Positions 1 through 64,000 of a stretch of DNA of 64,000 bases are shown one piece after another (positions within the stretch are counted from its first letter, which is position 1; each line of letters begins with the position of its first letter). The stretch is taken from the NCBI RefSeq assembly GCF_044647545.1, contig NZ_CP172818.1; one strand, 5' to 3'. The notes under the pieces were generated by a model. The model saw nothing but the letters and a program-made list of their open reading frames with translations. It was not told the origin of the DNA and did no database searches. This stretch comes from Escherichia coli. Lineage in GTDB: Bacteria > Pseudomonadota > Gammaproteobacteria > Enterobacterales > Enterobacteriaceae. Both the position numbers and the translations under genes were made by a program.

Positions 1-242
1 TTACCGCCTTCACGGTTATGACGAATATATTCAGGATGCGCAGGACGCAAATCCCGCGGAATCAGCATATCAATGTTATTGCCAATGACTTCTTCACGTT
101 TGTACCCCCAGAGCTTCTCTGCGGCGGGGTTGAAAAACATCACTTCATCATTTTCGTTAATTAACACCGCACCCATCATATTTTGCTCAAGGGCGGGGAA
201 AAAAATGCCATCGGCGGCATTATCCGCATCGGTTAGCTTCAT
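1..242 (-). CDS. dosP: c-di-GMP phosphodiesterase DosP, N-terminal 80 codons only (gene continues beyond window start)
   Basis: Reverse-complement translation from ATG at 242-240 gives MKLTDADNAADGIFFPALEQNMMGAVLINENDEVMFFNPAAEKLWGYKREEVIG..., a PAS-type N-terminus; lies immediately downstream of dosC as in the dosCP operon. Not in ORF track because it runs off the window edge. Confidence 0.8.
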   Translation of the reverse strand, partial: MKLTDADNAADGIFFPALEQNMMGAVLINENDEVMFFNPAAEKLWGYKREEVIGNNIDMLIPRDLRPAHPEYIRHNREGG

Positions 243-266
243 AATTACCTCTGCATCCTGACGCAT

Positions 267-1649
267 CTAAAGACTGGCTTTCCAGAGTTCAACACGGTTT
301 CTACCTCGTCTTTTGGCGATATACAGAGCTTCATCGGCTATTTGAATGAGGCGCTCATAGTCAGGATGACCATTAAACATGGCGGCACCGATGGAAAGTG
401 AGAGGGCAATATCCTCGCCGTTTGCGGCTTTCAGTTTGGTTTTCTCCACCCGACTGCGAATACGTTCTGCGGTACGTAACGTTTCGTTTTCCGAAGCTTC
501 AGTCAAAACAATGATAAATTCATCGCCACCGTAGCGGAAAACATAATCACTACTGCGGACGTTGTCATAAAAGGCCTGAGAGACTTTACGCAGAATTTCA
601 TCGCCAGTGTTATGGCCCCACGTATCGTTGATCTCTTTGAATTTATCAACGTCAATAATCAGCACTGACAGCGGTGTACCGGTCCGGTTGGCATGGGCAA
701 TTTCGCGTTTGAAGATCGTCGGCAGGAAACGACGGTTAAGTAATTTCGTCAGGACATCCATACCGACTTCGTGGCGCGATACTTCTTCAAACAATTCACG
801 CAGCAAGGTAATAATTTGCGATACGGTATTTCTTATCTGTAATAAAAATTTCACCCGTAAACTTCTGTTATTCAAATTCCTGGTGTTACGCATGGTTTGA
901 TTGAAAATACCGTCGAAATCCTGAATCAGACGGGAGATATGGCCCACTTCGGCAATGCCGCTAAAATAATGTCGACCTTTATGGTTAAACCACAGGCCAA
1001 AATCAGCCTGGCTTAAAGGCAAACTACTGCCTAAATCAGAATCCAGCAGGACTTTATAGATAATATCTATTTCCCATGAAAGTATTGAGGCTATTTGCCG
1101 TTCTTTTTCTTCTTCGGCATTTTCCAGTAACGAGAAGATACGATAGTTTTCATCTTCCTTTGAGGCACTACTGTCACTAAAGGTAAACGCGCGGGTCATC
1201 ACTTCCATAGCGATATCAATACTGTTAATAGAGAAATGGTAGACCTGAAGTTTTTCTGCGGCGGAATAATCCGAAGAGAAGATGACCGGATAGAGGATTT
1301 TTTTCAGCACCCGAAACCCCATCTCGACAATTTCTACCGGAATTCCTATGCGGGCATGCACTTCCGCGACGGTATGCTGGATTTGTATTAGCCTTTCGAC
1401 ATCGTCAACCTGGGCAGAAAGCACGTTAATAATCCAGCGTTCCATCGCACTTTTCAACTGCCGCTCAACTTGTTCATTACTCAAGAATTCTTCGGCATGT
1501 GGGTCGATACGGACAATTCGATAAAACTCAATACTCAGATAATGAGCATGCGCAACGGCAATTTCCGCGGCTTTAGCACGAATGAGCGGATCTGCTTGTT
1601 CGACAAGCCCGGTCCACTCATCTTTCATTCTTTTAAAATACATCTCCAT
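267..1649 (-). CDS. dosC: globin-coupled diguanylate cyclase DosC (DgcO), 460 aa
   Basis: 460-aa ORF with C-terminal GGDEF domain (RYGGDEFIIVL) and N-terminal sensor region; synteny with dosP and yddW. Confidence 0.9.
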   Translation of the reverse strand: MEMYFKRMKDEWTGLVEQADPLIRAKAAEIAVAHAHYLSIEFYRIVRIDPHAEEFLSNEQVERQLKSAMERWIINVLSAQVDDVERLIQIQHTVAEVHARIGIPVEIVEMGFRVLKKILYPVIFSSDYSAAEKLQVYHFSINSIDIAMEVMTRAFTFSDSSASKEDENYRIFSLLENAEEEKERQIASILSWEIDIIYKVLLDSDLGSSLPLSQADFGLWFNHKGRHYFSGIAEVGHISRLIQDFDGIFNQTMRNTRNLNNRSLRVKFLLQIRNTVSQIITLLRELFEEVSRHEVGMDVLTKLLNRRFLPTIFKREIAHANRTGTPLSVLIIDVDKFKEINDTWGHNTGDEILRKVSQAFYDNVRSSDYVFRYGGDEFIIVLTEASENETLRTAERIRSRVEKTKLKAANGEDIALSLSIGAAMFNGHPDYERLIQIADEALYIAKRRGRNRVELWKASL

Positions 1650-2024
1650 AATTCACACCCTTATAAGGCTGGGAAAGCAGACGGAATCAAAACGAAACGC
1701 AACGTGCGAGATCGACTAACTGCACCATACTCTCCTGAAATATGAAGATATACTGAAAACAAATAAGCGACTTAGGACAGTTTCAATCTACGCTACTGTT
1801 CTTCAGAAGAGTATAGCCCATCGTAATTATTTTTCGGTGACAGCGAATATCGTATGTTTTTTCATGTTCATACATTTTTATTAGGGGATTTATGACTGTT
1901 TAACTAAGTGTGGTTAATTGCGTAGTTAATTTGACTTAAGTAAGCATGATTACTAGTGGGATATTTCAAGAGGGTAACAAGCCGGGGGGAAAGCACCGGC
2001 TTGTTACAAAGTAAGAATGGGAGT

Positions 2025-3344
2025 TTAACTGCCCCAACGACTTTGCAGATAGCTGACCGCTTGTTGAGTCTGTGGCTTATTCAGATAGTCCTCACGGAAC
2101 AAGATTGTGCCGCTAATTTCTGGCACGGCATCGTTAAGATCGAGCTGCTTTTTCAGTTCCGGTACGCCGCCGTTAATCATCCAGTCTGGCTCTATCTTTG
2201 AAGGTTCACCCACTTTATAGAAGGCGATACCGATATACAGGCGGGTCCTGGTCGGTTTAACGACATCCGCCCACCATTTTGCCAACACGTCATAACGTGC
2301 GGCACTCCGTGAGAACGGCCAGTAAATTTGGGGAGCAATGTAATCCAGCAACCCTTGTTCCACCCATCGACGGGTATCAGCGTAGGATTCGTCATAGGCT
2401 GCCGCGCCTCGGGTATCGGAACCGAGCGGATCGTGTGATCGGTTACGCCACACGCCTGCCGGGCTAACGCCAAATTCGACTTCCGGCTTAATGCTTTTAA
2501 TGGTGTGCGATACCTTCGCAATTAACTGCTGAGTATTGTTGCGCCGCCAGTCTGCTTTTGACGCAAATGCGCCGCCGTATTTGCGGTACGTTTCGTTATC
2601 ATTTAGCCGTGAAGCTGGTGACTCAGTATAGAAATAGTCGTCAAACTGCACGCCATCTACCGGATAGCGGGAAACCACTTCTGCGACTATTGATGTGATC
2701 CAGTCCTGAACCTCAGGGATGCCCGGGTCGAGGACAAAGCGATCGCCGGACGTTCTGATCCAGTCGCGGTGTTGCACATAGACGCTGGCCGGTTGTTGAG
2801 ACAGGGTGCTATTCAGTTCCCTGATAGTACCGGGCTTCGTATTAACCGATACGCGATAGGGGTTAAACCATGCGTGTACTTTCATCCCACGCTTGTGGGC
2901 TTCGTCGAGCATGAATTGCAGCGGATCGTAACCCGGATTTTCACCAATCTTACCGGTCATAAGATCGGACCACGGCAAAATTTTCGATGGCCACAGGGCG
3001 GTACCATCCGGCTTGACCTGAAAAAAGACCGTGTTTATGCCGAGACGTTGCAGATGATCCAGTTTGTCGATCATCGCCTGTTGTTGTACACGGGCCCGGC
3101 TGGTGGGGTTACTAATGTTAACCGAGGAAAGCGGTGGCCAGTCGAGGCGAGACACCGTGGCCAGCCAGATGCCACGCATCGGTTGTGACGATTGTTGCGT
3201 CGTGGCTGGTGGCTTTGAACCCGCTGGTGGTGTCACCATGGACTCTGGAGGCGTGCTTTTACAACTACACAGTAAAAGTGCCAGTGCAACCAGTATCGCT
3301 GGTCTTCTAATCGCTAATTTCTCGTTTCGGGAGCAGATATCCAT
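2025..3344 (-). CDS. yddW: lipoprotein YddW, glycoside-hydrolase-like family, 439 aa
   Basis: 439-aa ORF with signal peptide and lipobox-like LLLCSC near N-terminus; position between dosC and gadC matches K-12. Confidence 0.8.
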   Translation of the reverse strand: MDICSRNEKLAIRRPAILVALALLLCSCKSTPPESMVTPPAGSKPPATTQQSSQPMRGIWLATVSRLDWPPLSSVNISNPTSRARVQQQAMIDKLDHLQRLGINTVFFQVKPDGTALWPSKILPWSDLMTGKIGENPGYDPLQFMLDEAHKRGMKVHAWFNPYRVSVNTKPGTIRELNSTLSQQPASVYVQHRDWIRTSGDRFVLDPGIPEVQDWITSIVAEVVSRYPVDGVQFDDYFYTESPASRLNDNETYRKYGGAFASKADWRRNNTQQLIAKVSHTIKSIKPEVEFGVSPAGVWRNRSHDPLGSDTRGAAAYDESYADTRRWVEQGLLDYIAPQIYWPFSRSAARYDVLAKWWADVVKPTRTRLYIGIAFYKVGEPSKIEPDWMINGGVPELKKQLDLNDAVPEISGTILFREDYLNKPQTQQAVSYLQSRWGS

Positions 3345-3420
3345 ATGTGCTGGTTTCCGGTAAACAGATGTGCGCTCATTCTCGTACTTATCCCGGTTAA
3401 GTCAATACGACAGCAAGCAC

Positions 3421-3449
3421 GAAAAAGGGAGCGATGAATTATCGCTCCC
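3421..3449 (-). terminator. rho-independent terminator downstream of gadC
   Basis: Inverted repeat gggagcgat / atcgctccc with 5-nt loop, followed on the minus strand by a T-run; sits just 3-prime of the gadC stop. Confidence 0.5.
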
Positions 3450-3474
3450 TTATCTTATAACCATTCAGACATGG

Positions 3475-5010
3475 TTAGTGTTTCTTGTCATTCATCACAA
3501 TATAGTGTGGTGAACGTGCACGCGGGTGCAGGAAGAAGTGACCTTTTGGTGCGTTCTGACTGTTGATTGGCTCCAGAGTAACGCCGGTATTCCCTTTGCC
3601 TTTACGATCATGAACAGCATAGAGAATAAAGGGCAGGGCAAGTACCACCAGGAAACTCACGACCAGTAATTCAACATACATATCAGTAGAGTCACCCTGG
3701 ATGTTATCCGGCGGCAGGAAGGAAACAATAAACGCCATAATTGAAGTCAGCAGACCGACAATAGCCACGACCAGTTTCACCCCTTTACCACCAGGGATAT
3801 TAAATGTGCGTTTTAAGTCAGGATGTTTAAGAACCAACACAATGTAGCCAATAAACAGCATGAAATAAGCACACAGATAAATCACCACCGTCAGCGCCAG
3901 TGCGATCAGGAAGGACATGTTGTTACCGCCACCGGTATTGGTGAGGATGATCAACGCGATAGAAGTAATCACCAACTGCGAAATGACCAGCGTTACCGGT
4001 ACGCCATTTTTGTTCATTTTAGCGAATGCCGCTGGCAGCAGGTTTTTCTGCGCTGTGACATACATCCCGCGAGAAGGACCAACAATCCAGGAAGCGATTT
4101 CCGCCAGAACACCCAGCAACAGCAGTGCGGAGATCACGCGAACCGTCCACTCAATTTCCGGTGCCACATGTGACATCAGAACGGTAAAGGTTTGCATTAC
4201 CCCTGCGGAGAGGTTGATTTCATTACCCGGAATGACCATCGCAATAGACAAACCGCCAACAGAGCTTAAGCAGATTGCCGCCACCATCAGCAGTAACATA
4301 GCCAGTGGATAGTCGCGCCCGGGGTTGCTCATTTCATTGACGTGGGTTGCGGAAGCTTCAACGCCCATATAACTCAAAATGAAGGCAACAAATACAACCA
4401 GAGTGCCCACTTTAGAGAAGTCAGGGAAGAAGGTCTTCGCATCCATTTCGATAGCAACGGGGGCACCGGAGTGCAGATAAATAGCCGCTAATGCGATCAA
4501 AATAAATGCAGGTAACAGGATACCGGCGAAGAAGCCAACTTTAGCAATTCGCGCCGTGTATTTCGTGCCACCAAACTGCGTTAATGCCAGCGCCCAAAGA
4601 ATGATGAGTGCTGCAATAGTTTTGGTAATGGGGTCTTCATTCAGCGCTGGCCATTTCAGGATGTAGGAGAGTGCCCCTAACACGAAATAGAGCATCGGAA
4701 TAAAACCAATGGCGATTTGCAGATAGCCAAATGAGATCGCTGCAAATCCCCATCTCGGCCCCAGAGTATTTGATACCCAGGCGAAGACGCCACCTTCTTC
4801 CCAGCCGTCGACGGTAGCCATTTCCGCAGCACAAAGTCCCACGGGAATAAACCATAAAATCCCGCCTAATAGCAGGAAGAAGACTAATGAAAAGCCCGAT
4901 GTTGCGAAGGTAGGGTATTCATAAACAGCCATTACCATCGATGCCGTTATGGCAAAGAATCCGAGTAATGTGAGCTGCTTAGCTTTACCTGTCTGTACTG
5001 ATGTAGCCAT
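3475..5010 (-). CDS. gadC: glutamate:GABA antiporter GadC, 511 aa
   Basis: 511-aa highly hydrophobic multi-pass ORF (APC-family-like) immediately downstream of gadB. Confidence 0.9.
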
Positions 5011-5165
5011 ATTATCCCCCTAAAACGGTATTCCTGTCGGAACCGCACCTGTTTTGTTCTGAAGCGTATTCAGAACAATATTTTCCGTTGCTAATGCCAG
5101 TGAACAGACTTTGGAAATTGTCCCGAAACGGGTGTGTTTCGGGACACCGTTACCGTTAAACGTTA

Positions 5166-6566
5166 TCAGGTATGTTTAAAGCTGTTCTGCTGGGCAATAC
5201 CCTGCAGTTTCGGGTGATCGCTGAGATATTTCAGGGAGGCTTTGTAGTCTTCCAGCAACAGTTCAGCAAAGTCCATTTCGAAGCCGCGACGACACATAAT
5301 GCGCATCACCACGATGTCAGTGGCTTCACCGCCGAGAGTGAAGGCCGGAACCTGCCAGCCGCGCAGACGCAGACGTTCAGAGAGGTCGTAGAGGGTGTAT
5401 CCCGGATCTTCACCATCTTTCAGTTTGAAGCAAACCGCTGGGATGCCTTCGTCCGGGCGACCGGTACAGATGAACTCATACGGCCCCAGTTTGGCGATTT
5501 CATCCGCCAGATAGGCAGCAACCTGGTAGGAAGCGTTCTGTACTTTGGTATAGCCTTCACGACCGAGGCGCAGGAATTCATAGTACTGTGCAATCACCTG
5601 ACCCGCCGGGCGGGAGAAGTTGATGGCGAAAGTCCCAATCTGACCACCGAGATAGTCAACGTTGAACACCAGTTCCTGCGGCAGCGCTTCTTCATCACGC
5701 CAGATAACCCAGCCGCAGCCTAGCGGAGCCAGACCGAATTTATGGCCTGAAGCACTGATCGATTTCACACGCGGCAGGCGGAAGTCCCAGACGATATCCG
5801 GGGCGACGAACGGTGCCAGGAAGCCACCGCTGGCGGCGTCGATGTGCATGTCGATGTCGATACCGGTGTCGGCCTGGAATTTATCCAGCGCATCGTGCAG
5901 CGGCTGCGGGAACTCATAGTTACCGGTATAGGTCACGCCGAAAGTCGGCACCACGCCGATGGTATTTTCGTCGCAGGCTTCAATCATGCGTTTCGGGTCC
6001 ATAAACAACTGACCGGGGCGCATAGGGATCTCACGCAACTCCACATCCCAGTAGCGGGCGAATTTATGCCAGCAGATTTGTACCGGACCGCACACCAGGT
6101 TTGGTTTATCCGTTGGCTTACCTGCAGCTTCCATACGCTTGCGCCAACGCCATTTCATCGCCATCCCGCCAAGCATACAGGCCTCGGAAGAACCAATGGT
6201 GTTGGTGCCAACGGCCTGACCATTTTTCGGTGCAGGCGCATGCCACAGATCGGCAACCATGTTTACGCAACGCAGGTCGATGGCTGCAGATTGCGGATAT
6301 TCTTCTTTGTCGATCCAGTTTTTGTTAATGGATAAATCCATCAACTTGTGGACATTTTCGTCGTCCCAGGTCTGGCAGAAAGTGGCCAGGTTCTGACGAG
6401 CGTTGCCATCAAGATATAATTCGTCATTGATAATCTGAAATGCGACATCGTCGCGCATTTCGTGCAGCGGAAAACGTTTTGATTCTGCGATAGTGGAAAT
6501 AGACTTTGCACCAAAACGTGAATCGAGTAGTTCCGACCTTAAATCCGTTACTTGCTTCTTATCCAT
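5166..6566 (-). CDS. gadB: glutamate decarboxylase GadB, 466 aa
   Basis: ORF track gives 489 aa; trimmed to internal start [21 protein letters not shown] (466 aa) which matches the recalled GadB N-terminus; PLP-dependent decarboxylase motif [10 protein letters not shown] present. Confidence 0.9.
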
Positions 6567-6645
6567 TTTAAACTCCTTAAAATGATTGGATCGCATTAAA
6601 AAAGTAGGATTTATCGATAAAGTAAGCAAGTGCAAAGGACTCGTG

Positions 6646-6665
6646 TTTAAATAACAAAATCCTAA
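6646..6665 (-). promoter_or_regulatory. GAD box (GadE/GadX-GadW binding element) in gadB promoter
   Basis: Reverse complement of 6646-6665 is TTAGGATTTTGTTATTTAAA, the 20-bp GAD box consensus, about 80 nt upstream of the gadB start codon. Confidence 0.75.
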
Positions 6666-7173
6666 TGTTATTTATCGTGAGATATTGCGTGAATAATATT
6701 TTTTCATTGAAAAACAATATAGTAGGGAGCTATTGGGTGGTGGCAAGGTGTTTTATGCTGTTATTTTTATGTGCATTCTGTGCCTCCTGAATTATCACGT
6801 AAAAATCAGACCTTAAAATATCATTATTAGTACGCGGTTATTTACTTTGAACGCATTTATAAAATTATTACATAAAAATAGCGAATATTGCTAAAATCCC
6901 CGCCAACGATGTGTTGACGGGGCTGTGATTATTTTGGCAATAATACCCCGGCATAAGTATTTACCGGATGAGAAAGATATTGTTTAACGCGTTAAGGGGG
7001 GGGGGAGTGAATGTCATTCTCGAGCTCTTTATTCGCTGCCGCTCCGCAAACAGTAACCTTCCACCTTCTCCCATCCACCACCGGCCCCTCGCCTCGTAGC
7101 CGGCCGGCGAGCCCCGGCAGCCAGCATGGTCTCTGCCGGGGTACGGGTGTGGTCAGGCCCCTACTGCCCTCTG

Positions 7174-7364
<191 letters not shown>

Positions 7365-7439
7365 TCAGGCAGGGGGGGGAAACCGAGTAATAATGGGATA
7401 TAAGGTAATGGTGAAAAAAGGATAAACGAAAAATAAGAA

Positions 7440-9150
7440 AGTCTATGTATGAATACGCGCTGGAACCCATGCGGTGGCCTGCCTGCAATTTGCTAAATGT
7501 TGGCTTCAGTTAACTTTATCGTTGAGTAGATAATGTAATTGTCTTGGATAGAAAAATGTGATGTAAATGTCTATATTAAAAAGATTTTAGGATGAAAATA
7601 AACTTGATGATTAAAAAAGGCTAAAAGTAAACTAGAATGAAAATTACCAATGTAACATATAAAAATGGTGAATAAACTGATAAGGTGGGAGGAAGAAAAA
7701 TAATGATAGGAATGTGCTATTCATAAATAATATCGGGTCGGTGAGAATTGATAAATTATATGTATCCGATAGATAAAAAATGATAAACTAAGAGGGTAAT
7801 GGAATTAGTATAATGAGGTAAGTAAAATAATTGATATGATCAGAGTGATGGCTGCTATCATGAAAAGTAGTTACTGAATTATGGTCTGTAAGGTATGTAG
7901 CTCTGGGGGCATAAATTAAATAAAAGAAACTATGTTCTGAGAAAAGAAATTATTATTAATAAAATGCATTGTGTAATGATAAAAATAGTTTTTGGCCTGC
8001 ATAGCGTTGTTGATAGTGAATAATTTAGGAAAAAATAGGCCAGCAGAGTGGGTTCCCTGGTCGCGCTGTCTTTGTTTGATGAACTCTTTCAGAGTGCTGT
8101 CATCATCATTTTTCATGAGTAAACTGCGACTCTTTTCAAGGTAAAAACAGTAATCAATTTGAGATTAATTGAAAACTGGAGGGCTGGCTCCTGCATTCTG
8201 CTCCTGCCGGGCTTTTTGATTTGTTAATTTTGATTTATTGTAGGGTGGCTGGCTGCTGTGATAAACTCTTTAAGCTTGCATCTTTTAACGACCTGCGGAT
8301 TGGGGGGCAAGGTTATTTTTGCTTAGATCGTGTTGTAGATAACTGATGTTTTCTACTGTATAGAAAGGAATAATCGTTTTACGTATAGAATTGGCTTAAG
8401 TCTGTGTTGGGGTTATGCGGGTAATTTGACTGATGGGAAAAATTTGGGTAATTTCAGAATGGAATATTTCTGTAAACAGTGAGAATAAGAGGTTATCAGG
8501 TAGATTTTTATGTGGCTGCTTTTTTATCTGCAACAGGGCAGCAAGGAAACGCCATCAGCTTAAGGTCTTTGGAATGCTGATATGGCTGATAAGAGCTGTA
8601 GGTAAAATCATTGGGAAATAGCTGTATAATTACGGGTGAAGTCACAATAAAATTGGGGTGTGAGTGCGGATAGGTCTGACTTTAAGCCTGCCGAGCGGCA
8701 AGGACATCGATAACGCACATTATGGAGGTAAAGAGAATAATTGTATGATACTGTCCGTCAGTTGTCGAGAATGCGTAACCTGATAAGAATAGGAAGCGTA
8801 GTAGTTACTTACTCAGATAATGCTTTGATTGATCAGGTGAGGATTATTTGGCAGGTCGGAGCTTTAAGCAGGTAGCTTGGCTGGTGTGTGGCGATAGTGT
8901 TGGTGTGCGTGGGGTTGAAGTTGGGTGCCTTGGGGTGTGTTGGTGGGGGTGTCTTGGAAGTAAGAGAGAAAAAGTGGGTGAGTGAAGTAGTAAAAGAGAA
9001 GAGAAGAAGGGAAAAAGTAAAGGTTAAGTAATTGAAAAAATGAATAAAATGAGAAAATGGAATTGAGATAAAATAATATGAAAGGTTATGAAATGATAAA
9101 TATGTGATGAATGTATTATTTATTAATAAATATATCGCCTAAAAACAACG
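7440..9150. other. cytosine-depleted, AT-rich low-complexity non-coding block
   Basis: Plus strand is almost entirely G/A/T, with G/T-rich and G/A-rich stretches; no credible ORF, RBS or RNA gene; occupies the position of pqqL-yddB-yddA-ydeM-ydeN in K-12. Confidence 0.8.
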
Positions 9151-9203
9151 CGGGGCAGGGAATGACTGCATTTAATTTTTAGTAGGGTGCGTGGTGACTC
9201 TCG

Positions 9204-9974
9204 TTAGCAAATAATCAATCCTAAAGCACTCATCGTGTTGTCCGTGTTCATACCGGTGTGCCTTTGACAACGGTACTCCTTAGAAACTCTCTTTGGACTG
9301 TTGCCGAAATGTTTGCGGAACGCATAAATAAAATAAGATGTACTCGCATAACCACATTGTTCGGCAATTTTATTGACTGAACCTTCTACGCGTATCAAAT
9401 TTTTTGCGTGCTGCATTCTGGCATCTAAAAGAATCTGTGAGAATGTCGTTTGCTCTTGCTTTAGTTTTTTCTTCAACAGGCTTTCACTGATGTACAGGCA
9501 GTCACAAATATCTTTCAGCTTCCATGGGTGCGCCAGCTTCATGTTGACAATATTTCTCACTTTCCCGGAAACGGATAGCACACCGTTAGTTAATAGTGTA
9601 ATGAAACCTTTGCATGCGGCAAAAATAGACAGGCAAGAAAAAAGCAAAAGTTCTGAAAAATTATGATGATTGCGTTCTTCCGAGTTGAGATAAGCAATCA
9701 TTTCATTAAGCAATCCAGTCGGTACATTTGAAGCACGTAAAAACTTCGCAGGAACAGGCACCGTCACTGTCTGAATGTTAGTGCATTGTAGATATTTTTT
9801 AATGGTATTTTCATTAAATCCGATTTCTTTGAAATGCCGCTCATAAGGTTCAAAATGCGTACGAACAGCGTTATCTACCATCAGGATCTCGCCGTCAGAG
9901 AAGGCGTAATCTTTATCTAAAATGTTAGCGTTGAAGGCATGATGAATAAATATAACAGAACAAACGAGCGACAT
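9204..9974 (-). CDS. ydeO: AraC-family acid-resistance transcriptional regulator YdeO
   Basis: 256-aa ORF with C-terminal AraC-type HTH; directly downstream of safA and ydeP as in the K-12 safA-ydeO operon. Confidence 0.8.
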   Translation of the reverse strand: MSLVCSVIFIHHAFNANILDKDYAFSDGEILMVDNAVRTHFEPYERHFKEIGFNENTIKKYLQCTNIQTVTVPVPAKFLRASNVPTGLLNEMIAYLNSEERNHHNFSELLLFSCLSIFAACKGFITLLTNGVLSVSGKVRNIVNMKLAHPWKLKDICDCLYISESLLKKKLKQEQTTFSQILLDARMQHAKNLIRVEGSVNKIAEQCGYASTSYFIYAFRKHFGNSPKRVSKEYRCQRHTGMNTDNTMSALGLIIC

Positions 9975-10048
9975 TTTATCTCCTTAAAACAATAAAGTTT
10001 TTATCGATACTTTTTTAACATTTCATATTTATAATTTGCTGTTTATTT

Positions 10049-10246
10049 TCAGTCTTGCAAACTATTGATAATGAAATGTGTAAGATCTCTTGCAATGCGA
10101 CCCATTTCTGAAATACCCAGCTGATCAATTGCCGAAAAAATGGCTATCAACGTAAGTGTCAGTAATAAGACAACCACAATTACAGACATGATTTCTTTAT
10201 AGTTGTCTCTTTGCGTGATTTTGTTTTTCACTGTGGTCGCATGCAT
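10049..10246 (-). CDS. safA: two-component connector membrane protein SafA, 65 aa
   Basis: 65-aa ORF with single hydrophobic segment (VIVVVLLLTLTLIAIFSAI), located between ydeP and ydeO. Confidence 0.8.
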   Translation of the reverse strand: MHATTVKNKITQRDNYKEIMSVIVVVLLLTLTLIAIFSAIDQLGISEMGRIARDLTHFIINSLQD

Positions 10247-10493
10247 TTCAAATATGTTTATTTAGCGGATAACGTTAAAAATCGTTAATCAGTATGCTTA
10301 ATATAACAGGCTGGAAAAAAGAGGAAATAGGACTGGTGCTTCAGTACTGAGCGGAGTTTCTTACAGCTGTAGGCAGAAGTTTATATCTTATAGTATGTAG
10401 TCTAATTTAATCCATGTGAGCAAATTGCGCGATAATAGTCAATGAGGAATTCTTCTGCTGTGCGGATGACAGCAGAAGAAATGAGAAGAGGCA

Positions 10494-12773
10494 TTAATTT
10501 GATGGTTCTAATTCAACCGGAATACTTTTATAGCCAGGAATGCCACTTAATGGATCGTGGTTATCAAGTGTTAGCATGTGATTCGATTCTGGAAAATAGG
10601 TCACCAGTGAGCGGTCAGCCATAGGGTAAATGACCACTTTTAATCTATCCATGCGTCGTGAGCTACGTTTACCGTCTGGCGTGAGTGCAATAAGATTAAC
10701 TCTTTCGCCGTTTTTTACACGGCAAATTTTAGCTTGTTTAGCACTCATAAAGACCACATCTCGTTGACCGAATACACCTCGATAGCGATCATCCATACCA
10801 TAAATCGTCGTGTTGTACTGATCGTGGCTGCGTACTGTCGCCATGACCAGTTTACTGTTAAACGCTGAAGAGGGATCTTCTAACAGCCCTTTGCTGGTAA
10901 TGAAATTAGCCTTACCTGACGGCGTCATCCAGCGCCTTTCAGCAGCTGCGTTTATCAGGTGAAAACCACCAGGATGACGGATGCGCTGGTTATAGTCGGC
11001 AAACTCTGGCAGCACAGCTTCAATGTCATTGCGAATGCGATCATAATCTTCCACCAGATACTCCCAGGCTACCACGCTCTGGGGTAGTGCTGCCTGCGCG
11101 ATTCCCGCGACCACTGCACACTCTGATTTCAGCATTACACCGGCGGGTTTTAACACACCACGCGAGGCATGAATCATCGACATTGAATCTTCAACGGTTA
11201 CCGCCTGCGCACCGCTTTTTTGCATGTCAATCTCGCTACGTCCCAGAACCGGCAGAATATAGCTATGCCGTGCGGTCAGCAGATGAGAGCGGTTAAGCTT
11301 AGTGGCTACGTGTACAGCCAAATCTAATTGCGTTAACGGTACAGCGCTCGCTTCCCGATCTGGCATTGCCAGCGCAAAGTTGCCCCCCATGCAGATCAAT
11401 GCTCGAGCTTGCCCCGTACATATTGCTTGCATGCTGGCAATTGCAGCATGTCCAGGTGCATGAGGTGGGGTGAAACCATAGCGCTCACCCAGGCGAGCCA
11501 GAAACTCTGCAGACGGTTTCTCGGTGATACCGACGGTTCGGTCGCCCTGTACATTAGAGTGACCTCGTAGTGGGCAGATGCCCGCACCAGGCTTGCCAAT
11601 GTTACCTTTCATCAACAGCAGATTGACCAGTTGCTGTACATTCTGGGTACCATGTTCGTGCTGAGTGATCCCCATTCCGTAACAGATAATGGTGCGGTCG
11701 GCAGCGGCATATGCATCAGCCAGTTCGGCGATTTGAGTCTGACTTAGTCCAGAAATACGCTCGATATCTTTCCACTCGGAATTGAGAACGTCACGGCGTA
11801 GCTCGTCAAAGCCGACGGTATGCGTTTGAATAAATTCGTCATCCAGCAATGAGGGCCGACCTGCGGCGCTTGCAGCATCATCGCGCTCAATTAACAGGCG
11901 CATCATCCCCTTGAGCAACGCCATATCACCACCAATGCGCACGTTGTAGTAGGCACTGGCCAACTGAGTCTCAGAGTTCGTCAGCATTTCAAACGGGTTT
12001 TGCGGTGCGGTAAATCGCTCCAGGCCACGTTCCTGTAGAGGATTGATGGCGATCATTTTCGCTCCCCGTTTCACTAAAGCGCGCAACGAACTCAGCATGC
12101 GAGGGTGGTTTGTACCAGGGTTATGCCCAATGCAAATGACTAAATCGCATTTCTCAAAGTCTTCCAGCAACACGGTCCCTTTACCTACACCGATACTCGC
12201 TGCCAAACCCACACTGGTCGGTTCATGGCACATGTTGGAGCAGTCGGGGAAGTTATTGCTCCCGTATTCACGGGCAAAAAGCTGATAAAGAAAGGCAGCT
12301 TCATTGGAAGTGCGGCCCGAAGTATAGAATTCAACCTGATTGGGATCACTATAGCTTTGAAGGCGTTCGCCAATTTCGTCGAAAGCTTGTTGCCAGCTTA
12401 ATGGCTTGTAACAGTCGCTGACGGCATCATATTTCAAAGGCTGGGTGAGACGCCCCGCAGCCTCAAGCTCGTGGTCTCCCCAGGTAAGTAATGATTGAAC
12501 CGTATTCTCAGCAAAGAAAGAGGCGTTTACCTGCTTATCCGTGACTTCCCAGGCGATTGCTTTTGCGCCGTTTTCACAAATGTCGAATGACGCACTGTGC
12601 TTAGGATCTGGCCATGCACAACCCGGACAGTCAAAGCCCTCTGGCTTATTCATGTCAAACATGGCAATAACATCCTGGCGTATATCCATCTGCTTACGTA
12701 CTGCATTCGCTACGGATTTAACAGCACCCCAACCACCGGCAGCCCCCTGGTAGGATTCAATTTTTTTCTTCAT
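10494..12773 (-). CDS. ydeP: molybdopterin oxidoreductase YdeP (formate-dehydrogenase-like), 759 aa
   Basis: 759-aa ORF with N-terminal Cys cluster (CPGCAWPDP...C...C) typical of molybdopterin oxidoreductases; synteny. Confidence 0.9.
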
Positions 12774-13111
12774 CTACTTATCCTGTGTGGAAATGAATTA
12801 TTAGGATTTGAAATAGCGATGATGCACAGTATATACAAAGGGATTATCGTCAATATGGATATATAAGAGTAGGGGACTACTCTCTTTCTATTTTTAATCT
12901 ATTATCGTTAAATAATAGAATGGTATAAATACGATAAGTTAAGCATCATCTCTCATAGTGTTTAAATTAACATGTTTTTCAATATAAAAAATAAGACTCT
13001 GGCGTTAATTGTGCGCGGATTTTCTTACAGGTGTAGGATAATAGCCTTCACAAAATAATTATCCGCGCAATTTTCGCGAATGGAGCGCATAGACTAAGGT
13101 CAAAATCACAA

Positions 13112-14026
13112 TTATTCATAGATAAAAGTGACACCAATGACTGACTGGACGGTTCCGGCTGCAACCTTGTTTCCTGTTTGTCCATAGGTTGCGCTTAAAC
13201 CCAGAGGTACTTTGCTTTTATTTACTGTCCCCAGGGAGACATTTTCTCCCGTTGCCAGTATTTTTCCATTACGTATCAGAGAGACACCCACTCCCGATGC
13301 TTTTGTTGCATCAGGTGCCGTGTTAGCAAACACTTGTCGGGCACTGTCAGTGGTGGCACCCGAAAGATAAAATGAGAGCTTTTGTTCGCTTGAGCAATAT
13401 ACGCCAAGGGGTATTTCTGCGCTTCCAGGAAAGTCCGGGAGATCCACGGTGACATTACGACTATCAACAGTGCAGCCGCCTGTTGGCATAACAACACTGT
13501 TATTTGAAATAATATTCCACGTAAAATTACGCGGATTTCCGCTTCCTAACGTGGCAATTTTATACATATGAATACGGGCAATAACTTCCCCGGCTTTTAT
13601 GACAACTCCACCGGCCGCCCCGACTGGGGTAATATAGAGTTTTAACGGTAATGGCATCGGTGTCTTATCACCAATATCCAATACGTTGGTATTTGTCGTC
13701 AACGGGAAGGGGTAGGTCACATTATTCCAGTACAGCGATCCCTTATATGACTGTAGAGAGCCTGCGAAAGCTGAGCCTTGTACCAGGTTTATATGATCAG
13801 TGTCGTACCAGCCGCCGTAATCATTCCAGCAACTTATATGCTGAGACAAGTCTACAACCAGATTCTGGCCCGGCTGTATTACAGGGTCGAGATTAACATA
13901 AACAGAGGTTGTACCAGCTCCAATACTTGACCCGCCATCGACATTACAACTGAAGGCAAAAACTTTACCTGCCATTAATAGAAAATAAATACCGAACAGG
14001 ACCTTTATACTGATTGTTTTACCCAT
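13112..14026 (-). CDS. ydeQ: fimbrial adhesin-like protein YdeQ (FimH-like), 304 aa
   Basis: Signal peptide, fimbrial subunit C-terminal beta-strand (VTFIYE), two-domain size typical of tip adhesins. Confidence 0.8.
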
Positions 14027-14085
14027 GATATATCCTAAGGTTAAAAAATTGATTTAAAAAGAAGGCTAAGAAAATCGAATCGACG

Positions 14086-14589
14086 TTATTGCCAGGTGTA
14101 GATCACATTGATTAGCGCCTCGATCGTTCCCTGGCTTGCGTTTCCATTCACCGTGATAGCTCTTGCCTTAAGTGGAAACTGTGCATTACGAGTGATCTCA
14201 TCAACAATAACCGTTTTGCTATCGCCATTTTTTAACGTCGCATCCTGGTCATCCCTCAGCTCTATCTGAATATTTTCGGCAGTACCTTCATTTTTGTAAT
14301 AACCCGTATTGTCAGTTGAACCTGTCACGATTGCCGTCACTGCACTTGTTTCAATCGGACAATCGGTTAATGACAAAGTAATATTGTGCCAGCCAGATGC
14401 AGAACCAGGTTGTTGCAGATTGCGTGTATAAAGATCCCCGAGATTAACGTTAGCTTCTTTGGTTTGAATAGTGCATGGTTTAGCGACTACCCGACCATTA
14501 ACAGTGATAGTGACATCGGCGGCCTGGAGAGTTGCTGTGAATAATGTGCAAAACGTAGCTAACAGGAACCTCTTGTGAAGTCTTTTCAT
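14086..14589 (-). CDS. ydeR: fimbrial minor subunit YdeR, 167 aa
   Basis: Signal peptide plus fimbrial subunit fold length; synteny in ydeQRST cluster. Confidence 0.8.
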   Translation of the reverse strand: MKRLHKRFLLATFCTLFTATLQAADVTITVNGRVVAKPCTIQTKEANVNLGDLYTRNLQQPGSASGWHNITLSLTDCPIETSAVTAIVTGSTDNTGYYKNEGTAENIQIELRDDQDATLKNGDSKTVIVDEITRNAQFPLKARAITVNGNASQGTIEALINVIYTWQ

Positions 14590-14601
14590 ATCTGACTCTG
14601 A

Positions 14602-15132
14602 TTATTGAAATTCAAGGGTAAAGGTTGCCGAAGCGCTCACCAGTCCAGGATTGACGGACTTCTGAGTTGACTTCAAACGAGCGGAGTAAGGCAAAATATT
14701 GTTCTGTTCTGGTACCAATGGGATCCACTGCATCCCGGCATGAAGGTCATTCAATTTCACCGGACGCATATTTCCGTCCAGTATTTCTATACCCAAACCG
14801 GAGGCCGTATTGCTTCCTTCATCCAGTTTCAACAGAGTATTATTTTCTGCATCCTCAATACCGTTAAATGCAACCCGAACTCCCGTTGTCCCTTTGCTGC
14901 ATTCACTTAATGTAATCTGAAAAGGGACGGCTGGACTTGTGCTACCGGTCGTTGGAAATTGTCTGGCACTGTTTTTTTGGAGATCTACGGTAAAATTAAG
15001 CGAATCCGATGAGACTGTGCAGCCATAATCGAGGACGCGCCCGCTAATTTTAATAACGCTATCTGCGGATAAAGCAGAATAGGTGGTTAACCCCAGACAT
15101 AAACCGAGGAAAATAATGTTATTGTATTTCAT
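14602..15132 (-). CDS. ydeS: fimbrial subunit YdeS, 176 aa
   Basis: Signal peptide, conserved Cys pair, C-terminal TFTLEFQ-type strand; synteny. Confidence 0.8.
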   Translation of the reverse strand: MKYNNIIFLGLCLGLTTYSALSADSVIKISGRVLDYGCTVSSDSLNFTVDLQKNSARQFPTTGSTSPAVPFQITLSECSKGTTGVRVAFNGIEDAENNTLLKLDEGSNTASGLGIEILDGNMRPVKLNDLHAGMQWIPLVPEQNNILPYSARLKSTQKSVNPGLVSASATFTLEFQ

Positions 15133-15145
15133 AATCTATTGTTCC

Positions 15146-16294
15146 TTAGCGACAGATTGCTGTCTGCTGGTTCAGTAAGGTACCAGGAGAAACTTCAGGA
15201 AGCTTGTACTCGACAATACAGTTTGAGTTTTTATCTTTGCCCCATGAAACCTGTAATTTCCCTGACTGTGGAAGTCCAGTCAGATAAACCTGACCGTTTT
15301 CCGCGACAATGCTGCCATTTTTATTCTGTCCATGTGTGACAATTGCACCGAATGGAACGCTCTTATTACCGTACTTCAACGTCATTAATACTTTCCCGCC
15401 GATTTGTGCATTAAATGTTGCTCTGGCAATAGCACCGTGAGTTGGGATGACAGTGACAACGGTTTCATCCAGTTCAACATTATCTGCAAGGGAATTCGCG
15501 TTAAGAGCGACACGATTTTCTCTATATTCTGTCGCAAATGGTAATATGGCATAGCCACGCCAGTCGGTATGAATACCGGTCTGGTTCTCTATTTTGACAT
15601 TATCAGCGCCAGGAGCCTTAACCAGAACCATTGTGTCGCCCAGCGGCTGTCCAAAGGTGATGCCATCAGCATGAGCAATAATGCCACCACTCATTCCGTA
15701 ATAAATCTGGCTGCTGTCACCACTCCGACTGTAACCGATATTCGTATTACCGTAAGCTCCACGATAATTAAGAGAACTGTAACCACTGGTGCCAGACGAT
15801 GTATTACCCCCGTGGGTGTTACCGACCTGAACACTATAATTCAGGTTATTATCCGGCAGCAGAGTGCCATAAACTCCCGATAGATTGGTCATGCCGCCTT
15901 TCAAATCGTTTGACATACTGTAACTGGCGTTTGAGTTACGAAATGTCGACTGACTGTCTGTACGCATCCAATGACTGAAGGGAACATTAAGCGTAAAAGC
16001 AAGTAAATGATCCCGATCGTTTTGCCATATATTATTGGAATAGCTGTAATTCAGCGAAGTCGTAATATCACTAAACGGCACATTTAATCCAAATGATATT
16101 TGCTGGTCGCTGCGTGACGTGTTCCAGTAACTTTGGCGACTGGCACTGAAAAATGTCGTACCGTAATTTCCAAGCTGCTGAGAGATGCTTATTTGTTCCT
16201 GACCACGCTTACTGTAGAACAGATTAAAATAATCAATAAATTGTGTCTGCTCATTGCTGTCTCCGGTAGGAGGCTTGACGGTGTAACCACTCAT
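15146..16294 (-). pseudogene. ydeT: fimbrial usher C-terminal fragment (ydeT)
   Basis: 382-aa ORF resembling only the C-terminal third of an outer-membrane usher (full ushers are about 850 aa); no chaperone gene and no usher N-terminus upstream. Confidence 0.7.
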
Positions 16295-16546
16295 TCGACT
16301 GTAGGCACTGTCGGATAAGTTATAAAAACCTTGCGTAGAATAGCGATATCCTGCGACCTGGATATTGGTTCCACAACAAGTTTATTGCAGCACTTGTTGA
16401 AGAGAGTATTTGCAAAGACATTTTATGTCGCTAAATAACATGACGATTTCATTATGCATGTTATTTATAAACCGTGACTAAACAGAATATTATTGCGAAC
16501 AAGGGAAGTGTCAGGAAAGGTCAAGAGCGACCAATGGCTTATATGG

Positions 16547-16975
16547 CTATAAATCATTAGCTATAGTTAATGTTTGCCTGGTGTAACTAACACGGAATTG
16601 CTCTAAACAGATAAGTGCAGGGTTTATTAAAGCTGACCGACAGACTTTCTTAACCTGGTAATATCTCTCAGGTGACTCTCCAAACATCCGCGAATATTCC
16701 CGACAGAAATGGGATAAGCTTTCGTAACCGACAGCATAGGCTGCAGTGGTGACATCGTAATGTTCATTCAGTATCAGTCGCCTGGCTTCATTGAGGCGTA
16801 GCCATTTCTGATACCGGAGTGGACTCATTCCCGCAAGCTGTCTGAAGTGTTGATGGAAAGGGGGGCGTTCATTTGCACGCGGTTTGCCAGCCTGACTCTT
16901 CAACGCAGGGAAGATGCGGCAAACGGCAAACCTGCATACCAGCCAGCCTATATCCGGTATGCACAGGCCAATCAT
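16547..16975 (-). pseudogene. yneL: AraC-family regulator fragment (yneL)
   Basis: ORF contains only an AraC-type HTH region (…RYQKWLRLNEARRLI…GYESLSHFCREYSRMFGESP…) without a sensor domain; position matches K-12 yneL. Confidence 0.6.
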
Positions 16976-17159
16976 GAAAGAGGAGAGGCTTTATGTTCTG
17001 GAACCCTGAAGTAATAACGACGACCGGAAAATCGCTTCGCATCACTCAAATCCAATTTAACATAATATACATTATGCGCACCAACATAAACCAAGGAAGA
17101 ATCCAGTCGTTGGCGGTCATGATTGTCCTGCTCATTAACAACGACCAAAACCCCATATC

Positions 17160-18482
17160 TTACTTAATACCGTATTCTCGGCTTAACCGGTCGTGCAACC
17201 TCAACACATTGGTTTCAACTGCCGTCACCACGTTCTCCGGAAAATCTGTCGGTAATGAAGTCTTCACGTTATCCAGTGCTGCTGGAATCATTCTGGCAAA
17301 GTCACTCAGGATTTCATGCATCTGCACTTCCGGGAATCTCAGCACCTTTGCTGTCGCCAAAAAATGTCGCGGATAAATTTTATCGATTGCCGTTTTTTTG
17401 CCTTTGGATGCGTTAAGCCCCATTGCCAGTTTGAGATCGCTGATGTGTATTCCCGTACCGCCAAGGACCGGAAATGCTGAAATGATGTCGTAAAATGGCG
17501 TGAGTCGATAACTGCCGCCAGCCTGAATAAATACGGAGAAGTTTTTTGCATGACCGTCCGTTGCGCCAATCAACCACTGGAAGACCTGGAATTTCATAAA
17601 ATCATAGCGATCTTTCAGCGCCTCGCTGGACCCCATCAAAAAAGCCATGATCCGCGCGATGCCTGGGCCTCCATCTGATTCATATTTCACCGATGAAGGT
17701 AAACCGAATGTCTGACACATATCCTCCTGTGGCAAGCGAAGTAAAACCGTTCGCTCAGCATTCCAACGCCTGTCAAAACGTTCGACCGCTAACGCGCGCA
17801 CATTTCCCGCTTTAATGATTTCTGCGTCCGGAACATTCAACCCAAGTTCTTTCGCCAGCAGCAGACAGTAATACTCATTATCAACGCTTTGGCTGAGATC
17901 GAGCGTCGCATTGGGCTGCCTGATTTCGCCAATCGGTAATTTAATGATGTGCGTCGTCGGCGTTATTCCTTTCGGAATGCACCAGTCATTGCCTATTCTG
18001 AGCAGTGCTGTCTTCTCCTGTGCGCCAGCAACCGAGATGCGAAAGTCATTTTCTTCTCTAATCATGCCTAGCGGGATATCTGCTTTATAAGCCGTTAATA
18101 CTTCTTCAAGTCTGGCTTCAGTAAGCTTTTCCCATGCCATTATCGGATGCGTTACGGTTTCGTCTTCGGGTATTAACGTCACGGCACCAACGCTGTCTCG
18201 CCCTATTTCTGACAATAAATCAAACGGTTGTCTGGATTTGGCATGATAACGTTTAACGATCCGGTCACGTACAATCGGGCTATCGGGTAACAGGTTATCG
18301 AAGAAGTTAAATACGGCATCAGAGGTGATATTCCCCCTCTGCAATGGCAGCGAAAGTGACAACGGTCTGGCATAACGGCTTGCTAACCACTCCGGTGCAT
18401 ACTTAAAGGTGTGCGCGCCGTTGGCTAACTTCGTTAACTCGCCTACCCGCTGGTTGTTCATCCAAGTGACAAGTTTAGGCAT
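17160..18482 (-). CDS. hipA: HipA serine/threonine kinase toxin, 440 aa
   Basis: ORF track 459 aa; trimmed to MPKLVTWMNNQRVGELT start (440 aa) whose ATG overlaps the hipB stop by 1 nt. Confidence 0.9.
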   Translation of the reverse strand: MPKLVTWMNNQRVGELTKLANGAHTFKYAPEWLASRYARPLSLSLPLQRGNITSDAVFNFFDNLLPDSPIVRDRIVKRYHAKSRQPFDLLSEIGRDSVGAVTLIPEDETVTHPIMAWEKLTEARLEEVLTAYKADIPLGMIREENDFRISVAGAQEKTALLRIGNDWCIPKGITPTTHIIKLPIGEIRQPNATLDLSQSVDNEYYCLLLAKELGLNVPDAEIIKAGNVRALAVERFDRRWNAERTVLLRLPQEDMCQTFGLPSSVKYESDGGPGIARIMAFLMGSSEALKDRYDFMKFQVFQWLIGATDGHAKNFSVFIQAGGSYRLTPFYDIISAFPVLGGTGIHISDLKLAMGLNASKGKKTAIDKIYPRHFLATAKVLRFPEVQMHEILSDFARMIPAALDNVKTSLPTDFPENVVTAVETNVLRLHDRLSREYGIK

Positions 18483-18748
18483 TACCACTCCAGATTTTGC
18501 TGTTCTGTTGATTCTGGCGAGGCATTTTTCGCGTCGCATAGCGTCATTGAGAGTTCAAGCGACTGTAAAATCTTAAAAAATGTCGTGAGCGTGGTATTGT
18601 CAGGGTTGTTTTCGAAATTGGAAATCGTCGCCTGCTTAATACCAATTTTTTTCGCCAGCTCGCTCTGCGTCCAGCCATTTTGCTGGCGAACCAGTTTCAT
18701 TGCATTCGCCAATTGCGTTGGGCTATAGATCTTCTGAAAGCTCATCAT
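18482..18748 (-). CDS. hipB: HipB antitoxin, HTH-XRE DNA-binding protein, 88 aa
   Basis: Trimmed to MMSFQKIYSPTQLANAMKLVRQQNGWTQSELAKKIGIKQATISNFENN... (88 aa); helix-turn-helix motif; immediately upstream of hipA. Confidence 0.9.
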   Translation of the reverse strand: MMSFQKIYSPTQLANAMKLVRQQNGWTQSELAKKIGIKQATISNFENNPDNTTLTTFFKILQSLELSMTLCDAKNASPESTEQQNLEW

Positions 18749-18959
18749 GTCATACGTCCACAGCAAGTTTATCCGCTTAAGGGGATATTATAAGTTTTAT
18801 CCTTTAGTGAGGATAAGTCAATCTGGAAACACATCTTATCCGCTCTACGGGATAAACGCTGCGATATCCGCGATCGCGGATAAAAAGGAGGATTTAAAAG
18901 TCGTTTGAAGTCGGCAATATTAAGCCGCATGCATCTTCGACATGCGGCTTATACGGTTT

Positions 18960-21900
18960 ACCAGCTATATTTCACACCCAGCATGCCCTGAGTATCGCTA
19001 TAGCCTTTATCACCTAGTTGCACACCGACATTCCCCCACAGGCTAAGGTTGTTATTTACTTTCGCCTCAACCCCGGTACGTACTTCACCGAGATTACGCG
19101 CACCATCACGGCTTACGGTTTGACCATTCATCTTCACGGCGTAGACTTTGCTGTTGTTGATCCAGTTCGCTTCAATGTAAGGCTGGAACTCACGCTGTTT
19201 ACCATTGTCACGCTGGTGTAGTCGTCAGCAGAACGGTTATCGGAACTGACGCTGTTATCAAACCAGTTATACAGCGCCCAGCTGTCAACATAAGCGCCGG
19301 TCTTATTCGCATCGTTCTGATACCAGGTCGCGTACAGTCCTGCGCTGTAACCGCTGATGCGCCCATCCGATTTATAACCCACATGATTACTCTGAGTATT
19401 ACTGTGCTGATTGGCATAGCCTGCCATGACGCCGAGATGCCAGCGATCCTGCGCGTTGCTACTCCACTGCGCCAAATCGCCGCCCTTGCCATATTAATGG
19501 CAGAGTCGGAACCGAAAGCAATTTCCCCCCCACGATATCCGTCGTACCCTGATACGCCGCGGAATCGTTGTTAAGAGTCAGGATCCCGGTACCCAGTTTT
19601 GTCACATCACCGCTACCGCTGATACTGTGCGTCATCGCCCAGCTACGCTCAGTGGAGATGGTGAGCAGGCCATTATTGATAACGGAAGCATCACCCAGGT
19701 TTTTCTGCTCGTTGACGCTGAGCGCGCTGCCTGTATCAATGTTGAATTGCCCCACAAAGCGGCTATTATCGCCATCCAGCTCTACATCTGTCCTGGCGGT
19801 TGCGCTCACGATACCCTTCCCGCTTATGCCATTGCGCAGTTCGCCAGTCACGTTTTTTAGCGTTAACAGACCGTTATTGGCAATATTTCCGCTGCCTAAC
19901 CCCTGCGTATTATCGAGGCTGACTTCCGCATTTGGGCTAATGCTGGTTAACGCATTGTAGCGTGCATTAAGCCCCTCGATAGCCAGCGTTCCCCCTGTAA
20001 CATTCAGGTTTCCGCCACCTGTCAGTTCACCCTGACTGATCCCACCTTTATTTACCGTCAGCGCCCCCTCTTTGAACAAAACAGTCGAACCCATCTGCCC
20101 GGTGAATGTCTCTACCGTCTGCGTCGATCCATTAAGATCGACGATGGCCGCGTTGCTGATGTTCAGTTCCCGGGTGTTGCCAAGTGCACCATCCGCATCG
20201 GTACGTAATGTCCCCATCTGAACGTAGGTTGCCCCCTGATAGTCGTTCTGAGCGTTGGAAAGCGAAACCTGTCGCACCGTATTGATTGCCAGATCCCCTT
20301 CACCACCGATTTTTGCCGACATATCGGCCGTTGCGCCATAGGCTCCGCCATGTTCGGCTAACGTCAGCTTTTGCCCTCCATGGATGTTCAGCGCTTTCAG
20401 CCCATAGTTAACGTACAAACCATCACCTGGTGCGGTCGTGAGGCGGAATCCATAATCACCCTCGGCGACCACCGTTCCGTTTTGCGCAATGTGTAACGTT
20501 TTGTCCGCTTCCACCTCGTCGCCCTGTAAATCACGTAACGTTAATGAGCCACCCGACCCAATAACCGTTTGCGCCTTCACCAGTTGAACGCCGACATGGC
20601 TATCATCGTGTTCCAGCAAATTGAGCGTCGTCAGAGGGTTATTCGCCATGGGATCATTCCACGGTTTAGGCACGTCGATAAGCACGTCGCCCGTCCCGTT
20701 TACCTTATAGTTACGGCCTTTCCAGGTGTAGTCACTCGCGCCGACAACCAGCGTATCGACGCTGATATATCCCTCTGCAAGCGTCGCAGCAGGAATATCC
20801 GTATCGAAAATGAGCGTACCGCCATTCATGGCCAGTCCACCAATGGATTGCTCTCCCACGTTTACCGATGTGGTATTTTCAATGTCAGACTGCAACATCG
20901 CGTGAGTAAGCGCAGCGGTGTTGTCGCGTTCCAGAGTGAAGGTACTGTCTTTCAGTTGGGCAACACCGGCGAATTCAGTCCCTGTTGCATGGGTAAAGCC
21001 AAACATCTTGTCGGAGGATGACAGCTGCACTCGCATCAAGCCATCGCCTTTGAGCGCATTGGTCAGCGTGTAATCTCCTGCGCTGTTCGTTGATGCGAGA
21101 ATGTCGAGCGTACCGGGGCTTGCAATGGTGACTTCACTCGAACCCATGCCTGTTACCCCATCTGCCGTATGTGACGCAATAGTCAGGAGGCCGTCATTGA
21201 CCAGCGTTTTACCGCTATAAGTATTCCCTGCATTGAACACCGTATGGCCTGCATCATGCATCACTTTTCCGTCTTTATCGTCACCCGTAATCAGCATATC
21301 GACCTGGTAGCCGGCATCACTGTTATTGGTATGATTAAAGACAAAAACGCCTTCGCCAAGACCAAACTCCACTTTCGTCGCATTGGTAATAAACCCGGCA
21401 TCTGCCGCTACCTCACCGTGAGCAGCACCAATGTTTAGCGTTCCTACAGCAGGCTCAAAAACACCTAAGTAAACTTCTCCACCTTCGACATTCAGCGTGC
21501 CGTTATTCGTCAGGGTTAACGTACCTGTGCCAGTCGTCCCTACGTTCATATTGAATGTTTCAAGAAGAGAGTTCTGCCCATCCACCCGCACGTCGCCCTT
21601 ACTTTTGTCATTCAGAGCTATCTGTGTATCACGCGCTTTAACTATACCTCCGGTGGTAATATTCAGTTCACCCGTGCCTAATACACCGACCTGTAGCAAT
21701 TGGGCGTTAGTAGATGACGTTTTTAAATTCCAGAGACTATGCGTTGAAATATTAACTATCCCCTTACCGGAGGCATTTCCTCCGATAAATCCATAGCCCG
21801 TTGAATTAAGGGTGGCACCATTACTGACATTTACGATGCCGCTACCAAAATTACCGACATTGATACCTACAGTATCGAACGATGATGTCGCATCCATCAG

Positions 21901-23361
21901 GTTCAGTGTGCCGATACCGCTTGCTTTATCGCCCAAAAAAGTAATATTTTGCGATACGAACTTACCGCCATCGCTGATATTGAGGTTTCCGACGCCCGCA
22001 ACACCAATAGTGGTATAGACATTCTTATTGACCTCCCACATCCCCCCCGTGGTGATGCTAACCTTCCCGACGCCGGTTTCTCCATAACCGAGTGAGCTTC
22101 CTCCGTTGCTGACAACAAGCCCCTCATTACTGATATTCATTTCGCCGTGGCCGTCATAACCAAGATTAGTTCCGAGATTAGTGATAACGGAGTTCTTATC
22201 CTTAACAGTAATGTTGCCTGTGCCTGTTTCTTTCATCCCCGCAGTGATAATTCCCGAATCGACTTTGCCTTCACTAGAGACATTAAGTTCACCGTCGCCA
22301 GCATCACCGATATAGATATAGCGGAAAGCTTCGCCCGTTCCGAGGAAATTCCAATGCCCTTTATCGGTCACGTTGACGACACCGTGGGAACCGTCCTGAA
22401 CGCCCACCAATGAATATTCTTTGTTATTAATCAGTCCATTATTGGAAATATTGACTTTGCCATTACCGAAATATCCATTATAGAGTCTGCGTACCGTAAT
22501 GACAGAGTCTTGATCCTGCACATTCAGGGTTCCGATACCGGTGGCATTGCCACCGATAATCGTATTTTCAGCCGTAATTAGCCCACCCTCGCGAATAGTC
22601 GCTTCCCCAGTTCCTTGATTACCAATTTGAAATTCAATTGAGGAATCGTTATTTTTCATTAGCCACTCACCGCCCTTTTCAACGACAACCTGGCCATTAC
22701 TGCCCGCCTGATAGCCTAAAATGGCGACGATTGAACTCGTGACGTAACCCTTATCCGTAATATTTAATGAGCCCGTACCGTAACTCCCTATTTCGAATAA
22801 TTCGGTCGTCAAAACCGAGTCCTCTTCCTCAACATTAACCGTCCCGACGCCTGCAGCTTGAGTACCTAATCTTAAATAGCCTCCATCGACGTGACCCTTC
22901 TGTTTAATATTCAGCGTCCCCGTTCCGGATTGACCCACATTTAAAGGCCTTGCATTATTTCCGCTATCATACAATCGCCAGGTGCCACCCAAAACATTAA
23001 CGGTGCCCTCTGAGTCCTCATTAGCGCCAATGACGCTGGTAGTAATAGTGGTTAAGGAGGCATTACCGCCAGCCAAAATATTAAGCACTCCAGTGCCATA
23101 CCAGCCAACCAGGTAGGCATCATAAGCAACATTAGTATCAATATTGGTAATCTGATCATTATCAACTTCCAGACTTGCACCAGACGCTGAACCGCTTAGT
23201 GCCAGCAAAACACCCAGCGTCAATCTACTGAGTTTCGTTGTCAGTCCAGAGGATTTACGCAAATTAACCGTCGATGTTTTACCTACCCTGCGAGTTAATT
23301 CCGAGCAGACCTGAAATGCCTGTAGGGTGCAATTCCATATCACGCGATAGATTCTATTCAT
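18960..23361 (-). pseudogene. yneO: AIDA-I-like autotransporter adhesin, frameshifted (yneO/ydeK)
   Basis: 1300-aa passenger ORF with repetitive G/N/T-rich beta-helix repeats, plus two further ORF fragments (19134-19475, 19208-19492) carrying beta-barrel motifs; C-terminus ends ...VKYSW at 18960; at least two frame changes between 19134 and 19500. Confidence 0.8.
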
Positions 23362-23890
23362 ATAAACGCTCCATATACAAACAATACAGCCACGAAAGAG
23401 ATGAGTCGTCAGACATTAAAAATGAAACTTATTAAATTGTCAGAGGTCTGTATTGAGTGTTGGTTGGAGGTGGGAAGGTGTCAATTTGGCTAATTTGCTA
23501 ATACTTTCGAATTGATAGATTAAAAATTGCATAGTTCTTATTTTATTTAAAAATGAACCATGAGTTATTGTTGCTTAATAAGAAAAATATTTCTTTCAAT
23601 AAGAAAATTACCATCATCATATTTAACAAAGAATAGCACTAATTGCTAAAAAAGAACTCTATTAAAACTCTTTTTCATTCATTTATGCCTTTAGGAATAT
23701 TCGCTATAAAATAAGGGTTATGCTTAATGTTTTAAGAAAAATAGCAATTTTCCCTTGAATATAGTACTGGCGATGGAACGATGAATCTGCAAGCTGGCAT
23801 TTAACAAGCCAGTTCTAAAAGAAGGGAAATAAGAATAACTATACTCAAAAACTAACAGCCACGGTCATCATGATGTGGCTGTCAATGAAA

Positions 23891-25483
23891 CTATAACCCA
23901 GGCGCTTTCCATAACGACGTCGTCAGTCCATGATCAACCAGCCCCAGCTGATCCTGATAAACTGCCTGCCACTTATCGCGTGAATCCTGATAAAGTTCAT
24001 GCTTTTCTGGGTCTGGTGTGTGCGTCCGTTCCCAGCGAACCAGGCGTTCTCCGGTTTCTGCCATTGATGAAAAAATTCCGGCACCGACGCCAGCTGCAAT
24101 GGCACATCCTAATGCAGTGGCTTCTTTGACCACCGGAATATTGACGGGTAATCCCGAGACATCAGCGAGAATTTGACTCCATAATTTCCCTTTTGAACCT
24201 CCGCCTGCAAAGACTAGAGATGTGGGATGAATATTCGAAAAATCAGCAATTTGCTGCAAGTTACACGCTGATACAATCGCCGCATTTTCTTCCAGCGCAC
24301 GGAACAATGTCGCTTTGTTACATTTATCCGGGTCAATGGACAAGTTAATAAAGGAAGGCGCAGCGTGATACCAGGTTTTAAAGCGCATTCTGTCGGAGAA
24401 TATCGGCATTACGCCCCACGACCCAGGCGGCACACGACTTGCCATCTCTTCAAGCAGCGTATAGGTGTCGATGCCTAAACGTTCGGCAATCAGTTTTTCT
24501 TCGGCACAGAAAGCATCGCGGAACCAGCGCATGGTGAGTCCGGTAAAAAAGCTTATAGATTCAGCTTGTACCATGCCAGGAATAACATGGGGATTAACGC
24601 GCACGTTCATTTCTGGGTCTGTCACCGGCGCGGCTAAGTTTACAACTTGCTGCCAGAATGTACCGCCAAGAACCGCGGTTTGTGCCGGACGGACAACGCC
24701 TAACCCCAGGCAACCAAGCTGCACGTCACCTCCTCCAACGACCACCGGAGTGCCCGCCTTCAGACCGCAGAGTTCCGCCGCTTGTGAACTTACCACGCCC
24801 AGCAATGTGCCGGTTTCTTTGACAGGAGAAAGAATATCGGCCCGCAGTCCGGCCATATCCAGCAATGCAGGTTTCCAGTCACGGGTGGTTAGATCAAGAA
24901 GTCCCGTGGTGCCAGCGTTAGAGGGATCCACCGCCAGTTCGCCGCTGAGCATATAGGCCAGCCAGTCGCTGATCATGGTGATGGTCGACGCCTGTCGGTA
25001 GATATCGGAACGATGGTGCGCCAGCCAAAGTAATCTGGGGATGGCGCTTAAAGCCAGCGTTTGCCCGGTCGCTCGATAAACTTTGTTTTCAAAGGTATTG
25101 TTGTGCAGTTCTTTAAGTTCGCTAACTTCGCGCGCCGCTCTGGCATCCACATTGGCGCAGGCCCAGATCGGTGTTCCATCATTGTTATATAAAACAATGC
25201 CTTCACGCATCGAACATGCCGAAACGGCAGCGATATACTCCGGGGCTATGCCGGCGTTGTGCAGCGCCTGGCGCATACACTCACACGCCAGTTGCCAGTT
25301 TTTGTTGAGATCAAATTCCATAGAACCAGGAACGTCCGGTACTGCCAGGTGCCGCCACTCCGCCTGTCTCACGGCTATTTGATTGCCTTCCAGGTCGAAT
25401 ATCACAGCCCGAATACTTCCGGTACCTGCATCCAGCGCCATCAGGTAATACTTTGATTCTGAAGGGGTAAAGAGTCGAGCCAT
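23891..25483 (-). CDS. lsrK: autoinducer-2 kinase LsrK, 530 aa
   Basis: FGGY-family carbohydrate kinase-like 530-aa ORF adjacent to and co-oriented with lsrR, divergent from lsrACDBFG. Confidence 0.9.
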
Positions 25484-25561
25484 TAGATTATCCTCGGCTT
25501 ATGCGTTCTGTCTGTTCCTCTATACGTTCTCCATCATTCCCGGTAATAAGGTCATGCAAAT

Positions 25562-26515
25562 TTAACTACGTAAAATCGCCGCTGCTGTATCCTGATCGGT
25601 AACCAGTGCGTTGATATAACCGCCTTTCATTGCAGCGGCAATTGCTTCGGCTTTATTTTCTCCCCCTGCCACGCCAACCCGGACGGGTATGGTCTTCAGC
25701 GCGCTTAAAGGTAAGCCAATCAGTTCGTTATGTATTTTAATATCCGTGACAACGTCACCTTTTGCATCAAAAAAGTAGCCTAAAATGTCGCCAACCGCCC
25801 CTTTTCGACCAATCATTAACTGTTCGCCCTGGCTGATATAGCCGGAGCGAATGATTGTTGCGTCGTCTTGTTGACTCACAGCCCCAATGCCGACAATCGC
25901 CACATCCGCTGCTTGCGCGGCTAGCAGAACATCTTTGACGCAATTTTCATTTTTTAACGTACGGGCAATGTCAGCGGAGGATGCCCGCAACGGAGCCGGA
26001 ATAATATTCACACTGCACGCCGCGTTAAGCTGCCCGATACCCGTCATATAAGAACCGACTCCACCGGAGAGCGTGACCAGGCGAATTTGCTGTGACGAAA
26101 TAAAACCACTTAAGCGTTGCAGCGTATTCATGGTTGCCTCGCCAAAACCAATCGCCAGCATCTGTTGTGGTTGAAGTAAACTCATCAACATATGCGCCGC
26201 GCCTATCCCTAGTCGCCCGCCGACATCAGCATCCGCAAGCCCTGGGATCACCCGGACATGTTGCAGCGAAAACTGACGACGTAATTGTGTTTCATATTCC
26301 AGACAGCCTTCAAAGCGAGAATTAATCTGTACGCGAATAATGCCGGATTGATGCCCTTTCTCCAGTAATCGCGACACTTTCAAACGGGTCAGGCCGAGAC
26401 GATCGCTGATCTCACTCTGGGTCAGCCCGTCATGGTAGTAAAACCACGCAATCCGCGCGACCTGTTCTTCTTCACACATTCCCTGTTCTGAAATTACCGA
26501 ATCGTTGATTGTCAT
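25562..26515 (-). CDS. lsrR: lsr operon repressor LsrR (SorC family), 317 aa
   Basis: N-terminal HTH and SorC-type sugar-phosphate-binding domain; divergent from lsrA. Confidence 0.9.
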
Positions 26516-26763
26516 AATTCATTCTTCACTTTGAACATACTTAAATCTTTAATGCAATTGTTCAGTTCTTGCGCATTTATATCTGTGATGGCAACCACAG
26601 TTTGACTCTATGAGTATGAACAAACGCAACCGTGAAAATCAAAATAGCATAAATTGTGATCTATTCGTCGGAAATATGTGCAATGTCCACCTAAGGTTAT
26701 GAACAAATTAAAAGCAGAAATACATTTGTTCAAAACTCACCTGCAAAACTGAACGGGGGAAAT
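26516..26763. promoter_or_regulatory. divergent lsrR / lsrA promoter-operator region
   Basis: 248-bp AT-rich intergenic region between divergently transcribed lsrR and lsrA; known site of LsrR and CRP control in K-12 (established knowledge, individual sites not mapped here). Confidence 0.6.
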
Positions 26764-28299
26764 ATGCAAACGAGTGATACCCGCGCGTTACCGCTACTTT
26801 GCGCCCGCTCGGTTTATAAACAGTATTCAGGAGTTAATGTCCTGAAAGGCATCGATTTTACGTTGCATCAGGGGGAGGTCCACGCCCTGCTCGGCGGCAA
26901 TGGTGCCGGTAAATCGACGTTAATGAAGATTATTGCCGGTATTACCCCTGCTGATAGCGGTACGCTGGAGATTGGGGGCAACAACTACGTCAGATTAACG
27001 CCAGTTCATGCTCATCAGCTGGGCATTTATCTCGTTCCCCAGGAACCGCTGCTTTTTCCAAGCCTGTCGATAAAAGAAAACATCCTGTTTGGTCTGGCAA
27101 AAAAACAACTCTCCATACAGAAAATGAATAACTTGCTGGCGGCGCTGGGCTGCCAGTTTGATCTGCATAGTCTGGCAGGATCGCTGGATGTCGCCGATCG
27201 CCAAATGGTGGAAATCCTCCGCGGGCTGATGCGCGATTCGCGAATTCTGATCCTCGATGAACCTACCGCCTCGCTTACTCCCGCCGAAACCGAACGTTTG
27301 TTTATTCGCTTGCGGGAGTTGCTTGCTACTGGCGTGGGTATTGTTTTTATCTCGCATAAGCTGCCGGAAATTCGCCAGATTGCCGACCGAATTAGCGTGA
27401 TGCGCGACGGAACCATCGCCTTAAGCGGCAAAACCAGCGAACTGTCTACCGACGACATTATTCAGGCCATTACGCCAGCGCTACGGGAAAAATCGCTCTC
27501 TGCCAGCCAAAAATTATGGCTGGAATTACCTGGCAACCGCCCACAACATGCCGCGGGAACGCCGGTGCTGACACTGGAAAATCTGACCGGCGAAGGTTTC
27601 AGGAATGTCAGCCTGACGCTCAATGCCGGAGAAATTCTGGGCCTGGCTGGGCTGGTGGGAGCCGGACGCACAGAACTGGCCGAGACGCTCTATGGTCTGC
27701 GTACTTTGCGTGGCGGACGCATTATGCTGAATGGTAAAGAGATCAATAGATTATCCACCGGAGAACGTTTACTGCGCGGTCTGGTTTATCTGCCGGAAGA
27801 TCGCCAGTCATCCGGACTTAATCTCGATGCTTCACTGGCGTGGAACGTCTGCGCCCTTACTCATAACCTTCGTGGATTCTGGGCGAAAACCGCGAAAGAT
27901 AACGCCACACTGGAACGTTATCGTCGGGCGCTGAATATTAAATTTAACCAACCGGAACAAGCTGCGCGGACCTTATCCGGCGGCAACCAGCAAAAAATCC
28001 TGATTGCCAAATGTCTGGAAGCTTCGCCGCAAGTTTTGATTGTCGATGAGCCGACGCGCGGCGTGGATGTCTCGGCGCGTAATGATATCTACCAACTGTT
28101 GCGCAGCATCGCCGCACAAAATGTGGCTGTGCTGCTTATCTCCTCTGATCTGGAAGAGATCGAACTGATGGCAGATCGCGTGTATGTGATGCATCAGGGC
28201 GAAATTGCCCACTCTGCACTGACCGGACGCGATATTAATGTCGAGACCATTATGCGCGTTGCCTTCGGAGATAGTCAGCGTCAGGAGGCGTCATGCTGA
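26764..28299 (+). CDS. lsrA: AI-2 ABC transporter ATP-binding protein LsrA, 511 aa
   Basis: Two ABC ATPase domains (Walker [10 protein letters not shown]; signature LSGGNQQK). Confidence 0.9.
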
Positions 28300-29321
28300 A
28301 ATTTATTCAGAACAACCGTGAAATCACGGCACTGCTGGCGGTGGTGCTGCTGTTTGTATTACCCGGTTTTCTCGACCGTCAGTATTTAAGTGTGCAAACG
28401 CTGACCATGGTTTATAGCAGCGCGCAAATCCTGATCCTGCTGGCAATGGGCGCGACGCTGGTAATGCTTACGCGCAATATTGATGTTTCAGTGGGTTCGA
28501 TTACCGGAATGTGCGCGGTGCTGTTGGGGATGTTACTGAACGCGGGGTATTCACTACCTGTTGCTTGTGTCGCGACTTTACTGCTTGGTTTGCTCGCGGG
28601 ATTTTTCAACGGTGTCCTGGTCGCGTGGCTAAAGATCCCTGCCATTGTTGCCACCCTTGGCACGTTAGGGTTGTACAGAGGCATCATGTTGCTGTGGACT
28701 GGCGGTAAATGGATTGAGGGATTACCCACCGAACTGAAACAACTCTCCGCCCCGCTGCTGTTTGGCGTTTCCGCGATTGGTTGGTTGACGATAATTCTGG
28801 TGGCATTTATGGCCTGGCTGCTGGCAAAGACGGCGTTTGGACGCAGTTTTTATGTCACGGGCGATAATTTACAGGGCGCTCGTCAACTGGGCGTTCGTAC
28901 GGAAGCCATTCGCATTGTGGCATTTTCGTTGAACGGCTGCATGGCGGCACTGGCGGGAATTGTGTTTGCTTCGCAGATTGGTTTTATCCCCAACCAGACC
29001 GGTACCGGGCTGGAGATGAAAGCAATTGCAGCCTGCGTGCTGGGCGGCATTAGTTTGCTCGGCGGTTCCGGCGCGATCATCGGTGCGGTACTCGGCGCAT
29101 GGTTCCTGACGCAGATCGATAGTGTACTGGTGCTGTTGCGCATTCCGGCATGGTGGAATGATTTTATCGCGGGCATGGTTCTGCTGGCGGTGCTGGTGTT
29201 TGATGGACGCCTGCGTTGTGCGCTGGAACGTAATCTGCGGCGGCAAAAATATGCCCGCTTTATGATGCCACCGCCATCCGTTAAACCCGCTTCGTCAGGT
29301 AAAAAACGGGAGGCCGCGTAA
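28293..29321 (+). CDS. lsrC: AI-2 ABC transporter permease LsrC, 342 aa
   Basis: Polytopic membrane ORF overlapping lsrA stop; synteny. Confidence 0.9.
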
Positions 29322-30313
29322 TGCGTATTCGCTACGGTTGGGAACTGGCTCTTGCCGCACTGCTCGTTATTGAGATTGTTGCATTTGGTGCAATTAACCC
29401 GCGGATGTTAGATCTCAATATGTTGCTGTTCAGCACCAGTGACTTTATCTGCATTGGCATTGTCGCCCTACCGCTGACGATGGTGATTGTCAGTGGTGGG
29501 ATCGATATTTCGTTTGGTTCGACCATCGGCCTCTGCGCCATTGCATTGGGCGTACTGTTTCAAAGTGGTGTGCCGATGCCGCTGGCGATTCTTCTGACCT
29601 TACTGCTCGGCGCATTGTGCGGGTTGATCAACGCCGGATTAATTATCTATACCAAAGTTAACCCGCTGGTGATTACGCTTGGCACGCTGTATCTGTTTGC
29701 CGGAAGCGCCCTGCTGCTTTCCGGGATGGCCGGAGCGACGGGGTACGAAGGTATTGGTGGATTCCCGATGGCGTTTACAGATTTCGCTAACCTGGATGTG
29801 CTGGGACTCCCCGTTCCGCTGATTATCTTCCTGATATGTCTCCTCGTTTTCTGGCTCTGGCTGCATAAAACCCATGCCGGACGTAACGTGTTTTTAATTG
29901 GGCAAAGCCCGCGTGTGGCGGTTTATAGCGCGATTCCAGTTAACCGCACCTTGTGTGCGCTCTATGCCATGACGGGGCTGGCGTCTGCGGTCGCCGCTGT
30001 GCTGCTGGTATCGTATTTTGGTTCAGCACGTTCCGATCTCGGTGCGTCGTTTCTGATGCCCGCCATCACCGCCGTAGTGCTCGGCGGTGCCAATATTTAT
30101 GGTGGTTCTGGTTCCATTATCGGCACCGCCATAGCGGTTTTATTAGTGGGATATTTGCAACAAGGTTTGCAAATGGCAGGAGTGCCAAATCAGGTGTCCA
30201 GCGCCCTTTCCGGTGCGCTACTTATCGTCGTTGTCGTAGGTCGTTCCGTTAGCCTGCATCGCCAGCAAATTAAAGAGTGGCTGGCGCGTCGGGCCAATAA
30301 CCCATTGCCATAA
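29321..30313 (+). CDS. lsrD: AI-2 ABC transporter permease LsrD, 330 aa
   Basis: Polytopic membrane ORF, start overlaps lsrC stop; synteny. Confidence 0.9.
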
Positions 30314-30324
30314 AGGATATCTTC

Positions 30325-31347
30325 ATGACACTTCATCGCTTTAAGAAAATCGCCTTACTTAGCGCGCTTGGCATTGCCGTAATCTCTATGAATGTGCAGG
30401 CGGCAGAGCGTATTGCATTTATTCCCAAACTGGTTGGCGTGGGATTTTTTACCAGCGGTGGCAACGGCGCACAACAAGCGGGTAAAGAGCTGGGCGTTGA
30501 TGTGACCTACGACGGGCCGACAGAACCCAGTGTTTCTGGTCAGGTACAGTTGATTAATAACTTCGTCAATCAGGGTTATAACGCCATTATCGTTTCTGCG
30601 GTTTCGCCTGATGGCTTGTGTCCGGCACTGAAACGCGCCATGCAACGTGGTGTGAGAGTGCTGACCTGGGACTCTGATACTAAACCGGAGTGCCGCTCTT
30701 ACTACATTAATCAGGGAACGCCCGCCCAGTTGGGAGGTATGTTGGTGGATATGGCGGCGCGTCAGGTGAATAAAGACAAAGCCAAAGTCGCGTTTTTCTA
30801 CTCAAGCCCCACCGTTACGGACCAAAACCAGTGGGTGAAAGAAGCGAAAGCGAAAATCGCCAAAGAGCATCCAGGCTGGGAAATTGTCACTACGCAGTTT
30901 GGCTATAACGATGCCACTAAATCGTTACAAACCGCAGAAGGAATATTAAAAGCCTATAGCGATCTCGACGCCATTATCGCCCCCGATGCCAATGCCCTGC
31001 CCGCTGCCGCACAAGCCGCAGAAAACCTGAAAAATGACAAAGTTGCGATTGTCGGATTCAGTACGCCAAACGTGATGCGTCCATATGTGGAACGCGGCAC
31101 GGTGAAAGAATTTGGCCTGTGGGATGTGGTTCAGCAAGGCAAAATTTCAGTTTATGTCGCGGATGCATTATTGAAAAAAGGATCAATGAAAACGGGCGAC
31201 AAGCTGGATATCCAGGGCGTAGGTCAGGTGGAAGTCTCGCCAAACAGCGTTCAGGGCTATGACTACGAAGCGGATGGTAATGGCATCGTACTGTTACCGG
31301 AGCGCGTGATATTCAACAAAGAGAATATCGGCAAATACGATTTCTGA
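30325..31347 (+). CDS. lsrB: AI-2 periplasmic binding protein LsrB, 340 aa
   Basis: Signal peptide plus periplasmic sugar-binding-protein fold length; synteny. Confidence 0.9.
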
Positions 31348-31373
31348 TGTGCATTACTTAACCGGAGTACGTT

Positions 31374-32249
31374 ATGGCAGATTTAGACGATATTAAAGAT
31401 GGTAAAGATTTTCGTACCGATCAACCGCAACAAAATATCCCTTTTATCCTGAAAGGTTGCGGTGCACTGGATTGGGGAATGCAGTCACGCTTATCGCGGA
31501 TATTTGATCCGAAAACGGGTAAAACCGTGATGCTGGCCTTTGATCATGGTTATTTTCAGGGGCCGACTACCGGACTTGAACGCATTGATATAAATATCGC
31601 CCCGCTGTTTGAACATGCAGATGTATTAATGTGTACGCGCGGCATTTTGCGCAGCGTAGTTCCCCCGGCGACCAATAAGCCGGTGGTACTGCGGGCGTCA
31701 GGTGCGAACTCTATTCTGGCGGAATTAAGTAATGAAGCCGTGGCGTTATCGATGGATGACGCCGTGCGCCTGAACAGTTGCGCGGTGGCGGCGCAGGTTT
31801 ATATCGGCAGCGAATATGAACATCAGTCGATCAAAAATATTATTCAGCTGGTCGATGCCGGAATGAAAGTGGGAATGCCGACCATGGCCGTGACAGGCGT
31901 GGGCAAAGATATGGTGCGCGATCAACGTTATTTCTCGCTCGCGACTCGAATCGCCGCTGAAATGGGGGCGCAGATTATCAAAACTTATTATGTCGATAAA
32001 GGTTTTGAACGGATTGTTGCCGGATGTCCGGTACCCATTGTTATTGCTGGCGGTAAAAAGTTACCGGAGCGCGAGGCGCTGGAAATGTGCTGGCAGGCTA
32101 TCGATCAGGGCGCTTCTGGTGTGGATATGGGACGTAATATTTTCCAGTCTGACCATCCGGTGGCGATGATGAAAGCCGTACAGGCGGTGGTACACCATAA
32201 CGAAACGGCTGATCGGGCATATGAACTCTATCTGAGTGAAAAACAGTAA
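31374..32249 (+). CDS. lsrF: 3-hydroxy-2,4-pentanedione-5-phosphate thiolase LsrF (aldolase-like), 291 aa
   Basis: Class I aldolase-like ORF following lsrB. Confidence 0.85.
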
Positions 32250-32272
32250 CTGCGGATTTAAGGAGAAGAATT

Positions 32273-32563
32273 ATGCACGTCACACTGGTTGAAATTAACG
32301 TTCATGAAGACAAGGTTGACGAGTTTATCGAAGTTTTTCGCCAGAACCACCTGGGCTCGGTACAGGAAGAAGGCAATTTGCGCTTCGATGTCTTACAGGA
32401 CCCGGAAGTGAATTCGCGCTTTTATATCTACGAAGCTTATAAAGATGAAGACGCAGTGGCGTTCCATAAAACCACGCCCCACTACAAAACCTGTGTCGCA
32501 AAACTGGAAGCTTTAATGACCGGGCCGCGTAAAAAACGTCTGTTCAATGGATTGATGCCGTGA
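32273..32563 (+). CDS. lsrG: phospho-AI-2 isomerase LsrG, 96 aa
   Basis: 96-aa ORF (antibiotic-biosynthesis-monooxygenase-like size) at end of lsr operon. Confidence 0.85.
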
Positions 32564-32619
32564 GGCGAATTTATCAGTTTTATCTACACTAGGGGTAACG
32601 CGCTGACGGGAGTAAAAAT

Positions 32620-33378
32620 ATGTCTGACTGGAACCCCTCTTTATATCTGCACTTTGCCGCTGAACGATCGCGTCCGGCGATGGAGCTGCTTGCCAGAGTG
32701 CCGCTGGAGAATATCGAATACGTTGCCGATCTTGGCTGTGGCCCAGGTAACAGCACCGCACTGCTGCATCAACGTTGGCCTGCTGCCAGAATAACGGGCA
32801 TCGACTCGTCTCCGGCGATGATTGCTGAAGCGCGCAGTGCTTTGCCAGACTGCCAGTTCGTGGAAGCAGACATCCGCAACTGGCAACCGGAACAGGCACT
32901 CGATCTGATTTTTGCTAATGCCTCACTGCAATGGCTGCCCGCCCACTACGAATTGTTCCCTCATCTGGTTTCTTTACTTAATTCGCATGGTGTGTTGGCA
33001 GTACAGATGCCAGATAACTGGCTAGAGCCAACCCATGTGCTCATGCGCGAAGTCGCCTGGGAACAAAATTATCCGGATCGCGGGCGTGAGCCGCTGGCTG
33101 GCGTTCATGCTTACTACGATATTTTGAGCGAAGCCGGATGTGAGGTCGATATCTGGCGAACCACTTACTATCACCAGATGCCGTCGCACCAGGCGATTAT
33201 CGATTGGGTGACCGCCACTGGATTACGTCCGTGGTTACAGGATCTGACCGAGAGCGAACAGCAGCATTTTCTTACGCGCTACCATCAGATGCTGGAAGAG
33301 CAGTATCCACTGCAAGAGAACGGAGAGATACTGCTGGCATTTCCGCGTCTGTTTATTGTTGCCCGGCGTACGGAGTAA
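32620..33378 (+). CDS. tam: trans-aconitate 2-methyltransferase Tam, 252 aa
   Basis: SAM-methyltransferase motif ([12 protein letters not shown]); synteny after lsrG. Confidence 0.85.
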
Positions 33379-33381
33379 ATA

Positions 33382-34296
33382 TTACGTCAGCTGGTAATGA
33401 CGATCGGGAAGAATTTTTGCTGGAATTTCTGCTTCATCGTTCATCTGTAACAGGTCAATTTCAATAGCGTTGCAGATGGCATCCAGCGGTAAATCATTGT
33501 TTTCAATACCGAAGGGATCTTCCAGTTCTTCCGCCAGACAATCCAGCGAAATAAAAGTGTAGGAAATCAGCACAGAGATAAAAGGCGTCATGTAATGCAG
33601 ATCCACGACCAGCGCGAACGGCAGCATGATACAAAACAGATAAACGGTACGATGCAAAATCAGGGTGTAGGCAAAGGGAATTGGCGTATAGGCAATGCGC
33701 TCGCAGCCTGCCAGAACCGCTGAAATATCGTTAAGCCGATCGTTGAGGCTAATAAACAGGATATCTGAAAGCTGCCCATTGCGGCGCTGAACCGCCAACC
33801 ACTCCCCCATTATTAACAAGATACGGTTAGCTGGAGAGTTCGAAGTCAGTACACGCTGAAGATCTTCCGTCTTGAGATATTGAGCCAGCACTTCCGCCTG
33901 TGGTTGTTTGCGTAATGTCATGCGTAAACAGTGAGCGAAGGCGATTTGCAGCCGGGCAAACTCCCTTACACTTGCCGAATCCGGCAATGTCGTTTTTACC
34001 TCGCGCAGTAACGACCGTGAGGCAATCATCAACTGCCCCCAAAGTTTTCGCGCTTCAACGTAACGGGCGTAACCGGCATTATTACGAAAACCAAGAAAAA
34101 TGGCGATGGCGACACCGAGAATGCTGAACGGTGCGAGGGTGAATTTGATGCCCAGATGCGTGTACCAGGGCAGCATGAAAATAACAGCGATAGAAAAGAG
34201 AAAATTGAGTAGTAAACGCGAGGATATCTTGGATAATACTGAGCCGTGCCAGACAAAAATACGGCGCAGCCAGTGTTGTTGTGGACGAACAATCAT
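33382..34296 (-). CDS. yneE: bestrophin-family membrane protein YneE, 304 aa
   Basis: ORF track 321 aa; trimmed to MIVRPQQHWLRRIF start (304 aa); multi-pass membrane protein. Confidence 0.75.
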   Translation of the reverse strand: MIVRPQQHWLRRIFVWHGSVLSKISSRLLLNFLFSIAVIFMLPWYTHLGIKFTLAPFSILGVAIAIFLGFRNNAGYARYVEARKLWGQLMIASRSLLREVKTTLPDSASVREFARLQIAFAHCLRMTLRKQPQAEVLAQYLKTEDLQRVLTSNSPANRILLIMGEWLAVQRRNGQLSDILFISLNDRLNDISAVLAGCERIAYTPIPFAYTLILHRTVYLFCIMLPFALVVDLHYMTPFISVLISYTFISLDCLAEELEDPFGIENNDLPLDAICNAIEIDLLQMNDEAEIPAKILPDRHYQLT

Positions 34297-34492
34297 GGTT
34301 ATCTTCAGGCGTGGAAAAGTCGCCCTATTAAACGTGATTACGATCACATTCTCAAGACACTACTTACAAATTACCTACAAGCTTACAACATTAACAGGTG
34401 CTGCATGTAGCACCTGTTAATGATAAAGGCACATAGGATGTTGTAACTAATATAGTGAAATAAGAAACCCGGTCGAAACCGGGTTCAGAGTA

Positions 34493-35944
34493 TTAGCACA
34501 ACGGACGTACAGCTTCGCGCATTCCTTTTTCGAGAATCGCATCCAGGTCATTAGCAACCTGCTCGACCAGACCAGGCACTTGCGTCAGGTCCTGCTCCCA
34601 GTGGTCTTTTTCTGCCAAAACAATCGCTACCAGTTCCTGGGTGCCGATAACACGGTTACGATGCTGGCTCCAGAGTTGCTGATAACGTTCCAGCCAGTGG
34701 GCATCGTCCTGTACCGGATATGTTTCTCCATTACGCTCACCGCGATAGAACGCAATCAATGCTGCTAATGCGAAAGTAAGGCGCGCCGGAAGTGTGCCGT
34801 TTGCCTTCTGCCCTGCCAGCAGCTGCGGCAGGATACGGGTGCGGAACTTGGTCATACCGTTGAGCGCGATAGACAGCAGCTGATGCTTAATGTACGGGTT
34901 ACGGAAACGCCCGGTGACAGCACTGGCGAAAGATTCCAGTTCATCACGAGGCAAATCCAGTACCGGAATAATCTCTTCGTAGATGGCTTTTTCAACGAAT
35001 GCGCAAATTTCAGCATCGTTCATCGCTTCACCTACGGTATCCAGCCCTGCCTGGAACGCCACCGGCACCAGCGCGGTGTGCGCACCGTTGAGGATTGCCA
35101 CTTTGCGCTCTTTATACGGTTTAATATCGTCAACAATCAGCACGTTGAGCGGATATTTGTCCAGACGCAGCTCAGTCGCTAAGGATTTCGGCCCCTGAAT
35201 CACAAACAGGTAAAAGTGTTCAGCGGTGTCGAGGAAACCATCGTGATAACCCAGTTCTTCTTCCAGTTTAGCCACTTCATCACGCGGATAGCCGGTAACG
35301 ATACGGTCCACCAGCGTAGAACAGAAGCTGTTAGCCTGATCCAGCCATTGAATAAATGCTTCTGGCAGTGCCCACTCTTGCGCGTAGCGCAGCACCAGTT
35401 CACGCAGTGCATCGCCGTTATAGTCGATCAGTTCACATGGTATGATGATCCAACCTTTATCCTGCGCTCCGTTGAAATGGCTAAAACGTTCGAACAGCAG
35501 ACGGGTCAGTTTTGCCGGATAACTTACCGCTGGCGCGTCATCGAATTTATCGCCCGCATGGTAGCTGATACCCGCTTCGGTGGTGTTAGAGAAAACAAAG
35601 CGCATTTCCGGGTTGTGCGCCAGTTTCAGGAATTCATCGTATTCACTGTAGACGCTGATTTCACGATTAACAGAGCGAATCAGACGCGCGTCGCTGACCG
35701 CTTCCCCCTTCTCGTTCAGACCACGGATAATGGTGGTGTACAGACCATCCTGCGTGCTCAGTGACGGCGGGAATGAAGTTTCAATCGGACGAACAACGAC
35801 CACGCCAGAATTCAGATCGGTGTGCTCATTCAGGAGATCGATTTGCCAGTCAACAAAGGCGCGCAGGAAGTTACCTTCACCAAACTGAATGATACGTTCT
35901 GGATACTGTGCACCGGGAAAATCGCGACGATTTAGTGTTTTCAC
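34493..35944 (-). CDS. uxaB: altronate oxidoreductase UxaB (tagaturonate reductase), 483 aa
   Basis: 483-aa mannitol-dehydrogenase-family ORF; synteny. Confidence 0.85.
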
Positions 35945-36171
35945 AATGGGTTCCCTTCTGATTAGTCATACAACCTGTTTGAATTGGTACGACAGGTTAG
36001 CAAACTTTAATACGCCGAACCCCTGTTTTGATCAACTCCTGATGATTAATGAGCAGTTTTATGAGAAAAGTGTGGCGCGGATCATGGTTTAATCGAGGAA
36101 CTACGCCTTTTATTCGCTCAATAAAGTGGTAGAACACATTCCATTTAAATCGCTGTGAATGAATAAAGATG

Positions 36172-37119
36172 TCAGACAACTTCCTCACCGTAACGCATAG
36201 TGCTGGTACGGTTGCGCCCATCTTTCTTCGAGCGATACAGACATGTATCGGCTTCGACCATCAATTTATTAAAGTCATCGGTCAGCGTTCGGTACGATGC
36301 GCAACCACTACCGACGCCAATACTTACCGTGAGATAAAGCGTTTTTTGTTGCCAGGTGAACGGTTGCAGTTCAACGCCTTTACGGATTTTTTCCGCCATT
36401 AGCAGACCATCGACAGGATTCACCGATGGCACTGCAACAGCAAATTCCTCGCCGCCCATTCGCGCCACCAGCCCCTTATCACCGACAATCTTCTGAATAT
36501 GCTGGGCAAACACGCTTAACACTTTATCGCCACATTCATGTCCATAGTTATCGTTAATGCTTTTGAAATAGTCGATATCAAGCAGCATGACAGTCAGATG
36601 TTGTGTCTGTTTCAGCGATGGACTTTTCAGCGCCTCATAAAGACCGGACCGTGAGTAAACCTGAGTCAGAAAATCAAAGTCGGCTCGCAGCGCAACTTGC
36701 TTCATTAGCGAATTGATCGCTGCCACGCTAAAAGAAACCATAATTGGGCATATCGCCATCGTGGCAATACCGAGACGTGCGGAGAACATTTCTGGAATGG
36801 AGAATGGCGAACCGACCGAGATATCAATCACCGAATTTGCCACCAGTACGATTTCCACCGCACCGGTGACAAAGGTCAACAGACATGTTACCTGCGGCGT
36901 ATAGCGCACTGCACACCAGATTAATGCAGGCAGCGGGAACGCCAGACTCCCCGCTCCGCCAATGACTACCGAGGCAATAACCGACACAATAAGCGCGATG
37001 GCGGGCATCATCTGTTCTGCTTTAAAGCGCGGCAGCACTCCCGGAATAGCCAACGTCAGCATACAAGGCACGATCAACACGCCCGTTGAGAATTGCTCAC
37101 TGAACCAGTCCGCAAGCAA
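36172..37119 (-). CDS. dgcF: membrane-anchored diguanylate cyclase DgcF (YneF), 315 aa
   Basis: N-terminal TM segments plus GGDEF-type domain with degenerate-looking motif RMGGEEF. Confidence 0.85.
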   Translation of the reverse strand: MLADWFSEQFSTGVLIVPCMLTLAIPGVLPRFKAEQMMPAIALIVSVIASVVIGGAGSLAFPLPALIWCAVRYTPQVTCLLTFVTGAVEIVLVANSVIDISVGSPFSIPEMFSARLGIATMAICPIMVSFSVAAINSLMKQVALRADFDFLTQVYSRSGLYEALKSPSLKQTQHLTVMLLDIDYFKSINDNYGHECGDKVLSVFAQHIQKIVGDKGLVARMGGEEFAVAVPSVNPVDGLLMAEKIRKGVELQPFTWQQKTLYLTVSIGVGSGCASYRTLTDDFNKLMVEADTCLYRSKKDGRNRTSTMRYGEEVV

Positions 37120-37199
37120 AGGCCAGAAATCCAGACTATCAATACTGACCGAACCAATCCCCCAAATACCATAATAATCGGCAATCAGACAGTAATTAA

Positions 37200-37500
37200 A
37201 TACCTAACACTTACTCTCATACTTATTTTTCCCCAAACCTTATCCCCACGACCAAACGACAAAAATAAACATCATATAGAAATTGATACCAGAAACCCCC
37301 CCATCTTTACACATAAACCACACCCACAAACGACGCAAGAAGACGATAAACCAAAAAAGAAAACCCCCCAAACGAAAAAAAAAAAAAGGAAAACCAAAAA
37401 AAAAAAAAAAAAAAAAAAAAAAAGAAAAAAAAAAGAAAAAAAAAAAAAAAAGAAAGGGAAAAAAATAAAAAAGAAAAAAAAAAAAAAAAAGATAGCATGT
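37200..37500. repeat. A/C-rich low-complexity block with long poly-A runs
   Basis: Plus strand nearly devoid of G/T from about 37200, then A-runs up to about 27 nt punctuated by single G (37376-37490); yields Lys-rich/Phe-rich spurious ORFs. Confidence 0.9.
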
Positions 37501-37563
37501 TCGCTGACAGCGGCGGCAAATAAAGATACCTAATGAATGCCATTTTATCGATTTCCGTAATTA

Positions 37564-37923
37564 TCATGGCTGATTCATCTGTATAACCAGCCAGTGATAG
37601 ATTACCGTCACAATATAACGTTGTTGCTCCTCACTTAACGCTTCCCCTTGAGGAATGTTATGCCACTTAGCCAGACAACCGCGACAACAGGTCGCGGTGG
37701 CGTGTTGAGCGATAAAAACCGGATGCCCGCGCATGGGGGTTTGCTTACCGTCGTTAGCCGGTAATGCCGGAGCAAGACGTTTAGCGACAAAATCCGCCGC
37801 ATGTTGTTCGATGACTGGCGCACCTTTCTCCAGACAATACTGACGCTCTTTCATGCCCAAACGAAAGCGAGAGCGAAATTTTGAACGGGATAAACGCGCG
37901 AAGAGTGGATCGAGAGACTGCAT
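37564..37923 (-). CDS. yneG: uncharacterised protein YneG (DUF4186), 119 aa
   Basis: 119-aa ORF whose start codon overlaps glsB stop by 1 nt; synteny. Confidence 0.8.
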   Translation of the reverse strand: MQSLDPLFARLSRSKFRSRFRLGMKERQYCLEKGAPVIEQHAADFVAKRLAPALPANDGKQTPMRGHPVFIAQHATATCCRGCLAKWHNIPQGEALSEEQQRYIVTVIYHWLVIQMNQP

Positions 37924-38849
37924 TAATAAACTGAACGCCCTAATTGTTTCGTCAATTGTTCAAGGACAGCAATGCCCGCAAGCGAGTTACCGGCATCATC
38001 CAGTTCCGGGCTCCAGACTGCGATGGCCATTTCATGCGGAACAATCGCCACAATACCGCCACCAACGCCAGATTTTGCCGGTAGTCCCACCCGCCAGGCA
38101 AACTCCCCCGCGTTCTGGTACATACCACTGGTCGCCATCAGCGCGTTAATTTGCCGCGCCTGCATTGGCGTCACCACAGGTTCATCAATATGAATAGCTT
38201 TACCCTGATTAGCCAGAAAGACAAACGTCCGGGCCAGCTCTACACAGCTCATTTTCAGAGCGCAGTAATGAAAGTAGTTTTGCAGAACGGTTGTCACATC
38301 ATGATGGAAATTGCCAAACGACTTCATCAGCCAGGCGATAGCCGCATTTCGCGCGGAGTGTTCAAATTCGGAACGCGCTACCACCGTATCGTAGGAAATA
38401 TCAGACACACCGCTTAAGCCGCGCACGACTTCCAGCATACGTTGCCGAGGAGCGCTTAATCGCCCTTGCAACATATCGCAGACCACCAGCGCACCGGCAT
38501 TAATAAACGGATTACGCGGAATACCCTGCTCCATTTCCAGTTGCACTAAAGAATTGAACGGTGATCCAGACGGATCTTTGCCGACGCGTTGCCAGATTTC
38601 CTCTTCGGAGTAATGACGCATGGCGACAACGAGACTCAGCACTTTGGAAATAGACTGAATGGAAAAACGTTCTTGCGCGTCTCCGGCCTGAAAAAGCTGT
38701 CCGTCAACGGTACAGATAGCAATCCCCAATCGGGAACCGTCTACCGTAGCCAGCGCCGGAATATAATCCGCGACTTTACCCTGACCAATGAGCGGCCGCA
38801 CTTGCCGCAAGATGTTTTCTAAAATTGCATTATCCATGGCGACTGCCAC
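37923..38849 (-). CDS. glsB: glutaminase 2 GlsB (YneH), 308 aa
   Basis: 308-aa serine-dependent glutaminase-family ORF; synteny. Confidence 0.85.
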
Positions 38850-38912
38850 TTTCTACTCCTGGACCGCAGGTCTGAAAAGACCTGCGAGTATATCAGAGCT
38901 GAATATATAGCG

Positions 38913-40301
38913 TCAGACCCGGTCTTTCCACACCGTCTGGATATTACAGAATTCGTGTAAGCCAAAATGGGAAAGCTCACGCCCAAAGCCACTCTTCTTC
39001 ACACCACCAAAGGCGACTCGCGCGTCGCTGGCACAGTAACCATTGATAAACACCCCACCGCATTCCAGACGTGCCGCCATCTGTCTGGCCCGGGTTTCGT
39101 CGGTGGTGAAAATGGTCGCTGAAAGGCCGAACTCGCTATTATTAGCCAGTTCCAGTGCATGTTCTGCATCTTTCGCAATGGTGATTGCCGCAACGGGGCC
39201 AAACATTTCTTCCCGAAACGCGGTCATTTCTGGGGTAACATTCGCCAGAACCGTTGGCGGATAGTAGTTACCTGCCCCAGCCATCTTTTCCCCGCCCAGT
39301 AACAAACGCGCACCCTGCGCCAGGGTTTTCTCCACCTGATGATGCAGCTCATCACGTAAATCAAAACGAGCCATTGGTCCGAGAGTGTTCTCTTCGTCAC
39401 GGGGATCGCCCATTTTCAAGGCTGCCGCAGCTGCCACAAAACGTTCGGTAAATGCCGAAGCAATTCCCTCTTCGATGATAAAGCGTTTTGCCGCTGCACA
39501 AACCTGTCCGGTATTCTGATAACGTCCGGCTACCGCCGCTTTAACCGCCAGTTCCAGATCGGCATCGTTAAGCACAATAAATGGATCCGAACCGCCCAGT
39601 TCCAGTACGCATTTTTTCAGTGCCGCTCCAGCCTGTGCGCCAATAGCCGCTCCCGCACGAACACTTCCGGTCACCGTGACAGCAGCAATGCGCGAGTCTT
39701 TAATCATCTGACTGACGCCGTCGTTGTCGGCATTCAGCCAGCCATATACGCCTTGTGGGATACCCGCATCTTTAAACACCTGGGCAATGAGCTGTGCACA
39801 GCCCATCACATTCGGCGCATGTTTAAGTAAGTAGCCGTTACCTGCAAGAATGATGGGAACCGCGCCACGCATCACCTGCCATAACGGAAAATTCCACGGC
39901 ATAATCGCCAGAATTGTCCCCAACGGTCGATACTCAATAACTGCCTGCTGATTTTCCACCAGCGTAGGTTCCGCCTTCAGCATTGCCGGACCATGTTCTG
40001 CATACCAGTCACACAAATTCGCCGATTTCGCCACTTCAGCGCGCGCCTGGTTGATTGGTTTGCCCATTTCACGGGTGATCATTTGCGCCATTTCTTCGCT
40101 ACGGACACGCAGAGCCTTACCGATATCACGCAGTTTTTCAGCACGATAATCTATATTTGTCTCGCGCCAGTCGCGAAAGCCTGCTGCCGCCAGCTGAAGT
40201 GCGTTTTCGATATCATCAGCGCCAGCCCACGGCAGCACAGAAAGTTGTTCACCGGTGGCAGGATTTATCGAAATTGCATGAGTTGCCGGAGTAATGGTCA
40301 T
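38913..40301 (-). CDS. sad: NAD-dependent succinate-semialdehyde dehydrogenase Sad (YneI), 462 aa
   Basis: Aldehyde dehydrogenase family (catalytic Cys region [13 protein letters not shown] motif). Confidence 0.85.
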
Positions 40302-40401
40302 CGGGGTATCTCCTTTATGGGTTATGGTAAAAAGATACGCAGATTTACTCTTGCTTGAAAATGAATAATATTAAGCCACTTATTCACGAATCGAGAATAT
40401 T

Positions 40402-41283
40402 ATGGATCTGACCCAACTGGAGATGTTCAACGCGGTTGCCGAAGCTGGCAGCATTACCCAGGCTGCAGCAAAAGTGCATCGCGTGCCGTCGAATCTCACT
40501 ACCCGTCTACGCCAGCTGGAAACAGAACTGGGGGTTGATCTGTTTATTCGCGAGAATCAGCGTTTACGTCTCTCGCCTGCCGGGCATAACTTTTTACGCT
40601 ATAGCCAACAAATTCTCGCGTTAGTGGATGAAGCGCGGAGCGTTGTCGCTGGCGATGAGCCGCAAGGTTTATTTTCTCTTGGTTCGCTGGAAAGCACCGC
40701 TGCAGTGCGCATTCCGGCCACGCTGGCGGAATTTAACCGTCGTTATCCCAAAATTCAGTTTTCACTTTCCACCGGCCCTTCCGGCACTATGCTGGAAGGT
40801 GTGCTGGAGGGAAAACTGAATGCAGCGTTTATTGATGGGCCCATTAACCATACTGCCATTGACGGGATACCGGTGTACCGCGAGGAGCTGATGATCGTCA
40901 CGCCACAAGGACATGCGCCAGTAACCCGCGCCAGTCAGGTAAATGGCAGTAACATTTATGCCTTCCGCGCCAATTGTTCGTATCGTCGCCACTTCGAGAG
41001 CTGGTTTCATGCTGATGGTGCCGCTCCGGGAACTATTCACGAGATGGAGTCGTATCACGGGATGTTGGCCTGTGTGGTCGCAGGAGCAGGCATTGCGCTT
41101 ATTCCACGCTCTATGCTGGAAAGTATGCCGGGGCATCACCAGGTTGAAGCGTGGCCGTTAGCTGAGCAATGGCGTTGGTTAACAACCTGGCTGGTCTGGC
41201 GTCGCGGTGCGAAAACGCGTCCGCTTGAGGCATTTATTCAACTACTGGATGCGCCTGACTCGGCAAAACAGGGTTACCAATGA
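40402..41283 (+). CDS. yneJ: LysR-family transcriptional regulator YneJ, 293 aa
   Basis: N-terminal LysR HTH ([23 protein letters not shown]), divergent from sad. Confidence 0.85.
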
Positions 41284-41360
41284 GCTATTTTTGATAGTTC
41301 TTGCGGCTAATATGCTCTATATAGTGATGTTCCGATGACTTATGACTATATGGGGCAAAT

Positions 41361-42476
41361 ATGGTTACGCCAGTAAGCATCAGCAATTACATATCTCTTC
41401 CTGATGATTTTCCCGTACGTAATATTGCACCGCAGGTAAAAGAAGTTTTAAAGGATTTCATTGATGCACTTAGTACAATAATATGTGATGAAGAATGGCG
41501 CACGTCTTTAAACATCAACTCAGCCACAAAAAAGATATTTAATAACCTTGACAACTTATCATATATTCAGAGGACTTCTTTTCGGGGTAACGACACGCTA
41601 TACAATGAAAAGGTTCAGTTTAAACTCACTTATCCCGTCAAGAATGGAAGACACAAAGAAAATATTGAATTTCAGGTAGTAATAAATTTAAGCCCTATTT
41701 ATTTAGATAATTTCCGCCATGATGGGGAAATTAATATTTTTTGCGCTCCCAACCCAAAGCCTGTCACTATGGGGCGCGTATTTCAGACCGGCGTCGAGCG
41801 TGTACTCTTTCTGTTTCTGAATGACTTTATAGAACAATTTCCAATAATCAACCCTGGCGTTCCTATCAAAAGAGCGCATACGCCACATATTGAACCCCTG
41901 CATCCGGATCACCATACCGCTGCAGATTACATACGCCAGTTTGATTTGCTTGTCCTGAATTTTATCTCTCGCGGTAATTTTGTCATACTCCCCCGATTAT
42001 GGAATAACTCTGAGGTTCACAGATGGTTCGGGAATAAAGAACCTAACTTGCTCACCGCTATTCTCGACATAACGGACAGCGAATTAAAAGAGGATTTATT
42101 GCAAAGTCTGATGGATTCACTAGGTTCTAACAAACATGTACTACCCGAAGTCTGCATCTGCTTTTTATCCCTTTTAGCAGAACAAGATTTTCCACATTTT
42201 CAGGAGTTGTTTTTATTTTTCGCCAATATGTTATTGCACTATCACCAATTTATGAAACCCAATGAAAGTGATTTGATTGACGTGTTGATGCCAGCATCAT
42301 TAAGTGATGATAAAATTATCAAACATATGGCGCGCAAGACCCTCAAACTTTTTGTAAAAAATGAAACGCCGCCAAAAGTTACTCATGAAGACCTGGTGAA
42401 AAACAGGCCTCGCTCCCCTGTCAGACCACCTATACCCGCAACCTCCAAAACGCCAGACCTCCCTGAACGTCATTAA
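41361..42476 (+). CDS. yneK: uncharacterised protein YneK, 371 aa
   Basis: 371-aa ORF, AT-rich codon usage unlike neighbours, no recognisable domain; synteny. Confidence 0.7.
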   Translation: MVTPVSISNYISLPDDFPVRNIAPQVKEVLKDFIDALSTIICDEEWRTSLNINSATKKIFNNLDNLSYIQRTSFRGNDTLYNEKVQFKLTYPVKNGRHKENIEFQVVINLSPIYLDNFRHDGEINIFCAPNPKPVTMGRVFQTGVERVLFLFLNDFIEQFPIINPGVPIKRAHTPHIEPLHPDHHTAADYIRQFDLLVLNFISRGNFVILPRLWNNSEVHRWFGNKEPNLLTAILDITDSELKEDLLQSLMDSLGSNKHVLPEVCICFLSLLAEQDFPHFQELFLFFANMLLHYHQFMKPNESDLIDVLMPASLSDDKIIKHMARKTLKLFVKNETPPKVTHEDLVKNRPRSPVRPPIPATSKTPDLPERH

Positions 42477-42625
42477 ACCGTGATGTGACCGACTCTCTGA
42501 CGCGTGAAAGAATCAGCGTCAGAGAAACGGAAAACGCGATCCAGATCACAAATGCATTGTATTCACATCATTAACCGTTTTAAGATCATTTCATCACTTT
42601 TTCGCAACTCACCCGATAATCTGTT

Positions 42626-43816
42626 ATGACAACAAACACTGTTTCCCGCAAAGTGGCGTGGCTACGGGTCGTTACGCTGGCAGTCGCCGCCTTCATCTTC
42701 AACACCACCGAATTTGTCCCAGTTGGCCTGCTCTCTGACATTGCGCAAAGTTTTCACATGCAAACCGCTCAGGTCGGCATTATGTTGACCATTTACGCAT
42801 GGGTAGTAGCGCTAATGTCATTGCCTTTTATGTTAATGACCAGCCAGGTTGAACGGCGCAAATTACTGATCTGCCTGTTTGTGGTGTTTATTGCCAGCCA
42901 CGTACTGTCGTTTTTATCGTGGAGTTTTACCGTTCTGGTGATCAGTCGCATTGGTGTGGCTTTTGCACATGCGATTTTCTGGTCGATTACGGCGTCTCTG
43001 GCGATCCGTATGGCTCCGGCCGGGAAGCGAGCGCAGGCTTTGAGTTTAATAGCCACCGGTACAGCACTGGCAATGGTATTAGGTTTACCTCTCGGGCGCA
43101 TTGTGGGGCAGTATTTCGGTTGGCGAATGACCTTCTTCGCGATTGGTATCGGGGCGCTTATCACCCTTTTGTGCCTGATTAAGTTACTTCCCTTACTGCC
43201 CAGTGAGCATTCCGGTTCGCTGAAAAGCCTCCCGCTATTATTCCGCCGCCCGGCATTGATGAGCATTTATTTGTTAACTGTGGTGGTTGTCACCGCCCAT
43301 TACACGGCATACAGCTATATCGAGCCTTTTGTGCAAAACATTGCGGGATTCAGCGCCAACTTTGCCACGGCATTACTGTTATTACTCGGTGGTGCGGGCA
43401 TTATTGGCAGCGTGATTTTCGGTAAACTGGGTAATCAGTATGCGTCTGCGTTGGTGAGTACGGCGATTGCGTTGTTGCTGGTGTGCCTGGCACTGCTGCT
43501 ACCTGCGGCGAACAGTGAAATACACCTCGGGGTGCTGAGTATTTTCTGGGGGATCGCGATGATGATCATCGGGCTTGGTATGCAGGTTAAAGTGCTGGCG
43601 CTGGCACCAGATGCTACCGACGTCGCGATGGCGCTATTCTCCGGGATATTTAATATTGGAATCGGCGCGGGTGCGTTGGTAGGTAATCAGGTCAGTCTGC
43701 ACTGGTCAATGTCGATGATTGGTTATGTGGGCGCGGTGCCTGCTTTTGCCGCGTTAATATGGTCAATCATCATTTTTCGCCGCTGGCCAGTGACACTCGA
43801 AGAACAGACGCAATAG
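42626..43816 (+). CDS. ydeA: MFS sugar efflux transporter YdeA, 396 aa
   Basis: 12-TM-type MFS ORF; synteny next to marC. Confidence 0.85.
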
Positions 43817-43820
43817 TTGA

Positions 43821-43842
43821 AAGGCCCATTCGGGCCTTTTTT
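43821..43842. terminator. bidirectional rho-independent terminator between convergent ydeA and marC
   Basis: Hairpin aaggccc-att-cgggcctt flanked by T-run on plus strand. Confidence 0.55.
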
Positions 43843-44506
43843 AGTGGTACGTTTTAATGATTTCCAGGATGCCGTTAATAATAAACTGCACCCCCATACA
43901 TACCAGCAGGAATCCCATCAGACGGGAGATCGCTTCAATGCCACCCTTGCCCACCAGCCGCATAATCGCGCCGGAGCTGCGTAGGCTTCCCCACAAAATA
44001 ACCGCCACCAGGAAAAAGATCAGCGGCGGCGCAACCATCAGTACCCAATCAGCAAAGGTTGAACTCTGACGCACTGTGGACGCCGAGCTAATAATCATCG
44101 CTATGGTTCCCGGACCGGCGGTACTTGGCATTGCCAGTGGTACAAAAGCAATATTGGCGCTGGGTTCATCTTCCAGCTCTTCCGACTTGCTTTTCGCTTC
44201 CGGTGAATCAATCGCTTTCTGTTGCGGAAAGAGCATCCGAAAACCGATAAACGCGACGATTAAGCCGCCTGCAATTCGCAGACCGGGAATCGAAATGCCA
44301 AATGTATCCATCACCAGTTGCCCGGCGTAATACGCCACCATCATGATGGCAAAGACGTACACCGAGGCCATCAACGACTGACGATTACGTTCGGCACTGT
44401 TCATGTTGCCTGCCAGGCCAAGAAATAACGCGACAGTTGTTAATGGGTTAGCTAACGGTAGTAACACCACCAGCCCCAGGCCAATTGCTTTAAATAAATC
44501 TAACAT
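43841..44506 (-). CDS. marC: inner membrane protein MarC, 221 aa
   Basis: Hydrophobic 221-aa ORF divergent from marRAB. Confidence 0.85.
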
Positions 44507-44654
44507 TGGTGGTTGTTATCCTGTGTATCTGGTTTATCAGCGAAAAGTATAAGGGGTAAACAACGATAAAGTGTCACTCTTTAGCTAACCTTGCATCGCA
44601 CTGACCAAAACTTGAACCGATTTAGCAAAACGTGGCATCGGTCAATTCATTCAT

Positions 44655-44717
44655 TTGACTTATACTTGCCTGGGCAATATTATCCCCTGCAACTAATTAC
44701 TTGCCAGGGCAACTAAT
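44655..44717 (+). promoter_or_regulatory. marO promoter-operator with two MarR-binding palindromes
   Basis: -35-like TTGACT followed by TACTTGCCTGGGCAATATTAT (site I) and TTGCCAGGGCAACTAAT (site II) immediately upstream of the GTG start of marR. Confidence 0.8.
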
Positions 44718-45152
44718 GTGAAAAGTACCAGCGATCTGTTCAATGAAATTATTCCATTGGGTCGCTTAATCCATATGGTTAATCAGAAGAAAGATCGCCT
44801 GCTTAACGAGTATCTGTCTCCGCTGGATATTACCGCGGCACAGTTTAAGGTGCTCTGCTCTATCCGCTGCGCGGAGTGTATTACTCCGGTTGAACTGAAA
44901 AAGGTATTGTCGGTCGACCTGGGGGCGCTGACCCGTATGCTGGATCGCCTGGTCTGTAAAGGCTGGGTGGAAAGGTTGCCGAACCCGAATGACAAGCGCG
45001 GCGTACTGGTAAAACTTACCACCAGCGGCGCGGCAATATGTGAACAATGCCATCAATTAGTTGGCCAGGACCTGCATCAAGAATTAACAAAAAACCTGAC
45101 GGCGGACGAAGTGGCAACACTTGAGCATTTGCTTAAGAAAGTCCTGCCGTAA
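44718..45152 (+). CDS. marR: multiple-antibiotic-resistance repressor MarR, 144 aa (GTG start)
   Basis: Winged-helix MarR-family ORF; first gene of marRAB. Confidence 0.9.
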
Positions 45153-45172
45153 ACAAAAAAAGAGGTATGACG

Positions 45173-45556
45173 ATGTCCAGACGCAATACTGACGCTATTA
45201 CCATTCATAGCATTTTGGACTGGATCGAGGACAACCTGGAATCGCCACTGTCACTGGAGAAAGTGTCAGAGCGTTCGGGTTACTCCAAATGGCACCTGCA
45301 ACGGATGTTTAAAAAAGAAACCGGTCATTCATTAGGCCAATACATCCGCAGCCGTAAGATGACGGAAATCGCGCAAAAGCTGAAGGAAAGTAACGAGCCG
45401 ATACTCTATCTGGCAGAACGATATGGCTTCGAGTCGCAACAAACTCTGACCCGAACCTTCAAAAATTACTTTGATGTTCCGCCGCATAAATACCGGATGA
45501 CCAATATGCAGGGCGAATCGCGCTTTTTACATCCATTAAATCATTACAACAGCTAG
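45173..45556 (+). CDS. marA: AraC/XylS-family activator MarA, 127 aa
   Basis: Trimmed to [46 protein letters not shown]... (127 aa); ORF track alternative start at 45167. Confidence 0.9.
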
Positions 45557-45587
45557 TTGAAAACGTGACAACGTCACTGAGGCAATC

Positions 45588-45806
45588 ATGAAACCACTTT
45601 TATCCGCAATAGCAGCTGCGCTTATTCTCTTTTCCGCGCAGGGCGTTGCGGAACAAACCACGCAGCAGTTTGTTACTTCCTGTGCCAATGTCGTGGTTGT
45701 TCCCCCATCGCAGGAACAACCACCGTTTGATTTAAATCACATGGGTACTGGCAGTGATAAGTCGGATGCGCTCGGCGTGCCCTATTATAATCAACACGCT
45801 ATGTAG
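45588..45806 (+). CDS. marB: periplasmic protein MarB, 72 aa
   Basis: 72-aa ORF with signal peptide, third gene of mar operon. Confidence 0.85.
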   Translation: MKPLLSAIAAALILFSAQGVAEQTTQQFVTSCANVVVVPPSQEQPPFDLNHMGTGSDKSDALGVPYYNQHAM

Positions 45807-45836
45807 TTTGTTCTGGCCCCGACATATCGGGGCTTA

Positions 45837-46736
45837 TTAACTTCCCACTTTTACCGCTTTACGCCACCGCAAGCCAAATACATTGATATACAGCCCGGTC
45901 ATAATGAGCACCGCACCGAAAAATTGCAGGCCCGTTAAGCGTTCATCCAGCAATAGTGCCGCACTTGCCAGTCCAACTACAGGCACCAGTAACGATAACG
46001 GTGCAACCCGCCAGGTTTCATAGCGTCCCAGTAACGTCCCCCAGATCCCATAACCAACAATTGTCGCCACAAACGCCAGATACATCAGAGACAAGATGGT
46101 GGTCATATCGATAGTAACCAGACTGTGAATCATGGTTGCGGAACCATCGAGAATCAGCGAGGCAACAAAGAAGGGAATGATTGGGATTAATGCGCTCCAG
46201 ATTACCAGCGACATCACCGCCGGACGCGTTGCGTGCGACATGATCTTTTTATTGAAGATGTTGCCACACGCCCAACTAAATGCTGCCGCCAGGGTCAACA
46301 TAAAGCCGAGCATCGCCACATGCTGACCGTTCAGACTATCTTCGATTAACACCAGTACGCCAAAAATCGCTAAGGCGATCCCCGCCAATTGTTTGCCATG
46401 CAGTCGCTCCCCGAAAGTAAACGCGCCAAGCACGATAGTAAAAAACGCCTGTGCCTGTAACACCAGCGAAGCCAGTCCAGCAGGCATACCAAAGTTAATG
46501 GCGCAGAACAGAAAGGCAAACTGCGCAAAACTGATGGTTAATCCATACCCCAGCAGCAAATTCAGTGGTACTTTCGGTCGTGCGACAAAAAAGATAGCCG
46601 GAAAAGCAACCAGCATAAAGCGCAAACCGGCCAACATCAGCGGTGGCATGTTATGAAGCCCCACTTTGATGACCACAAAATTTAGCCCCCATACGACCAC
46701 TACCAGTAGCGCCAACACCCCATCTTTTCGCGACAT
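45837..46736 (-). CDS. eamA: cysteine/O-acetylserine exporter EamA (YdeD), 299 aa
   Basis: ORF track 306 aa; trimmed to MSRKDGVLALLVVVVWGLNF start (299 aa); DMT-superfamily 10-TM protein. Confidence 0.85.
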   Translation of the reverse strand: MSRKDGVLALLVVVVWGLNFVVIKVGLHNMPPLMLAGLRFMLVAFPAIFFVARPKVPLNLLLGYGLTISFAQFAFLFCAINFGMPAGLASLVLQAQAFFTIVLGAFTFGERLHGKQLAGIALAIFGVLVLIEDSLNGQHVAMLGFMLTLAAAFSWACGNIFNKKIMSHATRPAVMSLVIWSALIPIIPFFVASLILDGSATMIHSLVTIDMTTILSLMYLAFVATIVGYGIWGTLLGRYETWRVAPLSLLVPVVGLASAALLLDERLTGLQFFGAVLIMTGLYINVFGLRWRKAVKVGS

Positions 46737-46930
46737 TCTACCGCCTCTGAATTTCATCTTTTGTAAGCAATCAACTTAGCTGAATTTACTTTTCTTTAAC
46801 AGTTGATTCGTTAGTCGCCGATTACGACGGCATTAATGCGCAAATAAGTCGCTATACTTCGGATTTTTGCCATGCTATTCCTTTACATCTCTAAAACAAA
46901 ACATAACGAAACGCACTGCCGGACAGACAA

Positions 46931-48118
46931 ATGAACTTATCCCTACGACGCTCTACCAGCGCCCTTCTTGCCTCGTCGTTGTTATTAACCATCGGACGCG
47001 GCGCTACGCTGCCGTTTATGACCATTTACTTGAGTCGCCAGTACAGCCTGAGTGTCGATCTAATCGGTTATGCGATGACAATTGCGCTCACTATTGGCGT
47101 CGTTTTTAGCCTCGGTTTTGGTATCCTGGCGGATAAGTTCGACAAGAAACGCTATATGTTACTGGCAATTACCGCCTTCGCCAGCGGTTTTATTGCCATT
47201 CCTTTAGTGAATAACGTGACGCTGGTGGTGCTCTTTTTTGCCCTTATTAACTGCGCCTATTCCGTTTTTGCTACCGTGTTGAAAGCCTGGTTTGCCGACA
47301 ATCTTTCCTCCACCAGCAAAACGAAAATCTTCTCAATCAACTACACCATGCTCAACATTGGCTGGACCATCGGTCCGCCGCTCGGCACGCTGTTGGTGAT
47401 GCAGAGCATCAATCTGCCCTTTTGGCTGGCAGCTATCTGTTCCGCGTTTCCCATGCTTTTCATTCAAATTTGGGTAAAGCGCAGCGAGAAAATCATCGCC
47501 ACGGAAACAGGCAGTGCCTGGTCGCCGAAAGTTTTATTACAAGATAAAGCACTGTTGTGGTTTACCTGCTCTGGTTTTCTGGCTTCCTTTGTTAGTGGCG
47601 CATTTGCTTCATGCATTTCACAATATGTGATGGTGATTGCTGATGGGGATTTTGCCGAAAAGGTGGTCGCGGTTGTTCTTCCGGTGAATGCCGCCATGGT
47701 AGTTACGTTGCAATATTCCGTGGGCCGCCGACTTAACCCGGCTAACATCCGCGCGCTGATGACAGCAGGCACCCTCTGTTTCGTCATCGGTCTGGTTGGT
47801 TTTATTTTTTCCGGCAACAGCCTGCTAATGTGGGGTATGTCAGCTGCGGTATTTACTGTCGGTGAAATCATTTATGCGCCGGGCGAGTATATGTTGATTG
47901 ACCATATTGCGCCGCCAGGAATGAAAGCCAGCTATTTTTCCGCCCAGTCTTTAGGCTGGCTTGGTGCTGCGATTAACCCATTAGTGAGTGGCATAGTACT
48001 TACCAGTCTGCCGCCTTTCTCGCTGTTTATCATCTTAGCGTTGGTGATCGTTGCTGCGTGGGTGCTGATGTTAAAAGGAATTCGTGCAAGACCGTGGGGG
48101 CAGCCCGCGCTTTGTTGA
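46931..48118 (+). CDS. ydeE: MFS transporter YdeE, 395 aa
   Basis: 12-TM-type MFS ORF; synteny. Confidence 0.85.
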   Translation: MNLSLRRSTSALLASSLLLTIGRGATLPFMTIYLSRQYSLSVDLIGYAMTIALTIGVVFSLGFGILADKFDKKRYMLLAITAFASGFIAIPLVNNVTLVVLFFALINCAYSVFATVLKAWFADNLSSTSKTKIFSINYTMLNIGWTIGPPLGTLLVMQSINLPFWLAAICSAFPMLFIQIWVKRSEKIIATETGSAWSPKVLLQDKALLWFTCSGFLASFVSGAFASCISQYVMVIADGDFAEKVVAVVLPVNAAMVVTLQYSVGRRLNPANIRALMTAGTLCFVIGLVGFIFSGNSLLMWGMSAAVFTVGEIIYAPGEYMLIDHIAPPGMKASYFSAQSLGWLGAAINPLVSGIVLTSLPPFSLFIILALVIVAAWVLMLKGIRARPWGQPALC

Positions 48119-48244
48119 TTTAAGTCGAACACAATAAAAATTTAATTCAGCCTTCGTTTAGGTTACCTCTGCTAATATCTTTCTCATTGAGATGAAAATT
48201 AAGGTAAGCGAGGAAACACACCACACCATAAACGGAGGCAAATA

Positions 48245-48340
48245 ATGCTGGGTAATATGAATGTTTTTATGGCCGTACTGGGAATAATTTTATTTTCTGG
48301 GTTTCTGGCCGCGTATTTCAGCCACAAATGGGATGACTAA
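48245..48340 (+). CDS. mgtS: small membrane protein MgtS (YneM), 31 aa
   Basis: ATG at 48245: MLGNMNVFMAVLGIILFSGFLAAYFSHKWDD stop; below the ORF-track size cut-off; followed by an intrinsic terminator. Confidence 0.8.
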   Translation: MLGNMNVFMAVLGIILFSGFLAAYFSHKWDD

Positions 48341-48367
48341 TGAACGGAGATAATCCCTCACCTAACC

Positions 48368-48408
48368 GGCCCCTTGTTACAGTTGTGTACAAGGGGCCTG
48401 ATTTTTAT
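48368..48408 (+). terminator. rho-independent terminator of mgtS
   Basis: Stem ggcccctt / aaggggcc with 14-nt loop followed by TGATTTTTA. Confidence 0.6.
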
Positions 48409-48415
48409 GACGGCG

Positions 48416-48441
48416 AAAAAAAACCGCCAGTAAACCGGCGG
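48416..48441 (-). terminator. minus-strand rho-independent terminator (dgcZ transcript or 3-prime end of a small RNA such as MgrR)
   Basis: On minus strand: ccgccggtttactggcgg hairpin followed by TTTTTTTT; lies in the mgtS-dgcZ intergenic region where K-12 encodes the sRNA MgrR (strand and exact ends not verified here). Confidence 0.45.
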
Positions 48442-48558
48442 TGAATGCTTGCATGGATAGATTTGTGTTTTGCTTTTACGCTAACAGGCATTTTCCTGCA
48501 CTGATAACGGATCGTTGACACAGTAGCATCAGTTTTCTCAATGAATGTTAAACGGAGC

Positions 48559-49449
48559 TTAAACTCGGTGAATCACGTTTTGTTCGTCAATAAACATACA
48601 GCGATTTCTTCCGGTTTGCTTACCCTCATACATTGCCCGGTCCGCTCTTCCAATGACCACATCCAGAGGCTCTTCAGGAAATGCGCGACTCACACCTGCT
48701 GTCACGGTAATGTTGATATGCCCTTCAGAATGTGTGATGGCATGGTTATCGACTAACTGGCAAATTCTGATACCTGCACGACATGCTTCTTCATCATTAT
48801 CCGCTTTGACAATAATGATAAATTCTTCGCCCCCGTAGCGATAAACCGTTTCGTAATCACGCGTCCAACTGGCTAAGTAAGTTGCCAGGGTGCGTAATAC
48901 TACATCGCCGATTAAATGCCCGTAGGTATCATTAACCAATTTAAATCGGTCAATATCCAACAACATTAAATAAAGATTCAGAGGCTCAGCGTTGCGTAAC
49001 TGATGATCAAAGGATTCATCAAGAACCCGACGACCCGGCAATCCCGTCAAAACATCCATATTGCTACGGATCGTCAGCAAATAAATTTTGTAATCGGTTA
49101 ATGCCGCAGTAAAAGAAAGCAACCCTTCCTGAAAGGCGTCGAAATGCGCGTCCTGCCAGTGATTTTCAACAATAGCCAACATTAATTCCCGACCACAGTT
49201 ATGCATATGTTGATGGGCAGAATCCATTAGCCGAACGTAAGGTAATTCATCGTTATCGAGTGGCCCCAGATGATCAATCCACCGACCAAACTGGCACAGT
49301 CCATAAGAATGGTTATCCGTTATTTCTGGCTTACTGGCATCTCTCGCGACCACGCTGTGAAACATACTTACCAGCCACTGGTAGTGGGCATCGATAGCCT
49401 TATTGAGATTTAACAAGATGGCATCAATTTCCGTTGTCTTCTTGATCAT
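48559..49449 (-). CDS. dgcZ: zinc-regulated diguanylate cyclase DgcZ (YdeH), 296 aa
   Basis: Trimmed to MIKKTTEIDAILLNL start; C-terminal GGDEF domain (RYGGEEFIIIV) and N-terminal zinc-sensory region. Confidence 0.9.
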   Translation of the reverse strand: MIKKTTEIDAILLNLNKAIDAHYQWLVSMFHSVVARDASKPEITDNHSYGLCQFGRWIDHLGPLDNDELPYVRLMDSAHQHMHNCGRELMLAIVENHWQDAHFDAFQEGLLSFTAALTDYKIYLLTIRSNMDVLTGLPGRRVLDESFDHQLRNAEPLNLYLMLLDIDRFKLVNDTYGHLIGDVVLRTLATYLASWTRDYETVYRYGGEEFIIIVKADNDEEACRAGIRICQLVDNHAITHSEGHINITVTAGVSRAFPEEPLDVVIGRADRAMYEGKQTGRNRCMFIDEQNVIHRV

Positions 49450-49703
49450 TGCCACTCCTTTTTCACAGTTCCTTGTGCGCGCTATTCTAACGAGAGAAAA
49501 GCAAAATTACGTCAATATTTTCATAGAAATCCGAAGTTATGAGCCATCTCTGAGATAACATTGTGATTTAAAACAAAATCAGTAGATAAAAAAGTGTTTA
49601 ATTCTGTAAATTAACTCTGCATTATCGCAATTAAAAGGATGACAAATAGCATAACCCAATACCCTAATGGCCCAGTAGTTCAGGCCATCAGGCTAATTTA
49701 TTT

Positions 49704-50096
49704 TTATTTCTGCAACTGAGTGACCCGAACGACGGCCGGCGCGCTTTTCTTATCCAGACTGCCGCTAATGTTGATCATCTGGTCCGGCTGAACTTCTCGT
49801 CCATCAAAGACGGCCGCAGGAATAACAACATTAATTTCACCGCTCTTATCGCGAAAAACGTAACGGTCCTCTCCTTTGTGAGAAATCAAATTACCGCGTA
49901 GTGAAACCGAAGCGCCATCGTGCATGGTTTTTGCGAAATCAACGGTCATTTTTTTTGCATCGTCGGTTCCGCGATAGCCATCTTCTATTGCATGAGGCGG
50001 CGGTGGCGCTGCATCCTGTTTTAAACCGCCCGGGTCATCTGCCAACGCATAAGGCATGACAAGAAAACTTGCTAATACAATGGCCTGAAATTTCAT
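49704..50096 (-). CDS. ydeI: periplasmic OB-fold (BOF) protein YdeI, 130 aa
   Basis: Signal peptide plus about 110-aa mature domain; synteny. Confidence 0.8.
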
Positions 50097-50459
50097 ACTG
50101 ACTCCTTAATTGCGTTTGGTTTGACTTATTAAGTCTGGTTGCTATTTTTATAATTGACAATTAAGATTACTTCCAATTGTTATAAGGCATTTAAAATCAG
50201 GTAACTAGCTGTCAAATATTCAGAGAATTTAACTCACTAAGGTTAAGAAGAAGATTAAAGAGTCTTAAACATATTTCAGAATAATCAGATTTATAAATTT
50301 GAAAATTATTATAACGGAAGGGTATACAAAAAAAGATTTTGCTGGCGACTGCGAAACGGCATTCGCATTAGCGGTGAAGTTTGCCCTCGCCCAGCTGCTG
50401 CAATTACTGCTATAACGAGGCTGGTCTGGCGATAAATCCAGGCCAGCCATTGGTGGTGT

Positions 50460-52505
50460 TTATACGTTCAAGCCACGATGTTGCAGCATCGGCATAATCT
50501 GAGGTGCCTTACCGCGCCATTGTCGATACAGGCGTTCCAGATCCTCGCTGTTACCTCTGGAAAGGATCGCCTCGCGAAAACGCAGCCCATTTTCACGCGT
50601 TAATCCGCCCTGCTCAACAAACCACTGATAACCATCATCGGCCAACATTTGCGTCCACAGATAAGCGTAATAACCCGCGGCATATCCGCCACCAAAAATA
50701 TGGGCGAAATAACTGCTGCGATAGCGTGGCGGTATAGCGGGAAGATCCATATTTTCCGCCACCAGCGCCCGCAATTCGAAATCATCGACATCCTGCATTG
50801 CTTCGTTTTCTTCCAGGCAATGCCAGCGCATATCGAGAAGTGCGGCGCTAAGCAGTTCGCTCATCTCATACCCTTTATTGAACAGGCTGGCATTACGCAT
50901 TTTCTGTTGCAGTTCGTCAGGCATTGCTGCCCCGCTCTGATAATGCCGGGCGTAGCGAGCGAATACCTGCGGATGCGTTGCCCAGTGTTCGTTGATTTGC
51001 GACGGAAATTCGACAAAATCACGCGGCGTGTTGGTGCCGGAAAGCGTAGCATAACGCTGGCAGGCAAACAGGCCGTGCAGCGTATGACCAAATTCATGGA
51101 ATAAGGTTATTACATCATCCCAGAGTAACAACGCAGGCTCCCCAGCAGCGGGTTTCTGATAATTGCAGACGTTATAAATTACCGGATGCGTTTCATTAAG
51201 CGTTGATTGCTCAACAAAATTGCCCATCCATGCACCGCCGCTTTTTGAATCACGGGCGAAGAAATCACCGTAAAATAACGCCAGCCCCACGCCATTATGA
51301 TCAAAAATTTCCCACACCCGAACGTCAGGATGGTAGACAGGAATATCAAAACGTTCGACAAACTTAATACCGAAGAGCTGATTCGCAGTCCAGAATACAC
51401 CTTCATTCAACACCGTGTTTAATTCAAAATATGGCTTGAGCTGCGATTCATCGAGATCGAATTTCTCACGTCTTACCTGCTCGGCATAAAATGCCCAGTC
51501 CCACGGCTGCGCGCTAAACCCGCCCTGCTGCTTATCGATAACCGCCTGTATGGAGGCTAATTCATCGCTCGCACGTTGACGCGCCGCTGGAACAATTTCC
51601 CGCATAAAGTTGAGCGCTGCTTCTGGCGTTTTTGCCATCTGATCGGCGATTTTCCATGCGGCATAATGAGGAAAACCAAGCAGTTTCGCCTGCTGCGCGC
51701 GGATCTCCACCAGACGTTGAATGATAGCGCGGGTATCATTGGCATCATTTTTTTCCGCTCGCATCCAGCCCGCAGTAAACAGTTTTTCACGCGTCGCGCG
51801 ATCGCACAGTTCAGCAAGCGCTGGTTGTTGGGTGGTATTCAGCAGCGGAATCAGCCATTTGTTATACAGACCTTTCTCGCGAGCCGCCTCTGCCGCCAGC
51901 GCAATCTCTTGCTCACTCATTCCTGCCAGCTGCGCGATATCGTTCACAACCAGACCGCCGGATTTATTTGCTGCCAGTAACCGCTGGTTAAACTGGCTGG
52001 TCAGGGTCGCAGCTTCTGTATTCAGTACTTTTAATTTTGCTTTATCAGCTTGCTTAAGTTTGGCTCCGGCAAGGACAAAACGTTGATGAATCACCTCCAC
52101 CAGGCGGATGGATTCACTATCAAGCCCCAGGGATTCACGGCGCTGCCAGACAGCATCTACCCGCGCGAATAATTCCCCGTTCAGATAGATATCATTCGCA
52201 AGTTCCGCCAGTTCAGCGGAAAACTGTTCATCAAGACGCTGTAATTCATCATTGGTATGCGCCGCAGTCATCGCAAAAAAGACGCTGGTAACGCGGGTAA
52301 GTAATTCTCCGCTTTGTTCCAGTGCCAGAATAGTATTGTTGAAATCAGGTGTTTGCGGGTTAAGCGCGATGGCAGCAATTTCTGCCCGCTTTTGCTGCAT
52401 TCCCTCATCGAATGCCGGGCGATAGTGATGATTGGCAATTTGATCAAAATGGGGAGCCAGATACGGCAGTGTGCTTTGCACAAGGAAAGGATTCATTGTT
52501 GTCAT
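50460..52505 (-). CDS. dcp: dipeptidyl carboxypeptidase Dcp (M3 metallopeptidase), 681 aa
   Basis: ORF track 703 aa; trimmed to MTTMNPFLVQ start (681 aa); zinc-binding HEFGH motif present. Confidence 0.9.
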   Translation of the reverse strand: MTTMNPFLVQSTLPYLAPHFDQIANHHYRPAFDEGMQQKRAEIAAIALNPQTPDFNNTILALEQSGELLTRVTSVFFAMTAAHTNDELQRLDEQFSAELAELANDIYLNGELFARVDAVWQRRESLGLDSESIRLVEVIHQRFVLAGAKLKQADKAKLKVLNTEAATLTSQFNQRLLAANKSGGLVVNDIAQLAGMSEQEIALAAEAAREKGLYNKWLIPLLNTTQQPALAELCDRATREKLFTAGWMRAEKNDANDTRAIIQRLVEIRAQQAKLLGFPHYAAWKIADQMAKTPEAALNFMREIVPAARQRASDELASIQAVIDKQQGGFSAQPWDWAFYAEQVRREKFDLDESQLKPYFELNTVLNEGVFWTANQLFGIKFVERFDIPVYHPDVRVWEIFDHNGVGLALFYGDFFARDSKSGGAWMGNFVEQSTLNETHPVIYNVCNYQKPAAGEPALLLWDDVITLFHEFGHTLHGLFACQRYATLSGTNTPRDFVEFPSQINEHWATHPQVFARYARHYQSGAAMPDELQQKMRNASLFNKGYEMSELLSAALLDMRWHCLEENEAMQDVDDFELRALVAENMDLPAIPPRYRSSYFAHIFGGGYAAGYYAYLWTQMLADDGYQWFVEQGGLTRENGLRFREAILSRGNSEDLERLYRQWRGKAPQIMPMLQHRGLNV

Positions 52506-52641
52506 TTTCTTCTCCTGAACGCGAGGTGTTCCATAGCGTAGGCTTACTGATAACGGAGTGCAATCTTGCAAACCAGTATTACCCGCTCTTAAGCATCACG
52601 TGCTATGTTATTGACACACAAAAGCGTTGAGGAACAGTGAG

Positions 52642-53388
52642 ATGATCGTTTTAGTAACTGGAGCAACGGCAGGTTTTGGTGAATGCATTACTCGTCGTTT
52701 TATTCAACAAGGGCATAAAGTTATCGCCACTGGCCGTCGCCAGGAGCGGTTGCAGGAGTTAAAAGACGAACTGGGAGATAATCTGTATATCGCCCAACTG
52801 GACGTTCGCAACCGCGCCGCTATTGAAGAGATGCTGGCATCGCTTCCTGCCGAGTGGTGCAATATTGATATCCTGGTAAATAATGCCGGTCTGGCGTTGG
52901 GCATGGAGCCTGCGCATAAAGCCAGCGTTGAAGACTGGGAAACGATGATTGATACCAACAACAAAGGCCTGGTATATATGACGCGCGCCGTCTTACCGGG
53001 TATGGTTGAACGTAATCATGGTCATATTATTAACATTGGCTCAACGGCAGGCAGCTGGCCGTATGCCGGTGGTAACGTTTACGGTGCGACGAAAGCGTTT
53101 GTTCGTCAGTTTAGCCTGAATCTGCGTACGGACCTGCATGGTACGGCGGTGCGCGTCACCGACATCGAACCGGGTCTGGTGGGTGGCACCGAGTTTTCCA
53201 ATGTCCGCTTTAAAGGCGATGACGGTAAAGCGGAAAAAACCTATCAAAATACCGTTGCATTGACGCCAGAAGATGTCAGCGAAGCCGTCTGGTGGGTGTC
53301 AACGCTGCCTGCTCACGTCAATATCAATACCCTGGAAATGATGCCGGTTACCCAAAGCTATGCCGGACTGAATGTCCACCGTCAGTAA
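52642..53388 (+). CDS. ydfG: NADP-dependent 3-hydroxy acid dehydrogenase YdfG (SDR family), 248 aa
   Basis: Trimmed to MIVLVTGATAGFG (Rossmann TGxxxGxG) start; SDR active-site region present. Confidence 0.9.
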   Translation: MIVLVTGATAGFGECITRRFIQQGHKVIATGRRQERLQELKDELGDNLYIAQLDVRNRAAIEEMLASLPAEWCNIDILVNNAGLALGMEPAHKASVEDWETMIDTNNKGLVYMTRAVLPGMVERNHGHIINIGSTAGSWPYAGGNVYGATKAFVRQFSLNLRTDLHGTAVRVTDIEPGLVGGTEFSNVRFKGDDGKAEKTYQNTVALTPEDVSEAVWWVSTLPAHVNINTLEMMPVTQSYAGLNVHRQ

Positions 53389-53476
53389 TTTTTATACCCG
53401 GCGTAACTGCCGGGTTATTGCTTGTCACAAAAAAGTGGTAGACTCATGCAGTTAACTCACTCACAAGCAAGAACGA

Positions 53477-54163
53477 ATGACCGTCGAAACGCAACTTAAT
53501 CCCACACAGCCTGTCAATCAGCAGATTTATCGTATTCTTCGTCGCGACATTGTCCATTGCCTGATTGCTCCAGGCACACCGTTGTCGGAAAAAGAAGTTT
53601 CTGTTCGTTTCAATGTGTCACGCCAGCCGGTTCGTGAAGCCTTTATTAAACTGGCGGAAAACGGCCTGATTCAAATTCGTCCGCAGCGTGGCAGCTACGT
53701 CAACAAAATTTCCATGGCCCAGGTGCGCAACGGCAGTTTTATCCGTCAGGCCATTGAGTGCGCGGTGGCGCGTCGGGCGGCGAGCATGATTACCGAAAGC
53801 CAGTGCTACCAACTGGAACAAAATCTTCACCAGCAACGCATTGCCATTGAGCGCAAGCAACTGGATGATTTTTTTGAACTTGATGACAACTTCCATCAAC
53901 TCCTGACCCAGATTGCCGACTGTCAACTGGCGTGGGAAACCATTGAGAACCTGAAAGCGACCGTTGATCGCGTGCGCTATATGAGTTTCGACCACGTTTC
54001 TCCACCAGAAATGCTGTTACGCCAGCATCTTGAGATTTTCTCTGCCCTGCAAAAACGTGATGGCGATGCGGTAGAACGTGCAATGACGCAACATTTGCAG
54101 GAAATCAGCGAATCTGTGCGCCAGATCCGCCAGGAAAACAGCGACTGGTTTAGCGAAGAGTAA
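53477..54163 (+). CDS. rspR: GntR-family transcriptional regulator RspR (YdfH), 228 aa
   Basis: N-terminal GntR-type HTH and FCD-type C-terminal domain; synteny. Confidence 0.8.
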
Positions 54164-54339
54164 TTCATTTCCTCTCATCCCATCCGGGGTGAGAGTCTTT
54201 TCCCCCGACTTATGGCTCATGCATGCATCAAAAAAGATGTGAGCTTGATCAAAAACAAAAAATATTTCACTCGACAGGAGTATTTATATTGCGCCCGTTA
54301 CGTGGGCTTCGACTGTAAATCAGAAAGGAGAAAACACCT

Positions 54340-54543
54340 ATGACGACCTACGATCGTAACCGTAACGCAATCACCACTGGCAGCCGTGTTATGGTTAGCG
54401 GCACCGGTCACACTGGCAAGATCCTGTCGATTGATACTGAAGGTCTGACCGCTGAGCAAATCCGCCGCGGAAAAACCGTAGTTGTTGAAGGTTGTGAAGA
54501 GAAACTGGCACCTCTGGACCTGATTCGTCTCGGCATGAACTAA
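54340..54543 (+). CDS. ydfZ: putative selenium-binding protein YdfZ, 67 aa
   Basis: 67-aa ORF with good RBS (aggagaaaacacctATG), followed by terminator. Confidence 0.8.
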
Positions 54544-54551
54544 GCGTGTGA

Positions 54552-54580
54552 ATGCCGCCGATGGCGGCATTGCTTTTTTT
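54552..54580. terminator. bidirectional rho-independent terminator between convergent ydfZ and ydfI
   Basis: Hairpin atgccgcc-gat-ggcggcat followed by TTTTTTT on plus strand. Confidence 0.6.
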
Positions 54581-56039
54581 ACTTCACGGAATATTTCGCC
54601 ACGGTCGCTTTCGCACCATGCGCTAATAAAGACAAGTACGCTTCCGTCACTTTTGCAGTAAACAAGCTATTGTCTGGCAAATCATCACCAAAGATCGCCT
54701 TAATCGCCAGCAATGACTGGACGCGCGCTTTCCCTTCGGCACTACTTTGTACAGCCTTCTGAATAACAGGTAACAGTGGGTCACTGATTTCTATCGGATT
54801 TCCCTGTTCATCAACACCACCGACATAACGCATCCAACCCGCGACGCCTAGCGCCAGCAGATCGAACTTGCTGTCATGCGCCAGATGCCAGCGAACAGAA
54901 TCCAACATCCGCTGTGGCAATTTCTGGCTGCCATCCATCGCAATCTGCCAGGTTCGATGACGTAGCGCCGGGTTGCTATAGCGTTCAATTAATCGGTTAG
55001 CGTAATCTTGCAAATCAACGCCCTGCACTTTCAACGTCGGCGCTTGTTCATGCAACATCAAGGCATACGCTGCATGACGATAATGTTCATCTTCCATGCA
55101 GTCATTAATGTGCTGATATCCGGCAAGATAACCCAGATACGCCAGGAATGAATGACTGCCGTTGAGCATGCGCAACTTCATCTCTTCATAAGGCAGCACA
55201 TCACTAACCAGTTCGGCTCCCGCTTTTTCCCATTCCGGACGTCCGGCAACAAAGTTATCTTCTATTACCCACTGGCGGAAAGGTTCACAGGCAACGCCAG
55301 CAGGATCGCGCACACCGGTAAGTTGTTCGATTTTCGCCAGCGTATCCTCTGTCACTGCGGGCACAATACGGTCCACCATTGTTGATGGGAAAGTCACGTT
55401 TTCTTCGATCCATTGTGCCAGTTTTACATCAACAGCTTGCGCGTAGGAAGTGACAACGTCACGCATAACATGACCGTTTTCTGGCATGTTGTCACATGAC
55501 ATGACGGTAAATGCGGGAAGTCCTGCCGCTTTACGGCGAGCCAGCGCCTCGACAATCACCCCTATTGCAGTTTTCGGCTGGTGGGGATTTTGTACATCGG
55601 CAACGACCATCGGGTGATCGGGCATTAACTGTCCGGTCGCCGGAGAGTGGAAATACCCTTTTTCGGTGATTGTCAGAGAGACAATCGCGATTTGCGGTTC
55701 ACACATCGCAGCCAACACGGTTTCTAAGCCATCAATCTGTACGTGCAAGGCTTTTTTAACGACGCCAACGACGCGAGCCGTCCACGCATCGGCCGACATT
55801 TCCGCAACGGTATAAAGATTATCTTGCTGTTGTAAATCGGCAATTTGCTGTTCGCCGCCGATTAAATTGACCTCATAATATCCCCAGTCACTGAAATGTT
55901 CCGTAGCAAGAATATCGGCATACACACCCTGATGCGCACGGTGAAATGCACCAAAGCCTAAATGAACAATTCTTGGGGCCAGGTTATTACGATCATAAAC
56001 AGGGAGCGTCGCTTTTGCTGATAACAAATTATTTCCCAT
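54579..56039 (-). CDS. ydfI: mannitol-dehydrogenase-family oxidoreductase YdfI, 486 aa
   Basis: 486-aa ORF with N-terminal Rossmann-type fold; co-oriented with ydfJ transporter. Confidence 0.85.
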
Positions 56040-56128
56040 AACAATTCCTTAAATTTAAATATGGCAAGCTGCATGTTTTGTTATATGAATAAAAAATCCC
56101 CTCTCCGGTAAGAGAAGGGATGGAGGAT

Positions 56129-57412
56129 TTACAGACTTCTTGAAGGTTGCGCTGCTGTTACAACACGCGGTTGATCTTCCGCGGCATCTTCCAGTGCACT
56201 TAAATCACGGTCTTTCACTTCTGGCATTTTCAGCGCAGAGATTAAACCAATCACTGAATATGCCATGATCATAATGGCGATCGGATACCAGGATTCCGTC
56301 ATGGTGCAGAAAATACCCGCCAGGATAGGACCAAAACCGGAAGCGATAAGACCACCAATTTCTTTAGAAATAGCCATCCGGGTAAAGCGGTTTTTACAGC
56401 CGAACATTTCTGCCATGGTAATGTTTTCCAGAGCAAATAATCCCAGCACCGCACAGTTATGAATCACAATCAGTGCAACCATAATGGTGCTCGGGGCATA
56501 GCTTTTATCTACGATGATAGAAAGCATTGGCCACGCCAGCACAATCGCAGAGGTATTCATAATAATATACGGGATCCGGCGACCTATTTTATCGGATAAC
56601 CAACCAAGGAACGGAATGGTCATAAAGCCGAGAATCGAACTGATCATCAATGCATCTGTTGGAATTGCTTTGTTAAACAATAACGTCTGCACTAAATAGC
56701 CTGCAAGGAAAGTCTGAATTAAACCTGAGTTACCAGCCTGACCAAAACGCAGCCCTGTTGCCAGCCAGAAGGATTTGCTCTGGAACATGCTACCAGCAGG
56801 TGCAGGTTTTGCTGTCGGTTGATTGCTGTCGTTAACCTTCTCAAAGACCGGGCTTTCTTTCAGATTCATACGCAACCAGATAGCAAAGACCATCACGACA
56901 ACGCTCGCCAGGAACGGTATACGCCATCCCCACGCCAACAGTTCCTCTTTACTGAGAATGAAGAACATAAAGGCCCAGATTGCCGTTGCGCTCAAGGTTC
57001 CGCAGTTAGTCCCCATAGCAACAAATGAGGAGATAATTCCGCGCTTACCTTTTGGCGCATATTCCGCCAGCATCGTACCGGCACCGGAAATTTCCGCACC
57101 TGCACCCAATCCCTGAATAATACGCAGCGTCACCAGCAAGATGGGTGCAAAAACACCAATCTGTGCATAGGTCGGTAACACACCAATTAAGGTGGTACAG
57201 ATCCCCATCATGGTGATGGTAATAAAGAGTACTTTTTTACGCCCTATTCTGTCGCCCATTTTGCCGAAAATAAATGCTCCGACAATACGCGCCACATAAC
57301 CTGCACCGTAGGTTCCCATTGCCAGAATTAACGCCATTGCCGTTGATGATTCAGGAAAAAATATTTCATGAAACACTAACGCTGCGCCGAGCGAATATAA
57401 CTGGAAATCCAT
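56129..57412 (-). CDS. ydfJ: MFS metabolite:H+ symporter YdfJ, apparently N-terminally truncated (427 aa)
   Basis: MFS signature GKMGDRIGRKK occurs at residue about 50 of the ORF, implying TM1 and upstream sequence are missing; the 5-prime end abuts the prophage boundary. Confidence 0.7.
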   Translation of the reverse strand: MDFQLYSLGAALVFHEIFFPESSTAMALILAMGTYGAGYVARIVGAFIFGKMGDRIGRKKVLFITITMMGICTTLIGVLPTYAQIGVFAPILLVTLRIIQGLGAGAEISGAGTMLAEYAPKGKRGIISSFVAMGTNCGTLSATAIWAFMFFILSKEELLAWGWRIPFLASVVVMVFAIWLRMNLKESPVFEKVNDSNQPTAKPAPAGSMFQSKSFWLATGLRFGQAGNSGLIQTFLAGYLVQTLLFNKAIPTDALMISSILGFMTIPFLGWLSDKIGRRIPYIIMNTSAIVLAWPMLSIIVDKSYAPSTIMVALIVIHNCAVLGLFALENITMAEMFGCKNRFTRMAISKEIGGLIASGFGPILAGIFCTMTESWYPIAIMIMAYSVIGLISALKMPEVKDRDLSALEDAAEDQPRVVTAAQPSRSL

Positions 57413-58198
57413 AATTCACAGGTGTTTTTTCCCATCCTGTGGTTTCCTTGGCGTTTTCTAGGTTTTTTCAGATAGTTGCATTTTTTAAAAAGCATCCTAA
57501 GTTCGATCTCAGTGTCTATCTGGGGCCTATTTCTGTCCCATATATGCCCCAAAAAAAACTCCCCAACAGATAAGTAGTTTTTTCATGGATTTATGCGTAA
57601 AATCAAGAACGGCTGGAAATCATTCAATACTCACACTATCGAAAAATTTACCAGCCAACCGCAGCACGTTCTTGCATAAGGCGTGTCTGCGGTTTTTCAA
57701 CTATTCAGATACATCACTCCCATCACATTCATTCCTCCGCATCAAAGGCATATAGGCTATATCACCTTGATATTTTTCTTTTTCAGATAAAAACTGTTAT
57801 CTATGTATACTTTTAAACCCAATCCGTGTAGAGTCTCTGCATAAGATAGTTTACAGTTGCCGCTTCAGCTTGCGCCATAAACCGCCTGATTTTTGCTGCC
57901 ACCTGTTAGCATTCCTGTATACCTGAAACGACAATGTTTATCTACGAACTTTAAGAACACCCAAGATAAAAATTGTCAACTATATCATATATAACACATT
58001 ACTAATTCGAGGCTATATGAACAGCATACTGATAATCACATCTCTCCTTATCATATTCAGCATTTTTAGTCATGCCCTAATAAAATTAGGGATTGGCATA
58101 TCCAATAACCCAGACAAAACCGATGTATAAGTCAACATATCCTGAATCAGACATACAATATCGCAATGAAAATCAATAATATTTTAAGGAATATCTTC

Positions 58199-58432
58199 AT
58201 GAAATCAAAAGACACCCTAAAGTGGTTCCCTGCGCAGCTTCCTGAAGTAAGAATTATCCTAGGGGATGCTGTAGTGGAAGTAGCAAAACAGGGAAGACCT
58301 ATCAATACCAGAACATTGCTTGATTACATTGAAGGAAACATAAAGAAAAAATCATGGCTGGATAACAAAGAATTATTACAAACAGCGATATCAGTTCTTA
58401 AAGACAACCAAAATTTAAATGGTAAAATGTAA
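58199..58432 (+). CDS. ydfK: Qin prophage protein YdfK, 77 aa
   Basis: Trimmed to MKSKDTLKWFPAQLPEVRIILGDAVVEVAKQGRPINTRTLLDYIEGNIKKK... start. Confidence 0.75.
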   Translation: MKSKDTLKWFPAQLPEVRIILGDAVVEVAKQGRPINTRTLLDYIEGNIKKKSWLDNKELLQTAISVLKDNQNLNGKM

Positions 58433-58748
58433 TATAATAAACTTACTTTTTTATCATTTTTCCACTTTAACAACATTTTGCTCCACTTTTCCACGACCAA
58501 ACAACTTGAAATCTGGTTAAAATAACACGCAACACTATTCTTCTTCCTTGAGTCCGCCCGGAACTCGAAAAACAAACCGAGTTAAAGCCTTTTTTCACAA
58601 AATCGATTTTGGGTCTCACCAAAATTACGGGGTTGCATACGCATTCGTTTATTTTCGAACGTGTACATACAAATATGCACAAAAATAATCATAATTATTT
58701 TCTGAGATGCATTATGATATGAACACCAATTTCGTATAGAGTCTCACT

Positions 58749-59339
58749 ATGTCTCGAATTTTTGCTTACTGTCGGATATCAACGCTGGATCAGACCACCG
58801 AAAATCAACGCCGGGAAATCGAAAGTGCAGGTTTTAAAATCAAACCTCAGCAAATAATCGAAGAACACATTAGCGGCTCAGCAGCAACCAGTGAGCGTCC
58901 TGGTTTTAACCGGTTGCTTGCTCGCCTGAAATGTGGTGATCAATTGATTGTGACAAAACTGGATCGCCTTGGTTGTAATGCAATGGATATCAGGAAAACA
59001 GTGGAACAACTGACCGAAACAGGTATCAGAGTGCATTGCTTAGCATTGGGTGGCATTGACCTGACCAGTCCAACAGGAAAAATGATGATGCAAGTAATTT
59101 CAGCAGTCGCTGAATTTGAACGAGACCTTTTACTTGAACGCACTCATTCCGGGATAGTAAGAGCCCGCGGCGCAGGGAAACGTTTTGGTCGACCACCTGT
59201 GTTAAATGAAGAACAGAAACAGGTGGTATTCGAACGAATTAAGTCAGGTGTAAGTATAAGTGCCATTGCCCGGGAATTCAAAACCTCGCGGCAAACCATT
59301 TTAAGAGCCAAAGCAAAACTTCAGACACCTGACATATAA
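58749..59339 (+). CDS. pinQ: serine DNA invertase PinQ (Hin/Gin/Pin family), 196 aa
   Basis: Resolvase/invertase N-terminal catalytic domain (YCRISTLDQ with catalytic Ser) and C-terminal HTH. Confidence 0.9.
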
Positions 59340-59436
59340 AAAATAATCTCGGTGTGAGATGCTTTACGTCTTCCAAGCCCCCTTCCTTGCCGTAAATGGA
59401 AAGATACATCTAATTATAGAATTTATATGTTTTACC

Positions 59437-60011
59437 CTACGGCAGTGCTGGCCATTCAATATCCTGTGCAGTTGACGTATCAACACGGTTCAGCAATACC
59501 CGATACTTTTTCCATGCTTCCAGCAACGGGGTTTCTTCCTCCGTTGCAATTTCCAGATCTGCAGCATCCTGAAGCGGCGCAATATGCTCACTGGCTACCT
59601 GCATCAGGTTGTTTTTTTTTCTTCCGCTTCCCGTATCCGAAACAGTTTTTCTGCTTCCTCATCATTCACCCAGGATACGCCGTCCCACTTCTGATACTCC
59701 CCTGCTGGCGACAACCAGGTGACATTCTCTGGTAGCGGTCCGAGTTCAGAAATAAACAATGCGTCCCCCGACGCCACGTCATAGACCGTTTTACCACGAT
59801 GGTCTTCAACAATATTCCACGATTCATTTTCACTGTTAAAAACTGCCACAAAGCCAGCAGGAATTTCCGGTGGGGCGATATCTGTAGAATTAGCTGGCAG
59901 CCCTGTATGAGGTGGAATATATGCGTCACCTTCACCAATAAACTCATTAGTTCCGGCCAGCAGGTTATAAATTTTTACGGTACGTGATTGTTCACTCATT
60001 CTGAATGCCAT
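59437..60011 (-). pseudogene. tfaQ: tail-fibre assembly protein TfaQ, disrupted by a -1 frameshift in an A9 homopolymer
   Basis: ORF 59604-60011 (135 aa) ends ...EEKKTT stop inside a run of nine A (coding strand; T-run at 59612-59620). Shifting frame by one A continues as [58 protein letters not shown] to a stop at 59437-59439, giving the expected 191-aa protein. Confidence 0.8.
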
Positions 60012-60934
60012 TATGCAAGCCTCACAATATAATTAAATGCGATGTTTTTAACGGTGTTTTCCGCGTTACCAGCAGCGTTAACGGTGATGGTGTGTCCATG
60101 TGAACCAATCTTAACAGAGTGCGTATGAGCGCCAATACCAACAGTGTGTGCATGTGCCCCAGCACTTGTAGCGGTACCTGATACTGAGTGGGTATGTGCG
60201 CCAGAAGAAGGCACAGTTCCATTCCCCACCACCGTGCCACTTGATGAACCATCCAGCCAGTCGAAATTCATACCGCCACTGTTTGGTCTCCTTAATGGAA
60301 CGGTATGAGTATGTGCGCCAGCACTATTTGCAGTACCAGATACATTGTGGGTATGTGCACCTGTGTTATTCGTTGATTTAGTACCGTAATCAAACGACGA
60401 TGTGGTTTTCGTACCCAAATCCGTACTGGATGCGCTGGCACTGTGGGTGTGCGATTTAATGCCATCCTGTTCCTGAGACAATACGGCCCGACCACTGGCG
60501 GGTTTGCCCTTGATTGTCCAGCCGCGCATATCTGGAATAACACCAGAAGGATAGGCAATAGCCAGTTTCGGATATGCTGCCTTATCAAACGTCTGCCCCT
60601 GCATGATTGCATAACCTGCAGGTGGCGTATCTGATGGCCACGGGATTGGTGCACCGACTGGATAAAACTCTGCAGGAGGATGAGCCGAGGTGTAAAGCTG
60701 CGCCCACGGCGACCAGTTTGCGTCGGTCGTATCCCGTCGTGAACGAATAAATGCCGGAGCATGAGCACCGCTTGTACCACTCCAGCCGATGAGTAACTCA
60801 CCTTCGCCAACGGCTGTCATCCCTTTCAGGTGAATGATATTTCCATACGCTGTTGGATATCCGTTGTTATACACCTCGTATAACTCAAGACCTGCTGCCC
60901 CCTGCGTATTGTCTGTCAGCGCGGTTATATTCAC
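60011..60934 (-). CDS. stfQ: side tail fibre protein remnant StfQ (YdfN), 307 aa
   Basis: Repeated GAHTH(S/T)V motifs typical of phage side-tail-fibre C-terminal regions; stop overlaps tfaQ start by 1 nt. Confidence 0.75.
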
Positions 60935-61454
60935 TCAGCAACCCCGGTATCAGTTCATCCAGCGCGGCTGCTTTGTTCATGGCTTTGATAATATCCCGTT
61001 TCAGGAAATCAACATGTCGGTTTTCCAGTTCCGGAAAACGCCGCTGCACCGACAGGGGGAGCCCGTCGAGAATACTGGCAATTTCACCTGCGATCCGCGA
61101 CAACACGAAAGTACAGAATGCGGTTTCCACCACTTCAGCGGAGTCTCTGGCATTCTTCAGTTCCTGTGCGTCGGCCTGCGCACGCGTAAGTCGATGGCGT
61201 TCGTACTCAATAGTTCCTGGCTGGAGATCTGCCTCGCTGGCCTGCCGCAGTTCTTCAACCTCCCGGCGCAGCTTTTCGTTCTCAATTTCAGCATCCCTTT
61301 CGGCATACCATTTTATGACGGCGGCAGAGTCATAAAGCACCTCATTACCCTTGCCACCGCCTCGCAGAACGGGCATTCCCTGTTCCTGCCAGTTCTGAAT
61401 GGTACGGATACTCGCACCGAAAATGTCAGCCAGCTGCTTTTTGTTGACTTCCAT
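60885..61454 (-). CDS. nohQ: phage terminase small subunit (Nu1-like) remnant NohQ, 189 aa
   Basis: N-terminus [29 protein letters not shown] is a Nu1-type HTH; 3-prime end overlaps stfQ by 50 nt in a different frame, consistent with a deletion-fusion junction. Confidence 0.7.
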
Positions 61455-61841
61455 TGTTCATTCCACGGACAAAAACAGAGAAAGGAAACGACAGAGGCCA
61501 AAAAGCTCGCTTTCAGCACCTGTCGTTTCCTTTCTTTCAGAGGGTATTTTAAATAAAAACATTAAGTTATGACGAAGAAGAACGGAAACGCCTTAAACCG
61601 GAAATTTTTCATAAATAGCGAAAACCCGCGAGGTCGCCGCCCCGTAACCTGTCGGATCGCCGGAAAGGACCCGCAAAATGATAATAATTATCATCTGCAT
61701 GTCACAACGTGCATCTACGCCATCAAACCACGTCAAATAATCAATTATGACGCAGGTATCATATTAATTGATCTGCATCAACTTAACGTAAAAACAACTT
61801 CAGACAATACAAATCAGCGACACTAAATACGGGACAACCTC

Positions 61842-62075
61842 ATGTCAACGAAGAACAGAACCCGCAGAACAACAATCCGCAACATCCGCTTTCCTAACCA
61901 AATGATTGAACAAATTAACATCGCTCTTGATCAAAAAGGGTCCGGGAATTTCTCAGCCTGGGTCATTGAAGCCTGCCGCCGGAGACTGTGCTCAGAAAAA
62001 AGAGTTTCTCCTGAAGCAAACAAAGAAAAGAGTGACATTACTGAATTGCTCAGAAAACAGATCAGACCAGATTGA
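61842..62075 (+). CDS. ynfO: Qin prophage protein YnfO, 77 aa
   Basis: 77-aa basic ORF (ribbon-helix-helix-like N-terminus); synteny. Confidence 0.65.
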   Translation: MSTKNRTRRTTIRNIRFPNQMIEQINIALDQKGSGNFSAWVIEACRRRLCSEKRVSPEANKEKSDITELLRKQIRPD

Positions 62076-62116
62076 AGCAATTTAGATAATCGTGCAGACT
62101 ACGCCCCTCATATCAC

Positions 62117-62542
62117 ATGGAAGGTACCACAATGGCTCAGGTTGCCATTTTTAAACAAATATTCGATAAAGTGCGAAATAATTTAAACTATCACTGGTTT
62201 TATTCTGAACTAAAACGTCACAATGTCTCACATTACATTTACTATTTAGCTACAGAGAATATTCATCTTGTTCTTGAAAACGATAATACGGTTTTAATAA
62301 AAGGACAGGGTAAGGTTGTAAATGTAAGATTTTCAAAAAATAAATGCCTTATAGAAGCCACCTTAAAAGGATTCAAATCAGGAGAGTTATCATTTTACGA
62401 ATACAGGAAAAATCTTGCTACAGCAGGGGTTTTCAGATGGATTACAAATATCCACGAAAACAAAAGGTATTACTATACCTTTGATAATTCATTACTCTTT
62501 ACTGAGAACATTCAGAACACTACACAAATATTTCCGCACTAA
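62117..62542 (+). CDS. ydfO: Qin prophage protein YdfO (DUF1398), start uncertain (62117 or 62132)
   Basis: 141-aa ORF; alternative start [11 protein letters not shown]; synteny. Confidence 0.65.
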
Positions 62543-62731
62543 ATCATAACGTCCGGTTTCTCTCACTCCTGAGCCGGACTGCATTGGTTTAATAAAAACC
62601 ATCGACAATCGAGATTTATATCTATTCGGTAATGTTTAAATATAACAAAACCCCGTAAAAACGAGGTTTATGGGTAATTTGTATTGTTGAATAGCATCTG
62701 ATGAGAAATTGATGCTAATACTATAAACATG

Positions 62732-62905
62732 CTAGATTAAATCAATCTTGATATCATAGCTTTCAAGACCAGTCATTTTTTCCCGTGCAGTAAACTGGAT
62801 ACTGGTAACTTCTTTCCCGGTCTTTTTCTTAAGCTCAATGATTTTTTTTGTTATATATTCAGAAATATCTGCTTCTGTTTTTGTTTTTAACTCTTCAATG
62901 TTCAT
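62732..62905 (-). CDS. gnsB: GnsB, 57 aa (overexpression suppressor of secG/fabA mutations)
   Basis: Trimmed to MNIEELKTKTEADISEYITKKIIELKKKTGKEVTSIQFTAREKMTGLESYDIKIDLI. Confidence 0.8.
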   Translation of the reverse strand: MNIEELKTKTEADISEYITKKIIELKKKTGKEVTSIQFTAREKMTGLESYDIKIDLI

Positions 62906-63077
62906 CATTTCCTCTTTTAGTCTGTTATGACTGTCCTGGTACACAGTAGTGTCAATTATATGGAGCAAACGTATAAAAGATAAGATGAAACATCGCAATA
63001 ATCAACATACGACGGTCTAAATTTCACACAAACAGATAAAGATGATTATCATTTATTATCAATGCATTAGAATCAAA

Positions 63078-63347
63078 TCAATTCAAGAGTCTCATTGCTG
63101 CTTCCAGAATTTCTTCTGAAGTTACATGTCGATCCGCTGCTACATAAATGACTTTATGATCTCCGGTCAGAGATGGAAACCCTGCAGCCATTACAGTGAG
63201 GTGTGTTGTTTCGCCATTTGGATATTCACGCATGATGGTGTTAACTCCGGTCATCACTGGCACTACCATTGCTGGTTCAGAGTTAAAAAAAACTATTATT
63301 TTTTTCATAATGTTACCGTAATATGTGAGTATCCATCGACTAGACAC
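63078..63347 (-). CDS. ynfN: Qin prophage small protein YnfN; true start probably internal (about 51 aa, MREYPNGETTHL...)
   Basis: ORF track 89 aa; located immediately downstream of cspI as in K-12; start not resolvable from sequence alone. Confidence 0.55.
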   Translation of the reverse strand: MSSRWILTYYGNIMKKIIVFFNSEPAMVVPVMTGVNTIMREYPNGETTHLTVMAAGFPSLTGDHKVIYVAADRHVTSEEILEAAMRLLN

Positions 63348-63579
63348 TAAGCAAAAAAGCTCCCGAAGGAGCCTTCATTTTCACTTTCTTAAATCTAACG
63401 ACAGATGGCTAACATTTAAGTATTGTGAAATATTATCAAATGTAATCATCATTGATTTACAAAAGATACATTTTGCCCCGAAAGGATTTCTGTCAGAAAC
63501 ATCAAAAGATGATGTTCTATACTGAGAACCATGGCAACACGGGCATCTAAAGTGAATATGGTTTGTAATATTTTCTACC

Positions 63580-63792
63580 TCAAAGTGCCACTACATGAAC
63601 AGCTGCAGGGCCTTTAGGTCCGTTCTCAATACCAAATTCGACTTCCTGATTCTCAGTTAACGTTTTGAAATCGTTGCTCTGAATAGCTGAGAAATGCACA
63701 AACACATCTTTGCTACCATCTTTCGGCGTGATGAAACCAAAACCTTTTTCAGGGTTAAACCATTTCACTAAACCAGTCATTTTGTTAGACAT
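63580..63792 (-). CDS. cspI: cold-shock protein CspI, 70 aa
   Basis: [38 protein letters not shown]... with RNP1 motif KGFGFI and RNP2-like VFVHF; long AT-rich 5-prime leader upstream (63793-64000) as typical for csp genes. Confidence 0.9.
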
Positions 63793-64000
63793 CATTATTA
63801 CCTTTTGAAGAAGTTAGCCCTTGGGCAGAATGGTCCGAAAAAAAAATATCAGAGAGAAAAACCAACAAGGAAATCTCAAGAGGTACAAATAATAAAATTA
63901 TAACAATGACTGCTTCAGATAATTTTGTAACAAACCAGAACACCATTAACGCATGATTAACCAACCATAGCAAGGATTACTTTTGTAAAGAAAAACACAC

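Follow-up and report, generated by a model that had tools for sequence, protein, structure and literature searches.

Three diguanylate cyclase genes in conserved order and a garbled dgcF 5′ end in a stretch of Escherichia coli DNA

The stretch of 64,000 nucleotides analyzed here, referred to as the window, contains three open reading frames with a GGDEF domain, dosC, dgcF and dgcZ (Table 1), all of which scored above the Pfam cut-off of 23.8 bits (PF00990; DosC 173.2, DgcF ORF 142 and DgcZ 151 bits). A fourth GGDEF was not found in the window by six-frame motif search and tblastn, nor was an EAL domain detected anywhere in it by tblastn with a PdeD query in six frames (E ≤ 1) or by Pfam searches of the ORFs, leaving a tally of three cyclase genes without any phosphodiesterase domain. 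The preliminary description had listed three cyclases and one phosphodiesterase. Domain searches and alignments bore out the identities of the three cyclase genes, and Pfam matches together with hydropathy confirmed their sensor types (O2/globin in DosC, zinc/CZB in DgcZ, a membrane domain in DgcF), whereas the phosphodiesterase had to be dropped since dosP is cut and no EAL domain is present. All three proteins carry a canonical GG[D/E]EF A-site, GGDEF in DosC and GGEEF in DgcF and DgcZ. The GGEEF of DgcF had been called degenerate; it is an active variant of the A-site (PMC4287979, PMC3484386 table), shared with DgcZ, and the YneF A-site has been reported as intact (PMC4287979). By domain and A-site, the encoded proteins are predicted GGDEF-domain diguanylate cyclases. 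In strain CFT073, WspR complements both the ΔyneF and the ΔydeH mutants (PMC3484386).

Table 1. Features of the window (positions in nucleotides from its first letter).
Feature	Start	End	Strand	Description
dosP 5′ fragment	1	242	-	First 80 codons, heme-PAS N-terminus
dosC	267	1649	-	Intact, 460 aa; globin sensor, DosC middle domain and GGDEF domain (PF11563, PF21118, PF00990)
Second degenerate tract	6990	9221	.	C/G-rich junk, poly-G of 48 and 114 nt, base-dropout copy of ydeM/ydeN
hipBA patch	17213	18975	-	0 mismatches to K-12; ST648-type flanks ~2.5% off K-12
dgcF readable 3′ part	36172	37159	-	988 nt, codons 145-472 and stop; from alignment to FDAARGOS_497 and K-12
Mechanical dgcF ORF	36172	37119	-	315 aa from TTG at 37119; Pfam GGDEF 142 bits
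Degenerate "poly-A" tract	37160	37490	.	331 nt in place of 496 nt of the real locus
dgcF-yneG intergenic region, distal part	37491	37563	-	Intact; matches FDAARGOS_497
dgcZ	48559	49449	-	Intact, 296 aa from ATG; CZB zinc sensor and GGDEF domain with GGEEF (Pfam)

DosC has the globin-coupled architecture (Pfam bits: GGDEF 173, DosC_2nd 167, Protoglobin 41) and keeps the proximal histidine, H98. An RSSD motif sits five residues upstream of its GGDEF A-site, at the I-site position. The protein is 99.6% identical to K-12 DosC in amino acids, and the dosC DNA is 100% identical to that of six ST648-type genomes. The gene corresponds to the cyclase half of the O2-sensing DosC-DosP module (DgcO/PdeO, yddV-yddU), with the same DosC architecture and with dosP starting 24 nt downstream, which is the arrangement of the known operon. 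In this module dosC would couple a heme-globin O2 sensor to its GGDEF domain and would share a transcript with dosP, most of which falls outside the window. The phosphodiesterase half is missing here: the window holds 80 of the 799 dosP codons, with a translation identical to residues 1-80 of K-12 DosP and matches to PAS models only (Pfam), so that the dosP phosphodiesterase placed in the window by the preliminary description is represented by a PAS fragment without EAL. In the FDAARGOS_497 annotation, dosP is cut at the position of the window edge; what follows codon 80, GGDEF-like and EAL domains included, is outside the window.

DgcZ matched the NCBIfam equivalog NF007380 over model positions 1-296 of 296 with 519.5 bits (cut-off 256), and all four zinc ligands (H22, C52, H79 and H83) are present. 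It shares the GGEEF motif, the ligands and the full-length equivalog match with K-12 DgcZ (YdeH), and the gene adjoins an STnc560/MgrR-type sRNA, as in K-12. At 99.0% amino-acid identity, the two proteins differ at three residues (A217D, V227I and N294H); these conservative or polymorphic substitutions are common to ST648 genomes and bring structurally nothing new; the dgcZ DNA is 100% identical to that of six ST648-type genomes. A zinc-inhibited CZB domain would here drive the GGEEF domain.

About five hydrophobic segments and the whole GGDEF domain remain in the readable part of dgcF; the domain has GGEEF at the A-site and GDKG in place of RxxD at the I-site position. This is in line with the full-length DgcF (YneF) of non-K-12 E. 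coli and Shigella (55989, CFT073, S. flexneri 2457T), in which GGEEF is intact and the I-site absent, as noted for YneF by Richter et al. (2014; PMC4287979). The readable sequence is identical to the 3′ 988 nt of the 472-aa dgcF of FDAARGOS_497. The full-length protein, with its ~300-aa N-terminal hydrophobic domain, native start and promoter, is not present: in contrast to those genomes, the copy as written cannot encode it, its 5′ end being garbled, and of the hydrophobic peaks in the hydropathy profile of the full-length protein two (residues 22-40 and 92-110) are missing and a third (132-150) is cut. The 315-aa mechanical ORF has the same boundaries as, and equals, the misannotated dgcF ORF of K-12 (b1522), for which the start codon of YneF is known to be wrong (PMC4287979); calling it a K-12-type DgcF repeats that misannotation. 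Nor does "characterised K-12 gene" fit dgcF, because the K-12 copy is 5′-truncated and unexpressed (PMC5635695, PMC4287979). In nature, dgcF would encode a polytopic membrane domain of ~300 aa driving a GGEEF domain without an I-site. The Shigella DgcF synthesizes c-di-GMP and its gene affects acid survival (PMC11327459).

The preliminary description placed a poly-A anomaly upstream of dgcF. The tract is there, but alignment to FDAARGOS_497 and K-12 showed that its reach is wider: the replaced 496 nt comprise 431 nt of dgcF 5′ coding sequence (the N-terminal 144 aa) and 65 nt upstream. The dgcF 5′ end is thus unreadable in this sequence, a 331-nt string having overwritten both the proximal promoter region and the first 144 codons. 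Within the tract, base dropout is progressive, G going first, then T, then C, until the sequence ends as A runs (13, 28, 10, 16 and 17 nt, more than 80 nt in total). Retention of A is ~100%, while that of G reaches 0/6 within 50 nt, and T, followed by C, likewise drops to 0. The right edge of the tract is sharp. Both edges lie within ~3 nt of the K-12 dgcF deletion and map to K-12 1611892/1611891, the deletion junction, so the defect begins and stops where K-12 lacks sequence; K-12 itself has a clean 498-nt deletion, as opposed to garbled sequence between ST648-type flank alleles. Of 5426 complete genomes, 4197 carry the real 496-nt segment and 1229 (~23%) do not, and the tract itself was found in none of them, nor among GTDB representatives or JGI metagenome contigs. 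We conclude that the poly-A tract is a non-biological artefact of sequence construction.

A second degenerate tract holds no c-di-GMP gene, yet lies inside the dosC-dgcZ span. It stands in place of ~10.4 kb (pqqL-yddB-yddA-ydeM-ydeN), and the stop codon of ydeO is clipped. No match to it was found in any complete genome (n = 5426), and its C/G-rich 169 nt match nothing in E. coli. At this locus K-12 and ST648 are collinear and ~98% identical. The two tracts differ in the order of base loss, and each has one graded and one sharp edge, in opposite orientations.

Outside these defects the window is 100% or 99.99% identical to the ST648 genome FDAARGOS_497. Positions 1-6989 match it at 100%, and positions 37487-59548 differ at three positions only, namely 37490 and a 2-nt indel at 50336. 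Identity to K-12 is ~97.5%, as against 100% to ST648 genomes, so the genes, introduced as K-12 genes, are ST648-type alleles. Some parts of the window do follow K-12. The hipBA patch, a segment missing from FDAARGOS_497, has no mismatch to K-12 where ~42 would be expected at 2.4% divergence, and no complete genome matched its join with the flanks (16950-19210) at more than 98.1%. The window has the K-12 truncated ydeT structure at 16372, and its Qin end follows the K-12 order at 92-96% identity, with no genome match above 96.2%. A 4.6-kb block absent from K-12 is also omitted here, and the window reproduces three deletions relative to K-12 (of 232, 785 and 477 nt) but not the 1.6-kb hipBA deletion. 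The window as a whole is therefore not a natural chromosome of which every part is contiguously matched by some sequenced E. coli genome, and the hipBA patch marks it, judged by its sequence, as a K-12-templated chimera.

Gene order is collinear with K-12 and FDAARGOS_497 and represents the conserved order of E. coli. The dosC-dgcZ interval measures 49.2 kb in the window, compared with 58.1 kb in K-12 and, in the closest genome, FDAARGOS_497, 60.6 kb. The figure of "within 50 kb" is accurate for the sequence as given, but is partly an artefact because ~11.4 kb net is missing from the window.

Could the density nonetheless reflect a genuine hotspot of c-di-GMP turnover, a functional co-localization in which dgcF has merely an odd upstream region? 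In its favor are the three GGDEF genes, the start of dosP at the window edge and a Poisson probability of 6e-4 that a fixed window of 60 kb holds at least four such genes. Moreover, dgcF lies among the acid-resistance genes gadBC, ydeO, ydeP and glsB, and acid survival is the trait affected by dgcF in Shigella (PMC11327459). However, when 29 GGDEF/EAL genes were simulated on 4.64 Mb, a group of four genes fell within 60.5 kb in 13% of simulations, and a group of three independent units (dosCP counted as one) in 64%. With genome-wide scan probabilities of 0.13 and 0.64, the description of the region as unusually dense is not upheld, and a denser set exists in another part of the K-12 chromosome (cdgI, dgcJ, dgcP and pdeD within 29.6 kb). 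Only dosC and dosP are adjacent. The c-di-GMP genes are otherwise separated by 35 kb and 11 kb that hold many unrelated genes; they form separate transcription units and have unrelated sensors. Neither density beyond chance nor co-transcription of the three cyclase genes, as expected of a linked cluster or operon, was observed. The span is shortened by missing sequence, the window lacks an EAL domain, and the anomaly at dgcF removes coding sequence beyond the upstream DNA. A hotspot is consequently improbable. No functional linkage of dosC, dgcF and dgcZ is shown and their enrichment is non-significant; the three genes would be neighbors only loosely, among 29 GGDEF/EAL genes scattered round the chromosome.

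From the observed domain content, coordinates, identities and breakpoint coincidences, the window is very probably an ST648-type stretch running from dosC to Qin, in normal order and with three independent cyclase genes, in which the garbling of the dgcF 5′ end is an artefact. The underlying chromosome would be of phylogroup F with conserved gene order. As to the technical cause, we infer that data from an ST648 strain were most probably laid onto a K-12 MG1655 scaffold, because the garbled tract fills exactly the K-12 dgcF gap, hipBA, which is missing in the ST648 lineage, is pure K-12 and the 4.6-kb block is omitted. Templating on K-12 alone leaves the second tract unexplained, since this lies off any structural difference between K-12 and ST648; the unlike order of base loss means that no single simple instrument failure fits both tracts; and the presumed pipeline needs an ad hoc size limit, as the small deletions were reproduced and the hipBA deletion was not.

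Another origin of the two tracts would have nothing to do with K-12: they would be machine-generated in-fills or read-tail junk, such as the output of a generative or neural consensus model that collapsed to one symbol, or unpolished long-read ends joined at contig breaks. The coincidence with K-12 at dgcF would then mark a branch point between common genome variants. The oppositely oriented graded and sharp edges could be the two outward tails of one contig (6990 to 37490), or a model drifting and then re-locking, and the position of the second tract away from any K-12 difference and its unmatched C/G-rich 169 nt fit such an origin. It leaves unexplained the K-12-identical hipBA, the K-12 ydeT junction and the K-12-ordered Qin end, and generation of the whole window is excluded by the 100% identity to FDAARGOS_497 over stretches of 7-22 kb. 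We consider this origin of the tracts unlikely, marginally more so than a hotspot.

Far less credible is a real lesion, that is, independent pseudogenization of dgcF at a fragile spot in a natural isolate. Absence of the 496-nt segment from nearly a quarter of complete genomes indicates that its loss is recurrent or widespread, and K-12 dgcF is a known 5′-deletion pseudogene (PMC4287979). Against this, the window is demonstrably chimeric, and A runs of 13-28 nt together with G runs of 48 and 114 nt occur in none of the 5426 genomes. To our knowledge, no mutational process selectively deletes G first, T next and C last, as in the tract, and leaves all the A residues in sequence. That the homopolymer-ending tracts are real DNA of a living ST648 isolate, produced by a base-selective, template-skipping synthesis or repair of a novel kind, is the least plausible reading of all, although if true it would constitute a new type of gene-inactivating lesion over the dgcF 5′ end and pqqL-ydeN, at a dgcF locus recurrently lost in E. 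coli.

The practical value of the analysis, under the preferred reading of an ST648-type stretch with an artefactual dgcF 5′ end, lies in quality control: the window is chimeric and partly garbled, with ST648 alleles on a K-12 frame, and inferences on gene content such as a "truncated dgcF", a "missing pqqL-ydeN", "hipBA present" or a compact 50-kb cluster are unsafe. For the biology of E. coli its weight is small, the genes being known and their proximity non-significant, and the earlier judgement of low interest stands. Textbook E. coli c-di-GMP signaling already covers dosC, dgcF and dgcZ, both where they lie and which sensors they carry.

Three genes for GGDEF proteins, dosC, dgcF and dgcZ, were identified in the window, and Pfam searches, with NCBIfam for DgcZ, upheld the names assigned to them in the preliminary description. 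DgcZ matched the NCBIfam DgcZ equivalog over its full length at 519.5 bits (cut-off, 256 bits). A six-frame tblastn search with the DgcJ GGDEF domain as query recovered exactly these three genes. Protein identity to the K-12 homologs was 99.6% for DosC, 98.7% for the DgcF ORF and 99.0% for DgcZ.

Coordinates and domain content of the c-di-GMP genes in the window (positions in nt)
Feature	Position	Strand	Length and domains	Source
DosC	267-1649	−	460 aa; Protoglobin + DosC_2nd + GGDEF	ORF listing, Pfam
DgcF ORF	36172-37119	−	315 aa; GGDEF	ORF listing, Pfam
DgcZ	48559-49449	−	CZB + GGDEF	ORF listing, Pfam
dosP fragment	1-242	−	first 80 codons only; downstream of dosC	

The active-site motif reads GGDEF in DosC and GGEEF in DgcF and DgcZ; the latter had been called degenerate, but GGEEF is a canonical active variant. 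At the I-site position DosC carries RSSD and DgcF carries GDKG, so that DgcF has no I-site; YneF has been described with an “intact A-site but no I-site” (Richter et al. 2014, PMC4287979), and Shigella DgcF raised c-di-GMP in a GG-dependent manner (PMC11327459). All four zinc ligands of DgcZ (H22, C52, H79, H83) and H98 of DosC are retained. The phosphodiesterase that had been listed with the three cyclases between 267 and 49449 was not recovered: the dosP fragment matched only PAS models in Pfam, and no EAL domain matching PdeD was detected in six frames of the window (tblastn, E<=1). As dosP is cut at the window edge, the window holds three cyclase genes and zero phosphodiesterase domains. 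An Rfam search found no c-di-GMP riboswitches or related RNAs within the window. It did place the Hfq-binding sRNA STnc560 at 48334-48547 (−), directly downstream of dgcZ as in K-12, where this is annotated as the MgrR locus; the remaining Rfam matches were IS009 (59471-59668) and a cspA thermoregulator (63534-63951).

The order dosC-dgcF-dgcZ is the conserved E. coli order, as seen in K-12 and in FDAARGOS_497, the ST648 strain closest to the window. The stretch from the dosP start to the dgcZ end covers 60.5 kb of the K-12 chromosome, against 63.0 kb in FDAARGOS_497. The interval from dosC to dgcZ is 49.2 kb in the window, compared with 58.1 kb and 60.6 kb, respectively, and is short only because about 11.4 kb net is missing from the window. 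The set had been considered unusually dense. When 29 GGDEF/EAL genes were placed at random on 4.64 Mb, at least four fell in a pre-chosen 60.5-kb window with P=6e-4, but four occurred within 60.5 kb somewhere in the genome in 13% of placements, and three units (dosCP counted as one) in 64%. Together with the denser K-12 set of cdgI, dgcJ, dgcP and pdeD, which spans 29.6 kb, these frequencies make the gene density unremarkable. Nothing links dosC, dgcF and dgcZ beyond their common product, and the low interest originally accorded to the set is borne out, as the genes are known and their density is not significant.

The dgcF product of most E. coli is 472 aa long, with a hydrophobic domain of ~300 aa (about eight hydropathy peaks) followed by GGDEF; in FDAARGOS_497 (NZ_CP033850.1) the gene occupies 4066326-4067744. 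The K-12 allele has a 5′ deletion, with a consequently misannotated start and no expression (PMC4287979, PMC5635695). Aligned to FDAARGOS_497 and K-12, the window is exact full-length dgcF up to 37159, from where bases are progressively lost: G goes first (0/6 remaining within 50 nt), followed by T and finally by C; A is retained at ~100%. A runs of 13, 28, 10, 16 and 17 nt close the resulting poly-A tract (37160-37490), and perfect identity resumes abruptly at 37491. This 331-nt string replaces 496 nt, of which 65 nt lie upstream, in the region that the preliminary description had recognized as replaced, and 431 nt are coding (codons 1-144); the anomaly thus extends beyond the upstream region and removes the first third of dgcF. 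Between the yneG and dgcF stops the window measures 1392 nt, compared with 1557 nt for the natural locus and 1059 nt for the K-12 type. The genuine 496-nt segment was found in 4197 of 5426 complete genomes and the garbled string in none of them; a 36-mer spanning the poly-A junction was likewise absent from GTDB representative genomes and JGI metagenome contigs. We conclude that the tract is an artefact and that the 315-aa ORF is merely a K-12-style remnant. A promoter scan of 36900-37950 returned no sigma-70-like site, a result made uninformative by the artefactual tract. As a separate observation, the 496-nt segment (8410-8905 of the FDAARGOS_497 locus used for comparison) is missing from 1229 of the 5426 complete E. 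coli genomes (23%, any K-12 derivatives included), whereas the literature describes its loss as occurring “specifically in K-12”.

The window is collinear with K-12 from position 1565492 on, with an identity of only ~97.5%. The substitutions look natural (Ts/Tv 1.9; mismatches per kb over-dispersed, with mean 22.7 and variance 107). The genes had been taken for characterised K-12 genes; however, dosC and dgcZ are 100% identical to the ST648-type genomes FDAARGOS_497, IMT16316, 1428, Ecol_881, MS6198 and ST648. Positions 1-6989 are 100% identical to FDAARGOS_497 and 37487-59548 differ from it at three positions, and from these matches the window alleles are not those of K-12. Stretches of 7-22 kb identical to FDAARGOS_497 rule out a generative model as the source of the whole window. 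The over-dispersed mismatches, the Ts/Tv ratio and the ST648 genomes at 100% exclude K-12 carrying uniform synthetic mutations.

Several departures from FDAARGOS_497 bear marks of a K-12 frame. The edges of the poly-A tract map to K-12 1611892 and 1611891, placing it exactly in the K-12 dgcF deletion junction. The hipBA region (17213-18975, 1763 nt) has 0 mismatches to K-12, while its ST648-type flanks are ~2.5% divergent from it, and FDAARGOS_497 lacks exactly 17221-18830. Among complete genomes, the best match to 16950-19210 was at most 98.1%, and none contained 16000-19600 in one piece; we regard the hipBA patch as evidence of chimeric, K-12-templated sequence. At 16372, flanked by ST648 alleles on both sides, a 4.6-kb block of FDAARGOS_497 (fimbrial usher, chaperone, fimA::IS2) is missing, resulting in the truncated ydeT arrangement of K-12. 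Discrepancies of 4 nt (19485) and 2 nt (50336) relative to FDAARGOS_497 fall exactly on ST648 deletion junctions relative to K-12, of 785 nt in the yneO autotransporter and of 477 nt taking out ydeJ, respectively, a residue to be expected from imprecise deletion calls. The last 4.5 kb (59548-64000, past pinQ) departs from FDAARGOS_497; its genes are arranged as in the Qin prophage of K-12, at only 92-96% identity. No genome matched this end (best of 5426 complete genomes, 96.2%), which may represent reads from paralogous prophages merged into a consensus on a K-12 frame.

From these sequence comparisons we infer, as the most economical reading of the artefact, that data from an ST648 strain were placed on a K-12 MG1655 scaffold. 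Any sequence without a K-12 counterpart would have been dropped or garbled, and sequence that the strain lacks would have been supplied from K-12. An unsampled divergent lineage behind the best matches of 98.6-98.9% was rejected, these figures having been lowered by the garbled tracts and chimeric joins.

A second degenerate tract (6990-9221) is similar in kind to the poly-A tract. On the left it begins abruptly, 61 nt into the pqqL 3′ end, and continues with ~400 nt of C/G-rich text (6990-7385), which includes G runs of 48 and 114 nt but has no E. coli match by blastn. Derivation of this text from pqqL was discarded, given the missing blastn match and a permissive alignment that was meaningless. 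A degraded ydeM/ydeN copy comes next, with 20-85% of bases missing, chiefly C and T, and recovery is reached by 9221, just within the ydeO stop. The tract replaces ~10.4 kb (pqqL-yddB-yddA-ydeM-ydeN), leaving pqqL, yddB and yddA absent. With its stop altered, ydeO comes to 256 aa rather than 253; the gene-call index contained no entry for this garbled YdeO. The region is collinear between K-12 and FDAARGOS_497, with no structural difference, and K-12 templating therefore does not account for this tract. Together the tracts look like the decayed ends of a single block, facing outward at 6990 and at 37490, a geometry that contig-end and model-drift artefacts fit equally well. A single dye- or channel-fade hierarchy for both was excluded, as bases are not lost in the same order in the two tracts.

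Overall, the original observation is partly confirmed and its interpretation partly supported, and nothing here constitutes new biology. The useful outcome is that the window is shown to be chimeric and locally corrupted, and consequently the state of dgcF, the loss of pqqL-ydeN and the presence of hipBA in this sequence are not to be trusted.

Follow-up and report, generated by a model that had tools for sequence, protein, structure and literature searches.

A cytosine-poor block in an Escherichia coli assembly is very probably a sequencing or consensus error over the ydeM-ydeN locus

Composition and extent of the cytosine-poor block

The cytosine-poor block at 7440-9150 of the window, which is the whole 64-kb stretch of Escherichia coli DNA analysed here, is a deletion-riddled image of the pqqL remnant, ydeM, ydeN, the ydeN-ydeO intergenic region, and the ydeO terminator. 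Very probably, the block arose through a local error of sequencing or consensus calling in the deposited long-contig assembly and is not a biological element. According to this explanation, the true sequence is the ordinary locus of gadB, the pqqL remnant, ydeM, ydeN, and ydeO, and the source organism very probably has a normal locus at this position. The coordinates 7440-9150, given in the initial annotation, were too narrow, as the lesion, denoted here as lesion 1, spans 6996 to approximately 9220 and includes a poly-G tract. That annotation overlooked the identity of the block, the adjoining poly-G tract, and a second lesion at approximately 37.2-37.5 kb.

A sliding-window composition check confirmed that the plus strand is poor in cytosine at 7440-9150, with A, C, G, and T at 33.0, 10.6, 25.7, and 30.7%, respectively. 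The remaining 1711-nt windows of the 64-kb stretch contained 24.8% C on average (standard deviation 2.2%, range 18.4 to approximately 30%), and the lowest C content across 100 kb of one reference E. coli was 17.2%. The deficit therefore lies approximately 6.5 standard deviations under the mean, far beyond chance, and it is strand-asymmetric, in that C is low and G is not depleted. The description of the block as nearly devoid of cytosine was an overstatement, since 181 C's are left in it and 100-nt bins range from 0% (9000-9099) up to 18% (8100-8299). The G/T-rich (approximately 8870-8950) and G/A-rich (approximately 8950-9060) sub-blocks were found where they had been reported.

When ORFs that avoid the poly-G tract were considered, the longest were at most 66 aa, and an Rfam search of 6500-9700 returned nothing at E ≤ 1. 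Neither an intact ORF with homologues nor a structured RNA match was found, in agreement with the initial annotation. Its core judgement, that a biological function is unlikely and that the small ORFs should not be annotated, is upheld.

The block occupies the native site of pqqL-ydeM-ydeN

In a megablast search, 7400-9200 matched approximately 5,380 of 5,426 complete E. coli genomes, in pieces and at approximately 82% identity, and the annotated features beneath the matches were ydeM, encoding an anaerobic sulfatase maturase, and ydeN, encoding a sulfatase. The earlier statement that the block contains no recognisable gene thus holds at the level of ORFs and RNA but not at the DNA level. Coverage of the block of at least 80% was obtained in none of the 5,426 complete E. 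coli genomes, and an exact 48-mer scan of the GTDB species representative genomes gave no matches to the lesion. The text is private to one assembly and absent in relatives.

The flanks at 5000-6988 (gadB side) and at 9050-12000 (ydeO, safA, and ydeP) are 96-98% identical to E. coli genomes. The interval between them aligned with ydeM and ydeN at 75-82% identity, with 56-108 gap openings per alignment. Because the gadB and ydeO-safA-ydeP flanks are ordinary, the block occupies the native site of pqqL-(yddB-yddA)-ydeM-ydeN; it is collinear with the conserved native locus, and the flanking synteny is correct. Compared with a reference of the strain SC477 type (L002, 4988-9400), approximately 4.3 kb is compressed to approximately 2.2 kb here. 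The locus is structurally polymorphic in E. coli, with pqqL-yddAB deleted in L002 and ydeN truncated in a second reference (L001). Strain BS-01 carries a normal locus, with an identity of only 96.7-97.6%.

According to the initial annotation, finding a natural element that matches the block significantly in a database would overturn its judgement. Such matches literally exist, with E values of 1e-54 to 1e-107, yet their form favours an artefact because they are collinear, nearly deletion-only, and both base- and strand-specific.

Anatomy of lesion 1

At the left edge of lesion 1 (6996-7174), the normal text breaks off within approximately 10 nt, just past the gadB-pqqL intergenic region. Retention in this segment is approximately 25-40%, and the remnant turns C/G-rich (7022-7174) with the loss of A and T. 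Judged by its position, the segment would represent the 3' part of the pqqL remnant, an assignment that shuffled sequences fit equally well. Before the lesion, a few small indels and substitutions against the references were seen at 6940-6965 in the gadB-pqqL intergenic region, which could be natural variation or the outermost lesion fringe. Following the left edge, the G-only block at 7175-7362 consists of poly-G runs of 48 nt (7175-7222) and 114 nt (7249-7362) with a 26-nt G/C/T island between them. This block sits at the expected place of the remaining pqqL remnant and contains 173 G's, compared with 183 in the assigned reference interval (L002 5500-6200). The poly-G runs yield spurious poly-Gly ORFs on the plus strand and poly-Pro ORFs on the minus strand, at lengths of 99-130 aa.

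Degraded ydeM and the region of a small yneP-like ORF occupy 7363-8183 on the minus strand (BLAST E 1e-74 to 1e-82), where ydeM measures approximately 820 nt, compared with 1158 nt in the references. Here, G and A survive first (7363-7420), followed by A, G, and T with C mostly gone. When this region was aligned globally with cheap deletions, 288 of 297 and 518 of 530 bases fell in the order of the reference, and shuffled copies required 52-146 insertions. Throughout 7420-8870, A, G, and T survive and C retention is 0.12-0.6, with a near-normal island at 8061-8149. The degraded 3' half of ydeN lies at 8212-8874 on the minus strand (BLAST E 1e-98 to 1e-107). Its C retention is approximately 0.5, that of the other bases is 0.77-0.88, and some losses take the form of 50-80 nt blocks; 668 of its 685 bases match, compared with 504 in shuffles.

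The heaviest compression is seen at 8875-9050 on the minus strand, where approximately 1.05 kb of reference is reduced to 176 nt, a G/T-rich block followed by a G/A-rich one with a C retention of 3%. Based on the flanking anchors, this segment would correspond to the 5' half of ydeN and its upstream region, although shuffled sequences embed equally well. For 7022-7174 and 8875-9050, projection onto the retained alphabet combined with cheap-deletion alignment had no power to discriminate, with a score of 62 against 60.2 +/- 2.6 for shuffled sequences. In the ydeN-ydeO intergenic region (9051-9129), residue-by-residue alignment revealed a pure C dropout. From approximately 9059 to 9129, all reference C's are missing and all A, G, and T are present, and only the first approximately 8 bases of the segment still lose others; in the retention profile, the bin at 9300 gave 0.00 for C, 0.97 for A, and 1.00 for G. 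C calls return to normal abruptly at approximately 9130, and alignment to the reference shows scattered deletions over a right fringe at 9130-9222 on the minus strand. Within this fringe, the ydeO terminator hairpin (approximately 9150-9175) has lost its right arm, as the reference GGGGCAG...CTGCCCC is changed to CTG---CA, and the final codons and the stop codon of ydeO are changed as well. Along lesion 1 as a whole, the retained alphabet runs from C/G to G only, G and A, A/G/T, G/T, G/A, and finally pure C loss.

Bases are deleted and not substituted

To describe the errors base by base, we used the two BLAST blocks at 7659-8189 and 8211-8874. The reference C's deleted in these blocks were 72 of 125 and 84 of 168, respectively, and a single C in each was changed to T. 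Pooled over both blocks, 156 of 293 C's are absent and 2 of 293 are converted to T, while A, G, and T are deleted at rates of 8-18% in both. Over the lesion in general, the C loss is approximately 55-60%. The blocks lack 138 and 166 reference bases through 85 and 108 gap openings, respectively, and each contains 12-16 mismatches and no insertions. This number of mismatches is at the level of natural divergence. The spectrum is hence of a technical type, with deletions far exceeding substitutions and with base and strand specificity.

Base counts between anchors gave the same picture, with ratios of window to reference of 0.42-0.49 for C, 0.88-0.90 for G, 0.83-0.95 for A, and 0.77-0.80 for T. 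In the cheap-deletion alignments of the three segments in 7363-8874, 97-98% of the bases form an ordered subsequence of the reference, and the inserted window bases required were 9-17 per segment, compared with 52-181 for shuffled copies.

Within 7440-8860, C loss is stochastic, with approximately 0.4 of the C's kept and a weak influence of neighbouring bases. T retention depends on run length, falling from 0.86 for single T's to 0.55 for runs of 4 or more, and A and G runs are uncompressed. A deterministic filter, in which each base type is fully on or off, fails for 7440-8860 owing to the stochastic C retention and the T-run effect. Such an all-or-none filter does fit approximately 9059-9129 and the G-only block. 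The order of base loss in lesion 1 is non-monotonic, as retention of all bases is approximately 0.85 at 8061-8149 and then drops.

A second lesion and a clean background

The whole stretch was compared with NZ_CP027447, the closest complete genome found (98-99% identity), and collinearity collapses only at 6989-9060 and 37304-37487. The other breaks against this genome are ordinary presence/absence differences. The second collapse belongs to lesion 2 (approximately 37150-37487), which overlies the 5' part of a gene for a sensor diguanylate cyclase and the intergenic spacer that precedes yneG. In lesion 2, the loss begins with G and proceeds to T and then to C. A is retained at 100% and in part over-called, so that poly-A runs of 13, 28, 10, 16, and 17 nt appear before perfect sequence resumes abruptly at 37488. 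The damage therefore recurs at an unrelated locus of the same assembly with a complementary loss order. On the plus strand, the first-lost base is C in the left lesion and G in the right lesion. The last surviving base in the read frame differs between the lesions, being C in one and A in the other.

Both lesions decay outward from a clean block of approximately 28 kb (9.2-37.1 kb), and their outer ends, at 6996 and 37487, are abrupt. This arrangement suggests a unit of approximately 30.5 kb (6996-37487), be it a read, a unitig, or a bridge, whose ends were degraded when it was linked to the adjacent sequence.

A handful of indels were present in the 57 kb aligned outside the lesions. In 14 genes, third codon positions account for 161 of 204 substitutions (79%), and no internal stops were found. 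Considering the few indels and the third-position bias, the differences outside the lesions reflect natural divergence, and the remainder of the assembly is well polished.

Relative to strain 2014C-3075, the window shows ordinary structural differences near 16372, at 19218-19485, and at 45808-45847. In comparison with that strain, it lacks approximately 3.3 kb carrying the ydeT usher, chaperone, and fimA, which K-12-like strains lack as well, indels occur within the ECSE_1600 autotransporter gene, and a 6.3-kb island with PTS, porin, and 6-phospho-beta-glucosidase genes is absent between marB and eamA. The alignments flanking these differences are nearly indel-free, with 38 bases unaligned at 45809-45846. 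The end of the window (59548-64000) is a low-GC (33-36%) segment of a Qin-like cryptic prophage with pinQ, tfaQ, nohA, ydfO, and tail-fibre genes, which is 93-96% identical to other E. coli and looks natural.

Products of lesion 1 in public records

A 66-aa ORF inside lesion 1 (7916-8116, minus strand) has an exact match in a public protein collection, and the match comes from one NCBI contig only, 4,499,902 bp in length. YdeO (9204-9974, minus strand) is 256 aa long here and ends in ...SALGLIIC, in contrast with the normal protein of 253 aa, which ends in ...SALAI. The altered C-terminus probably stems from the lesion fringe. The 256-aa form is identical to WP_400165254.1, which NCBI has named YdeO and which was seen on the same single contig only. 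Since both the lesion-derived ORF and the altered YdeO are already on the NCBI record, the error belongs to the deposited assembly.

Possible origin of the lesions

In the explanation that we favour, the consensus over approximately 4.3 kb would have been drawn from data that lacked calls for particular bases on one strand. Missed bases would simply be omitted, leaving deletions and not substitutions, and the set of bases that pass would change block by block, which could produce the C-poor stretch, the G/T and G/A blocks, and the G-only poly-G. Most likely, each lesion represents a degraded read end, contributed by one or very few long reads of a single strand. Such bad tails may have come to lie at junctions between reads or contigs, beyond the repair of polishing, since good reads would no longer align there. 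Such a cause is favoured because the outer boundaries are abrupt, the decay runs outward, the first-lost base is complementary between the lesions, and the loss is strand-asymmetric. The complementary first loss would reflect the same base failing first in oppositely oriented reads, and read support at the lesion would be low or confined to a single strand. The simple picture of one fading channel is nevertheless incomplete, because the loss in lesion 1 is non-monotonic and the last base differs between the lesions. Our literature search found no published account of exactly such a base-selective error profile for a named platform or polisher.

To our knowledge, the base-by-base loss of more than half of one nucleotide from a single strand is not produced by any mutational process, nor is the removal of all bases but G over approximately 700 nt. 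In two-colour Illumina chemistry, an absent signal is called as G, which gives reads poly-G tails. Lesion 1 resembles these tails in having long poly-G of technical origin. The tails, however, arise by substitution to G at unchanged length, whereas the lesion deletes other bases and its G's number 173 against 183, and lesion 2 ends in poly-A and not in poly-G. The strand-specific loss of C is likewise shared with bisulfite or cytidine-deaminase conversion; that chemistry turns C into T at constant length, in contrast with the C's of the lesion, which are deleted in 156 of 293 cases and converted in 2 of 293.

Assemblies that stop at the layout stage have the error rates of raw reads, and junk reads and glitches occur in long-read sets (PMC6966772). 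Polishers mend small errors and may miss larger ones (PMC9980784). Low-quality stretches of long-read or hybrid bacterial assemblies include junk or glitch segments of raw reads, layout sequence left unpolished, and long-read bridges beyond the reach of polishers. Lesion 1 is like these stretches in that it is a short lesion with abrupt boundaries in an accurate multi-Mb contig, with deletion and homopolymer errors that split genes into spurious small ORFs. Unlike the usual stretches of this kind, it is far more base-selective, with 1-3 bases kept per block and their order preserved, and it preserves the number of G's as well.

As another technical route, the artefact could have come from a consensus or polishing step at a mixed-allele or depth-collapsed locus and not from a bad read, which we regard as possible though rather unlikely. 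At a near 50:50 pqqL-ydeN deletion, for example, 'gap' or 'base' would be chosen position by position, and bases with weaker support, such as C's and long T runs, would fall below the threshold while others stay. The nearly deletion-only changes, the dependence of retention on base type and T-run length (0.86 against 0.55), and the structural polymorphism of the locus among E. coli (L001 and L002) all fit this route, and balanced heterogeneity is a documented source of polishing mistakes (PMC9980784). Lesion 1 also shares with the heterogeneity mistakes described by Wick et al. (2023, PMC9980784) a dense local error cluster at a strain-variable locus. However, support pooled over both strands should affect C and G alike, and the retained fractions are 0.42-0.49 for C and 0.88-0.90 for G. 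A single deletion allele also predicts an approximately constant gap fraction, not successive alphabets or a G-only stretch, so that the strand asymmetry and the changing retained alphabets of the lesion differ from two-allele heterogeneity. Furthermore, lesion 2 lies at a site without structural difference in either reference compared, and its decay is one-directional. It is more doubtful still, and we consider it improbable, that the consensus failed because the sequenced culture truly carried a near-50:50 deletion polymorphism at this locus.

The text could also be physically real, as a natural pseudogenised or hypermutated ydeM-ydeN region that arose, for example, by deaminase-type C editing or extreme decay. 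It is, after all, present in the deposited genome, and ydeM, ydeN, and pqqL are dispensable genes that not all strains carry. We give this reading almost no credence. Deaminase- or bisulfite-type depletion was rejected, as the 2 of 293 C's changed to T stand against 156 absent and length is not conserved. A natural pseudogene was rejected on the basis of the deletion-only, strand-asymmetric spectrum, the absence of the text from all 5,426 genomes, and the clean, third-position-biased flanks; natural decay would add substitutions and be common to relatives, and the flanks display the normal divergence of purifying selection with almost no indels. The complementary pattern at an unrelated locus 28 kb away also speaks against real DNA. 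It is equally far-fetched that a real chromosomal copy was made by template-directed, base-selective nucleotide-skipping copying, with a complementary second case 28 kb off. One-base-free cassettes exist as laboratory tools and the pattern looks artificial, but an engineered or synthetic insert (a C-less or G-less cassette, or designed low-complexity DNA), or corruption in preparing the window, is hardly credible, given that the block follows the native genes as a subsequence, in order and at the position where they belong, and that lesion-derived proteins are already in NCBI-derived records from one contig, and any corruption therefore predates the present analysis.

Implications for the deposited genome

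The significance of the error in the deposited assembly is one of data hygiene only. Lesion 1 erases ydeM, ydeN, and the pqqL remnant from the record and shortens the locus by at least 2 kb. The ydeO terminator is lost, and the altered YdeO is now the RefSeq protein WP_400165254.1. Spurious small, poly-Gly, and poly-Pro ORFs arise, at least one of which is in a public protein collection. A simple screen for single-base depletion on one strand, homopolymers of at least 40 nt, and deletion-only divergence from relatives would detect such lesions. Any pan-genome, pseudogene, or presence/absence study built on this assembly would register spurious gene losses and spurious novel proteins.

Follow-up and report, generated by a model that had tools for sequence, protein, structure and literature searches.

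The ydeP-safA-ydeO acid-resistance module of this Escherichia coli contig abuts a block of anomalous sequence, within a stretch of 64 kb that is referred to here as the window. This arrangement raises the question of whether ydeO truly ends differently in this isolate, with its native downstream context and terminator replaced, or whether the deposited sequence is at fault. Readings of the anomalous block as a biological object are to be weighed here against an artefact of the assembly.

The ydeP-safA-ydeO module and its promoters

The three genes of the module all lie on the minus strand, with ydeO as written at 9204-9974 (a 256-aa ORF), safA immediately upstream of it at 10049-10246 (65 aa), and ydeP at 10494-12773 (759 aa). 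The assignment of these three genes in the preliminary description is borne out by the annotation of identical DNA and by Pfam, which agree. The window from 9230 to 13000 is 100.0% identical in at least 12 complete E. coli genomes, all of which annotate ydeO, safA and ydeP, and ST648-lineage genomes match the DNA at 100% rightward of 9222. YdeO contains the AraC-type double helix-turn-helix in a C-terminal domain that is matched by two models, PF12833 (HTH_18, E = 3.8e-16, residues 157-231) and PF00165 (HTH_AraC, E = 1.7e-16), both above the gathering score, and its identity is further given by its position downstream of safA and by residues 1-251, which are those of WP_000060474.1. SafA, the small membrane protein that connects the EvgS/EvgA and PhoQ two-component systems, is intact and is a member of its family, matching PF17073 over the full length (residues 1-65 of 65, E = 1.1e-47); its coding DNA is identical to the annotated copy, as it lies within the 9230-13000 interval that is 100% identical to an ST648 genome annotating WP_000543389.1. 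YdeP, a putative oxidoreductase of acid resistance, is likewise intact and is matched, as expected, by the molybdopterin oxidoreductase model PF00384 (E = 9.9e-26); ST648-lineage genomes carry a ydeP with 100% identical DNA. The module agrees in gene order, orientation and sequence with the ydeP/safA-ydeO locus of K-12 and of strain ST648 (NZ_CP008697), with identical coding DNA for SafA and YdeP; it departs from that locus only in the two final codons of ydeO and in all that follows them, a departure that we attribute to corruption of the sequence.

An 18-bp EvgA-box-like inverted repeat was found intact in each of the two promoter regions, TTCTTACAGCTGTAGGCA at 10358-10375 (plus strand) upstream of safA-ydeO and TTCTTACAGGTGTAGGAT at 13022-13039 (plus strand) upstream of ydeP, which places these genes in the EvgA regulon. 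Each has one mismatch to TTCYTACANNTGTARGAA, which we take to be the EvgA box consensus and against which both sites were scored. No other one-mismatch site occurs in the 64 kb, where chance alone would give 0.64, and the two sites coincide with the two promoter regions. In K-12, EvgS/EvgA acts on PhoQ via SafA and on gadE via YdeO, YdeP is a separate EvgA target, and the genes are induced in an EvgA-dependent manner at mildly acidic pH (PMC4283999). The functional roles proposed earlier, SafA acting on PhoQ and YdeO on gadE, match both that work and the annotation of the identical DNA, and the same EvgA-dependent induction at mildly acidic pH would be predicted for the genes in the window. 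The module is thus made up of ordinary E. coli acid-resistance genes, the EvgS/EvgA-controlled part of the AR2/GAD network, unchanged from ST648-lineage strains.

The 3′ end of ydeO and its terminator

The preliminary description had suspected that the C-terminus of YdeO differs from the reference, and alignment upholds this. YdeO has 256 aa in the window compared to 253 aa in the closest genomes, and shares 251 of 253 residues with WP_000060474.1, an AraC/XylS family protein, including an intact HTH_18/HTH_AraC domain. The identity ends after residue 251, where the canonical terminus ...MSALAI becomes ...MSALGLIIC (AI* to GLIIC*), so that YdeO here has neither the canonical length nor the canonical C-terminus. 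This mismatch does not count against its membership in YdeO, because the change sits in corrupted sequence. An upstream start-codon extension by the ORF caller was rejected as the source of the 256 aa, as the two proteins agree at the N-terminus and differ at the C-terminus. At the DNA level, two bases are substituted and 2 nt deleted within 9219-9221. The deletion, at 9221, shifts the frame so that the true stop (plus-strand tca, 9215-9217) is no longer read; the gene as written ends in ...GCTTTAGGATTGATTATTTGCTAA, where ...GCTTTAGCTATTTGA is the expected native end.

These are the last of a run of errors that extends beyond the gene. Inspection of 9150-9203 revealed that it is not identical to the reference, with 11 differences between 9165 and 9200, and altogether 15 differences fall in 9138-9221, followed by 1 in the next 7,150 nt. 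At 48-70 nt past the end of ydeO, the reference carries a terminator-like hairpin, which in the isolate would be expected to read TGGGGCAGCCATTCCCTGCCCCG with a T-run after it; its remnant in the window (about 9151-9170) has lost three C's and acquired one substitution, and a hairpin is no longer detected. The earlier proposal that the downstream terminator is affected is accordingly true for the text of the record. The distance of 50-70 bp that had been placed between the ydeO 3′ end and the edge of the block must be revised, since the corruption extends 18 nt into the written ORF, to 9221, and takes in the two final codons of true ydeO. The visibly low-complexity text ends near 9135, and errors continue beyond it.

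The altered end is unique among the sequences searched. Public data list exactly this 256-aa sequence a single time, as WP_400165254.1 on 1 contig (4,499,902 nt), while the 253-aa form is found on at least 1000 contigs. Of the 5,381 complete genomes with a match to 9140-9300, none exceeds 91.2% identity, although many agree with the adjoining 3.8 kb at 100%. A genuine mutation of the isolate, yielding a GLIIC-tailed YdeO that merely adjoins an artefact, would fit the 18 clean bases (9201-9218) that set the changes at 9219-9221 apart from the previous error, and would probably be tolerated, as it lies past the AraC-type helix-turn-helix, the Pfam match to which ends at residue 231. However, the changes are of the same type and of similar density as those in the preceding 84 nt, they sit exactly at the boundary beyond which a single SNP occurs in 7,150 nt, the protein is a singleton on one contig, and no complete genome exceeds 91.2% identity over this stretch; such a mutation is very improbable.

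Composition of the block at 6990-9221

The anomalous block spans 6990-9221, about 2.2 kb, and overlaps ydeO. To its left lie intact gadC (3475-5010) and gadB (5166-6566), both on the minus strand as given by the annotation of the reference locus (L002; window position = L002 + 3465). A program-called ORF at 5166-6635 is gadB plus an upstream TTG extension only. The sequence from 3466 to 6989 is 100% identical to NZ_CP008697 and includes, error-free, the last 61 nt of the M16 metallopeptidase gene pqqL (6929-6989, minus strand; pqqL is L002 3464-6247). The 100% match stops at 6989 (L002 3524), which sets the left edge of the corruption at 6989/6990.

Four segments make up the block. The first, 388 nt of orphan sequence at 6990-7377, stands in place of 7.2 kb of the reference (the rest of pqqL, yddB and yddA) and contains a C/G-rich stretch at 7006-7174, a run of 48 G's at 7175-7222 and a run of 114 G's at 7249-7362. 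The second, at 7378-8892 on the minus strand, derives from ydeM and the 3′ half of ydeN (L002 10728-12778; identity 75-78%) but is corrupted, retaining 59-82% of the reference letters and no ORF. The third is a G/T-rich stretch at 8893-8957, without detectable homology, with a retention of 0.15-0.28, where the reference has about 840 nt from the 5′ half of ydeN. The fourth, at 8958-9221, is the corrupted ydeN-ydeO spacer, within which lie what is left of the terminator hairpin and the end of true ydeO (two codons plus the stop), and its alignment to the reference exceeds that of shuffled sequence with z = 9.4. From 7378 to 9221 the block is collinear with native ydeM, ydeN and spacer, in native order and orientation. 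The premise that a real block has replaced the native context downstream of ydeO does not hold, as what lies there is still the native ydeN-ydeM sequence in degraded form.

The errors are of a single kind. In this collinear copy about 600 letters are missing and 0 inserted, and the two BLAST pieces, aligned with symmetric gap costs, contain 267 deletions and 0 insertions. Only 38-48% of C's are retained, compared to 78-90% of the other bases. A global alignment with very cheap gaps over-fitted the left part of the block into meaningless fragments of 2-40 nt, and only long segments were used. When 7006-7174 and 8893-8957 were aligned to the reference with a deletion-tolerant scheme, they scored no better than shuffled queries (z = 0.6 and -0.7), a result that speaks neither for nor against a continuous degraded pass, since retention of 5-15% would give no signal. 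Among 5,426 genomes, 0 cover 80% of 6300-10300, the first 669 nt of the block had no match in E. coli genomes, and the C/G-rich orphan segment (7004-7176), searched for as vector, control DNA or mobile element, had no match in plasmids or phages. An origin in a divergent Escherichia species, suggested by an identity of about 92%, was rejected, as the corrupted block pulls that average down and ST648-lineage E. coli matches the flanks at 100%.

Origin of the block

Outside the block, the window is nearly free of differences from its sister strain. Compared to NZ_CP008697, positions 1-6989 show 0 differences and 9222-16372 show 1 SNP; with both corrupted patches left out, 1-57418 differs from strain ST648 at 18 positions and by one structural difference at 16372-18830. 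The second patch, at 37160-37490, lies 28 kb from the block in an unrelated gene, encoding a diguanylate cyclase, and is of the same style, collapsing to poly-A runs and showing 165 deletions, 0 insertions and 36 substitutions, of which 35 are to A, within perfect surroundings.

The block could be taken as real DNA standing in for pqqL-ydeN and the terminator of ydeO, whether inserted from a foreign source or left behind by hypermutation and decay. It is, after all, present in the deposited assembly, its product has a RefSeq protein accession, and natural pqqL-yddA deletions occur in other strains. However, the greater part of the block is native rather than foreign and is collinear with the reference, and its divergence of about 25%, made up entirely of deletions and base-specific loss, lies beside flanks with 0 differences from the sister strain. 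To our knowledge, no mutational mechanism produces such deletion-only, base-specific divergence, and E. coli would not be expected to maintain a tract of 114 G's stably. Neither an ORF, a mobile-element hallmark nor a database match was found in it, and the patch of the same style in the diguanylate cyclase gene further argues against it. We give this reading almost no credence.

The YdeO tail is instead very probably the right-hand fringe of a 2.2-kb corrupted patch in the deposited assembly and not biology. The altered sequence is absent from independent genomes (0 of 5,426 cover the block, the best identity over 9140-9300 is 91.2%, and the protein is on 1 contig), the error pattern of base-biased letter loss, homopolymer collapse and sharp edges is incompatible with mutation, and the fault recurs at 37160-37490, an unrelated site of the assembly. 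On this reading the source of the patch was the correct native sequence from pqqL to ydeN and the spacer to ydeO, from which letters, C above all, were lost and some overwritten, with the worst part collapsing into poly-G. Such damage would reflect a failing read or a consensus or polishing step, as opposed to a mutation of the DNA; it is the signature of the sequence that suggests a technical origin, and this signature does not tell which step failed. In its sharp-edged patches, deletion-only errors and collapse to a single base (G in the block, A at 37160-37490) within an otherwise near-perfect sequence, the pattern resembles consensus or base-calling failures of long-read assemblies, a likeness that draws on the general knowledge that homopolymer collapse and deletion-biased low-quality patches occur in such data. 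In contrast, the strong loss of C and the 114-nt homopolymer do not, from the sequence alone, point to any particular named failure mode.

A real structural difference, for example a truncated pqqL without yddB-yddA, may nevertheless lie beneath the artefact and is compatible with it. In strains such as Z1323CEC0015, a truncated M16 pseudogene is all that separates gadB from ydeM, a natural short arrangement without yddB-yddA. A similar arrangement here would account for the location of the failure and for part of the shortness of the block; recognisable homology does resume near the ydeM 3′ end, and structural differences from ST648 exist at other places in the window too, namely hipBA/ydeT and the prophage in ydfJ. 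The flanks, however, are identical to ST648-lineage genomes that carry full pqqL-yddB-yddA, and we regard this arrangement as unlikely, though a minor possibility. The 388 nt of orphan sequence are uninformative on this point. There is also a very slight chance that the isolate truly has the 2-nt deletion at the ydeO end, possibly together with a pqqL-ydeN rearrangement that provoked the assembly failure; if so, its YdeO would carry the five-residue GLIIC tail in place of AI, and the normal terminator would be missing.

With the artefact as the preferred explanation, no biological consequence can be drawn for YdeO, its terminator or coupling to gadBC; the change in the YdeO C-terminus is the last error of the degraded stretch. 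The YdeO of the real isolate is expected to be 253 aa long and to be followed by a normal terminator and then by ydeN and ydeM. The RefSeq protein WP_400165254.1 appears to owe its existence solely to the artefact, and any pangenome or presence/absence analysis of this assembly would count pqqL, yddB, yddA, ydeM and ydeN as missing or pseudogenised. The 64 kb contain at least one more corrupted patch, that in the diguanylate cyclase gene. The finding is of value as a data-quality flag and is biologically unimportant, the acid-resistance module being a textbook one that is unchanged.

The ydeP / safA-ydeO module

Three minus-strand genes occupy 9204-12773, which the mechanical ORF list gives as ydeO (9204-9974, 256 aa as written), safA (10049-10246, 65 aa) and ydeP (10494-12773, 759 aa). 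Pfam searches with the translated ORFs identified an AraC-type HTH (HTH_18, residues 157-231, E = 3.8e-16) in YdeO, full-length PF17073 (E = 1.1e-47) in SafA, and the molybdopterin oxidoreductase domain PF00384 (E = 9.9e-26) in YdeP. At least 12 complete E. coli genomes, strains ST648, IMT16316, MS6198 and ECONIH1 among them, match the whole of 9230-13000 with 100.0% identity, and all of them carry annotations of ydeO, safA and ydeP there (the annotation of NZ_CP008697, strain ST648, was inspected). The gene names assigned in the preliminary description are thus confirmed by the domains and by identity to annotated genomes. The 64-kb window was also scanned for the EvgA box, whose consensus we take to be TTCYTACANNTGTARGAA; up to three mismatches were tolerated. 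Exactly two matches were found in the window, each with one mismatch to this presumed consensus: the site at 10358-10375 lies between safA and ydeP, and that at 13022-13039 lies upstream of ydeP.

As judged by domains, identity, synteny and EvgA boxes, the locus is the known ydeP / safA-ydeO module, and nothing at it is novel; the sole tested feature in which it departs from the known module is the canonical YdeO C-terminus, which lies inside corrupted sequence. The functional role first proposed for these genes also agrees with the published one, in which EvgA activates ydeO and YdeO in turn gadE, while ydeP, adjoining safA and ydeO, is an acid-resistance gene of its own under EvgS regulation (PMC4283999).

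The right edge of the block and the YdeO C-terminus

The edges of the anomalous block to the left of ydeO were mapped by aligning the window to NZ_CP008697. Positions 1-6989 showed no differences. In the aligned piece beginning at 9060, 35 differences were counted, of which 34 fell at or before 9221 and one, a SNP, in the 7,150 nt that follow. These limits put the block at 6990-9221, with its last 18 nt inside the ydeO ORF, so that the gap of 50-70 bp originally placed between the end of ydeO and the block does not exist. Fifteen differences lie in 9138-9221, though the sequence there no longer looks low-complexity; they comprise losses of C, C>T and C>G substitutions, one-letter losses of T and A, and four changes at 9219-9221. 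A terminator-like hairpin found in the reference 48-70 nt downstream of ydeO (TGGGGCAGCCATTCCCTGCCCCG, then a T-run) was searched for in the window and not detected; in the alignment to the reference, one arm is without three C's and one G is changed.

A reference length of 253 aa and an altered YdeO C-terminus had both been suspected, correctly, as translation of ydeO from the closest genome gave 253 aa compared to 256 aa in the window, with residues 1-251 identical and tails of ...MSALAI* and ...MSALGLIIC*, respectively. At the DNA level, the 3′ end carries two substitutions relative to the reference, A>T at 9219 and T>C at 9220, and next to them a 2-nt deletion (9221) that shifts the frame, so that the native stop (tca on the + strand, 9215-9217) is bypassed and the next stop is reached at 9204-9206. 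The ORF caller's choice of start codon was rejected as the cause of the 256 aa because the difference sits at the C-terminus. The exact 256-aa protein occurs once in public collections (WP_400165254.1, from a single 4,499,902-nt contig), as against at least 1000 contigs encoding the 253-aa form. Eighteen clean bases precede the change at 9219-9221, as might be expected of a real mutation that happened to fall at the patch edge, a coincidence we regard as highly improbable; if real, the change would probably be neutral, located 20 residues past the HTH domain.

Composition of the block

By BLAST against the reference, 7659-8189 and 8244-8807 align with ydeM and ydeN at 75-78% identity, with native gene order and orientation kept, and on these sequence grounds the block is not foreign DNA. 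Deletion-tolerant alignment extended the recognisable copy left to 7378, the ydeM 3′ end (z = 11-15 vs shuffles), and on the right placed 8958-9221 as a copy of the ydeN-ydeO spacer (z = 9.4 vs shuffles). With symmetric gap costs, the two long BLAST pieces contained 267 deletions and no insertions, and the deletion-tolerant aligner, whose scoring disfavours insertions, aligned all 1,923 window letters of 7378-9300 to the reference with none left over. Within the two BLAST pieces, only 38-48% of C was retained vs about 78-90% of A, G and T. Retention of reference letters was 0.59-0.82 across ydeM and the 3′ half of ydeN and 0.15-0.28 across the 5′ half of ydeN, after which it climbed through 0.52 to 0.90, the last bin extending past the 9221 edge.

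The remaining 388 nt (6990-7377) had no detectable template; at this position the reference has 7.2 kb that hold yddB, yddA and what is left of pqqL. Taken whole, the block puts 2,232 nt where the sister genome has 10,467 nt. This part holds a C/G-rich piece (7006-7174), a G48 run (7175-7222) and, after a 26-nt interruption, a G114 run (7249-7362). The C/G-rich piece had no matches in E. coli genomes, plasmids or phages, and its alignment to the reference was no better than chance. Adjacent XhoI and SacI sites (ctcgagctc) at 7019-7030 in this segment are probably chance, since the segment matched no vector, plasmid or phage.

Beneath the artefact, the isolate may carry a short pqqL-ydeM arrangement, a natural form in other strains in which a truncated M16 pseudogene directly precedes ydeM. 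The window is structurally unlike ST648 at two other places, but annotated ST648-lineage genomes have the full pqqL-yddB-yddA, and we consider this arrangement unlikely here.

At 16372-18830, a truncated ydeT-like fimbrial usher is followed by hipA/hipB, as in K-12-type genomes, while ST648 has a complete fimbrial operon with IS2 and without hipBA; with 97-98% identity to other genomes, this looks like natural variation. At 57419-64000, the window diverges from ST648 within ydfJ and passes into a Qin-like prophage remnant (pinQ, tfaQ, nohA and ydfK in matching genomes) at the same insertion site as in K-12. An ECSE_1600-family autotransporter gene, annotated as frameshifted in ST648, is a 1300-aa ORF in the window (19459-23361, minus strand), with a C7 tract at 22042-22049 vs C11 in ST648 and without a CTAG at 19484; this could be natural slippage or phase variation, or else homopolymer error in either assembly.

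Origin of the block and consequences

A second corrupted patch lies 28 kb from the block in an unrelated gene. Here, 331 nt (37160-37490) replace 496 nt that cover the 5′ part of a sensor diguanylate cyclase gene and the spacer preceding yneG. The patch has 165 deletions and no insertions; of its 36 substitutions, 35 are to A, its poly-A runs are 10-28 nt long, and only about 23% of G is retained. The surrounding 3 kb has no differences from the sister genome.

The block and the YdeO tail are, with high confidence from sequence comparison, a sequencing or assembly artefact beside a standard module. Both flanks match the sister strain and stop doing so at sharp edges, and a 25%-diverged interior between identical flanks would need an enormous, strictly local mutation burst. 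The changes are solely base-specific losses and overwrites of letters, ending in homopolymers; to our knowledge, no mutational process produces this pattern, while a failing base-call or consensus step does. An artefact is further indicated by the same style of error in the second patch and by the few differences from ST648 outside both patches (18 positions in the aligned parts of 1-57418). The variant is also unique in public data, as no complete genome exceeded 91.2% identity over 9140-9300 (5,381 genomes with a match) and none of 5,426 reached 80% coverage of 6300-10300. Speculatively, the absence of insertions would fit a per-column consensus or polishing step, whose output at each column is one base or a gap and almost never an additional letter.

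The distinctive element of the finding is thus not a real biological feature. WP_400165254.1, a RefSeq/UniRef singleton (UniRef100_UPI0037DCB5F8) named as YdeO, seems to owe its existence solely to the corrupted ydeO 3′ end in this assembly. Its presence shows that the window derives from an actual deposited assembly, and through it the artefact has already propagated into a protein database. The practical value of this result is as a warning on this assembly and on other findings concerning the block itself.

Follow-up and report, generated by a model that had tools for sequence, protein, structure and literature searches.

The window, a stretch of 64,000 nucleotides of Escherichia coli DNA, contains the fimbrial genes ydeQ, ydeR and ydeS beside an incomplete usher gene. 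This raises the question of which pilus the genes belonged to, how the rest of the operon was lost and what could become of the subunits that are still encoded. All open reading frames were found where the original prediction had placed them, with ydeQ, ydeR and ydeS intact. The features of the locus are listed in Table 1.

Table 1. Coordinates of the features at and around the fimbrial locus in the window.
Feature	Position	Strand	Remarks
ydeP	10494-12773		flanking gene
Terminator-like hairpin with T-run	13061-13081	-	consensus scan; just 3' of the ydeQ stop codon
ydeQ (fmlH/f9 adhesin)	13112-14026	-	full length, 304 aa; 24-aa signal peptide, lectin domain, pilin domain
ydeR (FimG-like tip subunit)	14086-14589	-	full length, 167 aa; signal peptide and donor-strand N-terminal extension
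ydeS (FimF-like adaptor subunit)	14602-15132	-	full length, 176 aa
ydeT' (3' 46% of the F9 usher gene)	15146-16372	-	residues 476-883 of 883
Deletion junction	16372/16373	.	GGTTCC|ACAACAAG; 1-bp microhomology
f9 5' leader, first ~72 nt	16373-16444	-	fused to usher codon 476
f9 promoter	16451-16480	-	scan; -35 TAGTCA 16480-16475, 18-bp spacer, -10 CATAAT 16456-16451
yneL (AraC-family regulator fragment)	16547-16975	-	142-aa ORF; HTH only at residues 40-105 (nt ~16661-16858)
hipA/hipB	17160-18748		flanking genes
hipBA tract	17213-18898	-	100% identical to K-12 and phylogroup A

The locus is very probably a remnant of the F9 operon

Domain and structure matches were obtained for all four genes, ydeQ, ydeR, ydeS and ydeT'. 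YdeQ matched the Pfam family FimH_man-bind (E=6e-78), and its best solved structure was the lectin domain of the F9 adhesin FmlH (6aow, E=1.8e-107), with FimH far behind (4e-81). The residues L32, V33 and F63, which have been named as the toggle residues of FmlH (PMC8064603), are present in the YdeQ translation. By these matches ydeQ is the orthologue of FmlH; at the DNA level it shows 100% identity to the allele of ST648. YdeR scored above the NCBIfam cut-off for FimG (256 vs 220 bits) and matched the FimG structure 9me4 (E=6e-60), and its donor-strand extension is nearly identical to that of FimG (ADVTITVNGRVVAKPC in YdeR and ADVTITVNGKVVAKPC in FimG). Similarly, YdeS scored above the FimF cut-off (239 vs 200 bits) and matched the FimF structure 6e14 (E=4e-39). 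In the PDB, the first residue of the mature chain corresponds to residue 23 in the YdeS reading frame, 24 in YdeR and 25 in YdeQ. The three proteins YdeS, YdeR and YdeQ comprise tip adaptors and a two-domain adhesin, with signal peptides.

The closest paralogue of the system is the type 1 fimbriae (fimAICDFGH), where YdeS corresponds to FimF, YdeR to FimG and YdeQ to FimH. The type 1 genes, however, are at a different locus, and the fimB/fimE invertible switch is absent from the F9 remnant. The adhesins also differ in specificity, which is for galactosides in F9/FmlH and for mannose in type 1 (PMC3966885, PMC8064603). With the intact F9/Fml operons (CFT073 c1931-c1936, O157:H7 F9 and UTI89 fml) the window shares the promoter, the start of the leader and the flanking genes, as well as the orthologous usher C-terminus, the two minor subunits and the FmlH adhesin. 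In contrast to these operons, it has no major subunit gene, no chaperone gene and no usher residues 1-475, so that F9 pili could not be assembled from it. In K-12 MG1655 the genes ydeQ-ydeR-ydeS-ydeT (b1502-b1505) and the yneL pseudogene (b1506) lie in the same order between ydeP and hipBA, with the same 382-aa ydeT ORF, the same junction and the yneL HTH fragment at the same place.

We conclude that the locus is, very probably, the K-12-type remnant of the E. coli F9/Fml/Yde type-1-like chaperone-usher pilus operon that is also found in most phylogroup A strains. It lies in the F9 setting, flanked by ydeP and hipA/hipB and with the f9 promoter in place. What has been kept is the promoter, the truncated usher ORF ydeT' and ydeS, ydeR and ydeQ, all four genes on the minus strand; lost are the genes for the chaperone and for the major pilin, which is the rod subunit, together with the N-terminal 54% of the usher. 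Such a remnant is ordinary and already known, since the operon is named and has been described as disrupted in K-12 and in phylogroup A; f9 was called disrupted in ~40% of the sequenced strains (PMC3966885). The F9/Fml identity, the loss of the major-subunit gene and the retained promoter had been missed in the original prediction. F9 belongs to the gamma-1 clade. Literature searches for ydeT and ydeQRST returned mostly noise, and Yde is not discussed by name in Wurpel 2013.

A single deletion removed the major subunit, the chaperone and half of the usher

A full-length usher has a signal peptide, an N-terminal domain, a 24-strand barrel with a plug and two C-terminal domains. The fragment ydeT' covers positions 259-549 of the Pfam Usher profile and PapC_C, with PapC_N unmatched, and it aligned to positions 496-877 of 877 of the NCBIfam usher model with 418 bits, below the cut-off of 995. 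Of the barrel, the first half is missing, as are the signal peptide and the N-terminal domain. The assignment as a C-terminal fragment was correct, but the end proposed at 16294 was not: this is the limit of the longest ATG ORF (15146-16294; 382 aa, as in K-12 b1505), whereas 408 codons continue in frame to 16372 with 99.8% identity to the 883-aa usher, so that 46% of it is kept. A stop codon precedes the ATG in the same frame, and no obvious Shine-Dalgarno sequence was seen at the ATG. RefSeq annotates the usher fragment as 'incomplete; missing N-terminus'. For the exact translations of the 382-aa YdeT and 142-aa YneL ORFs no identical protein is on record.

The missing parts were searched for by tblastn across the 64 kb, and neither the F9 chaperone nor the rest of the usher nor the 187-aa major subunit was found (best stray E=0.34, which is also the best value with the F9 chaperone as the query). 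The region 16295-16546, proposed as the place for remnants of a chaperone or an usher N-terminus, holds neither: 16295-16372 are usher codons 476-501, and 16373-16546 are the f9 leader and promoter and not coding remnants. For a pilus to be built, a rod subunit must be available together with a complete usher and a periplasmic chaperone. Since all three are absent from the 64 kb, the locus alone could build no pilus, in line with the original prediction that it was unlikely to.

The breakpoints were set against four loci that retain more of the operon and keep usher and chaperone (L001, L003, L005 and L036), and this comparison bore out the view of a degenerate locus with no chaperone and only a C-terminal part of the usher. 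Where this part of the operon is preserved, the gene for a 236-aa chaperone stands between the usher and the major subunit. The comparison yielded one deletion of ~3.28 kb (3,281 bp relative to the IS-free operon), which took the genes for the major subunit and the chaperone along with usher codons 1-475 and joined codon 476 to position +72 of the f9 leader. The fusion is attributed to one illegitimate deletion. The alignment is contiguous across 16372 with two further loci (L002 and L007) and with MG1655, as in the K-12-type loci including b1502-b1506, and the junction is the same to the base. It is present in ~1,370 of the 5,426 complete E. coli genomes, and an exact-pattern scan found it in 23 metagenome contigs. 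The same operon has been inactivated in many lineages by lesions that differ from this one: ST648 has an IS2 within the major subunit gene, and other loci show a deletion inside the usher (L003), the loss of the chaperone (L004), the loss of the major subunit/fimA (L001) and IS2/IS4 insertions (L006).

The f9 promoter is retained and fused to the usher remnant

In CFT073 the f9 promoter has been mapped by 5'-RACE to a -35 TAGTCG and a -10 CATAAT with an 18-bp spacer, and transcription starts 251 nt upstream of the major-subunit ATG (PMC3966885). The position of the -10 hexamer in L003 fits this distance. By the match to the mapped promoter, the start in the window would be near 16444. The right breakpoint lies 179 nt upstream of the major-subunit ATG, with the promoter hexamers at the distance that the mapping predicts, and both hexamers are invariant among seven aligned haplotypes. 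The deletion is thus defined to the base, and the surviving subunit genes are not promoterless because the mapped promoter and 72 nt of its leader are now fused to the usher remnant.

The promoter is bound by H-NS, and expression was seen at 20 C (PMC3966885). Any transcription from this repressed, low-temperature promoter would enter ydeT'-ydeSRQ. Because no obvious Shine-Dalgarno sequence precedes the ydeT' ATG, a poorly translated stretch of 1.3 kb could cause Rho-dependent polarity and block the expression of ydeSRQ. The hairpin downstream of ydeQ is a plausible operon terminator, found as a pattern match of a kind that is no commoner than in shuffled sequence.

yneL is an older pseudogene unrelated to the deletion

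Regulators of the AraC/XylS family have a C-terminal double helix-turn-helix of ~100 aa and an N-terminal domain of ~150-200 aa for ligand binding or dimerisation. In yneL only positions 12-77 of the 80 in HTH_18 were matched, and the first helix-turn-helix is largely missing. The match corresponds to the last ~70 residues of a regulator (RhaS 204-271 of 278, or positions ~204-271 of the ~280-aa family members), with the N-terminal domain absent. ORF fragments upstream of yneL gave no Pfam signal for remnants of this domain. The assignment as a regulator fragment holds for a partial HTH, but not for the 142-aa ORF, which is inflated by two window-specific frameshifts (a 2-bp deletion at ~16669-16670 and a 1-bp deletion at ~16860-16861) that fuse unrelated upstream sequence. 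These two are extra to MG1655, and the ST648 version is an ORF of 84 aa. The gene is a pseudogene in K-12 and is given as 'missing N-terminus' or as a pseudogene in every inspected record. Since the truncation is also seen in strains whose F9 usher and chaperone are retained, it is unrelated to the ~3.28-kb deletion, and yneL is an unrelated, older AraC-family pseudogene.

The window combines ST648 sequence with K-12 structure

The gene names ydeQRST and yneL used in the original prediction are those of K-12, but the window is not K-12: its sequence is an ST648-type haplotype, ~2.3% diverged from MG1655. It is 100% or nearly 100% identical to the ST648 strain FDAARGOS_497 at 1-6989, ~9230-16372, 18828-37160 and 37487-59548. 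FDAARGOS_497 and the other inspected records that are most similar at the locus, however, retain the chaperone and an usher of the full 883 aa, and are without hipBA; ST648 genomes carry a 1.6-kb deletion there (window 17221-18827). The hipBA tract of the window is of the K-12/phylogroup A haplotype, from which other haplotypes differ by ~2.5%. The flanking haplotype of phylogroup A (T at 16389, A at 16417 and a diverged 125-bp yneL block) was not found: at all three places the window is of the ST648 type, whereas every other examined carrier of the junction is of the phylogroup A type. In K-12-type carriers such as MG1655 the 125-bp block is strongly diverged from that of the window.

The 64-kb window looks like a flawed or chimeric assembly, and the deletion in this record may come from an assembly template and not from the main source organism of the sequence. 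We lean towards this explanation, in which a real deletion allele was taken over from a phylogroup A, K-12-like template or contaminant into the record of an ST648-like strain; the usher and chaperone of the true strain would then be intact, as in other ST648 genomes. It accounts for a window nearly identical to ST648, whose inspected genomes keep usher and chaperone and are without hipBA, that nevertheless has two K-12-like features, the K-12 junction and the K-12-identical hipBA. The change of haplotype occurs no more than 17 bp from the junction and no more than 8 bp from the hipBA edge, and the ~0.85 kb between the two features is of the ST648 type. Neither the 5,426 genomes nor the 23 metagenome contigs contained this combination; the only other record that has it is the GenBank-only CP092703.1 (4.68 Mb), with 39 scattered Ns in 17 kb. 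Eight of these Ns, all outside the diverged block, were checked, and four of the eight are at sites that differ between K-12 and the window, where ~2% is expected. Within the window itself there is poly-G at 7175-7362 and poly-A at 37375-37490 with flanks that drop one base type, small window-specific differences cluster at 15946-19485, and the Qin prophage region is in K-12 gene order with a best full-length identity in any genome of only 96%. Against a template origin, the window follows the ST648 structure at other indels (yneO 233 bp and 786 bp, ydeJ and the 125-bp diverged block), so that a simple consensus on a K-12 reference is not the full explanation, and the record may represent a real sub-lineage.

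A natural mosaic is possible but rather doubtful. In one version, homologous recombination would have brought the deletion allele and hipBA of phylogroup A into an ST648-like strain as two very short patches. In the other, which is included in the same assessment, the recipient would be a phylogroup A strain that incorporated long ST648 DNA, with only its own structure surviving at the two heterologies. E. coli recombines frequently, and branch migration is blocked by large heterologies, which could set the exchange points at the edges of indels. The same structure is present in a second record, CP092703.1, and the 4-bp and 2-bp window-specific deletions are unlike simple homopolymer errors. 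However, the exchange points within 8 bp and 17 bp of the heterologies would twice be below the homology usually needed for RecA-mediated exchange, no complete genome searched has the combination, CP092703.1 has scattered Ns and a K-12-like size, and the window itself contains junk sequence. Independent recurrence of the deletion in the ST648 haplotype, by a site-specific or constrained mechanism that always gives this junction, would explain an identical junction on two haplotypes ~2% apart. We regard it as highly improbable: the breakpoints share 1 bp of microhomology only, with no repeats or recombinase-like sites found when these were sought as a cause of recurrence, the K-12-identical hipBA 0.85 kb away is left unexplained, and other strains carry different, unrelated F9 lesions.

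Three more specific proposals were rejected. A simple consensus on MG1655 as the full explanation does not fit the ST648 structure of the window at the yneO, ydeJ and dgcF indels. A de Bruijn-graph chimera of two strains was rejected by reasoning: with a distance of only 17 bp between the junction and the ST648 allele at 16389, real reads would have to contain a junction-spanning k-mer (k>=21) with this allele. BS-01, the best match in the Qin region, is not a sister assembly and has the ordinary phylogroup A type at the F9 locus. CP092703.1 shares the mosaic and the YdeQ allele with the window, though the two sequences differ. The window serves as a warning: conclusions on the fimbrial repertoire or the hipBA status of the strain should not be trusted from its record without the reads.

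The orphan subunits most likely belong to a decaying relic

With no cognate chaperone, usher or rod for the three secreted subunits, an F9 pilus would not form, and YdeS, YdeR and YdeQ would be degraded in the periplasm unless they were captured by a paralogous chaperone-usher pair, of which FimC/FimD of the type 1 pili is the nearest. Full-length FmlH (= YdeQ, UniProt P77588) in a K-12 strain with the fim cluster and no fimH gave galactose-inhibitable adhesion once activated (PMC8064603). This published display by the type 1 (Fim) machinery supports the earlier proposal that the subunits could be exported only by a heterologous system. FmlH was expressed there from a plasmid in the fimH-null strain and faced no competition from FimH.

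Judged from its sequence, the F9 remnant is most likely a silent, slowly decaying relic. It seems unlikely that the YdeS-YdeR-YdeQ module is under selection as a second, galactoside-binding tip that is routinely loaded on type 1 pili, although the three ORFs are intact in every sampled carrier, the f9 promoter is retained and the Fim machinery can display FmlH. In the same carriers, the 1,227 bp of the useless usher fragment likewise contain no stops or frameshifts, so the intactness of the ORFs reflects the youth of the deletion and not selection; the fragment serves as an internal neutral control, and intact subunit ORFs are no evidence of a retained function. There is likewise only a slim chance that the promoter drives YdeS-YdeR-YdeQ in the cold or in H-NS-relieved conditions and that FimC/FimD load the module on type 1 rods. 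If this were true, a quarter of E. coli strains, including K-12, would produce hybrid pili whose tip binds galactosides, even though their F9 assembly machinery is lost. Some carriers of the junction already have more deletions in ydeS-ydeT (L009 and L023) or IS insertions, which also argues against selection for the tip module.

Gene content of the locus

The ORF map of the window showed five features between ydeP and hipA/hipB, all on the minus strand. In YdeQ, Pfam recognises a FimH-type lectin domain (E=6e-78), and the closest among solved structures was the F9 adhesin FmlH (6aow, E=1.8e-107), with FimH far behind (4e-81). YdeR and YdeS exceeded the NCBIfam cut-offs for FimG and FimF, respectively, and both were aligned with solved proteins over their full length, so that the signal-peptide cleavage point and the donor-strand extension are covered. 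At the donor strand, YdeR differs from FimG in one position. A terminator-like hairpin follows downstream of ydeQ.

The original prediction described a degenerate chaperone-usher locus with intact ydeQ, ydeR and ydeS, a partial usher and no chaperone, and this was confirmed by the ORFs, the domain matches and a tblastn search of the 64 kb. The C-terminal usher fragment is real, but it is longer than the ORF of 382 aa that ends at 16294. When this ORF was extended in frame to 16372, it corresponded to the F9 usher (883 aa) from residue 476 to 883 with 99.8% identity, matching PapC_C and, of the Pfam Usher model, the second half alone. In tblastn searches of the 64-kb window, the queries (F9 chaperone, complete usher and major subunit) gave no further match. 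The chaperone and the 5' half of the usher are absent, as had been listed; the major-subunit gene, omitted from that list, is absent too.

Features of the F9 remnant and its surroundings in the window
Feature	Coordinates	Strand	Remarks
ydeP	10494-12773	minus	one flank of the fimbrial remnant
ydeQ	13112-14026	minus	304 aa
ydeR	14086-14589	minus	167 aa
ydeS	14602-15132	minus	176 aa
usher-remnant ORF	15146-16294	minus	382 aa
f9 promoter, -10 CATAAT	16456-16451	minus	18-bp spacer
f9 promoter, -35 TAGTCA	16480-16475	minus	18-bp spacer
yneL ORF	16547-16975	minus	142 aa
hipA/hipB	17160-18748	minus	other flank of the fimbrial remnant
hipBA tract	17213-18898		100% identity to K-12 MG1655 and phylogroup A strains

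The deletion junction

The window is collinear with fuller E. coli loci up to 16372, and the homology restarts at 16372/16373, upstream of the major-subunit gene. The junction reads GGTTCC followed by ACAACAAG, with one ambiguous C common to both parental sequences. The breakpoints were inspected for repeats or recombinase-like sites and none were found. The comparison with fuller operons, as had been proposed, delimited the deletion to 3,281 bp once the IS2 copy of the ST648 reference is subtracted. Lost are the usher codons 1-475, the genes for the 236-aa chaperone and the 187-aa major subunit, and 179 nt at the distal end of the leader.

With K-12-type loci, the alignment runs uninterrupted across the junction. 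In MG1655, the same genes are annotated as ydeQ, ydeR, ydeS and ydeT (b1502-b1505) with the pseudogene yneL (b1506), and ydeQRST has been assigned to F9 (PMC2648988). We conclude that the locus belongs to the F9/Fml/Yde operon family and has the K-12-type deletion allele, a form already known from the literature. A 260-bp probe centred on the junction was covered in one place (at least 80% coverage) in 1,373 of 5,426 complete E. coli genomes, of which at least two have a different variant made of two pieces. In addition, 23 metagenome contigs were recovered with the exact junction pattern.

Other F9 loci of E. coli (L001, L003, L004, L005 and L006) showed further routes of inactivation: the major subunit gene or the chaperone gene has been lost, 651 bp are deleted inside the usher gene, or IS elements have inserted, either IS2 in the major subunit gene or IS2 together with IS4. 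F9 has been inactivated in many independent ways, and the locus appears to be a decay hotspot across lineages.

The f9 promoter

Mapping in CFT073 placed the f9 transcription start 251 nt upstream of the major-subunit ATG, with the -10 hexamer CATAAT, the -35 hexamer TAGTCG and an 18-bp spacer in a region bound by H-NS (PMC3966885). In the comparison locus L003, the identical -10 hexamer is placed exactly as a start 251 nt from the ATG demands, and both hexamers of the window are invariant across seven aligned haplotypes. Since the mapped hexamers and their spacing recur at the predicted distance, the remnant ydeT'-ydeS-ydeR-ydeQ is, as judged from the sequence, still joined to its native promoter. 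The right breakpoint lies 179 nt upstream of the major-subunit ATG, so the leader is fused at about +72 to the usher codon 476. Rho-dependent polarity across ydeT', before ydeS, is possible because the ATG of ydeT' has no clear ribosome-binding site and an in-frame stop codon just upstream.

The regulator fragment yneL

The yneL ORF had been regarded as a regulator fragment, and indeed its similarity to AraC-family regulators is confined to their final ~70 residues (HTH_18 positions 12-77 of 80; RhaS 204-271 of 278). The ORF scraps upstream of yneL gave no domain match. The yneL gene is likewise annotated without its N-terminus in strains whose F9 usher and chaperone are retained, and in K-12 it is a pseudogene. 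Because it is truncated also where usher and chaperone are kept, the truncation preceded the F9 deletion and is unrelated to it. Two frameshifts in yneL are private to the window (2 bp lost near 16669-16670, 1 bp near 16860-16861), and they join unrelated sequence to the 84-aa ORF of ST648 genomes. A 125-bp block inside yneL (16835-16959) is strongly diverged, with no BLAST alignment, in all K-12-type carriers examined and is conserved in ST648, B1-type and other haplotypes.

Origin of the ST648/K-12 mosaic

The window differs by ~2.3% from MG1655 and is not K-12. Over 1-6989, ~9230-16372, 18828-37160 and 37487-59548, its identity to the ST648 strain FDAARGOS_497 is 100% or close to it. Two structural features are K-12-like, the junction and the hipBA tract; hipBA haplotypes other than that of K-12 are ~2.5% different. 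FDAARGOS_497 and the other inspected records that are closest at the locus have a full usher and chaperone with the major subunit intact or split by IS2. The closest inspected ST648-like records have a 1.6-kb hipBA deletion (window 17221-18827) that leaves the last ~60 bp of hipA. Between the junction and hipBA (16373-17212), the window is of the ST648 type, including the 125-bp block of yneL. The haplotype changes no more than 17 bp away from the junction and no more than 8 bp away from the hipBA edge, and the small differences private to the window are concentrated at 15946-19485.

The combination of ST648 sequence and K-12 structure was found in none of the 5,426 complete genomes and in none of the 23 junction-bearing contigs. 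The sole other record that has it, CP092703.1 (GCA_022488285.1, 4.68 Mb, labelled 'complete'), is in GenBank only and lies outside the RefSeq-derived genome collection that was searched. It contains 39 scattered single-base Ns in 17 kb; of eight that were examined elsewhere than in the diverged block, four are at positions that differ between K-12 and the window, with ~2% expected by chance. CP092703.1 may itself be a template-guided consensus. Taken together, the window probably comes from a template-guided or mixed-strain assembly in which the F9 deletion and hipBA were contributed by a phylogroup A template. However, a plain MG1655 consensus leaves the ST648 structure at the yneO, ydeJ and dgcF indels unexplained. 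A natural micro-mosaic of the ST648 and K-12 haplotypes is conceivable and seems rather unlikely to us, and that the identical deletion arose a second time independently is hardly credible.

Function of the remnant

Pilus subunits require a periplasmic chaperone for folding, a complete usher for polymerisation and secretion, and a rod subunit. The chaperone, the complete usher and the rod subunit are not encoded, and therefore the locus cannot make an F9 pilus. Three features that define a functional chaperone-usher system are missing from the window (chaperone, full usher and major subunit), in agreement with the prediction that the locus alone is unlikely to build a pilus.

It had also been proposed that the subunits could be exported only by a heterologous system. 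This is reasonable and has experimental support: FmlH was expressed in a K-12 strain that has the fim cluster with fimH inactivated (PMC8064603). The authors equated full-length FmlH with the K-12 YdeQ, UniProt P77588, and the activating mutants V33E and F63E bound asialofetuin in a galactose-inhibitable manner (PMC8064603). The residues L32, V33 and F63 are present in the translated YdeQ of the window. In that experiment (PMC8064603), FmlH was expressed from a plasmid with no competing FimH, which counts against a routine use.

In every junction carrier that was sampled (K-12, two clinical strains and, for each gene, the metagenome contigs that span it), the usher fragment, 1,227 bp without function, was no more affected by stops or frameshifts than ydeQ, ydeR and ydeS. 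Because the usher fragment is equally intact, the intact ORFs show only that the deletion is young compared to the rate of decay. Our best estimate is a relic that is silent for the most part, with a small chance that its subunits are now and then cross-loaded onto type 1 pili. That promoter-driven hybrid tips occur on the type 1 pili of a quarter of E. coli strains is very unlikely.

Other regions of the window

A 188-nt poly-G run (7175-7362) is followed by C-depleted sequence with a weak ydeM match (78% identity, 75 gap openings), and GC-rich junk is also found at 6989-9220. About 2 kb of junk (6989-9060) replaces ~10 kb with pqqL, yddB, yddA, ydeM and ydeN that are present in K-12 and ST648 genomes. 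In the dgcF region (37160-37490), G's are progressively lost up to a 116-nt poly-A run (37375-37490), after which the sequence abruptly returns to near-100% ST648 identity. The stretch 6989-9220 is artefactual, and another artefact, of assembly or base calling, is 37160-37490.

An ECSE_1600-family autotransporter (yneO/ydeK in K-12) at 18958-23361 and beyond is split into several ORFs. It has neither the 233-bp and 786-bp segments of phylogroup A strains nor the 4-bp CTAG/TAGC filler of ST648 at 19484. At 59548-64000, a Qin-like cryptic prophage has the K-12 gene order tfaQ, stfQ, nohA, ynfO, ydfO, gnsB, cspI with 92-97% identity to K-12, unlike FDAARGOS_497. Its best full-length match in the 5,426 genomes was strain BS-01 with 96% identity.

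What the first reader, a model, noticed from the sequence alone, without database searches (positions are those of the whole stretch)
17160..18748. Intact hipBA type II toxin-antitoxin module with 1-nt stop/start overlap
The HipB stop and HipA start overlap in an ATGA arrangement, the classic translationally coupled organisation. HipA is the kinase implicated in persister formation through phosphorylation of GltX. This is well described and not novel, but it is the clearest defence/stress module in the window and both genes appear full length.
Basis: established knowledge. Interest (0 to 1): 0.3.

Follow-up and report, generated by a model that had tools for sequence, protein, structure and literature searches.

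The report
Ordinary, intact E. coli hipBA module
This is the well-known hipBA toxin–antitoxin operon of Escherichia coli, complete and almost letter-for-letter the laboratory K-12 version, so it is a correct but ordinary annotation rather than a discovery.

Summary
The finding is real and correctly interpreted. On the minus strand, hipB (18748..18482, 88 aa) is 100% identical to E. coli K-12 HipB. hipA (18482..17160, 440 aa) is 437/440 identical to K-12 HipA, differing only in the C-terminal tail (S424T, G431D, S439I).

One detail is wrong. The junction reads TAATG (stop TAA and start ATG share one A at 18482), not ATGA.

All known catalytic, regulatory and high-persistence positions carry the wild-type residue, so this is not a hipA7-type allele. 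All four HipB operators (TATCC-N8-GGATA) are present at 18770-18882, separated by the published 10/21/10 bp. About 0.04 such matches are expected by chance in 64 kb.

The module is present in most of 5,426 complete E. coli genomes. The mechanism is taken from the literature, not tested here: HipB2-HipA2 represses the operon; Lon degrades HipB; HipA phosphorylates GltX Ser239 and triggers the stringent response.

Two modest side observations:
- The 1,685-bp core of the module is 100% K-12-type, while the surrounding DNA is ~2.6% diverged from K-12. This is a recombination mosaic.
- The promoter lacks a 13-bp, IHF-like segment that K-12 has upstream of the first operator. This indel is a common polymorphism.

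Novelty: already known. Interest: low.

The parts
18482..18748 (-). hipB: antitoxin and autorepressor, 88 aa plus TAA stop. Xre/Cro-type HTH, with C-terminal Lon degron AKNASPESTEQQNLEW ending in Trp88.
   Evidence: 100% identical to PDB 2wiu_B/3dnv/3hzi HipB. Pfam HTH_3 residues 18-69. NCBIfam NF007271 equivalog, 183.5 bits vs cut-off 79. The degron sequence matches that in PMC3376134.
17160..18482 (-). hipA: Ser/Thr kinase toxin, 440 aa plus TAA stop.
   Evidence: 437/440 identical to PDB 2wiu_A, with only S424T, G431D and S439I differing. Pfam Couple_hipA 6-103 and HipA_C 149-401. G22, P86, D88, S150, K181, D291, D309, D332 and the 309-314 DGHAKN motif are all wild type.
18480..18484 (-). 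Stop/start junction TAATG. The hipB stop TAA (18484-18482) and hipA start ATG (18482-18480) share one base.
   Evidence: Direct reading. K-12 RefSeq annotation has the same shared coordinate.
18488..18491 (-). GGAG Shine-Dalgarno for hipA, 5 nt upstream of its ATG and inside the hipB coding sequence. Consistent with translational coupling.
   Evidence: Direct reading. Coupling itself is inferred, not tested.
18865..18882 (-). HipB operator O1, TATCCGCGATCGCGGATA
   Evidence: Exact consensus match. Identical to K-12.
18837..18854 (-). HipB operator O2, TATCCCGTAGAGCGGATA (hipB sense), 10 bp from O1
   Evidence: The spacing matches the published 10/21/10 bp (PMC4150777).
18798..18815 (-). HipB operator O3, TATCCTCACTAAAGGATA (hipB sense), 21 bp from O2. 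Directly preceded by a TTGACT hexamer (18821-18816).
   Evidence: The hexamer is read.
18770..18787 (-). HipB operator O4, TATCCCCTTAAGCGGATA (hipB sense), 10 bp from O3. A TATAAT hexamer (18792-18787) overlaps its first base.
Evidence: The canonical-spacing promoter scan called nothing here: TTGACT and TATAAT are 23 nt apart, so the true -35/-10 pairing is not settled by my data.
17213..18897 (.). 1,685-bp tract (operators, hipB, hipA codons 1-423) with zero differences from E. coli K-12, inside a window otherwise ~2.65% diverged from K-12. A recombination mosaic.
   Evidence: the longest identical tract is 1,685 bp and the next longest is 439 bp. Searches support this.

Best explanation
This is the canonical chromosomal hipBA type II toxin-antitoxin operon of Escherichia coli, intact and wild type.

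Shown here:
- Two full-length, translationally overlapping genes.
- HipB is identical to K-12 HipB.
- HipA is identical to K-12 HipA through residue 423, with three substitutions in the C-terminal tail.
- The full set of four HipB operators is present with the native spacing.

Inferred from the literature on the (near-)identical K-12 proteins:
- A HipB dimer, with HipA as co-repressor in a HipA2-HipB2 complex, binds the four operators cooperatively and represses the operon.
- HipB both sequesters HipA and is itself unstable, because Lon recognises its disordered 16-residue C-terminus.
- When HipB falls, free HipA phosphorylates glutamyl-tRNA synthetase GltX on Ser239. Uncharged tRNA-Glu then activates RelA, (p)ppGpp rises, and growth stops, which gives antibiotic tolerance.
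- HipA switches itself off by autophosphorylating Ser150.
- The 1-nt TAATG overlap and the internal GGAG probably couple hipA translation to hipB translation, keeping toxin synthesis dependent on and lower than antitoxin synthesis.
For: Sequence identity to the crystallised proteins. Domain and equivalog hits above curated cut-offs. Wild-type residues at every functionally characterised position. Four exact operators, against 0.04 matches expected by chance in the window, with the published 10/21/10-bp spacing. The DNA is identical to K-12 across 17213-18897. The same locus and gene order (autotransporter, hipB, hipA, yneL remnant, ydeT) are annotated as hipB/hipA in K-12 and thousands of E. 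coli genomes: 5,416 of 5,426 genomes match, 4,564 over at least 80% of the query. T424 and I439 recur in other natural HipA sequences, and position 431 is G, R or D in different strains. Residues 438-440 are absent from the crystallised constructs 3fbr_A and 4yg7_D. Mechanism statements come from PMC8262856, PMC10627512, PMC7180214, PMC7758455, PMC3376134 and PMC3920265.
Against: Nothing in the sequence argues against it. Four caveats apply:
- No expression, toxicity or kinase assay is possible here.
- G431D was not seen in the 11 other cluster members I read, and its effect is untested.
- The promoter hexamers cannot be paired at canonical spacing.
- The physiological role of wild-type hipBA is itself debated. 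Deletion has no phenotype, and the link between toxin-antitoxin systems and persistence has been challenged.
Confidence: 0.97

Rival explanations
1. The module is present but functionally altered. The three C-terminal HipA substitutions, especially the rarer G431D, or the missing 13-bp IHF-like segment upstream of O1, change toxin activity, HipB binding or expression. The allele would then behave differently from K-12, for example with higher or lower persistence.
For: G431D was absent from the 11 other HipA cluster members read. The exact protein is on record in only about 7 contigs. K-12 carries ATCAACGCCTTA (12/13 of the IHF consensus) in the segment that is missing here. An IHF site upstream of hip is mentioned in PMC3376134.
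Against: Known high-persistence mutations map to the N-terminal lobe (G22S, P86L, D88N) or to D291, and all of these are wild type here. Position 431 already tolerates G and R in other strains. T424 and I439 are common. The short promoter form occurs in roughly 2,000 or more complete E. coli genomes. I could not confirm that the published IHF site is this segment.
Confidence: 0.08
2. The K-12-identical hipBA core is an assembly artefact (reference fill-in or K-12 contamination), and the real strain carries a different or deleted hipBA.
For: The tract is 100% K-12 in a background 2.65% diverged from K-12. The source assembly shows quality problems: about 100 single-base gaps in 7659-8055, and the closest records CP092703.1 and CP092815.1 carry Ns where the window has no base, including at 18897. 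hipBA is deleted or disrupted in some lineages.
Against: Independent de novo metagenome contigs (L005, L008, L009, L010) encode exactly the same mosaic HipA. L008 has no difference from the window between 17191 and 18897. The two complete chromosomes carry it too. The Ns sit in homopolymer runs.
Confidence: 0.02
3. The main role of the module is phage defence by abortive infection rather than antibiotic persistence, which would fit the first reader's 'defence' label.
For: Toxin-antitoxin modules in general are implicated in phage defence (abstract of PMC8262856). HipA's catalytic core weakly resembles a PADLOC candidate-system protein, PDC-M03A, at 28.9 bits over residues 288-335.
Against: No PADLOC system membership. 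Nothing in my searches showed anti-phage activity for E. coli hipBA. The locus is a conserved chromosomal position, not a defence island or mobile element.
Confidence: 0.03

Closest known systems
E. coli K-12 hipBA (HipA WP_001125439.1, HipB WP_001301023.1; PDB 2WIU, 3DNV, 3HZI, 4YG7)
   Same: Same chromosomal locus and neighbours. HipB 88/88 identical. HipA 437/440 identical. DNA identical over 17213-18897, including all four operators, the TAATG junction and the GGAG site.
   Different: HipA has S424T, G431D and S439I. The stop codon is TAA rather than TGA. A 13-bp segment with an IHF-like ATCAACGCCTTA, found 16 bp upstream of O1 in K-12, is absent. Flanking DNA is about 2.6% diverged.
hipA7 and other high-persistence alleles (G22S+D291A, P86L, D88N)
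   Same: Same gene.
   Different: None of these substitutions is present. This is a wild-type allele by that criterion.
HipBA of Shewanella oneidensis; HipBST/HipT and HipH (YjjJ) kinases
   Same: Same Hip kinase superfamily. PDB 4pu3/4pu5 match at E = 8e-30; HipT-type chains 7vkb/8ezr match at E about 2e-7.
   Different: These are distant homologues with different operators (GTGTA-N6-TACAC), different architecture (split HipS/HipT) and different targets (TrpS). The window's genes are the classical HipA/HipB, not these.

Membership tests
HipA kinase toxin (classical, clade I, E. coli K-12 type) | Full-length two-domain architecture: N-subdomain (Couple_hipA) plus HipA_C kinase core | tested here: met
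   PF13657 at residues 6-103 (95.8 bits vs 22.5) and PF07804 at 149-401 (176.4 bits vs 30.5). 440 aa aligned 1-440 to 2wiu_A.
HipA kinase toxin (classical, clade I, E. coli K-12 type) | Four kinase motifs intact: Gly-rich loop 151-156 with Ser150, activation loop, catalytic motif with D309, Mg-binding D332 | tested here: met
   ISVAGAQEKT and DGHAKN...FYDII are identical to K-12. The motif definitions come from PMC8262856 and PMC10627512. The D309/D332 roles are established knowledge (Correia et al. 2006, J Bacteriol 188:8360); I could not read that paper here.
HipA kinase toxin (classical, clade I, E. coli K-12 type) | Kinase activity on GltX Ser239 and growth arrest on expression | not testable with these tools
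   Inferred from 99.3% identity to the characterised protein.
HipB antitoxin | Xre-type HTH protein that matches the HipB equivalog model above its cut-off | tested here: met
   NF007271 scores 183.5 bits vs 79. HTH_3 scores 55.7 bits. 88/88 identity to 2wiu_B.
HipB antitoxin | Disordered C-terminal Lon degron (residues 73-88) ending in Trp88 | tested here: met
   The sequence AKNASPESTEQQNLEW is present and is identical to that studied in PMC3376134. Degradation itself was not tested.
hipBA type II TA operon | Antitoxin gene immediately upstream of the toxin gene, on the same strand, overlapping by 1 nt | tested here: met
hipBA type II TA operon | Four TATCC-N8-GGATA operators in the promoter, spaced 10/21/10 bp | tested here: met
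   (positions; chance expectation 0.04). (published consensus and spacing).
hipA7-type high-persistence allele | G22S and D291A (or P86L or D88N) | tested here: not met
   G22, P86, D88 and D291 are wild type.
Known anti-phage defence system (PADLOC) | Proteins match the models of a catalogued system | tested here: not met
   HipA gives only partial 15-29-bit hits to the candidate PDC-M03A. HipB gives only generic HTH hits.

The most novel reading that the evidence does not exclude
The hipBA core (operators through HipA codon 423, 1,685 bp) was recently swapped as a unit by homologous recombination. A K-12/phylogroup-A-type allele now sits in a lineage whose flanking DNA is at least 1.8% diverged from every complete RefSeq E. 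coli genome. The tract ends lie within a few bases of the promoter's upstream edge and about 50 bp before the hipA stop. If that pattern recurred across lineages, it would suggest that chromosomal toxin-antitoxin modules are exchanged as cassettes under selection, not merely by neutral mosaicism.
Probability: 0.1. Interest if true: 0.3.

Novelty: already known. Interest (0 to 1): 0.08.

Why it matters
It matters little beyond correct annotation. hipBA is the founding persistence locus and has been characterised genetically, biochemically and structurally. This copy is wild type, so it predicts no unusual persistence phenotype. Practical points:
- The strain is not a hipA7-type high persister.
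- The junction motif should be recorded as TAATG.
- The mosaic structure and the 13-bp promoter indel are ordinary population-level variation. They could serve as markers if someone studies recombination or regulatory diversity at this locus.

Tried and rejected
- The canonical sigma-70 and terminator scan of 16900-19100 found no promoter and only one weak terminator-like site inside hipA on the opposite strand. TTGACT (18821-18816) and TATAAT (18792-18787) are 23 nt apart, so I could not assign the promoter. The papers that map it (Black et al. 1994; Schumacher et al. 2015, PMC7502270) and the kinase-mutant paper (PMC1698217) are not held.
- I considered that hipBA might simply be ultra-conserved across E. 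coli, which would explain the zero-difference tract. This is rejected: alleles range from 96.4% to 100% identity.
- I considered an assembly fill-in artefact. This is rejected because independent metagenome contigs carry the same mosaic.
- I looked for the source genome among 5,426 complete RefSeq E. coli genomes. The best match was 98.2% over 14 kb. The closest records found, CP092703.1 and CP092815.1 at 99.4-99.5%, are outside that collection.
- The PADLOC search for defence-system membership gave nothing meaningful.
- NCBIfam has no HipA equivalog HMM that this protein passes. It hits only the N-terminal domain model, plus a 27-bit sub-threshold hit to YjjJ. This is a limit of the library, not evidence against HipA identity.
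- I rejected the 459-aa extended ORF (17160..18539) as a gene. It is the hipA frame read through from an in-frame ATG inside hipB.

Full report
**1. Observation**

The minus strand of 17160-18748 holds two uninterrupted ORFs.
- hipB runs 18748..18482 (88 codons plus TAA).
- hipA runs 18482..17160 (440 codons plus TAA).

Read directly, the junction is ...GAG TGG TAATG CCT AAA... The TAA stop (18484-18482) and the ATG start (18482-18480) share the single A at 18482. The title's '1-nt overlap' is therefore right, but 'ATGA arrangement' is wrong: the motif is TAATG. RefSeq annotates K-12 identically, with hipB ending and hipA starting on the same coordinate. A GGAG at 18491-18488 sits 5 nt upstream of the hipA ATG. 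This is compatible with translational coupling, which is inferred and not tested.

**2. Identity of the proteins**

HipB:
- It is 88/88 identical to the crystallised K-12 HipB (2wiu_B, 3dnv, 3hzi).
- It has HTH_3 at residues 18-69.
- It passes NCBIfam's HipB equivalog, NF007271, at 183.5 bits against a cut-off of 79.
- Its last 16 residues, AKNASPESTEQQNLEW, are exactly the Lon degron studied in PMC3376134.

HipA:
- It aligns 1-440 to K-12 HipA (2wiu_A, E = 9e-298) with three differences: S424T, G431D and S439I.
- It has Couple_hipA (6-103) and HipA_C (149-401).
- Every functionally characterised residue is wild type. That covers Ser150 and the Gly-rich loop VAGAQEK, K181, the catalytic DGHAKN (309-314) and D332.
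- The high-persistence positions G22, P86, D88 and D291 are also wild type (allele definitions).

**3. The three substitutions**

- T424 and I439 recur in other natural HipA sequences from the same 90% cluster.
- Codon 431 is GGA (Gly) in K-12, GGC (Gly) in strain 042, CGT (Arg) in strain 2014C-3075 and GAC (Asp) here, so the position is polymorphic.
- Residues 438-440 are missing from two crystallised constructs (3fbr_A, 4yg7_D).
- Known gain-of-function mutations lie in the N-terminal lobe or at D291.

I regard the three changes as probably neutral, with G431D untested.

**4. Regulatory region**

Four exact TATCC-N8-GGATA palindromes lie at 18882-18865, 18854-18837, 18815-18798 and 18787-18770. 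The window holds five matches in all, against 0.04 expected; no shuffle reached five. The gaps between the four operators are 10, 21 and 10 bp, as published for E. coli (PMC4150777). The consensus is as published, and the operator sequences are identical to K-12.

The simple promoter scan called nothing. A TTGACT abuts O3 and a TATAAT abuts O4, but they are 23 nt apart, so I cannot assign the -35/-10 pair. The mapping papers were not available.

**5. Mechanism**

The mechanism is established for the K-12 proteins and inferred here by near-identity.
- HipB2 with HipA binds the operators and autoregulates the operon.
- Lon degrades free HipB through its C-terminal tail.
- Free HipA phosphorylates GltX Ser239. 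This causes uncharged tRNA-Glu to accumulate, RelA to make (p)ppGpp, and the cell to arrest growth and tolerate antibiotics.
- Ser150 autophosphorylation ejects the Gly-rich loop and inactivates HipA.

One caveat comes from the literature: deleting hipBA has no phenotype, and the wider link between toxin-antitoxin systems and persistence is disputed.

**6. Distribution**

The 1,861-bp locus matches 5,416 of 5,426 complete E. coli genomes, 4,564 of them over at least 80% of its length. In some genomes hipA is interrupted by IS903B, IS1 or IS3, or is truncated or deleted. Examples are the O157:H7 records at 63% coverage and strain 042, which lacks hipB and the hipA 5' end. The gene order around it matches K-12: ydeP, ydeQRS, ydeT remnant, yneL remnant, hipA, hipB, ECSE_1600 autotransporter, lsrK.

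**7. Mosaic structure (side finding)**

Against K-12 the window differs at 2.65% of about 38 kb of aligned positions. From 17213 to 18897 (1,685 bp) there is not one difference, and the next-longest identical tract is 439 bp. This is not species-wide conservation, because hipBA alleles span 96.4-100% identity.

The last 52 bp of hipA and the downstream DNA are of a different type, closest to strain 042 at 97.7%. Upstream of 18898 the window resembles strain 2014C-3075 rather than K-12. No complete RefSeq E. coli genome matches the 14-kb neighbourhood better than 98.2%.

The exact mosaic HipA protein (WP_400165255.1) occurs in two complete chromosomes, CP092703.1 and CP092815.1, which are 99.4-99.5% identical to the window locally. 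It also occurs in four independent metagenome contigs. That argues against an assembly fill-in. This is ordinary E. coli recombination, although the tract happens to frame the module closely.

**8. Promoter indel (side finding)**

K-12 has 13 extra bases 16 bp upstream of O1. They contain ATCAACGCCTTA, which matches 12 of 13 positions of the IHF consensus WATCAANNNNTTR. The window, 2014C-3075, CP092703.1 and CP092815.1 lack this segment. Both forms are common in E. coli. An IHF site upstream of hip is mentioned in PMC3376134, but I could not confirm that it is this segment.

**9. Verdict**

The module is already known and wild type. Interest is low.

Noticed in passing
window 17213-18897: This 1,685-bp tract covers the operators, hipB and hipA codons 1-423. 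It is 100% identical to K-12, while the rest of the window is ~2.65% diverged from K-12 and the next-longest identical tract is 439 bp. It is a recombination mosaic whose ends closely frame the toxin-antitoxin module.
   Followed up: partly
window 18897-18901 (between the autotransporter stop and operator O1): The window lacks a 13-bp segment that K-12 has 16 bp upstream of O1. That segment contains ATCAACGCCTTA, a 12/13 match to the IHF consensus. Both the short and long forms are common among complete E. coli genomes.
   Followed up: partly
window 16347-16364: A fifth exact TATCC-N8-GGATA palindrome (TATCCTGCGACCTGGATA) lies about 800 bp downstream of hipA, at the start of the ydeT usher remnant. 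It is conserved in K-12 and inside the intact usher gene of strain 2014C-3075, so it is probably coding-sequence coincidence. HipB binding there was not tested.
   Followed up: partly
window 7659-8055 (and 8072-8189): This stretch aligns to K-12 ydeM with about 100 single-base gaps in 497 columns; the missing bases are mostly C or T. The closest public records (CP092703.1, CP092815.1) carry Ns at many sites where the window has no base. This suggests a low-quality or N-stripped source assembly, so frameshift and pseudogene calls elsewhere in the window should be treated with care.
   Followed up: partly
window 18958-23361 and beyond (minus strand), junctions at 19218/19219 and 19484/19485: The ECSE_1600-family autotransporter upstream of hipB lacks 232 bp and about 785 bp relative to K-12 and to the intact 1,806-aa gene of strain 2014C-3075. 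Its reading frame is broken into ORFs of 1,300, 113 and 59 aa. It is either a pseudogene or an assembly collapse.
   Followed up: partly
window 18921-18951 (minus strand): A 12-bp-stem hairpin (AAGCCGCATGTC...GCATGCGGCTT) sits just after the autotransporter stop codon. It folds at dG -19.4 kcal/mol with z = -3.75 against shuffles, and has no U-tract. It may be a terminator or insulator between the autotransporter and hipBA.
   Followed up: partly
window 15146-16975, junction near 16372: As in K-12, the fimbrial operon downstream of hipA is truncated. The fimA-like gene, the chaperone gene and the 5' part of the usher gene, all present in strain 2014C-3075, are missing (about 3.3 kb). What remains is a ydeT usher fragment and an AraC-type HTH remnant, yneL.
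   Followed up: partly
window ~6989-9050: Relative to K-12, the yddA-yddB-pqqL block, ydeN and most of ydeM have no counterpart in the window. Only short degraded ydeM matches remain.
   Followed up: no
other E. coli genomes (hits H1-H7, H74-H78; locus L004): hipA is frequently inactivated in natural E. coli. Examples are IS903B, IS1 or IS3 insertions, truncation in O157:H7, loss of hipB and the hipA 5' end in strain 042, and a SIR2-family gene next to hipB in one strain.
   Followed up: no

Follow-up and report, generated by a model that had tools for sequence, protein, structure and literature searches.

The 64,000-nucleotide stretch of Escherichia coli DNA analysed here (contig NZ_CP172818.1; hereafter the window) carries a broken autotransporter adhesin gene between lsrK and hipB, which raises the question of what the gene was, what has been lost from it and whether its inactivation is reversible or shared with the corresponding pseudogene of K-12. 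On the strength of sequence comparisons, the dead gene at 18958-23361 on the minus strand is judged, with a probability of roughly 93%, to be an irreversibly inactivated allele of the ECSE_1600/YneO-family AIDA-I-type (type Va) autotransporter adhesin.

Family, locus and intact form of the gene

The remnant and the longest open reading frame (ORF) within it are as follows.

18958..23361, minus strand: whole ECSE_1600/YneO-family remnant, 4404 nt as compared with 5421 nt in the intact gene
19459..23361, minus strand: 1300-aa ORF; aa 1-1276 are authentic and are followed by out-of-frame codons; stop codon at 19459-19461

A repeat-rich passenger ORF of 1300 aa had been reported in a preliminary description made from the sequence alone, and its presence is confirmed. 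The ORF scores 2845 bits (positions 1-1281 of 1806) against the NCBIfam model NF011422, 'ECSE_1600 family autotransporter', which exceeds the curated cutoff of 2335 bits and places it in the family; an intact allele scores 4182 bits over positions 1-1806. An N-terminal Sec signal is present as an ESPR signal peptide (PF13018, E=3e-15, residues 1-48) and is followed by a passenger with eight T5SS/PEP-CTERM-associated repeats, the authentic part (aa 1-1276) being 97.7% identical to the intact protein. At the nucleotide level, three blocks of the remnant align with the intact allele L002:1841-7261 at ~98% identity. It is flanked by lsrK (23891-25483) and hipB (18482-18766), and the order lsrK - gene - hipB is that of other E. 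coli, which puts the remnant at the lsrK/hipBA chromosomal position. Thus, the earlier assignment of an AIDA-like adhesin pseudogene to the yneO/ydeK locus is upheld.

The intact protein of 1806 aa consists of the ESPR signal peptide, a repeat-built beta-helical passenger, an autochaperone, a linker helix and a C-terminal beta-barrel, with the domains AC_1 at aa 1332-1438, Pertactin at aa 1335-1452 and Autotransporter barrel at aa 1525-1784. Its C-terminus aligns end to end with the AIDA-I beta-domain structure 4MEE (E=1.9e-70), and the segments deleted in the window could therefore be placed on the linker helix and the barrel strands. AIDA-I of diarrhoeagenic E. coli thus shares the architecture and a clearly homologous translocator, but its passenger belongs to another repeat family and the YneO-family passenger is 500 aa longer. 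AIDA-I proper was considered and rejected as an identity for the gene, as the intact allele reaches only 338 bits against the NF033176 (NCBIfam) cutoff of 1200.

The closest described counterpart is ECSE_1600 of E. coli SE11 (1806 aa): gene and locus are the same, and aa 1-1276 of the window copy are ~98% identical to intact alleles. The SE11 gene is intact (PMC2608844), whereas the window copy is frameshifted and lacks 339 codons.

Three lesions and the coding remnants between them

A base-by-base alignment with the intact JML285 allele was used to place the lesions, as the preliminary description had recommended for pinpointing the indels. Three were found, and are listed below in the direction of translation with the fragments that they separate.

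22042..22048, minus strand: second poly-G tract, codon 438; G7, the wild-type length, with no lesion here; mutated in other strains
19525..19531, minus strand: lesion 1, poly-G tract at codon 1277; G7 (C7 on the plus strand) as against G8 in intact alleles; -1 frameshift
19485..19524, minus strand: last authentic passenger codons, aa 1279-1291, EIAFGSDSAINMA, now in frame 2 (by translation)
19484..19485, minus strand: lesion 2, a 784-bp deletion (junction); nt 3879-4662 of the intact CDS lost, aa 1293-1554
19219..19484, minus strand: retained barrel fragment, intact aa 1555-1642, in frame 1; PF03797 positions 37-132
19218..19219, minus strand: lesion 3, a 232-bp deletion (junction); nt 4929-5160 of the intact CDS lost, aa 1643-1720
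18958..19218, minus strand: terminal barrel fragment, intact aa 1721-1806 and the stop codon, in frame 0 again; ends KYSW

In the direction of translation, the slip at codon 1277 is the first break in the reading frame, and the frame-shifted tail that it gives to the 1300-aa ORF reads KLLSVPTLPLIWQGRRFGAVE up to the stop codon. The autochaperone domain (AC_1/pertactin) is lost through the 784-bp deletion, together with the linker helix and the first strands of the barrel, while the 232-bp deletion removes central barrel strands. Each lesion changes the frame by -1, so that the path runs 0, 2, 1, 0, as verified by translation; since 1017 nt (339 codons) are lost in total, the tail is returned to frame 0. 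The two blunt deletions account for 1016 of the 1017 missing bases. A search for microhomology or direct repeats at both deletion junctions found none, and the gene holds no meaningful DNA repeats.

Decay by frameshifts, with at least two frame changes near the passenger/barrel junction, had been proposed earlier. The G8 to G7 slip agrees with this proposal, which nevertheless understated the damage, as there are three frame changes, two of them are large deletions, and the junction region itself is absent. Barrel fragments are likewise present as described, although the frames given for them were not correct; they lie in frame 1 (19219-19484) and in frame 0 (18961-19218). The former is seen as an ORF at 19134-19475 matching PF03797 positions 37-132 of 255 (E=7e-13) and the latter as an ORF at 18958-19137 matching positions 223-254. 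The KYSW terminus noted at 18960 is indeed there, with the stop codon at 18958-18960; the C-terminal aromatic outer-membrane-protein signature (...GVKYSW) therefore persists, but on a fragment unjoined to the 1300-aa ORF. A third-frame ORF of 94 aa (19208-19492) has no family match, and just its first three codons are authentic and passenger-derived. Thus, no single frame joins the passenger to a complete beta-barrel: the passenger ORF ends at 19459, the barrel survives only as the two PF03797 segments, and both AC_1 and the segment aligned to the 4MEE linker fall inside the 784-bp deletion. With 339 codons of the export apparatus deleted, the adhesin would not be exportable as encoded, as had been predicted.

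An Rfam scan of 18400-24000 (E<=1) returned no RNA family. A promoter and terminator scan gave sites not above those of shuffled sequence, and none upstream of the ATG; it has no bearing on expression.

The G8 tract at codon 1277 contracted to G7, presumably by slipped-strand mispairing, and the blunt 784-bp and 232-bp deletions took away the autochaperone and linker helix together with the first and several of the central strands of the barrel. The translatable remainder would be a signal peptide and passenger of 1300 aa without a translocator, which, if expressed, would probably enter the periplasm and be degraded there, leaving no surface adhesin.

Relation to K-12 yneO and to the ST648 group

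The K-12 gene yneO, formerly ydeK/ydeU (b1509/b1510; synonyms from PMC10782963), is named 'AIDA-I family autotransporter YneO'; searches of the literature for yneO and ydeK turned up incidental mentions only. The K-12 gene occupies the orthologous position between lsrK and hipB, is likewise annotated as frameshifted and is likewise broken by a poly-G slip, so that a single ancestral inactivation shared with the window, as implied by the earlier statement that the remnant matches the K-12 yneO/ydeK state, might be considered. The alleles themselves make this vanishingly improbable. The K-12 derivative XL1-Blue carries a full-length gene of 5422 nt whose sole lesion is one additional G (G7 to G8) at codon 1319, a site that lies within the 784 bp absent from the window. 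Conversely, the K-12 tract at codon 1277 has the wild-type length G8, whereas that of the window is G7, and K-12 has neither deletion. The window therefore does not show the K-12 state, and the two inactivations, as read from their lesions, are independent.

The lesions of the window recur elsewhere. Of 5426 complete E. coli genomes, 84, making up the ST648 group, gave a single collinear match across both deletion junctions, and every relative having any one of the three lesions has all three together. No mismatch separates strain ST648 from the window over 6.8 kb; the two share the G7 tract and both deletions, but the codon 438 tract of strain ST648 is G11 as against G7 in the window. The ST648-group allele (for example NZ_CP008697.1, RefSeq pseudogene FH07_RS12180) has the same G7 tract and two deletions but retains four more bases (GCTA) at junction 1, which makes its first deletion 780 bp long, and the ST648-group genomes lack the hipBA present in the window. 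The absence of GCTA at junction 1 is the only window-unique feature among the lesions: the exact window sequence across this junction is found in no complete E. coli genome, the best match (99.2% identity) differing by the four extra bases. When the 1300-aa product was looked up by exact identity, no record was found. Independent draft assemblies, also without hipBA, do contain the recorded 1290-aa product that the ST648-type allele encodes.

Assembly junk occurs elsewhere in the window, as runs G114 (at 7249) and G48 and poly-A stretches at 37375-37490, where real sequence has been replaced. Because of it, the missing GCTA could be an assembly error and not a mutation. Extended to all three lesions, the same argument would make the isolate's gene truly intact and its lesions errors of sequencing or assembly; such gross artefacts, the homopolymer context of one lesion and the four-base difference at junction 1, which no other genome shows, speak in its favour. 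It is, however, very improbable, as 84 independent complete genomes share the G7 tract and the two large deletions, with flanks showing no mismatches to the window, and the ST648-type allele is found in separate draft assemblies as well. Moreover, homopolymer errors are unable to take out 1016 bp at two clean junctions, and homopolymer correction cannot restore a single ORF across a loss of ~1 kb. Since they recur in these genomes, the lesions are inherited and not read errors.

An inherited ORF of this length with an intact signal peptide might be imagined to remain useful, the truncated passenger borrowing a barrel in trans or serving in the periplasm, and the dN/dS values are compatible with this idea, being only slightly higher for pairs with the window (0.16-0.24) than between intact alleles (0.11-0.19). 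Intact copies of the gene are under purifying selection. Passengers of type Va autotransporters are, however, covalently tied to their own barrel, and here the autochaperone is missing too; in addition, the relative CLSC36 has lost the 5' half of the gene and strain ST648 is frameshifted again at codon 438. This further decay argues that no selection keeps the ORF, and the low dN/dS is attributed to the recency of the inactivation. A residual function is thus extremely improbable, and the dead allele remains the preferred reading.

Poly-G tracts and recurrent loss across E. coli

Oshima 2008 (PMC2608844) lists SE11 and HS as having an intact ECSE_1600 and MG1655, E24377A and O157 Sakai as having a truncated one, while B2 strains lack the gene. 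About half of E. coli genomes have the gene intact; among the loci sampled here, 11 of the 14 full-length ones are intact. At least six distinct lesion sets occur among the 19 loci examined, four of them being slips in poly-G tracts. As judged from these lesion sets, the adhesin gene is broken repeatedly and independently in E. coli lineages, mostly at poly-G tracts, and the decay of the ECSE_1600/YneO-type gene is of an ordinary and already documented kind. The poly-G tracts of the intact gene fall in Gly-Gly codons.

The recurrence at these tracts raises the possibility that the adhesin is phase-variable (a contingency gene) and that the window shows it in an OFF state, from which a change in a poly-G tract could switch it back ON. 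Three runs of seven or more G occur in the intact gene, as compared with 0.55 expected from synonymous shuffles (P=0.015), a modest enrichment. The tracts lie within the ORF, and their lengths differ between strains and set the frame, as is characteristic of contingency loci: at codon 1277, intact alleles and K-12 have G8, the ST648 group has G7 and strain BE311 has G9; at codon 1319, both G7 and G8 occur; and at codon 438, the tract is G7, G8 (strain E09) or G11 (strain ST648). In several intact alleles, however, substitutions interrupt the tracts (codon 1277 is reduced to G3 in four loci and codon 1319 to G6 in many), which argues that the tracts are not conserved by selection. For the window, restoration of G8 would be useless because the autochaperone and much of the barrel are deleted, and a reversible OFF state is accordingly highly unlikely in this allele. 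For the gene across E. coli, a broader version is less remote but still improbable, namely that ECSE_1600/YneO may be a low-rate phase-variable gene that several G7-G8 tracts flip OFF and, in principle, back ON, with K-12, BE311, E09 and the ST648 group as OFF variants and deletions subsequently fixing a prolonged OFF state. If true, this would be an unusual instance of contingency switching driven by homopolymers in a core adhesin of E. coli.

For the allele in the window, irreversible inactivation remains the favoured interpretation, and the result amounts to a correction at the level of annotation: the lesion is independent of that of K-12, far more destructive, and typical of one E. coli lineage. 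The ST648 group can be marked as a lineage by this lesion set, and the gene could serve studies of the pruning of the adhesin repertoire in E. coli.

Open reading frames and family of the remnant

The minus-strand remnant at 18958-23361 and its neighbours comprise the following.

23891-25483, lsrK, upstream of the remnant
19459-23361, minus strand, 1300-aa ORF (ORF listing)
19208-19492, minus strand, 94-aa ORF (family scan)
19134-19475, minus strand, 113-aa ORF, PF03797 positions 37-132 of 255
18958-19137, minus strand, 59-aa ORF with KYSW C-terminus, PF03797 positions 223-254 of 255
18482-18766, hipB, downstream of the remnant
17160-18539, hipA, downstream of the remnant

In family scans, the 1300-aa ORF was found to carry an ESPR extended signal peptide (PF13018, E=3e-15) and eight T5SS/PEP-CTERM-associated repeats, and to match NF011422, "ECSE_1600 family autotransporter", at 2845 bits over model positions 1-1281 of 1806 (NCBIfam cutoff 2335 bits), the autotransporter family thus being correctly named in the preliminary description. 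The long ORF, the barrel pieces (PF03797 is the 255-position autotransporter barrel model) and the KYSW end reported there were also recovered by the ORF listing and family scans, with the correction that the 94-aa ORF, counted as a barrel fragment, matched no family in the scan and has only its first three codons (M-A-S/R) in common with the real protein.

Between lsrK and the start codon of the autotransporter lie 530 bp of very AT-rich intergenic DNA (23362-23890; GC content 0.31-0.33 against ~0.5 in the flanks), in which a consensus scan found no sigma-70-like site. A perfect 8-bp inverted repeat, GCCGCATG...CATGCGGC (18925-18950, minus strand), lies directly 3' of the TAA of the gene and may be its terminator or a REP-like hairpin; it differs from other alleles by small indels, and a 13-bp indel is polymorphic close by at about 18900. 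Rfam and promoter/terminator scans gave no sign of another hidden function in the remnant region.

Lesions relative to the intact gene

A megablast search of window 18700-23700 against 5426 complete E. coli genomes located the locus in most of them, with a matching span of ~6.02-6.03 kb vs 5.0 kb in the window. Strain JML285 has the gene as an unbroken CDS of 5421 nt encoding 1806 aa (WP_097301655.1), on which codons and CDS positions are numbered here; its domains are as follows.

aa 1-47, ESPR signal peptide
aa 1253-1281, PATR
aa 1332-1438, Autochaperone AC_1
aa 1335-1452, Pertactin
aa 1525-1784, Autotransporter barrel

The last 328 residues of the intact protein align end to end with the AIDA-I beta-domain (PDB 4MEE, E=1.9e-70), but identity with AIDA-I itself was ruled out by a score of 338 bits against the AIDA-I model cutoff of 1200. 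Base-by-base comparison of the window with the JML285 allele revealed three lesions within the gene.

19525-19531, minus strand, G8 tract at codon 1277 (GTG GGG GGG GAA), now G7
19484/19485 (junction 1), 784 bp missing, intact CDS nt 3879-4662, aa 1293-1554
19218/19219 (junction 2), 232 bp missing, intact CDS nt 4929-5160, aa 1643-1720

Decay by frameshifts, as previously described, is therefore an incorrect account of the damage, which consists of a G8 to G7 slip and two large deletions. Each of the three causes a -1 frameshift, with a total loss of 1 + 784 + 232 = 1017 nt or 339 codons, and translation traces the authentic sequence along the following path.

23361-19534, frame 0, intact aa 1-1276
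19525-19485, frame 2, EIAFGSDSAINMA, intact aa 1279-1291
19484-19219, frame 1, intact aa 1555-1642
19218-18961, frame 0, intact aa 1721-1806

Past the G7 tract, the encoded ORF continues for 23 junk codons in frame 0 and stops at 19459. By the 4MEE alignment, the 784-bp deletion takes out the autochaperone, the linker-helix-aligned segment (YRPEAGSYISNIAAANSLF) and the first barrel strands, and the 232-bp deletion a central block of barrel strands, leaving about 175 of roughly 280 barrel residues in two pieces. The sole translatable product is a signal peptide and passenger without autochaperone, linker or barrel, and the loss of function proposed earlier is upheld. To cross the outer membrane, a type Va passenger depends on a barrel covalently joined to it and on its autochaperone; since both are lacking, any product made from the remnant would be retained in the periplasm and degraded. 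The G tract probably contracted by slipped-strand mispairing, and the two blunt deletions may have arisen by illegitimate recombination; neither junction showed microhomology, and a repeat search found no meaningful DNA repeats within the gene.

Inheritance of the lesions

A 481-nt query across the G tract and both junctions matched 84 of the 5426 complete genomes (the ST648 group) in one collinear stretch. Strain ST648, one of the 84, aligns with the window over 6.8 kb with no mismatches and three indels: a G11 tract at codon 438 (G7 in the window), four additional bases, GCTA, at junction 1, making the deletion there 780 bp, and one base close to the alignment end. A second relative, CLSC36, has the G7 tract and both junctions in common with the window, and the ST648-type 1290-aa product has been recorded from separate draft assemblies; an exact look-up did not return the 1300-aa product of the window. 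The G7 tract and the two large deletions are hence inherited features of a lineage, all relatives carrying all three lesions.

Only the missing GCTA at junction 1 is unique to the window. The ST648 form is the older state, because re-insertion of exactly the original bases is implausible, and the window form reflects a subsequent loss of 4 bp or an assembly error, the latter deserving some weight because of blatant junk elsewhere in the window. Between ydeM/pqqL-like and gadB-like sequence, 6996-7380 is G-rich with homopolymers G10, G48, G114 and G8; the region spans ~1.76 kb vs about 2.5 kb in other E. coli genomes, no genome covered at least 80% of window 6300-8100, and a sequencing or assembly artefact seems to have replaced real sequence here. 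The yneG/glsB - diguanylate cyclase region contains what is probably a further patch of low quality or artefact, a degenerate A-rich stretch at 37240-37490 (runs A13, A28, A10, A16, A17); ST648-group genomes match only 89% of window 36600-38200 at 97.9% identity, vs 100% around the autotransporter.

The window retains an apparently intact hipBA toxin-antitoxin pair, whereas ST648 and CLSC36, otherwise identical, have cleanly lost the exact 1.6-kb segment 17221-18827, which holds hipB and the greater part of hipA. This makes the window a sister of the ST648 group and not a member. Among other sampled strains, hipA has an internal stop in 504239 and is truncated in E09 and O157:H7 RV06. In CLSC36 (NZ_CP041300.1, 2713-6647), a further deletion has eliminated lsrR, lsrK and 1 kb from the 5' end of the gene, so that a truncated lsrA is now fused to mid-remnant sequence, and an additional internal 642-bp deletion removes CDS 2664-3305, showing that decay of the locus went on after inactivation.

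State of the gene across E. coli

When the megablast ranking was sampled at even steps (forty rows), the locus was full-length in 25, partly deleted in 7 and represented by hipB alone in 8. As 11 of the 14 full-length loci inspected are annotated intact, the gene is intact in roughly half of E. coli genomes. Damaged copies carry the following lesions.

K-12 (XL1-Blue), G7 to G8, codon 1319
BE311, G8 to G9, codon 1277
E09, G7 to G8, codon 438
O157:H7 RV06, 8-bp duplication, codon 1328
CM2, 480-bp deletion within the barrel
ST648 group, same lesion set as the window

In this set, the first hit is most often a poly-G slip. Three G runs of at least 7 occur in the intact gene, a modest enrichment (0.55 expected from synonymous-codon shuffles, P=0.015), and the tracts are interrupted by substitutions in several intact alleles.

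The K-12 gene is listed under the name "AIDA-I family autotransporter YneO", with synonyms ydeK and ydeU (PMC10782963). A match to the K-12 pseudogene state had been suggested and was not borne out. The 5422-nt gene of the K-12 derivative XL1-Blue, annotated as frameshifted, differs in length from the intact allele solely by the extra G at codon 1319, a site within the 784-bp deletion of the window; its codon-1277 tract is wild-type G8 and both large deletions are absent. Although the locus is the same, the two pseudogenes are of independent origin.

In Oshima et al. 2008 (PMC2608844), ECSE_1600 (1806 aa) is given as an intact gene in SE11 and HS and as a truncated one in MG1655, E24377A and O157 Sakai, and B2 strains lack it; the pattern of intact, damaged and absent copies is already in the literature, and the remnant is an ordinary, already documented pseudogene. 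Over codons 1-1276, dN/dS is 0.11-0.19 among intact alleles, which shows purifying selection on the gene where it is whole, and the values of 0.16-0.24 for pairs including the window fit a recent loss of constraint.
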